Under the pieces are notes generated by a model. It ran no database searches. It saw only the letters and a program-made list of their open reading frames with translations, and had not been told where the DNA came from. 34,434 nucleotides of DNA from an uncultured Candidatus Peribacteria bacterium. Lineage in GTDB: Bacteria > Patescibacteriota > Gracilibacteria > Peribacterales > Peribacteraceae. Where the stretch lies: positions 1,969-36,402 of the forward strand of contig CAZBSN010000002.1 in assembly GCA_964494435.1 (NCBI GenBank), in the 5' to 3' direction. The position numbers and the translations under genes were made by a program. Shown here in pieces: positions 1-34,434 of this stretch. Numbering within the stretch: the stretch's first letter is position 1; every line of letters begins with the position of its first letter.

Positions 1-225
1 TTACCAGGAGGATTTTGTCACGCCCGGAATGTCGCCGTTCGAGGCGAGTTCGCGGAAGCAGATGCGACAAATGGAGAAGAAGCGAATGTAGCCGTGACGC
101 CTGTGACACAGGCTGCAGCGGTTGTAGGCACGGATGGCATGCTTCGGCTTTTTGCCCGCGGCTTTCGCCTCACGGACAGAGTCGTTCTTGCGTTGCCAGC
201 TGATGACGAGACTTTTGCGTGCCAT
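1..225 (-). CDS. rpsN: 30S ribosomal protein S14, zinc-ribbon (CxxC...CxxC) type
   Basis: 74-aa ORF with an ATG at 223-225. It contains CSLC...CRIC and the conserved C-terminus GVTKSSW. It follows rplE, as in spc operons. Confidence 0.9.
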
Positions 226-267
226 GGGGTCAGAGTGGGGGGAGTGTGGGGGTCAGAGGAGTGAAAA

Positions 268-840
268 TCAAGCAGCGGCGCGCGTTTCTTGGCGTGAAGG
301 ACGGAATGGCATACCAATCGCCTTGAGCAACGCTCTCGCGTCTGCTTCCTTTGCCGCTTTGATGGTGAATTGAATCTGCATACCGAATGACTTCACGAGA
401 TCAAGCGAAGGGATCTCCGGGAACACCGTCTGATCCTTCAAGCCAATGGCGTAGTTGCCGTGGCCGTCCATTTTCGTAGGGAGACCGCGGAAGTCGCGGA
501 TGCGTGGGAGCACATAGCTCACGAGACGATCGACGAATTCTTCCATCTTCTGGCCGCGAAGCGTGACCATGGCTCCAACAACGAGACCCTTGCGGATCTT
601 GAAGTTCGAGATGGCTTTGCGGCTCTCGCGGAGAATCGGCTTCTGACCCGTGATCTTCTGGAGTGAGTCGACGATGAATTCCTGCATTTCCTTTCCTTCC
701 AAGTTCGAGCGGTTGATGCCCACGTTCACGATCACCTTCTGCAGTTTCGGAAGGGCATGTGAGTTCTTGATGCCGAGATCCTTCTTCAAGGTGTCGGCAA
801 TGGGACCGCGGAGCCGTTGGCGAAGAGGTGCGTACTTCAT
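268..840 (-). CDS. rplE: 50S ribosomal protein L5
   Basis: 190 aa. The conserved L5 stretches (PKLQKVIVNVG, KPILRESRKAISNFKIRKG, GNYAIGL) and the operon position both fit. Confidence 0.93.
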   Translation of the reverse strand: MKYAPLRQRLRGPIADTLKKDLGIKNSHALPKLQKVIVNVGINRSNLEGKEMQEFIVDSLQKITGQKPILRESRKAISNFKIRKGLVVGAMVTLRGQKMEEFVDRLVSYVLPRIRDFRGLPTKMDGHGNYAIGLKDQTVFPEIPSLDLVKSFGMQIQFTIKAAKEADARALLKAIGMPFRPSRQETRAAA

Positions 841-845
841 ATGGA

Positions 846-1373
846 TTAGCCGCCTTGGGAGCGGTGTGCGGAAGGAAGCGCAGCAGCGCCACCATCTTTG
901 GTGCCGCCTTCTTTCACGGATCCGTCATCGTTCTTCGATCCGGAACGCTTCCAGAATGGCTGCTTCACGGGAACTCCTGCCGGAGTTGTTGTTGCTGGCT
1001 TCTCAATTGTTGCGTCGGTCGTCTCCTTCTTCTTCCCCTTCGTTGCAGCTTTGACCGTCGCCTTCGTGATCACTTCACCGCTGGCCTTCGCGATGCGCTT
1101 CTTCGATCCGGTCTTCGGATCGACTTTGTATCCAATGCGCGTCGGCTTCTTTGTCTTCGGATCGACGATCATCACCTTGGATGCGTTCAAGCTCGCTTCG
1201 TATTGAATGCGCTGACCAGGACCCTGTTGGGTCTTGCGGATGTGGCGTGTGCGGATGTTTGCACCTTCGACGATCAGTTCATTCGTGTCGCTGAAAACGC
1301 GCAGCACAGTCCCCTGCTTGCCCTTGTCCTTGCCGCTGATAATGAGGACGAGATCGCCCGTATGGATTTTCAT
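846..1373 (-). CDS. rplX: 50S ribosomal protein L24 with a long Lys/Thr/Gly-rich C-terminal extension
   Basis: The N-terminal KOW region is [24 protein letters not shown]. The protein is 175 aa against roughly 105 aa typical. It overlaps the rplN stop by 4 nt (ATGA). Confidence 0.9.
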
Positions 1374-1738
1374 AGAACGTCAGGAGCTTGGGAGATGATC
1401 TTCTGGTAACCCTTCGCGCGCAGTTCGCGTGCGACGGGACCGAAGACGCGGGTGCCCTTGGGGAGACCGTCCGGTTGAACGATTACGCAGGCGTTGTCAT
1501 CGAAGCGAATGCCGGAACCGTCCTTGCGGCGCGTGAGACTGCGCATACGAACAACCACTGCGCGCTCAACAGTCTTCTTCTTCACCGTGCCGCGAGGCGA
1601 TGCATCTTTCACCGTGATGATGATCACGTCGCCGATGCGAGCGTAGCGGCGGCGGCTGCCTCCGAGCACGCGGATGCACATGGCGATTTTCGCGCCTGTG
1701 TTATCTGCCACTGTGAGGTAGGTCTGCTGCTGAATCAT
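1370..1738 (-). CDS. rplN: 50S ribosomal protein L14
   Basis: 122 aa, starting [17 protein letters not shown], with the canonical L14 length. Confidence 0.95.
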
Positions 1739-2061
1739 TTGGCTTTGGTGGTAGCGGCTTCTGCATCTGCTTCTTTCTGCTTCTTCGTGTCTGCGATGTC
1801 GGCCATCTCACTCACGCGCGGCACGCGCTTCAGAACTTCGATGAGGCGGAAGTGCTTGCGAGCAGAGAGCGGACGGCATTCTTCGATCAAGACTTCATCT
1901 CCGACGCCGATGTCGCTCTGGCCCTTCGTATCAACGAGGAACTTCTTGCTCACGCGGTAGCTCTTGCGATAGAGCGGATGGCGCACCTGTTGGTGGACGA
2001 TCACCGTGATGGTGTCCTTCATTTTCCCGGCCGATGTGACGACGCCTATTTTCTGGGTCAT
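1735..2061 (-). CDS. rpsQ: 30S ribosomal protein S17 with a short acidic/Lys C-terminal tail
   Basis: 108 aa with an S17 core ([17 protein letters not shown]...HPLYRK). ATGA overlaps at both ends. Confidence 0.9.
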
Positions 2062-2318
2062 GCGTTCTTGGGGGCAGAGACTTTAGCGGTTGGAGAGGTC
2101 TTCTTCAATGCAGGAGCCGCATTATTCTTCTCAGAGACGACGGTGTGCACCTGGGCGACAAACTTGCGCAGTCTGCGCACTTTCGCCGTGTCCTTCTCGC
2201 TCTTTGCTGCAACCATAAGCGTCATTTTGCTCAAAGACGCACGGTGTTCGGCGATCTCCTGGTGGAGATCCTTAGTCTGCATCGCGCGAAGCTCTTTGAG
2301 GGTGGGGAGTGAAGCCAT
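2058..2318 (-). CDS. rpmC: 50S ribosomal protein L29
   Basis: 86 aa starting LKELRAMQTKDLHQEIAEHRASL. It lies between rplP and rpsQ. Confidence 0.88.
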   Translation of the reverse strand: MASLPTLKELRAMQTKDLHQEIAEHRASLSKMTLMVAAKSEKDTAKVRRLRKFVAQVHTVVSEKNNAAPALKKTSPTAKVSAPKNA

Positions 2319-2322
2319 GGGA

Positions 2323-2781
2323 TTAAGCGGCGAGGGAGTAATTGGTTTCCGTCTTCGTCGTCGTGTCTGTCAGTCTTGTGACGATCTTCGTCTTGAGCGG
2401 CAACTTGTGCGCAGCGAGACGGAGAGCCTCTTTTGCTTTGTCGTGGGAGAGACCGTCCATTTCGAAGATCATGGCGCCGCGCTTGAGAACGGTCGAAAAA
2501 TATTCGAGAGAACCTTTACCGGCGCCCATCGGCACCTCGGCGGCCTTCCGCGTCACCGCCGTGTGCGGGAAAATACGAATCCAGATTTTACCGCCGCGCT
2601 GAACGCTGTGCGTCATCGCTTTGCGAGCAGCTTCGATCTGGCGAGCCGTGATTTCACCACCCTCAATGCACTTGAGACCGATCGACCCGAAGGCGAGCGT
2701 TGCTCCGCGCTGCGCTTTACCGTGGAATGCTCCGCGGTTGCGATGGGGCTTGCGATAGGTGAGTTTCTTGGGTTCTAACAT
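2323..2781 (-). CDS. rplP: 50S ribosomal protein L16
   Basis: 152 aa starting MLEPKKLTYRKPHRNR, with GGKIWIRIFPH. Confidence 0.95.
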   Translation of the reverse strand: MLEPKKLTYRKPHRNRGAFHGKAQRGATLAFGSIGLKCIEGGEITARQIEAARKAMTHSVQRGGKIWIRIFPHTAVTRKAAEVPMGAGKGSLEYFSTVLKRGAMIFEMDGLSHDKAKEALRLAAHKLPLKTKIVTRLTDTTTKTETNYSLAA

Positions 2782-2793
2782 GGGTGGGTGGAA

Positions 2794-3471
2794 TTACTGC
2801 TGCTTTTGGGGAGAGGTGAGAGCGTGCGACTGCATTTGCTGAGCGGTCTTGAACACCATTCCCTTAAAGACGTGCACCTGAACGCCGATCGTGCCGAACT
2901 TCGTGATGGCGTGGCGTCGAGCGAACTGAATGTTCGCGCGAAGTGTCTGCAAAGGAATGTTGCCTTCTTTGAATGAGTCCGAACGTGCGATCTCCGCTCC
3001 GTTGAGACGACCTGCCAAGGAGATTTTCACGCCGAGTGCGCCACTGGCCATCGCCTTCTCGATCGCTTGCTTGGCAGCTCTGCGATATGGCATGCGGCGT
3101 TCGATCTGTTGCTGAATGCTTTCTGCAATGATTTCAGCGTCTGCATCTGGGTTGCGAACTTCTTGAATGTCGACGAGGAACGAACCGCCAAAGCGCTTTT
3201 CAAGATCTTTCTTGAGCTCTTCGATTGCGGCTCCTTGCTTGCCGATGATGATGCCCGGCTTGCTCGAACGAATCGTCACCTGTGTCTTCTTGCTGCGTTC
3301 AATAAGAATCTCGCTGATGCCCGCATCCTTCAACTTCGTCTTGAGATACCGCTTGATCTTCATGTCTTCGAGGAAGAGCGTGCGGAACATCTTTCCTTCT
3401 GCAAACCACGTGGAGGGCCAGGATCGGATGACTCCAGTGCGGAAGCCGTTGGGGTTTACTTTCTGACCCAT
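2794..3471 (-). CDS. rpsC: 30S ribosomal protein S3
   Basis: 225 aa starting MGQKVNPNGFRTGV, with KH-domain motifs. Confidence 0.95.
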   Translation of the reverse strand: MGQKVNPNGFRTGVIRSWPSTWFAEGKMFRTLFLEDMKIKRYLKTKLKDAGISEILIERSKKTQVTIRSSKPGIIIGKQGAAIEELKKDLEKRFGGSFLVDIQEVRNPDADAEIIAESIQQQIERRMPYRRAAKQAIEKAMASGALGVKISLAGRLNGAEIARSDSFKEGNIPLQTLRANIQFARRHAITKFGTIGVQVHVFKGMVFKTAQQMQSHALTSPQKQQ

Positions 3472-3474
3472 GGG

Positions 3475-4005
3475 TTATTGGGAGGAAGAAGAGGATTTCG
3501 AGGATATCGAAGACTTCGAGGACTCATCTTTCTTCGACGTCTTCGAGGTCGTTGTAGTCTTCGACGTCCTTTTCGAGGGCTTTCCTTCTACAGGAGCTGC
3601 TGCACCTTGTGAAGCTTTTGCGCGAGCTTTCGCGCCTTTCTTGCCACCACCCTTCTTCGGCATCGTGCGCTTTTCATCCGTGAGAAGTCCAAGTGTCAGC
3701 GTGATATGTGACATGAATTTGCGCATCGGACGCATGCGGCCGCGAGCCATCGGCACGCCGCGGCGATACCCCATGCCCTGGTTCACGACGAGCGACTGGA
3801 TCATGAGCTGACCGCGCGATTGCTTGTCGTTGTGCACGGCGTTTGCCGCTGCGGATGCTATGAGCTTTTCGAGGAAACGCGCAGCCTTCTTGTTCGTGCG
3901 TGAGAGTTGCGTCAGCGCTTCCTCCACGGTGAGTCCGCGGATCATCGCTGCGACGATATTCGCCTTCTTAGGAGCGATACGGGCCGATTGGAGAGAGGCT
4001 TTCAT
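3475..4005 (-). CDS. rplV: 50S ribosomal protein L22 with a Ser/Lys/Thr-rich C-terminal tail
   Basis: L22 core (ARIAPKKANIVAAMIRG) followed by about 60 aa of low complexity ending in KSSISSKSSSSSQ. Total length 176 aa. Confidence 0.9.
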   Translation of the reverse strand: MKASLQSARIAPKKANIVAAMIRGLTVEEALTQLSRTNKKAARFLEKLIASAAANAVHNDKQSRGQLMIQSLVVNQGMGYRRGVPMARGRMRPMRKFMSHITLTLGLLTDEKRTMPKKGGGKKGAKARAKASQGAAAPVEGKPSKRTSKTTTTSKTSKKDESSKSSISSKSSSSSQ

Positions 4006-4016
4006 GGGATGAGGGA

Positions 4017-4355
4017 TTATTTAGCGGGAGCTGCTGCGGGAGCGGATGGAGCAATACCGGGAGGCATCATGCCGGGCTTCGCCTCGGCGGCGGCAGCCTT
4101 GCCTCCGTGTGCTTTGAACTTCGTGGTCCAGGAAAATTCACCAAGCTTGTGACCAACCATCTGTTCCGTGACGTACACCGGGAGGAATTCTTTTCCGTTG
4201 TGGACGGCGAACGTGAATCCAACGAACTCCGGCGGGATGTCGCAATCGCGAGCCCACGTTTTCACGATCTTCTTGTCACCTGCAGCGATCATCTTCTCAA
4301 CTTTCTTGAGAAGACCTGGATCGATGTAGGGGCCTTTTTTGAGGGAGCGTGACAT
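4017..4355 (-). CDS. rpsS: 30S ribosomal protein S19 with an Ala/Pro-rich tail
   Basis: [12 protein letters not shown]...HNGKEF...GHKLGEF. Length 112 aa. Confidence 0.93.
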
Positions 4356-4373
4356 GGGAGGGAGGGAGGAAGA

Positions 4374-5222
4374 TTACTTCTTCTTATTTTTCTTGGTACG
4401 TCGGCGGAGAATGAGCTGGCTCGACTTCAGCTTGCGCTTGCGGGTTTTAACGCCAAGAGCTTTCTTTCCCCACGGCGTCTTCGGACCCTTGAGACCGATC
4501 GACGTGTGGCCTTCACCACCACCATGCGGGTGGTCCACAGCGTTCATCGCGGTGCCGAGCACTTGCGGACGACGACCCTTCCAGCGAATGCGGCCTGCTT
4601 TTCCGATAACGACGAGGTTGTGATCAGGATTCGAGACGAGACCGATCGTGGCGGAACACTCCTTGCGAATCTTGCGCATCTCACCGCTTGGCAATTCGAT
4701 GATGGCGAAGTCGCCATCGATGCCGACGAGCGTCGCTGCCGTGCCGGCGGAGCGGACGATCTGACCGCCTTTGCCCGGCTGCATTTCAAGGTTGAACACT
4801 TTGTAACCCACCGGGATGTGCTGAAGTTGCATGCGGTTGCCCGTCTTCACTTTCGTGCGAACGCCGGAGACGATCTGATCCCCCGCCACCACTCCCTGCG
4901 GAGCAAGGTGGTAGCGCTTCTCACCGTCCGCATATTGGACGAGGAGGAGACGTGACGTGCGATTTGGATCGTATTCGACGGCGACAACCGTTCCGGGGAT
5001 TCCGGCCTTGTCGATCTGACGGAAGTCGACGATGCGCTGGAGTCTCTTATGGCCACCACCGCGATGACGCACGGACACTTGTCCTTTGCCGTCACGACCC
5101 GAAATGCGCTGCTTGCCGTACACGAGGCTCTTCTCCGGTCGCTTCTTGGCGAGGTCAGAGAAGTCCAGCACCGTCATTTGGCGGCGTCCGGGAGTCGTTG
5201 GTTTAATCTTCTTGATAGGCAT
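4374..5222 (-). CDS. rplB: 50S ribosomal protein L2
   Basis: 282 aa starting MPIKKIKPTTPGRR, with GGGHKR and HPHGGGEG motifs. Confidence 0.96.
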   Translation of the reverse strand: MPIKKIKPTTPGRRQMTVLDFSDLAKKRPEKSLVYGKQRISGRDGKGQVSVRHRGGGHKRLQRIVDFRQIDKAGIPGTVVAVEYDPNRTSRLLLVQYADGEKRYHLAPQGVVAGDQIVSGVRTKVKTGNRMQLQHIPVGYKVFNLEMQPGKGGQIVRSAGTAATLVGIDGDFAIIELPSGEMRKIRKECSATIGLVSNPDHNLVVIGKAGRIRWKGRRPQVLGTAMNAVDHPHGGGEGHTSIGLKGPKTPWGKKALGVKTRKRKLKSSQLILRRRTKKNKKK

Positions 5223-5225
5223 GGG

Positions 5226-5528
5226 TTAGGAGAGTTTGAGATTCGTAAGGTCGAGTGCTTTGCTCTTCTCGCCGAGCGTGACGATCGCGCGCTTGCTGCG
5301 ATGACGCTTCGTCATGAAGTTCGATCCGCTGAGCGCGCGAGTCTTCGGGCCGAGCCAGAGCACACGCACACTTACGACTTGAACATCGAAGAGTGCTTCA
5401 AGTGCATTTGTCACATCGATCTTCGTCGCGGCTGCGTCGATCTTCAGCGTGTACGTTCTGTGCTGAGCCTTCTGGCGTTCAGCCTTCTCCGTCACGATTT
5501 GGCCGGTGATGACGCGTGCGAGGTCCAT
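5226..5528 (-). CDS. rplW: 50S ribosomal protein L23
   Basis: 100 aa lying between rplD and rplB, with an L23-like core (TEKA...YTLKIDAAATKIDV). Confidence 0.88.
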   Translation of the reverse strand: MDLARVITGQIVTEKAERQKAQHRTYTLKIDAAATKIDVTNALEALFDVQVVSVRVLWLGPKTRALSGSNFMTKRHRSKRAIVTLGEKSKALDLTNLKLS

Positions 5529-5534
5529 AGGGTG

Positions 5535-6296
5535 TTAGGCGGATTTCTTGGCTTTAGGAGCGGCTTTCTTCTTGGTTACTTGTTTCTTGGCTGTCGTCGG
5601 CTTCTTCGACGCTTCGGCCTTATCTGCCTTCGCCGTGTCCTTCTTCGTCACGCGCGTCGGGGTGTTCTTCTTTCCAAAGAGTCGGTCAGCTTCCTCGATT
5701 GCATCAGAGAGGAAGAGGATGGTGCGTGCGTGGAGAACTGCTTCTGCGTTGAGGTACGCGGCAGGCACAACCGTCACTCCTTGAATGTTGCGAGCGGAGA
5801 GAACGAGCGGCTTGTGCGCCGTCTTCGAGACAATGAGCAATGAACGAGCATCTGTGAGAGACATTTTCTTGAGAAGATCAGCGAGCGTCTTCGTCTTCAC
5901 AGAGTCGCCGTATCCTTCGAGGCCCATGATCGTCCCCTTCTCGGCTTGGACACTGAGGCAGGAACGAAGAGCGGCATGGCGCATCTTCTTCGGCATGTCC
6001 TTCGTGAAGTTCTTTGCGTTGCGAGGACCGAATGCCTTACCACCACCACGGAGCGTCGGGCTGCGCACATCGCCGCGGCGAGCGCGACCGGTGTGCTTCT
6101 GTTCGAAGAGTTTCTTCGTGGAACCGCTGACTTCACTGCGGGTGAGAACGTGTGCTGGGCTCTGGCGACGTCCGCTCTGCTGGCGCACTACCGCCTGGTG
6201 CATGAGGCCCCAGTTCACGGGTTGGCCAAACAAGCTCTCCGGCAGCGTGAACTGCTTTCCTTTCTGGCCGGTTATGGAATACATCTCAATGGTCAT
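5535..6296 (-). CDS. rplD: 50S ribosomal protein L4 with a Lys/Ala-rich C-terminal tail
   Basis: 253 aa with an L4 core (SGSTKKLFEQKHTGRARRGDVRSPTLRGGGKAFGP). The tail is KKPTTAKKQVTKKKAAPKAKKSA. Confidence 0.93.
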   Translation of the reverse strand: MTIEMYSITGQKGKQFTLPESLFGQPVNWGLMHQAVVRQQSGRRQSPAHVLTRSEVSGSTKKLFEQKHTGRARRGDVRSPTLRGGGKAFGPRNAKNFTKDMPKKMRHAALRSCLSVQAEKGTIMGLEGYGDSVKTKTLADLLKKMSLTDARSLLIVSKTAHKPLVLSARNIQGVTVVPAAYLNAEAVLHARTILFLSDAIEEADRLFGKKNTPTRVTKKDTAKADKAEASKKPTTAKKQVTKKKAAPKAKKSA

Positions 6297-6301
6297 GGGA
6301 G

Positions 6302-6943
6302 TTATTTGGCATCGGGAGCGGACTTGCCCCCCGTAGCCTTGGCGGAGGAGGGTTCAAGCGTCAAAAACACGGCGGCGCCGTTTGGTCCTGGGACCGAACC
6401 GGCAATGCCGACGAGATTCTTCTTTGAGTCAGACACCACAACCGCGCGATTTTTGAGAGTGATCTTGTCCAAGCCCATGTGTCCGGCCATCGCGCGTCCT
6501 TTAAAGATGCGGCCTGGATCCGTACGCATACCGATGGAACCCGGCTCGCGCTTGAAGTGCGATCCGTGAGATCCTGGGCCTCCTCCGAAGTGGAATCGCT
6601 TCATGACACCCTGAAAGCCTTTTCCTTTCGAGATACCTTGAACCGACACCATCGCATCGACCGGCAGAGATTCGACCGTCACTGTCTTGCCCGGTTCGAG
6701 TCCATCGAGGGAATCAACCTGCCATTCTTTTTGAACTTTGTATCGTGTGAGTTCTTTGCCGTTTCCCGTCTTCCAATTCTTTGGTTCAATGCCAAGAATG
6801 ACCGCATCGTATCCATCCTTCTCCTTCGTCTTCGTGCGAACGACAATGTTCGGCGTGACTTCGAGATACGTCACAGCAACAGCTTCTCCCGTTGGACGGA
6901 AGAAACGAGACATACCGACTTTGCGTGCGATAACACCGATCAT
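6302..6943 (-). CDS. rplC: 50S ribosomal protein L3
   Basis: 213 aa starting MIGVIARKVGMSRFF, with GKGFQGVMKR. ATG at 6941-6943. Confidence 0.95.
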   Translation of the reverse strand: MIGVIARKVGMSRFFRPTGEAVAVTYLEVTPNIVVRTKTKEKDGYDAVILGIEPKNWKTGNGKELTRYKVQKEWQVDSLDGLEPGKTVTVESLPVDAMVSVQGISKGKGFQGVMKRFHFGGGPGSHGSHFKREPGSIGMRTDPGRIFKGRAMAGHMGLDKITLKNRAVVVSDSKKNLVGIAGSVPGPNGAAVFLTLEPSSAKATGGKSAPDAK

Positions 6944-7052
6944 AAGAGCTTGGAGGTTCCTCTGGTCTGCTTAGTTCCGAATGGGACGGCAGACTCGAAC
7001 ACAAGTGACCTGTAGCAAGTGCTACGGGGTAACCTTGATGTGGAGTGCGGGG

Positions 7053-7081
7053 ATCCTACGTATACAGCAAACTGCTGTCAA
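7053..7081 (-). promoter_or_regulatory. Candidate sigma70-type promoter for the ribosomal-protein operon (TTGACA-17 nt-TAGGAT)
   Basis: Read on the minus strand, TTGACA is at 7081-7076, followed by a 17-nt spacer and TAGGAT at 7058-7053. This sits about 110 nt upstream of the rplC ATG. The leader contains two hairpins: GTAGCA..TGCTAC and GTCTGC..GCAGAC. Confidence 0.45.
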
Positions 7082-7090
7082 CAGGACTGG

Positions 7091-7834
7091 TCACTTATTG
7101 ACCTTCTGTAGGAGCTTTTCCATGCCCTTTTTGAAGGTTTCCTCTGCGTAGCCCGTCATGGTAAACGCCTCCTTCCCGTCGGGACCATATATAAGGAAGG
7201 TGGGCGTCCCCTTCACGTTGACTCCATCTCCGACCGCTTTTTCATCGAGAACCGCCTGTTGTGCCACCTCCCCTGCCATACAGCGATGAAGTGCGGCGAG
7301 GTCGAGATCGTCGACTTCTTGTTCGGCACTGCTAATCCATCCTTTCTCCGAGAAGACACCAAGATCACGCGACATGATGGCATCGAAGAGGGCTCGCGCT
7401 TTCGCATCTCCCTGATAGCGGGCACAAATGACGGAACGAGCTGCTTCATCGGCGCGCTTGTGAATGGACGTGAGCGGATAGTGTCGGACCACATAGCGAG
7501 CGACTCCCGTGTTGACGTACGTGTCCTTCAGCGACGGCAGAAAACTTTGGTGGAACGCCACGCATGCGGGGCACTCCATGTCGACGAACTCCACGATCGT
7601 AATTGGCGCCTTGCTTGATCCCCATGTGAGAGCGGCTTGAGCGAGAGCTGGAGTCGTGACGGTCTGTGCTTGTTCCACACGTTTTTTCTGTGCCAATTGT
7701 CGCTTCTCGCGTCTCGCTGCACGAACGTCATACTTCGTCGTAACGGACGTTGTAGGAACTCGCCATGCATCAGCTACCGGAGCAGCGATGACAAGGAGAG
7801 AGACGAAGATGGCAACAGCCGTGAAAGTTCGCAT
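7091..7834 (-). CDS. Secreted DsbA/BdbD-like thiol:disulfide oxidoreductase (thioredoxin fold, CPAC active site)
   Basis: The N-terminal signal peptide is MRTFTAVAIFVSLLVIAAPVADA. The protein has TIVEFVDMECPACVAFH and a cis-Pro loop (GTPTFLI). Confidence 0.85.
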   Translation of the reverse strand: MRTFTAVAIFVSLLVIAAPVADAWRVPTTSVTTKYDVRAARREKRQLAQKKRVEQAQTVTTPALAQAALTWGSSKAPITIVEFVDMECPACVAFHQSFLPSLKDTYVNTGVARYVVRHYPLTSIHKRADEAARSVICARYQGDAKARALFDAIMSRDLGVFSEKGWISSAEQEVDDLDLAALHRCMAGEVAQQAVLDEKAVGDGVNVKGTPTFLIYGPDGKEAFTMTGYAEETFKKGMEKLLQKVNK

Positions 7835-7881
7835 GCACCAATCCTACCCCTTCAGAGGACGATACGGTATTCTGAACCGCG

Positions 7882-10011
7882 ATGGATGACGTTCGTCTTC
7901 AGAAGGCCAAAGCTCTCCGCGCAGCAGGTCGCAATCCGTATGCGGCGCGTTTCGACCGTTCGCATGAGTTGACAGAAGCAAAAGAGAAGAAAGATGGAAC
8001 GAAAGTGAACATTGCCGGACGCGTCGTCCTCCTGCGCGACATGGGGAAAATGACCTTTGCGACACTCCAAGATCAATCTGGTCGCTTGCAGATCGCGCTC
8101 AAAATTGAAGATGTCGGAGAGGCTCCCTACAAGGAGTTCCTCGGCCTGGTGGATCTTGGCGATTTTATCGGGGTCGAAGGTGAACGTTTCGCAACACAGA
8201 AAGGTGAGCCGACAGTCGCAGTGAAGAAGTGGACGATGCTCACGAAAGCGCTGCGCCAGCCACCCGAAAAATGGCATGGGATAGCGGATCGTGAGACGGC
8301 GTATCGACACAGATATTTGGACACGATGAGCAATCGCGAGAGCTTGGAACGATTCCTCCTCCGCTCACGCATCATCCGTGCCATGCGCGAGTTTTACTGG
8401 GAGAATAATTTCATCGAAGTGGAACTTCCGGTGCTTGTGAACTCAGCCTCCGGTGCACTCGCCACTCCGTTCACCACACACCACGACGCATTGGATCTGG
8501 ATGTGTACCTGCGCATCGCGTTGGAGACACATCAGAAGGAATGTTTGGTTGGTGGATTCGACCGCACGTTCGCAATTGGTCCCGTGTTTCGTAACGAAGG
8601 AATGGATCCGTCGCACCTGCAGGAATTTACGATGTGCGAGCACTACAGCGCATATTGGGATTACCACGACAACATGAAATTTACCGAGGAGTTGGTGCAA
8701 TCGATTTTGAAGGGCGCGCTTGGCACAACGAAGGTCACGATCCCCGATCGTGAGGGAAAGAAGCATACCGTCGATTTTGGCAAGAAATGGCCAATATTGA
8801 CGCTACGCGAGGCGGTGCTGCAGGGCTGCGGCATCGACTATGACGAATGCAAAACTGCAGACGATCTGCGCGCTGCGATGAAGCAAAAGAAGATCACCTT
8901 GGATCTTGATGTATCGAAGCTCGCACGCGGGAACTTGATCGACCAGCTCTACAAGAAAGTGTCGCGCCCATCGATCGTCGAACCAACGTTCATCACGAAT
9001 CATCCACTCGACCTGTCCCCTCTCGCCCGCGTCAACGACGAAAATCCCGCGATTGTTGATCGCTTCCAACTTGTCGTCAGCGGATGGGAAATTGTGAACG
9101 CCTACAGCGAGCTTGTGGATCCGGTGGATCAAGCGGCGCGCTTCGATCAGCAGGCAAGCGCAAAGCAGAAAGGCGACAAGGACGCTCACATGAAAGACGA
9201 TGAATTCGTGACTGCACTCGAATACGGGTGTCCGCCATGTTCTGGCTGGGGCATGGGCGTCGATCGCTTCGTGACGCTCCTCACACAGCAAGAGAACCTG
9301 CGCGATGTTGTCCTGTTCCCGATCATGAAGCCAGTAAAAGCTATAAGCTCTGAGCGATCAGCTATGAGCAAGAATGAGAAAAATACTCAAAGCTTACAGC
9401 TTACAGCTCAAAGCTCCGATCATCTGCTGCCGGAGCACTCGAAATACGGCCATCTCCTAGAAGGTGCGCACAATCTTATTGAGACGCACGCCGTACAGAC
9501 AAAGGCTCACCTCATCGCGACGGGTGCAGCAATGGAAGCATTAGCTCCGCGATTCAGCGGCGATCCTGCAACGTGGAAAGTCGCCGGCATGCTGCATGAC
9601 CTCGACTGGGACAACCTCGGCAAAGACTGGGAGAAACACTGCGGCTCGACACTGGAAGAGATGCTCAAGACCATCAAAGCTCCGGAAGAGCTTTTGGGCG
9701 ATATTCGCGCTCACTATCAGTCCTTGTATGGCGAGAAGTACCCCTTGAATTCTTCGCTACGCAAAGCCCTCTACTGCGTTGACGAACTGACGGGTTTCAT
9801 CATTGCGGTCACCTACGTTCGCCCCTCAAAGAAGATTGCAGACGTCGAAGTGTCGAGCGTGAAGAAGAAGCTGAAAGACAAAGGCTTCGCGGCACAGGTT
9901 GATCGTGCACAGATCGGAAAGTGTGAAGAACTCCTCGGCATTCCGCTCGACGAGATGATCGGCATTGTCCTTGAGGCGATGAAGAAGGTTTCAAACCAGC
10001 TAGGCCTCTAG
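7882..10011 (+). CDS. lysS: Lysyl-tRNA synthetase (class II) fused to a C-terminal HD-domain hydrolase-like module
   Basis: Residues 1 to about 495 form the class II LysRS core (FRNEGMD, GWEIVNAYSEL, GMGVDRFV, LFPIMKP). A linker of about 30 aa follows. The remaining roughly 190 aa carry H...HD (AGMLHDLDWD) and a conserved tail (ALYCVDELTGFI..VRP..VKKKLKDKGFAA) resembling stand-alone COG2316-type HD proteins. Confidence 0.85.
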   Translation: MDDVRLQKAKALRAAGRNPYAARFDRSHELTEAKEKKDGTKVNIAGRVVLLRDMGKMTFATLQDQSGRLQIALKIEDVGEAPYKEFLGLVDLGDFIGVEGERFATQKGEPTVAVKKWTMLTKALRQPPEKWHGIADRETAYRHRYLDTMSNRESLERFLLRSRIIRAMREFYWENNFIEVELPVLVNSASGALATPFTTHHDALDLDVYLRIALETHQKECLVGGFDRTFAIGPVFRNEGMDPSHLQEFTMCEHYSAYWDYHDNMKFTEELVQSILKGALGTTKVTIPDREGKKHTVDFGKKWPILTLREAVLQGCGIDYDECKTADDLRAAMKQKKITLDLDVSKLARGNLIDQLYKKVSRPSIVEPTFITNHPLDLSPLARVNDENPAIVDRFQLVVSGWEIVNAYSELVDPVDQAARFDQQASAKQKGDKDAHMKDDEFVTALEYGCPPCSGWGMGVDRFVTLLTQQENLRDVVLFPIMKPVKAISSERSAMSKNEKNTQSLQLTAQSSDHLLPEHSKYGHLLEGAHNLIETHAVQTKAHLIATGAAMEALAPRFSGDPATWKVAGMLHDLDWDNLGKDWEKHCGSTLEEMLKTIKAPEELLGDIRAHYQSLYGEKYPLNSSLRKALYCVDELTGFIIAVTYVRPSKKIADVEVSSVKKKLKDKGFAAQVDRAQIGKCEELLGIPLDEMIGIVLEAMKKVSNQLGL

Positions 10012-10419
10012 GGTGTGCGTTCTCCCTCTCCCCAGGGGAGAGGGTTGGGGTGAGGGGTATGACAAATATTCCCGAATTTTTTCGAAGACAACATCCGGTT
10101 TTTTGAGAACTTCTGTATGGCCGATACGAAGTACGCGAAAGCCCCATGAATGTAAGTACTCATCTCGCTTTTTGTCGTATTGTTCTGCGCCGGGCTGCCA
10201 ATGGGAATCCCCATCAACTTCAATAACGAGATTAATTGCTACGCAGAGGAAATCGACAATGTACGGCCCGACCGGGACCTGTCGCCGAAATTTACAACCG
10301 TGATATTTACGTGACCGAATAAGCTTCCACACAACTCGCTCCGCCTGCGTCTGGAGACGACGAAGACTCCTTGCTTGTCCTGTTTTGTGCCGCCGAATCG
10401 GGTCTAATTGCGAAAACAT
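10000..10419 (-). CDS. DUF559 (Vsr/restriction-endonuclease-like) domain protein
   Basis: ARSLRRLQTQAERVVWKLIRSRKYHGCKFRRQVPVGPYIVDFLC...IEVDGDSH is the characteristic DUF559 pattern. I place the start at the ATG at 10419; the ORF could extend to a GTG at 10452. The last roughly 20 codons are encoded by the flanking repeat and overlap the lysS stop by 12 nt. Confidence 0.75.
   Translation of the reverse strand: MFSQLDPIRRHKTGQARSLRRLQTQAERVVWKLIRSRKYHGCKFRRQVPVGPYIVDFLCVAINLVIEVDGDSHWQPGAEQYDKKRDEYLHSWGFRVLRIGHTEVLKKPDVVFEKIREYLSYPSPQPSPLGRGRTHTLEA
10021..10057. repeat. GC-rich palindromic repeat (CCCTCTCCCC-A-GGGGAGAGGG followed by GGGGTGAGGGG), copy A
   Basis: A perfect 10-bp inverted repeat is visible. 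It is closely similar to the reverse complement of 10445-10479. Confidence 0.8.
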
Positions 10420-10444
10420 GCTCCCACCATATGGATGAATCGGA

Positions 10445-10479
10445 CCCCTCACCCTTTCCCTCTCCCTCAGGGAGAGGGG
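10445..10479. repeat. GC-rich palindromic repeat, copy B, inverted relative to copy A
   Basis: The sequence is CCCCTCACCC-TTT-CCCTCTCCC-TCA-GGGAGAGGGG. Its reverse complement aligns to 10021-10057 at about 30 of 36 positions (hand alignment). Confidence 0.8.
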
Positions 10480-10496
10480 AAATGTCAGCCCACTGC

Positions 10497-10552
10497 GAAA
10501 AATAGCGTTCTTCCGTTGTGAAGAACTAGCGTCTTTGACCTAGCTCAAAGAC
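10497..10552 (-). terminator. Tandem hairpins downstream of the first giant gene; the distal one resembles an intrinsic terminator
   Basis: On the minus strand, the proximal hairpin is GTCTTTGA-GCTAGG-TCAAAGAC. The distal one is GTTCTTC-ACAACG-GAAGAAC followed by GCTATTTTT. Confidence 0.5.
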
Positions 10553-10572
10553 GAAGTGAACAAATGCAGTTC

Positions 10573-13500
10573 CTATTTCTTCTTCCCAAATCTTCTTCTC
10601 ACCCACGCATACCCCGCAGCTCCACCCGCGGCCATGAGTGCGATGGCGGCCGGGCCGGTGTCACCGACTGGAGCGTGTGTCGGCGGACGAGGACGGACGA
10701 TGTCCCCGAAAGGAGGTGCAACGGTTCCACCCACTCCCGTCGTCTGCGAACCAGGCTGGAATGGCACTTCGACCAAGGAATCCGGCGGCAATACGATGCC
10801 GCCTGCTTCGGCCTGACAGAGACTGTTGCAACCATCGCCCGGCATTGTGTTGCCGTCGTCACATGCTTCAAGCGGCCGGTCGACGACGCTGTCGCCACAA
10901 CGTCCGCGCGAGCAGTCAGGGCGGCATGCGGCATTCGGCTCAGCGGAATTGCGCGCGCCAAGGTCACACGCTTCGCCCGGCTCCAATGTACCGTTGCCGC
11001 AGAAGTTCGGCGTATAGGCGAGTTCTTCCGGCGTTTCACACTTGCCGCTCACGCAGGCGCTCGCACCAGGACACTGATCGTCCGTGACGCAGCGGCTGCA
11101 CACGGCATTCACGCAGGATCCCGTGTCGCACTGGAAGTCGTACGCGCAGCGCTGGTTCGGACCAAGGAGACAAGCATTGCTGCAGACATCGCTGTCGTTC
11201 AAGTTGCCGTCATCGCACTGCTCTCCTGCGTCCACGCGGCCGTTGCCGCAGTCCGGCGGGGTCGTTTCACACTGGGCCGCGATACAGCGGTGGTTGCTCG
11301 GACATTCGCTGTCGACATTACAGGGTTGGCACGTACCGCTGCGGCAAATGCGGCTCTCACATTGTGCGATCGACGTGCATTCGACGTCCGGATTGCGGCG
11401 GCAGTTGTTGCTGCAGTCGTCCGTGTCGACGCGGTTGTTGTCGTCGCATGATTCACCGCGTTCCACGACGCCGTTGCCGCAGACGGGCGGCGTGACTGTT
11501 CCCGTGTTGCCACCGAACGTACCGCCAATGTTGCCGGTTGTTCCGATCATGCCGTTGTTACCGGTAGTGCCGGTTGTTCCGAAATTCCCGTTGCAATTCG
11601 GGATGTCGCTGCAAAGCCCGCTGATGCACTGCTGACAGTTCAAACAGTCGAGGTTATTGAAGCACGCGCGAGTGGATGACTGGCTCTGTGACGATCGGCT
11701 GGAATCAGGGCGAATGGAGCTGTTTGCGAAGGCGGATGTTCTCTGTGACGACACAAGTGAGGAACGGAGCGACGACGCTGCGCCGCCAGAGGACTTATTC
11801 GATGATGCAAGAGTGCCGCCGGAAGACTTGCCCGACGAAACCGACGATCCCTTGCTGGATGAAACAGAGGAAGCGCGCGATGAGGAAATAGACGATACGC
11901 GCGAAGATGAGACAGAGGATGCACGGCTGGAAGAAGCGGACGAGATGCGGCTCGATGAGAGAGAAGCCGAGCGGCCAGACGAGAACGAAGCGCTACGCAC
12001 AGACGAAGAGGAGGTTTCACGGACACATTGCGCCGAACATCCATCGCCGTTGCGGGCATTACCATCGTCACACTCTTCCAAGCGAGCAATGCCGGGCACG
12101 CTCGACACGGACGCGTTGCTGCGCGCCGAAGACGCGGGTGGCGCCGGACAGTCCTTCGGACAGTTCGTGCTGTTCTCACTCGCATCACAGATCTTATTGC
12201 CACACGTCGTGACGCCTCCACAGTCGACCGCACAAGTAGTGGGTGTCTCGGTTCCGTTGCAGAGCGTATCGCCGCACGCAGGTGGGATAGGCGGAGAAGA
12301 GCCTTCTGCCCCGGATTGGTTTGCAATCGACACGTTCACGACGCCGTCACCACACTGCGCATTGCGGCAGAGCGTGGTGCACGCATCGCGATCCGTCGTG
12401 TTGCCGTCGTCGCATTGTTCCCCAGATTGCACGATCCTGTCGCCGCAGCGCGGACCAGAGGACCTCTGTGATGTTCCGCCGCCCGCCGTGGTGCCTCCTG
12501 GTCCACCATTGCCGCCAGCCGCACCGGCGCCATCTGCACCGCCTCCCGCGCCTGCCGCCTGTCCACCTCCTCCTCCACCTTGCTGCTGTTGCTGACCTGC
12601 AACTGGAGGAGCACCACCTGCCAGGTTCTGAGGCGGTAAGCAGCGATACATGCCACCGAGTCTTCTGCCAGAAATGCGAATTTGCCCGGCGTCCGTCATG
12701 GCTCCAAGCGTCACTGGCATCGCACATTCGAATCCCGAACAACAATCGGGGAGATGGCAAAACGCAGTAGGCTCACATATGCCCGTTGCGAGGTGTGTTT
12801 CGCATCGCAATTGAAGCCTCGCTCCCGAATCCAACACGAACATCACACCGCCGATCTCACGCGATATACCTCTGTTCGTTTCAACCACCGTCCCCGGCAC
12901 GGTTGTTTCCTTCGGTCTATCTACAATTGGCAACGCACTTGTAACTTCGGCTTCAAAGGCTGGATCGATTTTCTCTCCAGCATTGAGATCAAAATAATTC
13001 CAGTTGGAACAGACCTTGCATCCTTTCTCCGGATCGCAGGGCGTTGCCCATGTCGTATCCGTGAAACATCCTCCGCCACCCGCAGCTGGCATAAAACAAT
13101 CCTCATTCTTGCTGCATTCCGCGCGTATATTCGTAGCCTCGTCTTTCTTCCCTTGAAGCGTAAGATTTTTCTTCGGTCCATAGAGTTCGCAGAGTTCGCC
13201 TGATTCCTTCTGGCGTTTAAATCCAGGAGGTGCGCCGGGTATGACATCCGCAAGGAGATTTGCGGCAAGGAGATTCGCCTCTGGAAATAATGCGTCAATA
13301 ATGTCACCAATAGGAGCATCTGGAGCGGCGGGATCACCTGCTCCTGCACCTCCAGCTGCAGGGGGATCACCTGCTCCTGCACCTCCAGCTGCAGGGGGAT
13401 CAGGCGCTCCCCCTCCACCCAGAGCTGGAAAAGCAGGCCCAAATCCACCGGGCCCGGCTGCTTCAACATATTTATCCGTCACATCGACAAACAAATTCGA

Positions 13501-15810
13501 GATATTGGACGTCGGCGTGCACTTTTGATTGGGTCCCGCCAATTTCTTCGCTTCGACATCGGCTTCTTCCCCCGCCGGACACTTCGGTGCTCTCGGTATC
13601 ATTTGCATCTGACCATTTGCACCCACGACGAAATTTGCCGGCTGACCGTCCGGCCCCATTCCTTCAACTATCACCACCCCGGCGCCACCCGCTCCCGCTC
13701 CAGGCTGAGGCACTCCGGGCAATCCTAAAGCCGGCTGCGCCGCTAAAAGATTCGCCTCAGTGCGAAAGGGCTGCCCCGCCTCCGTGGGCAGGGCTGCTGA
13801 TGGCGTGCCGCTATCGGCACCCTGAACATTCTCCGGTTCGCCTGGAACAATCGTTTCAGCCGTCAAACCCGGCGTGTCCTTACCTTGCATGAAGAGACAG
13901 GAATTGAGCGTGATTTTCGGCAGCGCACTAGTACCTTCTCCTTCAAATACCATACAACCGCGTGGATCGCTGCAATTCGGTCCCGCCTGCCGGACCCATT
14001 GATCACAACCTGGGAGCGGATACTCACAGTCGAAGCGTGTGCGGTCTCCCGTAGGAAGCGCCGAACACTTGGCGATTCGGCACTCACTGGCACTCACTTT
14101 GATGCAATTGCTCTCCGCCATTTTCTGCGCCCATGCAGCAGAGAATTTCGTGTAGTACAAATCTGTAGGCGCCTCGGCGCCCGCAATGCCCAGCGGGATA
14201 TTCACTAACGTTCCAGGAGGGAGACCTTCGCGACGACCAATGCTCACTGCAAAGGGATCCTCAGTATTAGGATCGCCGTTGTCGCACGCTTCACCGGTTT
14301 CAACGACGCCGTTCCCGCATCCGACACACTTCTCCTTACATTCGTCTGCTGTGCGATACAGCGTTCCCGGCGTGCTGTCGGCGGCTGCGACTGCATTCTG
14401 ACTTTCACTGTAGGACGGCTGTGGTGATGTTCCGCTATTGACGCACTGGTGCGCCGGCATCGCCGTTCCGCAGCTGACGATCTTTCCTGCGACGGATCCT
14501 CCAACAGTGCAGCAGAACGACTTCGGTGCTTGAAGACCGACGATGATGGCCGCCTTTTGGGCGCACTTATTGTCACATTTGGGATCTTTCGTGGCCGCTG
14601 GATTTCCACAAGAACCATCGGTGTTGTTTGGCGTGGTTGATTCTTCACACTTGCCACTCTTGCACTCGTAACACTTCTTTTCTTCACATTTGCCGGCGCA
14701 TTTTGAATCCGTGGTGGCATTTGGATTTCCACAGGAACCATCGGTGTTGTTTGGCGTGGTTGATTCTTCACACTTCCCATCCTTACATTCGTAACATTTT
14801 TTTGGGGCCGCACATTGTCCACCACATTTCGAATCAGTGCTGGCACCGCCATCACATTGTCCTTTGACAGGATCGTACGTCGCGCCTGTAGAGACTTCAC
14901 ATTTACCATCCTTACATTCGTAACACTTGGGCATCTCTCCGCACTTGTTATCGCAGGAGCTGTTCGTTGAGGCGTTGGGATTACCGCATGAACCATCAGT
15001 GTTATTGGGAGTCGTGGATTTCACGCACGTGCTTCCTTGGCACTCGTAACACACTTTGGGCTCAGAACACTTACCAGCGCATGTGGGATCTTTCGTAGCC
15101 GCTGGATTTCCACATGAGCCATCTGTGTTGTTCGGTGTCGTGGATGCAACACAGGTGCTGCCTTGGCATTCGTAGCAAGTGTTGTTCGCTGCACGGATGA
15201 TGGATTCAGCAACACCGACACACGAGGTGGGGGTGGGGCTGGCAGTACTTTCACTTGGTGATCCAGGTGCTGATTGACTTGCATAGATGTCTCCACAGGC
15301 AATGGGCGTGCCGCATTTTTTCAGTTCGGCCTCGCACTGGGTGCTTGTCGGATCGGAGCCACATGCAGCCTGCACGTTTGTGTCGGATGTTTCGTACGCT
15401 GTAAATGCGTCTTTCGACGCCTGACTGCCCGGATTCTGTTTTTCTATCGCAAGATAGGCTTTAAAGAGTCTTTCCGATTCAATGAGACAACAATAAACTT
15501 TTGACTGAGCAGTGGCAGGAGTGCCGTCCTCTGATGACGGAAGCTTGGTGTAATTACACTTACACACAGATTTTGTAACATCATTTCCTTCTGGATCTTT
15601 AATAACGATATCTGTGCAATCAGCAGCGACAATGCCTCCGGGAGTTGTTGGAGCTGTCGAGGGAGAATCCGCTTGTGACGGAGCTTGCGGCGTCTCTTGC
15701 GCCAACAAAAAGCTTTGAAGCTGCGTTGCGATCGTCGGGGCCACTACAACAACCGCCACTGCGAGAGCAATGAAGGAGAGGGCGCGAACGATCGTTGAAC
15801 GTTGCGGCAT
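10573..15810 (-). CDS. Giant cysteine-rich surface protein G1 (about 1745 aa) with a sortase-type C-terminal signal (VGDTG + hydrophobic + RRRFGKKK)
   Basis: I place the start at the ATG at 15808-15810, giving MPQRSTIVRALSFIALAVAVVVVAP as signal/anchor. The upstream GTG extension to 15957 was rejected. Contents:
- five tandem CYEC...TTPNNTDGSCGNP modules;
- about 8 CGNGvv..GE.CDDGN..D.C repeats;
- Gly-, Ser- and Pro/Ala-rich linkers;
- a C-terminal sorting-signal architecture. Confidence 0.85.
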   Translation of the reverse strand: MPQRSTIVRALSFIALAVAVVVVAPTIATQLQSFLLAQETPQAPSQADSPSTAPTTPGGIVAADCTDIVIKDPEGNDVTKSVCKCNYTKLPSSEDGTPATAQSKVYCCLIESERLFKAYLAIEKQNPGSQASKDAFTAYETSDTNVQAACGSDPTSTQCEAELKKCGTPIACGDIYASQSAPGSPSESTASPTPTSCVGVAESIIRAANNTCYECQGSTCVASTTPNNTDGSCGNPAATKDPTCAGKCSEPKVCYECQGSTCVKSTTPNNTDGSCGNPNASTNSSCDNKCGEMPKCYECKDGKCEVSTGATYDPVKGQCDGGASTDSKCGGQCAAPKKCYECKDGKCEESTTPNNTDGSCGNPNATTDSKCAGKCEEKKCYECKSGKCEESTTPNNTDGSCGNPAATKDPKCDNKCAQKAAIIVGLQAPKSFCCTVGGSVAGKIVSCGTAMPAHQCVNSGTSPQPSYSESQNAVAAADSTPGTLYRTADECKEKCVGCGNGVVETGEACDNGDPNTEDPFAVSIGRREGLPPGTLVNIPLGIAGAEAPTDLYYTKFSAAWAQKMAESNCIKVSASECRIAKCSALPTGDRTRFDCEYPLPGCDQWVRQAGPNCSDPRGCMVFEGEGTSALPKITLNSCLFMQGKDTPGLTAETIVPGEPENVQGADSGTPSAALPTEAGQPFRTEANLLAAQPALGLPGVPQPGAGAGGAGVVIVEGMGPDGQPANFVVGANGQMQMIPRAPKCPAGEEADVEAKKLAGPNQKCTPTSNISNLFVDVTDKYVEAAGPGGFGPAFPALGGGGAPDPPAAGGAGAGDPPAAGGAGAGDPAAPDAPIGDIIDALFPEANLLAANLLADVIPGAPPGFKRQKESGELCELYGPKKNLTLQGKKDEATNIRAECSKNEDCFMPAAGGGGCFTDTTWATPCDPEKGCKVCSNWNYFDLNAGEKIDPAFEAEVTSALPIVDRPKETTVPGTVVETNRGISREIGGVMFVLDSGARLQLRCETHLATGICEPTAFCHLPDCCSGFECAMPVTLGAMTDAGQIRISGRRLGGMYRCLPPQNLAGGAPPVAGQQQQQGGGGGGQAAGAGGGADGAGAAGGNGGPGGTTAGGGTSQRSSGPRCGDRIVQSGEQCDDGNTTDRDACTTLCRNAQCGDGVVNVSIANQSGAEGSSPPIPPACGDTLCNGTETPTTCAVDCGGVTTCGNKICDASENSTNCPKDCPAPPASSARSNASVSSVPGIARLEECDDGNARNGDGCSAQCVRETSSSSVRSASFSSGRSASLSSSRISSASSSRASSVSSSRVSSISSSRASSVSSSKGSSVSSGKSSGGTLASSNKSSGGAASSLRSSLVSSQRTSAFANSSIRPDSSRSSQSQSSTRACFNNLDCLNCQQCISGLCSDIPNCNGNFGTTGTTGNNGMIGTTGNIGGTFGGNTGTVTPPVCGNGVVERGESCDDNNRVDTDDCSNNCRRNPDVECTSIAQCESRICRSGTCQPCNVDSECPSNHRCIAAQCETTPPDCGNGRVDAGEQCDDGNLNDSDVCSNACLLGPNQRCAYDFQCDTGSCVNAVCSRCVTDDQCPGASACVSGKCETPEELAYTPNFCGNGTLEPGEACDLGARNSAEPNAACRPDCSRGRCGDSVVDRPLEACDDGNTMPGDGCNSLCQAEAGGIVLPPDSLVEVPFQPGSQTTGVGGTVAPPFGDIVRPRPPTHAPVGDTGPAAIALMAAGGAAGYAWVRRRFGKKK
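13331..13402 (-). repeat. Perfect 33-bp tandem repeat (2.2 copies) encoding DPPAAGGAGAG inside G1
   Basis: ggatcacctgctcctgcacctccagctgcaggg occurs at 13331-13363 and 13364-13396, followed by a partial third copy. Confidence 0.9.
14563..15177 (-). repeat. Five tandem modules of about 41 aa (about 123 bp), C-Y-E-C-x-x-G-x-C-x-x-S-T-T-P-N-N-T-D-G-S-C-G-N-P-x(7)-C-x(3)-C, inside G1
   Basis: In ORF numbering, the units start at residues 261, 303, 345, 388 and 429. The repeat is visible at both protein and DNA level. Confidence 0.85.
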
Positions 15811-15978
15811 TGTTGGCTCGCAGACTATCAGAACGGCTCCGAACACACAGAGGAGAGGTCTTGCAATGCCATATAACTGTGTCGCTCTATATGTTGATGA
15901 ATGTAACGCTGCGTCTGGGGCTCCACTGTCAAGAAGTTCCCGTGGTGTCGACTGCACGCTTTGCGTACGCTGGCCGCC

Positions 15979-16731
15979 ATGGATACACCACAGCAGAACT
16001 CAAGCGGACGCACGATCCTTCTCGTCGTCATCGTCCTCGCCATCCTCGGCGCAGGCGGATACTTCCTCTATCAGTGGTTGCAGAATCCGGCGGCAACGAC
16101 CGGCGAGCTCGACGAAACTGTCGAAGCACCGGAGATCACCTCGCTCTCACAAGTTGCGGCTTACACTGGCGGAAAACCGCTCCCCTCTCCTTCCGACAAA
16201 TTGTTCCCGCCGTTCAACGAACACGATCACATTCGCGGCGAAGCGGCGGCTGATTTATCGATCGTGGAGTACAGCAACTTCGGCAACCCATACGCAGCGT
16301 TACTCCACACTGAATTGCAGAAAATCGTGAGCGAAAATCCGGGCACGGTGAACTGGGTCTACCGTCATTATTCGGTCGGACCGCAGGACCTTCTTCCATC
16401 CAAAGCTGCAGAGTGCGTCTACTTTGGGGAAGGCCATCCTGGTTTCTGGACGTACTTCGATTCGACGTTCTCCATCCGCCAGCCGACGGCTGACCTGCTT
16501 GCAACAGACGCAATGGCAGCGGGCGCAGATCGAACTCAGTACACGAAGTGCATGGATGAGAACTGGACGCAGGATCGTGCAATCACCGACGCGCAGAACG
16601 CGAGCATCGATCTTGGCATAGACGTCGCTCCAACGTACGTCTTCTTCCGCAAGAGCGACGCGCAAGTGCGCATCGTCGAAGGACTCAACACTGCGGAATA
16701 TATGCGGGCGGTGGTGGCTGATATGCAGTAA
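15979..16731 (+). CDS. Membrane-anchored DsbA/BdbD-like thioredoxin-fold protein lacking the CxxC active site (GNPY in its place)
   Basis: The TM/signal anchor is RTILLVVIVLAILGAGGYFLY. IVEYSNFGNPYAALLH aligns with the IVEFxDxxCPxCxxxH of DsbA-like proteins, and the cis-Pro loop is retained (VAPTYVFF). I place the start at the ATG at 15979; the ORF-track start at 15961 is TTG. Confidence 0.75.
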   Translation: MDTPQQNSSGRTILLVVIVLAILGAGGYFLYQWLQNPAATTGELDETVEAPEITSLSQVAAYTGGKPLPSPSDKLFPPFNEHDHIRGEAAADLSIVEYSNFGNPYAALLHTELQKIVSENPGTVNWVYRHYSVGPQDLLPSKAAECVYFGEGHPGFWTYFDSTFSIRQPTADLLATDAMAAGADRTQYTKCMDENWTQDRAITDAQNASIDLGIDVAPTYVFFRKSDAQVRIVEGLNTAEYMRAVVADMQ

Positions 16732-16744
16732 GTCATTCACTGAG

Positions 16745-16812
16745 GCGAGTGCCCCTCTCCCGGTTGCGACCGGCCTCTCCCTTTGGGAGAGGCGAATGCG
16801 CACTCGCTTTTT
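16745..16812 (+). terminator. Composite hairpin (GCGAGTGC...GCACTCGC enclosing two inner hairpins) followed by TTTTT; candidate terminator of the plus-strand DsbA-like gene
   Basis: The outer 8-bp stem pairs 16745-16752 with 16800-16807. The inner hairpins are CCGGT-TGCG-ACCGG and CCTCTCCC-TTT-GGGAGAGG. The T-run is at 16808-16812. Confidence 0.45.
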
Positions 16813-16816
16813 AGTT

Positions 16817-16877
16817 CCCTCTCCCCTTGGGAGAGGGTGGCTCCGCAGAGCCAGGAGAGGGGCCGTCCCGCAGGACG
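16817..16877. repeat. Cluster of three further GC-rich hairpins, including another CCCTCTCCCC-TT-GGGAGAGGG copy
   Basis: The three are 16817-16837 (CCCTCTCCCCTTGGGAGAGGG), 16839-16852 (GGCTC-CGCA-GAGCC) and 16862-16877 (CCGTCC-CGCA-GGACGG). They lie in the convergent gap between 16731 and 16886. Confidence 0.75.
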
Positions 16878-16885
16878 GGCTCATG

Positions 16886-19800
16886 TCATCTCCCGATCGG
16901 ACAGTACTGTCCCGTGCAGTACGCGCGGCAGCACTGTTCAGGTGACCCCAGAGTCTTATCCTGTCGACAGAGGTGATTCGGATCGTCGATACAGGATTTT
17001 GCGCATCTGGCAGCCACTTGTATGAGGTCCTTTCCTGCGTTCATGGACCGACAGACGCAGCCGCTCACGCATGAGACGCCGAGCCGTTTCTCCGTGCAGA
17101 CCTGCTCACAACGCGTGATGCGCTCGGTCGCGTTGGCGGCCGTCACCTGCGGGACGACGGTGCAGCTCCCCTTCTCTCCGTCGATGCGATCGCCCACGCA
17201 GCGCTCGTCATTCATGTTCGGATCAAAGTCTCCCTCTGGTGCTCGCAGGAACTGCGCAACGAAGGGGCCGAGTTCCGCGGCCGAGAGAGATTCAGTCGCA
17301 TCTCCATCGGTGTTGCATGCACCATCCGCTTTATCCGTGTATCCATCGCCGTCATTATCGATGCCGTCGGAACACTGGGAGTAGCGACACGTGGAGAGAC
17401 AGAAACGCTGCGCACCTTGAACATTCGTGAGTCCCGGCTCGCACGTTTCGGGCGACTGCACGAGTTTGTCGCCACACACAGTAGGCGCAGTCGGTTGCGT
17501 CGGTGCGCGAAAGCCGATGACAATACTGACGGGCCGAGTTGTCACGACAGGTGGAGGAGGCGGAGTGGGCGGCAAACTGCACTGTGCCGTTGCGCGGCAT
17601 GTACCGCCTGCGTTGATTCCAAGGAATTTTATGACGGTGCCAAAGGCTGATGGCTCCCACATACAACCGGATGCAACGCCGCACGCTTCGTAGGACAAAT
17701 TCGTGCAGGTGCTGCAGCAACTCGTGCACTGTGCGCCGGGCTTCCAGGAATTCGGAGTGGTGCATGAAGCACCCTGCTTGGAAGCGTCACACAGTCCTTC
17801 TTTCGTGCAGCAGACGCCATTGGTGACGGGGCAGGAAATCGTGATGGAATCGTTGTCGCTGGCCAGAAGCGCACTTCCCTGCGTGAGCGATGCATCGGCA
17901 ATGCGATTGCCGTTCGGAGAACAAATGAGCGCGAGCGCCGCGGCTTGAATGGGAATCTGAATGTCTTTCGGCTCGACCGTCGCAACGATCGGACATGCAA
18001 TGTTCAATGCATTGCCGAGACCGGGACTCGTGGCGGTACACGTGGTTCCTGCGAGAAGTTGAATAGTCTTCGGTCCACTTGTTTTCACGTCAGCTGGTGT
18101 CACAAGAGTCGGACCGTTTTGCACCGCGACGAAGTCTGGAAGAACAAGCAGCAAATTGCGAATGGCCGGGTTTGGGGTTGGATCGCCTCCCAATTTTACC
18201 GTGAGCAAAAGATCAAACGACGTCTGAACACTGTCGACCGTGATCGGCGTGGTCGGGACTTGGAGCGAGAGCGTACTTGGCTTGGCGGTCGGTTTGGGGG
18301 GTTGAGATGGAGTGCCACATTCAGCATTGCACGTTGCCGCATCGGTATATCCTTTCAATTCTGTGGCAAGTTTATTCGATGGGCAGTAACCATTTTCGAT
18401 AGTTACAAGCGAACAACTCGTAGCATTCTTCGCGCAGCAGTAACGTTTAGGGGGGCATGCCATATTGCATGCTGCCTGTGTCAAATATCCTGTATCACTC
18501 GTCTCATACATGTGCCCCGAACAGAATTTCTGATCATAGGAATCGTTGGGAAGTGGATCCACCAAAGTCGTAAGCGTGCAACTCTGCGTGTCTTTTGCAC
18601 AACAGTAACGACGATCGGGAGCAGGAGGGGGGGCGGCACATTCGGCGTCGCATGCCGTCTGGCTTGTGTATCCTCTGGAGTCAGTTCCCTCTTTCTTTGG
18701 ATTACAAACACCCCACTCGCCCATCGTTTCGAGTGTGCATTTATTGGCATCTTTGAGACAGCAATAACGTTGTGGAGGGCACTCGTTATTGCATGCTGCT
18801 TCCGTTGCATATCCATGCATTTGGGTTAATTTGTTGTAACTAGAGCAACGTCCTGAGTCGACCACTGATACCTGTTGGCAACTCTGTGCATTCACTGCAC
18901 AGCAGTAACGTTGAGGGGCACATTCGGCGTCGCATGCCGACTGCGTGTCATATCCATAATAATTAGACTGCATGCGATAATTATCGCCACAATCGTCCGA
19001 TCCTGCAGGCATTTTCTGACAACTCAGTACTCCTTTAAGGCAGCAGAATTTGTCTTTTGGAGGCGGCGGAGGCTTCACGCAAAGACCTTTGCAGTCGCTT
19101 TCAACATACGACACGGTGCTCGTGCAAGAGGCGCCTGCAGTTTTTTGGATGCACTGATAGGTGGAAGCGGCGCAGCAGTACGTCGTGGGTGTCGTGCCGT
19201 TGCATGTCACATAGAGTTTGGCATTCGCTGTTTCTGCAACTTGCAGAATTTCGCTTCCAGACGGCAGATGTTGGAACGATGCTTGGTTGTAGAGCGTTTG
19301 CGGTGGGTTGCAGACTTGGTAGTTATTCACTCTTCCCTTATACGTCATTGTGACGCTTTGGCCGGGGCTCGTCGGAAATCCTCCCGTACATTCCACACGT
19401 ACTTGTGGGATTGCATCGGGTGATTTTTTCACGCTACAGGGGCCAACGCTTCCGAGCGAGAACGTTGTACCGGCGGCAGATACGTCACCAGGGCCATACT
19501 CCGTGCCATCCGGCGCGATGAAGTACATTCCTTGCGGCAACGTGTCGAAGAAGATGAAGGACGTCGCACCGAGAGAGCGTCTCTTGAGCGTGACGTTGTA
19601 CGTCACCGTGTCGCCGGGCTTTGCGGTTTCAGGACTGACGGTTTTCTGCACGTCCCATCCACAGTTGAGTCCGCGCTCGTCGGTGTCGGACGCAAGTGTT
19701 TTGACCGGACTTCCGCGCCACTCGATCGTTGCGCTGGATGAAAGTGACAATGGGCACAAATCACTCGTTTTCGACAAGGTAATGAGAGAATCAATGTCCA

Positions 19801-22300
19801 ACGTGTGAGACAAAGTAAACGTTGGGAGTGTGCATTCCAACACTTGTTGATTGCCATTAAACGTCGACAGGCATCCTTGTGGAGTAGACGACGCAACCGT
19901 TCCTTTCGGCATCAACAATTTTACGACAGCCTTCGGACATGTTTCGTTTGGAACATACGGTCTGCCCGCGATGTCTGTGATTTCGATACGGTACGGGATT
20001 TTCTCATTCGGCTGGAATGGCTCTTTTGCAATGCCGGCACCAGCACGAATCGTCATGTTCACGCGCCACGTATCGTTGCTGCGATCCTCACACATATCTC
20101 CACATATCTGTTCTGCAGTTCCATTGATGCAACTGCGACCGTCAAGCCACCGTCCATTTTTCTGCGCGCAGCTTGAAGGCGTGGTTGTTGGATCGTTGCG
20201 TGAATCATCGCATCGCACTGGTGTAGATTCCGTTCTCGTGCAGCACACACCGGGACAGAGCACATCGATGCCGGGAGCCTCGGCAATGTTGTTCTGACTG
20301 TTCGTGTCGTACGTATTGGCGACGATAATCGTTGCTATGTTATTACTGTAGGACGTCGCAACACCCAACTGACAGACCAGCGGCGGGCGGACTTTCATCT
20401 GGAATAGGAACACCGTGCTGCCGGGAGCGAGTGCTGAAATCGGACAGTTAATACTTTGTCCTGCAGTCGTACAGCCAGGGGGAATCAACGACACTTCCAG
20501 CTCTGGCGGGAACGAATCGATAATGGTCACAGGTACCGCACTCTGGTTCGTGTTCGTGACGGTCACGGTGTACGTCACGATCTCACCTGGTTTCTTCGTC
20601 ATGCGCACTCCCGCAGTCGCTCCATTCAGCGTCTTCGTCACGGAAACATCCTTCGGCGCCACGGATGACGAGGCGGCGCTTGAGGCCACTTCACCGCACG
20701 CACTTCCGCATGCAGCGGCCGTTGTCGATGTTCCGCCCAGCTCTGTACATTCATACTTGCTGATGACTTTGCATGAGTTATTCGAAGCAATACAGCAAGC
20801 AGTGAACTTATCCAGCTCCTGACAATGAGCTTTTGTGCACTGCATTTTCTCTTCAAAGAACGTCTGTGTCACGGTGCGTATTACGGGGTTCGCGAACGAA
20901 TCCTTATCCGGAAACGACGTACCCATAAACGCATCGCATGCTGCCTTGGTGGCTGCTGTTTTACAGCTCCATTGCCTATAGGACATGCCCGTCGTATAGA
21001 GCACGCAGCAGCTGTTGGCCGTTGCTGGAACAGAAGAATTGTATGAGGAGCCCTGAGAAGATGACGCAGGCGGCGACATGCAGTACGCATTGAAGTCAGC
21101 CGTATCCATATCGTTCGAGGTGTTCGGATCGGCGATGTCGGAGAGGACCGTCGCCCTCGACGTCACCATGCATGAATCGGTCGCGGAGCGCGGCTTGAGC
21201 GTGAAACGAATGGTCAGCTCAACAATGATATCGGGGGTGATCGTGCCGAGATCACACGAGAGACCTTGAGCACCCAGCTGGCAACCTCCGTCGTCACTGA
21301 CGTAGGTGAGTTGCGACGGCACGTTCACGACGAGGTGTGCGCCGAATGCAGGAACATCGGAGAGGTTGTTGACAATGACGACAGTTTCAACGACTCCTTG
21401 CGGGGCAACAGGCAGTTCCGACGTCACGTCGTAGGTGACGTCCAGATCCGCACCTTGTCGCACGCAGGCCGAAGCACTGCAGGCGGAGGGTTCAATGTCC
21501 GGCCGCCAAATCCCCCACTCTGTCGTGGTGCCCGGCTGATGACAGTAGCCCCAGCTGTTCGTGTATCCCGTCCGCAGTTCGCAACTGAGCGGCGTCCACG
21601 CGCCGTCGAGCCCGGTGGTCGATCGATTGTACACGCAGCAGGGCGTTGCAGCGGCGCAGGCGCTTGTCGCGACACAGGATCCGCCGAAGAGATCCCCGAA
21701 AATTCCGAGGAGATTTGGGTTGTACTCACATCCTCTGAATTGGTTCTCACATTGTGTTTCGGACGTGGCAAGCGCGCAGTTGGAGCATGTTTCAGGTTTG
21801 CATTCGTAGGTGCAGCCATCGCCGGATGCGGTGTTTCCATCGTCACATTGTTCGCTCGCAGCGACGTTCACGTGTCCATCGCCGCAGCTCACATTCGTAC
21901 AATCGTTGTCGCATGTCGTCGTGTCGTCGGGATTGCCGGGGTCACACTGCTCACCGGAATCGATCGTCCCGTTGCCGCACAGTTGCGGCGGAGTCGGAGG
22001 CGTGGTTGGAGTTCCCGGCTTCGTTGGAGGACACAGATCAACCGCGCACTGCACAGTATTATTATCACCCATCCAGTGTGTCAGGCCTCCCCCTTGCTCA
22101 GCACACGCCTCCTGTGTCACGTTCTGGCAGCCGTTGTACGCACCGTTTTGAGTGTAGTTGCAACATGCTCCACTATTCGCAGGTGACGACTCAGAACCGA
22201 TAATAAGAGCTTCAAGCGAAATTTCTGGCTGCTGCATCGTGACAACGAACAGCCCGAACGCAGAGGCAGCGAGGAAGCCGAGGAGGTATCGCTGGAACAT
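16886..22300 (-). CDS. Giant cysteine-rich secreted protein G2 (about 1804 aa), no C-terminal anchor
   Basis: I place the start at the ATG at 22298-22300 (MFQRYLLGFLAASAFGLFVVT), 2 nt after the G3 stop. An alternative ATG at 22345 would overlap G3 by 43 nt. Contents:
- CGNG..GEQCD repeats;
- at least four DUF11-like beta-sandwich segments (for example GEIVTYTVTVTNTN, GDTVTYNVTLK);
- repeated [YF]CC six-Cys modules;
- a CSDGIDNDGDGYTDKADGAC motif. Confidence 0.85.
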   Translation of the reverse strand: MFQRYLLGFLAASAFGLFVVTMQQPEISLEALIIGSESSPANSGACCNYTQNGAYNGCQNVTQEACAEQGGGLTHWMGDNNTVQCAVDLCPPTKPGTPTTPPTPPQLCGNGTIDSGEQCDPGNPDDTTTCDNDCTNVSCGDGHVNVAASEQCDDGNTASGDGCTYECKPETCSNCALATSETQCENQFRGCEYNPNLLGIFGDLFGGSCVATSACAAATPCCVYNRSTTGLDGAWTPLSCELRTGYTNSWGYCHQPGTTTEWGIWRPDIEPSACSASACVRQGADLDVTYDVTSELPVAPQGVVETVVIVNNLSDVPAFGAHLVVNVPSQLTYVSDDGGCQLGAQGLSCDLGTITPDIIVELTIRFTLKPRSATDSCMVTSRATVLSDIADPNTSNDMDTADFNAYCMSPPASSSQGSSYNSSVPATANSCCVLYTTGMSYRQWSCKTAATKAACDAFMGTSFPDKDSFANPVIRTVTQTFFEEKMQCTKAHCQELDKFTACCIASNNSCKVISKYECTELGGTSTTAAACGSACGEVASSAASSSVAPKDVSVTKTLNGATAGVRMTKKPGEIVTYTVTVTNTNQSAVPVTIIDSFPPELEVSLIPPGCTTAGQSINCPISALAPGSTVFLFQMKVRPPLVCQLGVATSYSNNIATIIVANTYDTNSQNNIAEAPGIDVLCPGVCCTRTESTPVRCDDSRNDPTTTPSSCAQKNGRWLDGRSCINGTAEQICGDMCEDRSNDTWRVNMTIRAGAGIAKEPFQPNEKIPYRIEITDIAGRPYVPNETCPKAVVKLLMPKGTVASSTPQGCLSTFNGNQQVLECTLPTFTLSHTLDIDSLITLSKTSDLCPLSLSSSATIEWRGSPVKTLASDTDERGLNCGWDVQKTVSPETAKPGDTVTYNVTLKRRSLGATSFIFFDTLPQGMYFIAPDGTEYGPGDVSAAGTTFSLGSVGPCSVKKSPDAIPQVRVECTGGFPTSPGQSVTMTYKGRVNNYQVCNPPQTLYNQASFQHLPSGSEILQVAETANAKLYVTCNGTTPTTYCCAASTYQCIQKTAGASCTSTVSYVESDCKGLCVKPPPPPKDKFCCLKGVLSCQKMPAGSDDCGDNYRMQSNYYGYDTQSACDAECAPQRYCCAVNAQSCQQVSVVDSGRCSSYNKLTQMHGYATEAACNNECPPQRYCCLKDANKCTLETMGEWGVCNPKKEGTDSRGYTSQTACDAECAAPPPAPDRRYCCAKDTQSCTLTTLVDPLPNDSYDQKFCSGHMYETSDTGYLTQAACNMACPPKRYCCAKNATSCSLVTIENGYCPSNKLATELKGYTDAATCNAECGTPSQPPKPTAKPSTLSLQVPTTPITVDSVQTSFDLLLTVKLGGDPTPNPAIRNLLLVLPDFVAVQNGPTLVTPADVKTSGPKTIQLLAGTTCTATSPGLGNALNIACPIVATVEPKDIQIPIQAAALALICSPNGNRIADASLTQGSALLASDNDSITISCPVTNGVCCTKEGLCDASKQGASCTTPNSWKPGAQCTSCCSTCTNLSYEACGVASGCMWEPSAFGTVIKFLGINAGGTCRATAQCSLPPTPPPPPVVTTRPVSIVIGFRAPTQPTAPTVCGDKLVQSPETCEPGLTNVQGAQRFCLSTCRYSQCSDGIDNDGDGYTDKADGACNTDGDATESLSAAELGPFVAQFLRAPEGDFDPNMNDERCVGDRIDGEKGSCTVVPQVTAANATERITRCEQVCTEKRLGVSCVSGCVCRSMNAGKDLIQVAARCAKSCIDDPNHLCRQDKTLGSPEQCCRAYCTGQYCPIGR
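18314..19180 (-). repeat. Six tandem modules of about 45 aa, [YF]-C-C-x(5,6)-C-x(n)-C-x(n)-G-Y-x(4,5)-C-x(3)-C, inside G2
   Basis: In ORF numbering, the units start near residues 1056, 1099, 1147, 1194, 1247 and 1302. Examples are RYCCAVNAQSCQQV...HGYATEAACNNECPPQ and RYCCAKNATSCSLV...KGYTDAATCNAECG. Confidence 0.8.
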
Positions 22301-22302
22301 TG

Positions 22303-25300
22303 TTAGGAAGGAGAGGAGGTCTTGCGGAAACGTCGGCGAATCCATGCCACGCCTGCAGCGCCACCCGCGGCTAAGCCAACCACAAGCGCGGGGCCGGTGT
22401 CCGGAAGATCGTCGCCCGAACCGTGGACAGTATCTTCTGTCGGATGTGCGGGTGTGAATGGCAGTTCCACAATGATGGTTGCGGCAACGTCAGTAAAGCC
22501 TTCATTCCCGACGGTGCAGAGCGGCGTGCACCCGTCGTTGCCGAGTGCGTTATTGTCGTCACACGCCTCCCCTGCTTCCGGCAATCCGTTGCCGCACACA
22601 TTCGGCAGGAGCGACATTTGCGCATCCGTGAGACATTGTCCGAGGGCGCACCGCAATCCCGACGGACAGGCGCTGTTGTCGGCACATGGCGCGCACACCC
22701 CGTTTGTGCAGACGTTGCTCTGACATTGAGAAGGATGCGTACATGCGACATTGAATCCGAAGCGACATGACATCGTGCAACCGTCTTGATCGTCACGATT
22801 CATGTCATCGCAGGCCTCGCCGGGTTCGACGACGCCGTTGCCGCATGCATTGCCTTCGAGAAGACATCGCCCCTCGCTGCAACGGAGACCCGATCCACAC
22901 TGTGACGCTCCGCCGCACGGTTGGCAGCTGCCGCCGTCACAGAGCTTGGAATCGCACTCTGCTCCGGCCGCGCACGCGTGGCCGAGCCCAAACGCGCATC
23001 CAACCGTACATCCATCGTTGTCCTCTCCATTGCCGTCATCGCAGACTTCGCCGGACTCAATTGTTCCGTTACCGCATAAAGGAAGTGCGCCTCGGCAGTG
23101 ACCGTCAACACAGAACCCGTTTGGACACTGCAAACTCGACGTGCATCGGTTGCATGCGCCCCCTTCACAGAGCAAGCCATCGGGACAGGCATGCGCTGCA
23201 TCACAACGGAGCATGCAGGTCGGCGAACATGCATCACCCGCAATGGTGTTGCCGTCATCACATTGTTCTTCGGCATCAATGCGTCCGTCACCGCAGAGCC
23301 CCGCCGGGCAGACGCCGTGCACAGGACAGGAGCGACCGTCTGGGCAGAGTGTGCCGATGAGACAGCGTATACGGCAGGCATTCGTGCACGTGTCCGTGTC
23401 GCTGTTGTTTCTATCGTCACATGACTCGCCTGCGTCGACGACGCCGTTGCCGCAGAGATCGATGCACACACCGTTGCTTTCATCACAGACGCCGGACGAA
23501 CACTGTGCATCGTTGGCGCAGCGAATTTCACATCGATTCGAACACGCATCATTGTTGGACAGATTATCGTCATCACATTGCTCTCCCGGATCCAATCGGC
23601 CATTGCCACACGGAGCCACACAGGTCATGGACGTGAAATCACATTCTCCAGAGGGGCAATCGCTGTGGGCCGAACAGGCCAGTTTGCAGTTATTACGACA
23701 TTCATCCGTATCGACGAGATCCCCATCATCGCACTGTTCGAGGTACGTATTCACCTGGCTATCACCGCAGTACGGCGCGCTGCATACACCGGTGGCTTCG
23801 TTGCAAATCCCAGACGTGCAATCGTCGTCGCTGTCACATCGGACTCGGCATGCGTTGTTGCACGCATCGCTGTCTATTTGATTGCCGTCATCGCATTGCT
23901 CACCAAGCGCACCACTCATCACGCCGTCACCACATGTACCTGCAGCTTGTGATACATGGCATGTGGCGTCACAGAGATCGTTGCCCGACGGGAGCCCGCT
24001 GTCGCATGCTTCGCCGGCGTCGATGACGCCGTTCCCGCACAGTTGAATCGGACAGGTGCCATTCACCAAGCATGTCTGTCCATCAGCGCAGATCTCTCCT
24101 TGCTCACATGTACGTGCACAGAACGTGACACGATCAATCGTTCCAGCTGGGCAACCTTCATCATCTTTCCCCACGAGCATTTCCATCGGTGGAAGCGTCG
24201 TGATGACTTGCGCGGTAAGCCCTGGATTCTCCAGCGAGAGAAGATACAGGTAACATCCGGGGTCGTCCTCATCCGAGAGTCCATCGCCGTCGTTGTCGAG
24301 CCCGTCGGCACACGCGGGACGAACGCACTGTGGTTTACAGAACATTTCTTTCATCTTATCGGGCAGCCATGAACGGTTATTCGGACCATCGTCACATTGC
24401 TCACCGAGGTCGACGAGATTATTGCCGCAGAGTGTCGGCGGACAAATGCCATTCGCAGGACAAAGCTGACCATCGGGGCAGAGCAAGCCGGGAGTGCACC
24501 GCGCTTCACACTCGTTGGAACATTGATCGACGTCTATCTCGTTTCCATCGTCACACGCTTCCCCGACGTTGACGACGCCGTTGCCACAGAGCAGAGGAAG
24601 GCATATGCCATTGAGTGGGCACACTTGGCCATCGGGACAAATCTGACCGGGAGTGCACGGACGGAAGCGGCAATTCTGCAAACAGGTGTCATTCGCCGTC
24701 GGATTGCCGTCATCGCACTGTTCGCCTGCATCAACTGTTCCGTTTCCGCAGAGATCGGGACAAATGCCGCTTGCCGGACACGCCTGGCCATCGGGACAGA
24801 GCTGACCTGGCGTGCAGTTTCGCTCACGACACGTGAGGGTGCATTGGTCGGTGTCGATGAGATTGCCATCGTCGCAATCCTCACCCGCATCGACGACGCC
24901 GTTGCCGCAGAGGACCGGGCAAATGCCGCTGGAGGGACACGCCTGACCGTCGGGACAGAGCTGGCCGGGAACACAGCGTTGTTCGCAGCGATTGGTACAC
25001 GCATCTGTATCGTCCGTGTTCGCGTCGTCGCACGCTTCACCGGGAATCACACACGGCATGATTGCAACGGACTCGCACGCGAGGCGGCCGTTCTGGGACA
25101 GAATGATGGTCAGTGCGGGACCGCCGTCCGGCCGCACGATGGAGAGATCGTCGATTCCATCGCGATTGAGATCGCCCGCCACCATGCTCCGACTGGCAAA
25201 CTGCTGGGAAGATCCGGCCTGAGCGCCCGGCGCCTTGCCGATCATTCCGACGCGCACGGGTGCGGAGAAGCCGCCGTCTGCATCCCCGGTTGTGCTGAAC

Positions 25301-26559
25301 ACTTCGTCATAGGTCGCGAATGCCAAATCCGGAAGGATGTCGTTGTTGAATTTTCCCACGACGAGTGCATGACCGCCCGCGTGTGATGCGGCATACATTG
25401 GTTCGGGCTGAACGGGAACGGTTCTGCGAAGGTACACCGTCATGAATTGCCCTTGTTCATCCACGATGACGTCCCTGACGCCATCACGATTCACGTCGGC
25501 GGATCGGAGCATCTGCACTCGCGGATCGGATCCGCTGAAATATGAGTTGTAATCCGAGAAACGACCATCGCCGCGATTGATAAATTCAGTGATGCGATAC
25601 CGATTGGGATCATCATCGGCATGGGCGCGATTGGGATCGATGCCGTTGGGACTCGACAGCACGACGTCAAGAAGCCCGTCGCCGCTGACATCCTGCAGCA
25701 ATTGACCGCGCGCGCCGTCGGTGAATCCGACCTCAGCGGGATCTTCGAATGACAATCCCGCCGCTCCGAAGAGCATGTAGGCCTTCGTTCCCTGCGCGAT
25801 GAGGAGATCCGCGTCACCATCGCCGTTCACGTCGCCGGGAAGAATGCGGTAGATGGATTGCGCGCCAAATGACTGCACGACGGGAGTGTCGAACGTGCCG
25901 TCTCCCTTTCCGCGGAGAACGGCAATGCCGCCGCCGATCGCCTGTGAAACGGCCAAATCTATTTTCCCGTCGAGATCGAAATCTCCCGCTGCAACCTCGC
26001 TTGCTTTTAGAATCGCAGTGGAAAGTATCGCCGTCCCAAACGAACCGTCGCCGGCATTGAGGAACACGCGAACCTTTCCTTCTTGGACGTCCGTCACGAT
26101 GATGTCGAGGAAACCGTCGACGTTGAGATCCGCCTGCACGTGAGCCGTGGGCATGGGGCCCAAGACGATGACGCGTGCATTCCCGCAAGCGACGCCGAGA
26201 GAGGGATCGTCGCAGGGGCGGGGAGGATCAACGACGCCGTTGCCGCACGCGAGCGCGCAGAGCCCGTTGTCGCAACGACCACTGGCGCATTGATCATCGC
26301 GTTCACACTGAAGAGCACAACTGCTCGTGCAGGAATCTCCCTGCGTTCCGTTTCCGGGACCGTGATCGCACTGTTCAAACGGCGGATCGAGGACGCCATT
26401 GCCGCAAAGATCGAGACACTGTTCAAGTCCTCCGGCCTGTGCGCAGAGCGCGAGTCGGGGGTCTGTATGAACCTCGCTCCCCTGCCACACACCCACCACA
26501 AGCAGCACTCCCAGGAAGAGGAAGAGAGGCGCGCCGCGAGTGAGGAAGGAAGGGCTCAT
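22303..26559 (-). CDS. Giant cysteine-rich surface protein G3 (1418 aa): FG-GAP/VCBS propeller plus about 20 Cys-rich repeats plus an LPDTG sortase signal
   Basis: The signal peptide is MSPSFLTRGAPLFLFLGVLLVVGVWQG. About 7 blades carry D-x-N/D-x-DG-x-x-D (DLNVDGFLDIIV, DFDLDGKIDLAV, DVNGDGDADLLI, DVNRDGVRDVIV, DLNRDGIDDLSI). Many CGNGvvD.GE.CDDGN repeats follow. The C-terminus is LPDTGPALVVGLAAGGAAGVAWIRRRFRK. I hand-counted about 134 Cys. Confidence 0.9.
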   Translation of the reverse strand: MSPSFLTRGAPLFLFLGVLLVVGVWQGSEVHTDPRLALCAQAGGLEQCLDLCGNGVLDPPFEQCDHGPGNGTQGDSCTSSCALQCERDDQCASGRCDNGLCALACGNGVVDPPRPCDDPSLGVACGNARVIVLGPMPTAHVQADLNVDGFLDIIVTDVQEGKVRVFLNAGDGSFGTAILSTAILKASEVAAGDFDLDGKIDLAVSQAIGGGIAVLRGKGDGTFDTPVVQSFGAQSIYRILPGDVNGDGDADLLIAQGTKAYMLFGAAGLSFEDPAEVGFTDGARGQLLQDVSGDGLLDVVLSSPNGIDPNRAHADDDPNRYRITEFINRGDGRFSDYNSYFSGSDPRVQMLRSADVNRDGVRDVIVDEQGQFMTVYLRRTVPVQPEPMYAASHAGGHALVVGKFNNDILPDLAFATYDEVFSTTGDADGGFSAPVRVGMIGKAPGAQAGSSQQFASRSMVAGDLNRDGIDDLSIVRPDGGPALTIILSQNGRLACESVAIMPCVIPGEACDDANTDDTDACTNRCEQRCVPGQLCPDGQACPSSGICPVLCGNGVVDAGEDCDDGNLIDTDQCTLTCRERNCTPGQLCPDGQACPASGICPDLCGNGTVDAGEQCDDGNPTANDTCLQNCRFRPCTPGQICPDGQVCPLNGICLPLLCGNGVVNVGEACDDGNEIDVDQCSNECEARCTPGLLCPDGQLCPANGICPPTLCGNNLVDLGEQCDDGPNNRSWLPDKMKEMFCKPQCVRPACADGLDNDGDGLSDEDDPGCYLYLLSLENPGLTAQVITTLPPMEMLVGKDDEGCPAGTIDRVTFCARTCEQGEICADGQTCLVNGTCPIQLCGNGVIDAGEACDSGLPSGNDLCDATCHVSQAAGTCGDGVMSGALGEQCDDGNQIDSDACNNACRVRCDSDDDCTSGICNEATGVCSAPYCGDSQVNTYLEQCDDGDLVDTDECRNNCKLACSAHSDCPSGECDFTSMTCVAPCGNGRLDPGEQCDDDNLSNNDACSNRCEIRCANDAQCSSGVCDESNGVCIDLCGNGVVDAGESCDDRNNSDTDTCTNACRIRCLIGTLCPDGRSCPVHGVCPAGLCGDGRIDAEEQCDDGNTIAGDACSPTCMLRCDAAHACPDGLLCEGGACNRCTSSLQCPNGFCVDGHCRGALPLCGNGTIESGEVCDDGNGEDNDGCTVGCAFGLGHACAAGAECDSKLCDGGSCQPCGGASQCGSGLRCSEGRCLLEGNACGNGVVEPGEACDDMNRDDQDGCTMSCRFGFNVACTHPSQCQSNVCTNGVCAPCADNSACPSGLRCALGQCLTDAQMSLLPNVCGNGLPEAGEACDDNNALGNDGCTPLCTVGNEGFTDVAATIIVELPFTPAHPTEDTVHGSGDDLPDTGPALVVGLAAGGAAGVAWIRRRFRKTSSPS
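24385..25060 (-). repeat. Four tandem super-modules of about 53 aa (about 159 bp), C-T-P-G-Q-L-C-P-D-G-Q-x-C-P-x-x-G-I-C-P-x-L-C-G-N-G-x-V-D-x-G-E-x-C-D-D-G-N, inside G3
   Basis: The protein repeats start CVPGQLCPDGQACPSSGICPVLCGNG, CTPGQLCPDGQACPASGICPDLCGNG, CTPGQICPDGQVCPLNGIC and CTPGLLCPDGQLCPANGIC. Long stretches of DNA identity are visible, for example around 24770-24800 compared with 24930-24960. Confidence 0.8.
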
Positions 26560-26606
26560 GAATCAGACGAACTCTACACCAGAGCAGCACAAACCGGGAT
26601 GCCGCA

Positions 26607-29600
26607 TCACGGCTCCACACACTGTTCGAGCTGACACAGGTGGCTGCATCCGTCGCCATCCAGGCGATTGCTGTCCTCACACTGCTCTCCGGCGTCGGTG
26701 AATCCATTTCCGCACAGCGGAACACCGCAGTTTTGTGGACAGGTGGGAGTCGTCCGTACGCGGCACTCGGATCCGTCCGCGCAGCAGCCGAAGCTGTACG
26801 GCTTGCCGTCAATCGGCGTTCCCCACGTCATGATGTTGCAATTGCAACTGCTGCCGTCTTGGCAACGATTCATCGAGGCGCCTTCATCGCATGTTTCGCC
26901 GCGCACCTCATCGATGATGCCGTCGCCGCACGGCATATATGGCTTGCACGACGTCGTGCACGTCGAGCCGGGACCGTTGCCATTTGCCGCTCCTGCATCA
27001 CAACGTTCGTCGTCGGGCGTGCCCATCACCAAGTCGAGGCCGGCATTGAACTGGAAGCCGTTTCCGCAGAACTCAACCATGCATGTTCCTCTGCCACAGA
27101 GAGACTCTTTCCCATTGTGCATGACAGAGCAGTAGAGGGTTGTGACGTCATTGACGTCTATAGTGGGCCCTGGACCGCAATCACATTGCTCGCCAACTCC
27201 TTGGATGCCATGGAGAGGATCGACAAAGCCGTCTCCGCACATTTTAAGGCTGCAGTCAGCGCGGCAGAAGCTTTCGAGCGTGCCGTTCACCGCCGTGCCA
27301 AGGTCGCATTCTTCACCTGTTTCACGTTCGCCGTTGCCGCAGAGTGGACACTCTCCGTCGACGGGACAACTGTTGCCATCCGAACACGCCTCACCCGGTG
27401 CACACTCTTCCTGACAGGTGTCGGAACACCCATCGTCGACCTTCATGTTGCCGTCGTCACACGCTTCGCCGGCATCGACCGTGCTGTTGCCGCAGAGGCT
27501 GCACGTTCCGGCTTCTTCGTCGCACGTTCCCCCGCCACAATCGCTGTCTTCGTCGCATTCATTCACGCATTGCGATGAACAACCATCGCCGTCTGCAGAA
27601 TTGCCGTCGTCACATTGTTCCGTGGCTGATGGTGGGGCATTCTGTCCGGCTGGAACGCAACGGAAGCAACGACCTCCTTCTCCATTGATTGTGCAAAGGC
27701 TGGCGCCCGCGCCGCCGAACCATTCCACCGTCTGACCTGCAGGACATGATTCTGCAGGATTGCTCGCATTACTGCCACACACCGGATATTCAGCGGGACA
27801 CGCGCCGTTACCCGGATCAGCAGAAGGACAGGTGGAAGTCGAGAGTGTGAAATTAACCACACACGGCGGACGATTGTCACGATTACCGCTGTTGTCGAAG
27901 TAGTTGTTCGCGCCCGGTTCATCATGGCTGACGTATGCTTTGGTCGCTCCCACAGGCGCATTCACGCCGCCAGTCGCGTCGAAGATTCTCACTTTCGACA
28001 CAGTGACATTCGCATCGTTTGTGAAGCTGATGGTGCCGAAGTCGCACGTATGCGGCTGTTCATCGTGCCCATTATGAATGCGCGTCGAGAACGTTCCGGT
28101 GACGGAGGTGACGCGAATCGTGTCTCCTTCCCGCACGTTCGTCATGAGCGACGGTGCTTGAGCGTCTCCATTGCGCACGTCTTCCCACGGACCTTGGCTT
28201 CCTTCGAAGGAAGCGCTTCCCGTTGTCTGATTTTGACAGGAATCTGATGGTGGCGGAGCGGGGCATGTCGGGAATGCACAGCTTGCTCCCCCGCGGCGGA
28301 GAAGCGGGCCTCCATCAGGACATTGCATGGTATCGGTTGAACAGGGAGGCTCGATTTCATCGATCTTCCCGTTACCACAGAGCGGCTGACACGCACCTGC
28401 TTCACATTCACCGCCGGGACAATCTGCATCTGCTTCGCAGTTCAGTTTACATTCGTTATTGCATCCGTCGTCGTCGACGCGGTTGCCGTCATCGCACTGT
28501 TCCCCATCCTGAGCACCACCTGGTACCGGAGGTGCACCTTCGGAATCATCATTCTCATCCGTGCAGGAGTCATCGTGCGCAATTTCACTGTCATCTTCAG
28601 GTGATGCACAACCAAGATCTCCTCCGGCAAAGTCTGTCTTGCCGTCGGCGTCGTTGTCCGCCTCGTCCTTACAAACGTACTCTGGATTTGCTGAATCGCG
28701 GCCGCATCTGAGCGTATCGAGACGGTCGTTTCCTGCGGCACATGCATTTTGGATGACGAAGTTATTGAGAGCAGGGCTCCAAGTGGCGAGCGTGTTGTTG
28801 TTGCAGCTCGTGTAGCTGCCGCGCGTCTTCGAGATCACTTCTGGGAACCCAACCATGTCGCAAATCTTCTGCGCAGTCACATCGTCGAAGTGCGCAGCCC
28901 CGGAATTATTGTCACCCGTCGGAATATGATTCACGCCGTCGGTGCCGTTGATGAGTGCGCGAATCTGCCATGGACTGGTGAAGACATACTCTTCTTGGAC
29001 TTCCTGTCCGCCCTCTGTGAGTGCATCCGTCGATCCATCACCATCGTTGTCGATGCCATCGCTGCACGCAGGGAGATCTTCCTCACGCATGTCACTCGCA
29101 GTCGAACATCCGGGATCGGCGATGTCGATGAGTGCATCACCGTCGTTATCGATTCCATCGCCACAGAGTGGATCTTCAGGCGGAACCGGCGGATCGACGA
29201 CTCCATCGCCGCAGATCGATCCGAAGCACGTCATACACACCGGAGCATCGGCTAATTTGCATTCCTGTCCTTTCGCCGCACACGCGGCGTCGCCGCCATT
29301 TGCACACTCATTGCCTTGGCATTGGCCACCGAGTGCCGCGACGCATTTCACACAGGGGAAGAGCGGGTCGGGCGCACACACCTTTCCTTGATCGGCGCAA
29401 TTTTTGATCGCCCCGGGAGCCTGGCACTCGTTGCCGAGACAGATACCGCCGACATTGCCTTTGCACTGATTGTTGCATGCGTCGTTGTCGATCTGATTGC
29501 CGTCATCACATGCTTCGCCGGCATTTGGGAGACCGTCACCGCACTTCCCCGGCTTTTTGCCATCTCCTCCTCCTGCAGGACATGCGCCAAACTCAGGCAG

Positions 29601-31001
29601 CGGTGCGCCCCCAGGGGCTGCAGCTGGAGGATCACCTGGTGCTCTGCCCGCTGTGCAATTGGCTCCTCCTGCTTGTGCTCCATTTGTATCTAAACAGACC
29701 GTTCCTGCGCCGAAGCCTTGGCAATCAAAATTGCTCTCGCAGCCGGACCCTACTGGCAAAAGCGGCGTGCATATTCCGTTTGGAGGTGGGCCAACATAAC
29801 GACACGCTAAGTTCGCATTGTTCCCACACCCCACTCCGGGCTGTGGCGGACACGGGGGATTGCCACAGGGTCTCGTACATCCCTCACCCGCCGCTTGCGC
29901 CAAGAGGTTTGCTTGCTGATTACCTGTTGATGCTTCACTCCCAGCTGAGCCGGACGTGTCCGATGTAAGGCCCACCTCTTCTGGATCTGGCATGACCGCA
30001 CACCCAATCGGAAGTTGGCAGGCCAACGTGCACCAACTGATCGATGGGTCGAACGGAGGATCGTCGCTGTTGGCGTCGCCGTTGTCGCACAACTCACCGG
30101 CATCGACAGTGCCATCACCGCATACTCCGACGCCGCATTCGCCGTCTTGTTCTTGCTCCTCTGAACAGTCGCTGCTGACCGATGACTCAGATGAAGATGC
30201 AGTGGAGCTTGAAATGCTGCTCGGTGGAGAGGTGCTGACGGAAGAGCCTCCCCCAGTTGGTTGGTCCGGTTGATCCGGCTCGTCGCTTGAAGAAGCAGAG
30301 GTGCTGACGGATGAAACGGACGCCGTACTCACCGAAGAATCTCCTCCTCCGCCTGTGTCGCCAGTGCCACCTGTTCCTCCTGTATCGCCGTCGGAGCATA
30401 TGCCGCCCGTTTTCGTCAGGGTAGAAAAGCAATCTCCGATGTTGTCACCATGAGGATCATCTTGGACTCGAACCTTTACACCGGCGGCATCGTCGGGAGC
30501 AATGGCACTGCTGACAGGTAATTCCTGAGGTGCTCCGATCGCTCCACCACCACTCGTGACGAACTGCAGAAAGACAGTCCCCGCACAGGTGGAAATGGCG
30601 TGTGCACAGTAACCGTCTTCGTATGGGTAGAGTTTGTCCTGGCATGCACACTGATCTTCCTGCTCGTGCGTCAGACCTTCTCCAGTTCCCTCACAGTTAA
30701 ATGTTTGACCCGCGTATATTTCACAGGAGCGATTGCACCACGGTCCGTCGGAAATCGTTGCGCTCACTTGCGTCCCAGGTTCTGCGTCAAAATCGACGGA
30801 CGGACCTTCACTCATGCTCGTGGTCGTTTCAATCGTGAGTTCTTTCTCACATGCGGAATCCGTATCCGAAAGATCGATCTGCGCCCGAAGCGGATTTTGT
30901 GTCCACGACCCCAACTGATCGATGCCAAAAGCAGCGCCCGCCATCGCCACCGCGAGGATCGCGGCGACTATGATACGCCCAGCGGTAACACGCACAGCCA
31001 T
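26607..31001 (-). CDS. Giant cysteine-rich secreted protein G4 (1464 aa), no C-terminal anchor
   Basis: The signal peptide is MAVRVTAGRIIVAAILAVAMAGAAFG. Contents:
- a Ser/Thr/Gly-rich linker;
- many CG(N/D)G..GE.CDDGN repeats;
- three acidic C.DG.DNDGDG motifs;
- two Cys-poor globular inserts.
The protein ends ...CSHLCQLEQCVEP with no sorting signal. Confidence 0.88.
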   Translation of the reverse strand: MAVRVTAGRIIVAAILAVAMAGAAFGIDQLGSWTQNPLRAQIDLSDTDSACEKELTIETTTSMSEGPSVDFDAEPGTQVSATISDGPWCNRSCEIYAGQTFNCEGTGEGLTHEQEDQCACQDKLYPYEDGYCAHAISTCAGTVFLQFVTSGGGAIGAPQELPVSSAIAPDDAAGVKVRVQDDPHGDNIGDCFSTLTKTGGICSDGDTGGTGGTGDTGGGGDSSVSTASVSSVSTSASSSDEPDQPDQPTGGGSSVSTSPPSSISSSTASSSESSVSSDCSEEQEQDGECGVGVCGDGTVDAGELCDNGDANSDDPPFDPSISWCTLACQLPIGCAVMPDPEEVGLTSDTSGSAGSEASTGNQQANLLAQAAGEGCTRPCGNPPCPPQPGVGCGNNANLACRYVGPPPNGICTPLLPVGSGCESNFDCQGFGAGTVCLDTNGAQAGGANCTAGRAPGDPPAAAPGGAPLPEFGACPAGGGDGKKPGKCGDGLPNAGEACDDGNQIDNDACNNQCKGNVGGICLGNECQAPGAIKNCADQGKVCAPDPLFPCVKCVAALGGQCQGNECANGGDAACAAKGQECKLADAPVCMTCFGSICGDGVVDPPVPPEDPLCGDGIDNDGDALIDIADPGCSTASDMREEDLPACSDGIDNDGDGSTDALTEGGQEVQEEYVFTSPWQIRALINGTDGVNHIPTGDNNSGAAHFDDVTAQKICDMVGFPEVISKTRGSYTSCNNNTLATWSPALNNFVIQNACAAGNDRLDTLRCGRDSANPEYVCKDEADNDADGKTDFAGGDLGCASPEDDSEIAHDDSCTDENDDSEGAPPVPGGAQDGEQCDDGNRVDDDGCNNECKLNCEADADCPGGECEAGACQPLCGNGKIDEIEPPCSTDTMQCPDGGPLLRRGGASCAFPTCPAPPPSDSCQNQTTGSASFEGSQGPWEDVRNGDAQAPSLMTNVREGDTIRVTSVTGTFSTRIHNGHDEQPHTCDFGTISFTNDANVTVSKVRIFDATGGVNAPVGATKAYVSHDEPGANNYFDNSGNRDNRPPCVVNFTLSTSTCPSADPGNGACPAEYPVCGSNASNPAESCPAGQTVEWFGGAGASLCTINGEGGRCFRCVPAGQNAPPSATEQCDDGNSADGDGCSSQCVNECDEDSDCGGGTCDEEAGTCSLCGNSTVDAGEACDDGNMKVDDGCSDTCQEECAPGEACSDGNSCPVDGECPLCGNGERETGEECDLGTAVNGTLESFCRADCSLKMCGDGFVDPLHGIQGVGEQCDCGPGPTIDVNDVTTLYCSVMHNGKESLCGRGTCMVEFCGNGFQFNAGLDLVMGTPDDERCDAGAANGNGPGSTCTTSCKPYMPCGDGIIDEVRGETCDEGASMNRCQDGSSCNCNIMTWGTPIDGKPYSFGCCADGSECRVRTTPTCPQNCGVPLCGNGFTDAGEQCEDSNRLDGDGCSHLCQLEQCVEP

Positions 31002-31078
31002 GCTGGTGCGACAGCTTACCTGAGCGGTTTTTTGAGCGCATGCCCGGATCGCTTGCAGCTAACGCAAAAACTGCTCGT

Positions 31079-32479
31079 TTAGCACTCAACACTTTCGTGT
31101 CGTGCGGGGGTGTGTATGGCAATCTCTGGATGCGCTGCATGCATACGTTCTGCGAACGGTTGCATCTGATGCAGTTCCCCGTGCACCAGGAGGAGAGTCT
31201 GAATACCAGGAACGGATGCAATAAACGTATCCAATTCACCTTTGTCGGCATGACCGGAGTAGGCGTCGATGTAGACGACCTCCGCACGTTTTGGAATGAG
31301 CTGATCGAAAATTTTCACTTCGGTGATGACGGGATTCACGATGCGCGCTCCGAGTGTGTCCTCAGCCATAAATCCAACGGCGAGAACTGTGTTGCGCGGA
31401 TCGCCCAATTCGTTTTTGAGGTGGTGGCGAATGCGGCCCGCTTCGCACATGCCGGATCCCGCCATGATGACCATCGGACCGGGCTTGCCGTTGAGGTCTT
31501 TGCTCTCGTCCGCGGACTCGGTGTATCGCACGAGCGAGAACTGAAATGGATTGTGTGCTCGTGAGAGAAAATCGCGGAACATTTCGGCGTCGAAACATTC
31601 GGGATGACGTTGAAAAACGCCCGTGACTTTCGACGCGAGCGGCGAGTCGATGATGATCGGCACGGCGGGAATTTCTTTCGCGTCCCACAGCAGGTGCATG
31701 TCGTACACAAGCTGTTGCGTGCGTTCGAGCGAGAAAGCAGGAATGAGGACTTTTCCGCCACGCTCTGCGGTTCGCGTGATGACCTCTTTCAGGCGATCTT
31801 TCGCGAGCGCGATGTCTCCGTGCAAGCGATCGCCATATGTCGATTCGCAGATGAGCACTTCGACCGGCGGCATAGGAGCGGGATCTCGAATGATCGGGAG
31901 CGTGCTGCGTCCGAGATCTCCGGTGAACCCGATGCGACGTATTTTCCCGTTCTCCTCCGCTTCAATCAGGACCATCGCGGCGCCAAGTACGTGACCCGCC
32001 TCGATGAACTGCGCGCGGATGCCCGGACACACTTGAAACCATTCGTTGTAGTTGTGCCCGTCAAAGAGCTCCATGCACGCTTCGGAGTCTTTCTGCGTGT
32101 AGAGGGGCCCATCGGACTTGATCATCGATTTCTTGAGGTGCTTCTGAAAAAACTCTTCATCTTTCTCCTGAATGTAGCCGCCGTCTGCGAGCATCACTTC
32201 GGATAAATCACGCGTCGCGTACGTGCAGTGAATCTTTCCGCGGTATCCCCTCTTCCAGAGCACCGGCACACGACCCACGTGGTCCATGTGCGCGTGACTC
32301 AGGATCATCGCATCGATGTCTTTTGCAGCATCGAATGCAAACGTTGCGTTCTTCTCGGCTGACGCCTGACGCCGTCCTTGAAAGAGTCCGCAGTCGAGGA
32401 GAATCTTTTTCCCCGCAACGCGAAGTTCATGACAACTGCCTGTCACTTCTTGCGCTGCGCCGTGGGGGATGATCTGCAT
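31079..32479 (-). CDS. MBL-fold beta-CASP family hydrolase (CPSF73/RNase J-like RNA-processing nuclease)
   Basis: It has MQIIPHGAAQEVTGSCHEL, the LSHAHMDHVG (HxHxDH) motif, ESTYG, and a C-terminal SGHAD. I place the start at the ATG at 32479, which matches the family N-terminus. Upstream in-frame candidates are ATG at 32509, ATG at 32545 and TTG at 32566. Confidence 0.85.
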   Translation of the reverse strand: MQIIPHGAAQEVTGSCHELRVAGKKILLDCGLFQGRRQASAEKNATFAFDAAKDIDAMILSHAHMDHVGRVPVLWKRGYRGKIHCTYATRDLSEVMLADGGYIQEKDEEFFQKHLKKSMIKSDGPLYTQKDSEACMELFDGHNYNEWFQVCPGIRAQFIEAGHVLGAAMVLIEAEENGKIRRIGFTGDLGRSTLPIIRDPAPMPPVEVLICESTYGDRLHGDIALAKDRLKEVITRTAERGGKVLIPAFSLERTQQLVYDMHLLWDAKEIPAVPIIIDSPLASKVTGVFQRHPECFDAEMFRDFLSRAHNPFQFSLVRYTESADESKDLNGKPGPMVIMAGSGMCEAGRIRHHLKNELGDPRNTVLAVGFMAEDTLGARIVNPVITEVKIFDQLIPKRAEVVYIDAYSGHADKGELDTFIASVPGIQTLLLVHGELHQMQPFAERMHAAHPEIAIHTPARHESVEC

Positions 32480-32531
32480 GGATGAAGTTGTTGGTGTTGA
32501 GCTTCTCATGGGACGTACTCTGAGGCCAGGC

Positions 32532-33368
32532 TTAATGGTTTTCATGACTCTCAACGCTGCCGCCAAGCAAACCCTGAAATAAACCTAAAAATCCCTGGGC
32601 ATGACTTGCAGTGCTTTTTACTGCGCGTGTGCGATCGAGTTTGAGCGCCTCATTCACGAATTTTTCTGGAATGCGAACCACGCGCCCTACAGGAATATCT
32701 CCATCTGTCGTGTAGAGAGTTTTTTGAAGATCTGGATGAATATGACGTGCGATTGCATCCATGACACCACGAACGGGCATTTTTTTCGAACGCAGCCCCT
32801 CCCATATCAACTCCGACTGATCGGACGATGGGAAGATTGCGAGGAGAATTGAATTCGAGATTCGGCCATCACGAACGGTGACAGGGATGACAATTTTGAC
32901 GGCAAACTCGCCATTTCCCATATCCAGACGATAGAAATGACACTTCCGTTCGCCCATTGCTTCTTCGTCCTCACGGAAAGAGGACATATTCCCTTCGAGT
33001 TCGTAGAGATGCTCAGCATTCGCGTTCGGAGTGACGCATGTATAACTCGTATTAAAATGATTGGGTTCATATCCATTGCGAACCAGACAATCTGAATTCA
33101 TCAATCTCTCTTCTGCGGACTGTCGTTCATCACTCGTATTTTTATCGTGCAAATACGGAAAAATCGCCATGCCTGTAACCATCGAACGCGCTTCAGAGTC
33201 GAGGTATTCGCGAGGAATTTCTGTGTTGGTTCGCTTTTCCTCAAACTCCTCAACCCCACGAGGAAAGTCAATCATGCGCACGGCTTTTATACGTTCAAGG
33301 CGCTCATCGTGCTTCGCATCGAAACCCTGAGGATCAACGCTTTGTGCAATATCTGTCGACATAGGCAT
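32532..33368 (-). CDS. Hypothetical protein with no recognisable domain; low-GC compositional outlier
   Basis: The ORF is about 278 aa from the ATG at 33368 (the GTG at 33395 is less likely). I see no signal peptide or TM segment. Sampled 60-nt lines give about 43-45% GC, against about 57% in neighbouring genes. Confidence 0.6.
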   Translation of the reverse strand: MPMSTDIAQSVDPQGFDAKHDERLERIKAVRMIDFPRGVEEFEEKRTNTEIPREYLDSEARSMVTGMAIFPYLHDKNTSDERQSAEERLMNSDCLVRNGYEPNHFNTSYTCVTPNANAEHLYELEGNMSSFREDEEAMGERKCHFYRLDMGNGEFAVKIVIPVTVRDGRISNSILLAIFPSSDQSELIWEGLRSKKMPVRGVMDAIARHIHPDLQKTLYTTDGDIPVGRVVRIPEKFVNEALKLDRTRAVKSTASHAQGFLGLFQGLLGGSVESHENH

Positions 33369-33386
33369 GGGGTATGTGTTATATAT

Positions 33387-33414
33387 ATTATACACTTATT
33401 TTCATTTTGAGCAA
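33387..33414 (-). promoter_or_regulatory. Candidate promoter (TTGCTC-16 nt-TATAAT) in an AT-rich island upstream of the orphan gene
   Basis: Read on the minus strand, TTGCTC is at 33414-33409 and TATAAT at 33392-33387. The ATG lies about 19 nt downstream of the -10 element. Confidence 0.4.
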
Positions 33415-33422
33415 TGTACCAC

Positions 33423-34136
33423 TTACAGCCCAATAGAAGCCAGCAGCTTCGTCTTTTCCTCCTGCGTCAGTGGGCGCATCTTCCCTGATTTCAGTGATAC
33501 GTCCGTGAGGGTTGTGATGCGAACGCGAACGAGACGTACCACTTCCGATCCGATTTTCGAGAACATGCGGCGAATTTGGCGATAGCGTCCTTCCGTGATC
33601 GCAATGCGGACGACGTTTGGCGCGAGCCTTTCGATGATCGCAGGTTTCGTCTTCGAGCCGTCGAGCGTGACGCCCATGCGCACTTTGTCGAGCGCACCTT
33701 CTTTAATTTCATCTTTGAGCGTCACTTCATACTCCTTCTCGTGTTCGAATTTTGGATGCGTGAGACGGTAGCTGAGCGGCCCGTCGTTCGTGAGAAGAAT
33801 GAGTCCCTCGCTGTCCTTATCGAGGCGACCGACGGGGTAGAGCTTCCCCTGCTGCGCAGGCGGCAAGAGATCGCGAATGGTGGGCGCTGCGGTGGTACCC
33901 GGAACGTTCGTGCTCTCCACGCCTACGGGCTTGTAGAGGACGTAATACTGCATCTCTGCGCGTTCCTCCATGACCTTCCCGTCGACTTCGATCGTGTCGA
34001 CTTCGGGATCAGCTTTCTGTCCCAAGATTGCGGGCTTGCCATTCACCTTCACGAGACCTGCGAGGATGTACTCCTCCGCCTTGCGACGGGAAGCGATACC
34101 GCGGGCCGAAAGGATTTTTTGGAGACGTTCTTGCAC
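33423..34136 (-). CDS. RsuA/RluB-family rRNA pseudouridine synthase with an N-terminal S4 domain
   Basis: ERLQKILSARGIASRRKAEEYILAGLVKVNGK is the S4 domain, and GRLDKDSEGLILLTNDG is the catalytic Asp motif. I place the start at the GTG at 34136, which gives MQERLQK. The ORF is open up to a TTG at 34193. Confidence 0.85.
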   Translation of the reverse strand: MQERLQKILSARGIASRRKAEEYILAGLVKVNGKPAILGQKADPEVDTIEVDGKVMEERAEMQYYVLYKPVGVESTNVPGTTAAPTIRDLLPPAQQGKLYPVGRLDKDSEGLILLTNDGPLSYRLTHPKFEHEKEYEVTLKDEIKEGALDKVRMGVTLDGSKTKPAIIERLAPNVVRIAITEGRYRQIRRMFSKIGSEVVRLVRVRITTLTDVSLKSGKMRPLTQEEKTKLLASIGL

Positions 34137-34200
34137 CGTTTCAGTGTAGCGCGGACACGAAAAAAAGCCCTCATTGGGCTGCGGTAGAGTCAATTATTTA

Positions 34201-34318
34201 GTCCTGGCATCGGCCTACTCTCGCGAACCGTTCGGATCACTACCATTGGCGCTGAAGGGCTTAACTGCTGAGTTCGGTATGGGATCAGGTGTGACCCCTT
34301 CGCTCGAGACGCCAGGAC
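34201..34318 (-). rRNA. rrf: 5S ribosomal RNA
   Basis: The minus strand reads GTCCTGGCG...CACACCTGATCCCATACCGAACTCAGCAGTTAAGC...GCGCCAATGGTAGTG...GCGAGAGTAGG...GCCAGGAC. The terminal helix GTCCTGGC/GCCAGGAC and the universally conserved loop motifs are present. Length 118 nt. Confidence 0.9.
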
Positions 34319-34361
34319 AAAACAATCGACATGCTGTGAGAAGAAAAAGAACGAGGCGGAA

Positions 34362-34434
34362 ACGCTCATCCAACAATTCGTCCGAAGCGCGGGTCTCCCG
34401 CGCTGTAGGACTCCTTGAAGGAGGGGGCTCGTGG
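34362..34434 (-). rRNA. Possible 3'-terminal fragment of 23S rRNA (truncated by the window edge), with 34319-34361 as the spacer to 5S
   Basis: The minus strand reads ...CUCCUUCAAGGAGUCCUACAG...GACGAAUUGUUGGAUGAGCG. This loosely resembles E. coli domain VI (CUCCUUGAGAGUCCUGAAG...GACGACGUUGAUAGGCCG). The conserved GCUAAC..UACUAAU element was not seen before the 5S gene, so the call is weak. Confidence 0.35.

Follow-up and report, generated by a model that had tools for sequence, protein, structure and literature searches.

Closest described systems

Peribacteria have been described as encoding, in clusters, large extracellular proteins that are rich in Cys and similar to FG-GAP domains and Myxococcus repeats (Anantharaman et al. 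2016, PeerJ 4:e1607, PMC4736985). The Cys-rich proteins of Ca. Peribacter riflensis are roughly 600–2200 aa long with about 5–11% Cys, signal peptides and weak pappalysin similarity, and were considered to mediate attachment and to differ among strains (PMC4736985). The complete genome of this organism contains two srtA-type ORFs (264 and 350), a DsbB (272) and two DsbA-like ORFs (381 and 812), and exosortase, archaeosortase and CAAX protease are not annotated in it (PMC4736985). ORF 350 adjoins a pappalysin-like protein, the label given to most Cys-rich proteins in that study.

The locus analyzed here occupies positions 10573–31001 of the window (the whole 34,434-nt stretch of DNA) and encodes four giant proteins, G4, G3, G2 and G1 in the order of transcription. 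It comes from the same class of organism as Ca. Peribacter riflensis, whose genome has DsbA-like, DsbB and sortase homologues, and resembles that system in protein clustering, Cys level and FG-GAP content. The sequence-only reading knew of no described system with the pairing that it proposed, which is inaccurate at the level of the locus type. The 2016 study is a genome-level inventory, and the T-G-P tail, the gene order and the CxxC-less DsbA are absent from its description. New relative to the earlier literature are the near-absence of homologues beyond the repeats, the tail family and the CxxC-less DsbA without relatives.

Three other groups of proteins share parts of the architecture. LPXTG adhesins (MSCRAMM- or pilin-like) run from an N-terminal signal through a ligand-binding head and a repetitive stalk to a sorting tail. 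Corresponding traits here are the DUF11 and isopeptide-type domains of G2, a Pro-rich wall-spanning stretch, a tail of motif, hydrophobic segment and basic residues, and a literal LPDTG in G3. Unlike in LPXTG adhesins, the family-wide motif is x[G/P]xTGP and scores below the HMM cut-offs, and the stalks consist of disulfide-knotted Cys modules instead of Cys-poor Ig-like domains. Myxococcota DUF4215/TIGR02232 proteins share the CGNG..D.GE.CDDGN..DGC...C unit, which scores 262 bits in G3, far above the cut-off, and are likewise large, secreted and multi-repeat with a dedicated C-terminal sorting tail. However, they belong to another phylum with another envelope type, and their MYXO-CTERM tail has a Cys-containing motif (P0098 and P0129) in contrast to T-G-P. 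Homology to them is confined to the repeats and mostly covers ∼4–25% of the query, reaching ∼60% for DUF4215-only giants matched by G3. The N-terminal region of G3 also matches integrin-alpha-type FG-GAP/VCBS propellers (FG-GAP_3, 90 bits, and FG-GAP). This region is matched at 25–35% identity by hundreds of giant FG-GAP proteins of bacteria, which, unlike G3, contain 0–1% Cys and lack both DUF4215 arrays and a T-G-P tail.

Gene layout and proposed transcription units

The four giant Cys-packed ORFs fill ∼20 kb of the minus strand (Table 1). ORF analysis bears out the four-gene cluster, with 1745 or 1794 aa for G1, 1804 or 1819 aa for G2, 1418 aa for G3 and 1464 aa for G4, depending on the start codon in G1 and G2. 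The 1794-aa form of G1 starts from GTG, and the 1745-aa form is the gene call of the protein library. At the given base composition, a frame that stays open for 1418 codons would arise by chance with a probability of ∼3e-24 per start. The gaps reported from the sequence alone are also reproduced by the ORF coordinates: 47 nt between G4 and G3, and 2 nt between G3 and G2, the latter becoming a 43-nt overlap if the longer G2 start is used.

Table 1. Features of the locus and its flanks (positions in the window)
Feature	Position	Strand	Description
DsbA1	7091..7834	-	exported DsbA-type oxidoreductase; CPAC at residues 88-91; signal peptide
G1	10573..15810 (10573-15957 from GTG)	-	1745 aa from ATG 15810; 7.2% Cys; tail VGDTGPAAIALMAAGGAAGYAWVRRRF
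DsbA2	15979..16731	+	thioredoxin_4/DsbA-fold; GNPY where CPAC aligns; no CxxC
Convergent spacer DsbA2/G2	16732..16885	.	two palindrome copies, CCTCTCCC-N-GGGAGAGG
G2	16886..22345	-	1819 aa (1804 aa from ATG at 22300); 7.4% Cys; no anchor
G3	22303..26559	-	1418 aa; 9.45% Cys; signal segment; tail LPDTGPALVVGLAAGGAAGVAWIRRRF
G4	26607..31001	-	1464 aa; 8.3% Cys; predicted exported; C-terminal anchor absent
RluA-type pseudouridine synthase, 276-aa protein of unknown function, beta-CASP RNase	31079..34136	-	housekeeping; upstream of G4

The RluA, 276-aa and beta-CASP genes lead into G4 on the same strand with gaps of 52–77 nt, and the beta-CASP–G4 and G4–G3 gaps contain no unusual structure by folding z-scores (z ∼0). 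The spacer between DsbA2 and G2 folds with a minimum free energy of −87.7 kcal/mol (z = −5.8) into a very stable hairpin block 3′ of G2 and is probably a bidirectional transcription stop. DsbA2 is convergent with G2 and divergent from G1. G1 is a transcription unit of its own, set apart from G2 by the opposite-strand gene and the hairpin block, and is followed at its 3′ side by terminator-like hairpins with U-runs (positions 10553–10507, z = −3.8). As part of the overall explanation, which is held with moderate confidence, three transcription units are proposed: RluA–276-aa–beta-CASP–G4–G3–G2, DsbA2, and G1.

The source taxon is indicated by synteny, with 44 Peribacteria/Peregrinibacteria loci carrying a beta-CASP gene 61–86% identical to that of the window and, in many of them, Cys-rich genes directly 3′ of it. 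The locus is interpreted, somewhat more firmly than not, as a variable surface-protein island of Candidatus Peribacteria (Peregrinibacteria, CPR) with an adhesin-like role, flanked by the conserved RluA/beta-CASP genes and LysRS.

Cys-rich modules and C-terminal tails

G3 contains exactly the 134 Cys residues (9.45%) that had been estimated by hand. All four giants are Cys-packed throughout, but they range over 7–9.5% rather than sharing the uniform ∼9% first claimed, with individual values of 9.45% (G3), 8.27% (G4), 7.4% (G2) and 7.1–7.2% (G1). In the remaining 19 proteins of the window, Cys makes up 0.81%. A Kyte-Doolittle scan finds a single hydrophobic segment at the N-terminus of each giant, in agreement with the signal or anchor segments proposed earlier, and HMM searches recover the DUF4215/TIGR02232, FG-GAP and DUF11 domains that had been named in the sequence-only reading. 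G3 combines an FG-GAP propeller region (∼residues 140–480) with 10–11 DUF4215/TIGR02232 units. G4 contains two to five such units, acidic CxDGxDNDxDG repeats and a Ser-rich linker. G2 combines a single DUF4215 unit and three DUF11 domains with an RrgB-type isopeptide domain (TIGR04226) and an unclassified 'CC' cysteine module that is present eight times. G1 has five 41-aa CYEC repeats in its head, Gly-rich and Ser-rich linkers, four to five DUF4215 units and the Pro-rich wall-spanning stretch. The NF033662 acidic double-disulfide repeats of G4 and G2 score 35 and 28.4 bits, below the model cut-off of 41.

HMM searches identify no recognizable domain over most of G1, G2 and G4, and structure models built from single sequences are poor. 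G4 finds a full-length match only to itself among 5.8 billion proteins, and a search of 1.84 billion representative proteins finds no homologue of the G1 head. Apart from itself, G2 is matched over only ∼4% of its length (the DUF4215 unit), with one DUF11-region match of 26% coverage and 29% identity. The top full-length match of G3, P0056, shares 34% identity and has a tail of the same type. By sequence comparison, the giants have almost no homologues outside the shared repeats, and none of the searched databases contains a close homologue over the full length.

The C-termini of G3 and G1 form a three-part tail of motif, hydrophobic stretch and basic end that is absent from G4 and G2, as the sequence-only reading had noticed. 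The tail follows the consensus x-[G/P]-x-T-G-P, 17 Ala/Gly-rich hydrophobic residues and RRR. Among 17 tails, G and P are invariant and T is found in 16, with Gly at +11 and +15, Trp at +18 and a constant spacing to RRR. All 15 tail-bearing proteins found in the loci are Cys-rich (4.4–13%). As judged from these alignments, the T-G-P wall-anchor tail is a distinctive, fixed, lineage-specific variant of Peribacteria. Its hydrophobic segment is unusually conserved, as is seen more often in signals of the exosortase or rhombosortase type.

Cleavage of the tail at T-G by a sortase homologue of the class is the most likely reading. The conserved T-G corresponds to the residue pair that sortases cleave, and in G3 it is part of an exact LPDTG; two sortase homologues are annotated in the complete Peribacter genome, and exosortase, archaeosortase and CAAX protease are unannotated there, with a single rhomboid match below threshold. 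CPR cells have a Gram-positive-like envelope, which suits wall anchoring. Processing by another enzyme (exosortase-, rhombosortase- or myxosortase-like), or retention as an uncleaved plain C-terminal membrane anchor, is a less likely reading, though one with several points in its favor. The LPXTG models stay under their curated cut-offs (TIGR01167, 10.6–14.4 vs 15.9 bits; PF00746, 11.8 vs 20), and PEP-CTERM models score about equally (13.8–14.8 vs a cut-off of 16), as do IPTL-CTERM models. T-G-P alone is invariant: the Leu and Pro of LPXTG are unconserved, with DSGP found in one orthologue. The hydrophobic segment is constant in length and composition (GAAAG[WY]AW), and Myxococcota DUF4215 proteins have the dedicated MYXO-CTERM tail. 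A motif screen for sortase, DsbB and VKOR, proposed earlier as a check, finds none in the window or ∼57 fetched loci; sortase and DsbB genes are seen at the class level, in Ca. Peribacter riflensis.

With sortase cleavage as the preferred reading, a pathway can be outlined. All four giants would be exported through Sec by the N-terminal signal or signal-anchor segment predicted from hydropathy. Their small Cys modules (DUF4215/TIGR02232, acidic double-disulfide repeats, CYEC repeats and 'CC' modules) would be disulfide-locked outside the cell by the exported CPAC DsbA, which a DsbB encoded elsewhere, found at the class level only, may reoxidize. Cleavage of the G3 and G1 tails at T-G would join these proteins to the cell wall and display their N-terminal heads, the FG-GAP propeller of G3 and the homologue-less head of G1, on long rigid stalks. 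The tail-less G4 and G2 might be held by an uncleaved signal anchor, released or loosely associated.

By analogy of their domains, the giants likely serve attachment to a host cell or surface. The earlier proposal of exported, disulfide-dependent, adhesin-like surface proteins is supported by the G1 and G3 tails, the nearby catalytic DsbA and the class-level DsbB, DsbA and sortases. FG-GAP, DUF11 and isopeptide stalk domains, together with Ser/Pro/Gly linkers and wall-anchor tails, make up the usual architecture of a surface adhesin, and HMM searches detect neither an enzymatic or toxin domain in the giants nor S-layer homology domains in the four proteins. These observations make it improbable that the giants are instead secreted effectors or toxins, or S-layer or matrix structural components, acting against or around other cells, even though predatory Myxococcota commonly have DUF4215 proteins, two of the four giants lack an anchor and large portions have no known domains.

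Related loci, gene pairing and DsbA genes

The sequence-only reading grouped the giants into two functional pairs, in which an unanchored giant is displayed through its sortase-anchored neighbor (G4 on G3 and G2 on G1). The order in the window does alternate between unanchored and anchored, G4 and G3 are probably co-transcribed across their short gap, and in relatives unanchored Cys-rich genes are often followed by an anchored one (unanchored-unanchored-anchored in L043; unanchored-anchored in L046). Nevertheless, the alternation breaks down across relatives. In five close relatives (L004, L005, L007, L008 and L041), the counterpart of G4 consists of two distinct unanchored genes, A and B, which are followed by a G3-like gene; G4 is colinear with A then B, its residues 1–102 matching the N-terminus of A and residues 646–850 and 1116–1447 matching B. 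Three anchored genes stand in tandem in L015 and L016, two unanchored genes in a row come before the anchored one in L043, and only one of 11 genes is anchored in L003. G2 and G1, parted by DsbA2 and the hairpin block, are not in one operon. The tightest coupling, G3–G2, cuts across the proposed pairs and is the sole neighbor relation seen again: in L003, an anchored DUF4215 giant is followed after 6 nt by an unanchored DUF11 giant. Functional pairing is thus very improbable.

Both DsbA-type genes, one with CPAC and one CxxC-less between G2 and G1, are confirmed by the CPAC/GNPY alignment, and DsbA2 has an N-terminal membrane segment that would tether it to the membrane. That these genes are dedicated to the locus is not supported. 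DsbA1 lies just upstream of rplC and adjoins LysRS in L048, L049 and L052; it stays by LysRS and the ribosomal operon with or without nearby giants (L052). For DsbA2, no relative is detected in JGI metagenomes or any fetched locus.

Anchored G1 orthologues follow DsbA1–LysRS, adjoining LysRS, in L048 (63% identity) and L049 (42%). LysRS is 80% identical vs 42–63% for the G1 orthologues. Similarly, beta-CASP is 86% identical vs 46% (over 713 aa) for the G3 orthologue of L004, which has the same FG-GAP and DUF4215 architecture. The giants diverge very rapidly, and a partner or phage probably exerts the pressure behind this.

Four cysteine-rich giants and their modules

The minus strand of the window contains four very long open reading frames, as the sequence-only reading had proposed, which encode proteins of 1418–1819 aa in the transcription order G4, G3, G2 and G1. 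At the base composition of the window, a frame would stay open over 1418 codons by chance with a probability of ∼3e-24 per start, and an artefactual origin was rejected on this length statistic, the HMM matches and the conserved orthologues. The public protein library likewise starts G1 at the ATG. The cysteine content had been put at ∼9%, which holds for G3 (9.45%; the hand count of 134 cysteines was exact) but not as a uniform figure, since the proportion is 8.27% in G4, 7.4% in G2 and 7.1–7.2% in G1. Across the remaining 19 proteins of the window, cysteine averages 0.81%. Each of the four giants starts with one hydrophobic segment, and the gaps of 47 nt (G4–G3) and 2 nt (G3–G2) are as first read.

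Coordinates of the features in the window
Feature	Position	Strand	Description
G1	10573-15957	minus	1794 aa from GTG; 1745 aa from ATG at 15810
G2	16886-22345	minus	1819 aa; 1804 aa from ATG at 22300
G3	22303-26559	minus	1418 aa
G4	26607-31001	minus	1464 aa
DsbA1	7091-7834	minus	Thioredoxin_4 73.9 bits, DSBA 31.8 bits; CPAC at residues 88-91
DsbA2	15979-16731	plus	thioredoxin_4/DsbA fold 46.1 bits; GNPY at the CxxC position
LysRS, class II	7882-10011		709 aa
Region with DUF559 endonuclease-like gene and its inverted repeats	10000-10478
35-nt inverted repeats	10024-10058/10444-10478		83% complementary
Palindrome copy	10025-10043
Palindrome copy	10459-10477
Palindrome copy	16774-16792
Palindrome copy	16818-16836
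123-nt DNA repeat in G1	14554-15180		four copies found at the DNA level
'CC' modules in G2	18300-20800		residues 517-1547
276-aa ORF between RluA and beta-CASP genes	32532-33362		no Pfam match
Terminator-like hairpin with T-run	34180-34166
5S rRNA	34202-34316	minus	84.8 bits

The DUF4215/TIGR02232, FG-GAP and DUF11 modules named in the earlier reading were all recovered by HMM scans. As in DUF4215/TIGR02232 repeat proteins, multiple repeat copies score above cut-off. The repeat is found in all four giants and is most frequent in G3 (10–11 units), and TIGR02232 (cut-off 20.8) gives 262 bits for 11 units in G3, 95.7 bits for five in G1, 76.3 bits for five in G4 and 32.9 bits for one in G2. PF13948 exceeds its cut-off in G1, G3 and G4, and FG-GAP does so in G3. 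G2 contains three DUF11 domains and an RrgB-type isopeptide domain (TIGR04226, 40.7 bits). Acidic double-disulfide repeats match G4 and G2 weakly, under the cut-off. Scanning the regions without annotation against Pfam at relaxed settings yielded no further domain, and sequence searches of the PDB with all four giants gave no matches.

No full-length relative of G4, G3 or G2 was found among 5.8 billion proteins. The best match, the database protein P0056, is 34% identical over 54% of G3, and the other matches of these three giants are confined to their DUF4215, FG-GAP or DUF11 parts. A search of 1.84 billion representative proteins gave no homologue of the G1 head (residues 50–1160), and the database protein P0297 has the same sequence as G1. 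Exact look-ups in the assembly index returned no match for G3 or G1; G4, DsbA1 and DsbA2 occur only on short Logan contigs of sample SRR6868922, which add no further flanking sequence of the parent genome. Horizontal transfer from Myxococcota is unsupported, with matches limited to the repeat units and a base composition resembling that of the flanks.

Two module definitions provide a handle on these otherwise unannotatable proteins. The unclassified 'CC' module (∼45 aa; CC-x4-9-C-x5-14-C-x8-32-C-x3-C) occurs eight times in G2, compared with 0.23 expected by shuffling, and also forms stand-alone secreted proteins of 78–98 aa in the related locus L003 (3809-4096, 20325-20561 and 23313-23609). 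An AlphaFold2 model of four G2 modules, built without an alignment and of mediocre confidence (pLDDT 66), suggests a β-hairpin and a helix. A Foldseek search with the model found only non-significant Kunitz/BPTI-like matches (best E = 0.29), and this predicted likeness is a lead, not evidence. A single-sequence AlphaFold2 model of G4 residues 652–1066 was unusable (pLDDT 33.7). The second module is a 41-aa CYEC unit, CYEC[KQ].G.C....TTPNNTDGSCGNP, which is present five times in the G1 protein and matches no Pfam family.

The locus is not a new kind of system. The earlier statement that no described system is known with this pairing is inaccurate for the type of locus, because cysteine-rich clusters of Peribacteria are already published, and the window is a new instance of that type. 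The complete Peribacter genomes encode twenty large proteins with elevated cysteine, including a 14-gene cluster with 7.2% cysteine and a mean length of 1655 aa (Anantharaman et al. 2016, PMC4736985). The published proteins span 580–3860 aa and 2.4–11.4% cysteine (Table S4), have signal peptides and a predicted extracellular location, vary from strain to strain and were proposed to act in attachment (PMC4736985). Against those clusters (∼600–2200 aa, several % cysteine), the giants of the window measure 1418–1804 aa with 7.1–9.45% cysteine, and they share a Peribacteria/Peregrinibacteria host, FG-GAP and Myxococcus-repeat similarity and N-terminal hydrophobic segments comparable to the published signal peptides; this likeness is one of size, cysteine and domains, and sequence homology links the giants to other Peribacteria loci. 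Beyond the 2016 inventory, the present analysis adds an anchor signature, a fixed island position and the 'CC' and CYEC definitions.

Gene order in related loci

A scan of the genome collection with the beta-CASP protein retrieved 44 loci (61–86% identity). The titles of 43 name Candidatus Peribacteria, Peribacteraceae, Peribacterales or Peregrinibacteria, and one reads only 'bacterium'. In the closest relatives (L004, L005, L007, L008 and L041), two separate cysteine-rich genes without an anchor, A and B, come after the beta-CASP gene, and in L004, L005 and L008 a G3-like gene comes next. The L004 protein shares the FG-GAP and DUF4215 architecture of G3, with 46% identity over 713 aa. Along its length, G4 corresponds to A and then B: its first 102 residues resemble the N-terminus of A, and residues 646–850 and 1116–1447 resemble B. 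Thus, G4 is a fusion of A and B, or A and B result from the split of one gene.

The gene A products (L004 4623-6470, L005 3250-6459, L006 2233-6072, L008 4583-7417, L041 2873-5935 and the database protein P0003) share a C-terminal peptide, ..[FL]L.RLMA(x5-8)F.L[LF]P-COOH, of which L006 retains only the terminal F.LLP. This peptide, which could be a docking or sorting tag, is absent from the end of G4, the fused A+B form.

The giants had been arranged as alternating unanchored/sortase-anchored pairs, G4/G3 and G2/G1. The cluster itself is real; the pairing, the central interpretation, is unsupported. The first member, G4, corresponds to two genes in five close relatives. Alternation is not conserved elsewhere: three anchored genes stand in a row in both L015 and L016, the order in L043 is unanchored-unanchored-anchored, and only one of the 11 cysteine-rich genes of L003 is anchored; L046 has the order unanchored-anchored. 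Within the window, the DsbA2 gene on the opposite strand and a hairpin block lie between G2 and G1, and the tightest coupling, G3–G2, runs across the proposed pairs. The varied orders and the G3–G2 coupling indicate that the alternation is peculiar to this window rather than a conserved design. A single neighbour relation recurs, an anchored DUF4215 giant followed by an unanchored DUF11 giant, as in G3–G2 and, with a 6-nt gap, in L003. The two DUF11 giants have only DUF11 units in common, and their orthology is unsupported. L003 also encodes a 1173-aa protein with 11% cysteine and 10 Disintegrin (PF00200) domains (210-3731), and its contig (GCA_964534205.1) carries the best G3 homologue.

The hairpin block between G2 and G1 folds at -87.7 kcal/mol (z = -5.8), G1 has terminator-like hairpins of its own, and the beta-CASP–G4 and G4–G3 gaps are unstructured. 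The transcription units are likely to be RluA-276aa-beta-CASP-G4-G3-G2, DsbA2 and G1. Scans for sigma-70 promoters found sites no more often than in shuffled sequence. A palindrome, CCTCTCCC-N3-4-GGGAGAGG, occurs in four copies compared with 0 expected, two of them inside the convergent G2/DsbA2 spacer that folds at z = -5.8. The palindrome could be REP-like or serve as a terminator.

A metagenome scan with LysRS identified two close relatives, L048 and L049 (80% LysRS identity). In both, an anchored orthologue of G1 comes after DsbA1 and LysRS (63% and 42% identity to G1, respectively). Housekeeping neighbours are 80–86% identical between relatives and the giants 42–63%, which argues for rapid divergence of the giants. 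The evidence places the island at a fixed site in the chromosome, bounded by RluA/beta-CASP and LysRS, and points to extremely fast turnover.

The C-terminal T-G-P tail and a proposed display route

G3 and G1 end in LPDTGPALVVGLAAGGAAGVAWIRRRF and VGDTGPAAIALMAAGGAAGYAWVRRRF, respectively, with the pentapeptides LPDTG and VGDTG; a tail of this kind is missing from G4 and G2. An alignment of seventeen tails, taken from the window, fetched loci and database matches, needs no gaps. The Gly and Pro of T-G-P are invariant and Thr is found in 16 of 17 (one DSGP). The motif is followed by [A/G]A and a 17-residue Ala/Gly-rich segment that also contains Val and Trp, with Gly fixed at +11 and +15 and Trp at +18, and by RRR or RKK from position +20 in all 17. 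Position -2 is Gly in eight tails and Pro in five, and position -3 is variable. A hydrophobic segment with a positive tail thus closes the extreme C-terminus of every sequence. All 15 tail carriers among the loci are cysteine-rich (4.4–13%).

The sortase-type sorting architecture claimed for G3 and G1 is borne out in its motif, hydrophobic and basic build; every LPXTG model scores under its cut-off. TIGR01167 (cut-off 15.9) gives 10.6 bits for G3, 12.9–14.4 bits for relatives and no listed match for G1, and PF00746 reaches 11.8 bits (cut-off 20), so the tail is not a formal LPXTG member. The tails also fall below the cut-offs of the MYXO-CTERM (7.2–13.5 bits; cut-off 20), PEP-CTERM (13.8–14.8; 16) and GVDTG_CTERM (7.9; 29) sorting domains. 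Like LPXTG substrates, they have a hydrophobic and basic C-terminus; across the 17 tails only T-G(-P) of the pentapeptide region is conserved. Judged from its sequence, the architecture would work like a sortase signal, with T-G as the putative scissile pair. G2 matches TIGR04226 and has no sorting tail, and so lacks the build of an RrgB-type sortase-assembled pilin.

No sortase was found in the 34-kb window or any fetched locus, where a TLxTC motif screen gave spurious matches only. In the gene table of P. riflensis, two genes are of srtA type, two are DsbA-like and one is DsbB, with no exosortase, archaeosortase or CAAX protease annotated (PMC4736985). It is possible, if rather doubtful, that the tail is an uncurated Peribacteria-specific signal reserved for cysteine-rich giants and processed by the class's sortase homologues, which are unusually long (∼400 aa), forming a dedicated 'cysteine-rich cargo' display in an ultra-small episymbiont that recruits unanchored partners, such as the DUF11 giant after the anchored DUF4215 giant in the window and L003. 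The tail is a defined, testable anchor signature that could list the displayed proteome of the class, and as a lineage-specific anchor variant it merits targeted follow-up.

Peribacteria and similar CPR bacteria, which are uncultured and have genomes of ∼1.2–1.4 Mb, are presumed to live attached to other cells. The sequence features and domains, the synteny, the conservation of the tail and the rapid divergence of the giants are observed directly, and the best explanation of the locus is a proposed display route. All four giants would be exported via Sec and oxidatively folded by the exported CPAC DsbA, with DsbB encoded elsewhere. A sortase homologue would then cleave the T-G-P tail and join G3 and G1 to the wall. 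Rigid disulfide-knotted stalks would present the heads of the two proteins, FG-GAP in G3 and without homologues in G1, which may attach to a partner cell or surface. The investment of 20 kb in four such surface giants points to molecules that mediate attachment.

DsbA genes and the flanks of the island

Both DsbA-type genes of the earlier reading, the CPAC gene and the CxxC-less paralog between G2 and G1, were confirmed. DsbA1 combines a signal-like N-terminus with the CxxC motif and the thioredoxin fold. DsbA2 has an N-terminal membrane segment and, lacking CxxC, is not a catalytic member of the family; no relatives were detected in the metagenome scan or the fetched loci. At a guess, DsbA2 could be a non-catalytic holdase. 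In the interval 6943-7834, DsbA1 directly precedes rplC; the two genes share a strand and are 147 nt apart. This position is usually occupied by rpsJ (S10), and the window contains no S10 gene.

The giants are flanked by the L3–L5 part of the ribosomal protein operon, class II LysRS and the DUF559 gene and by the beta-CASP RNase, a pseudouridine synthase and 5S rRNA. The 5S rRNA and the hairpin after it lie directly upstream of the RluA gene, which places the island just downstream of the end of an rRNA operon. The LysRS carries a C-terminal extension of ∼225 aa that has no Pfam match and is conserved in L048–L052; P. riflensis has a class I LysRS in its gene table (PMC4736985). The DUF559 gene is bounded by the inverted repeats and is absent from the LysRS–G1 spacer of L049, and it therefore looks like a small mobile insertion.
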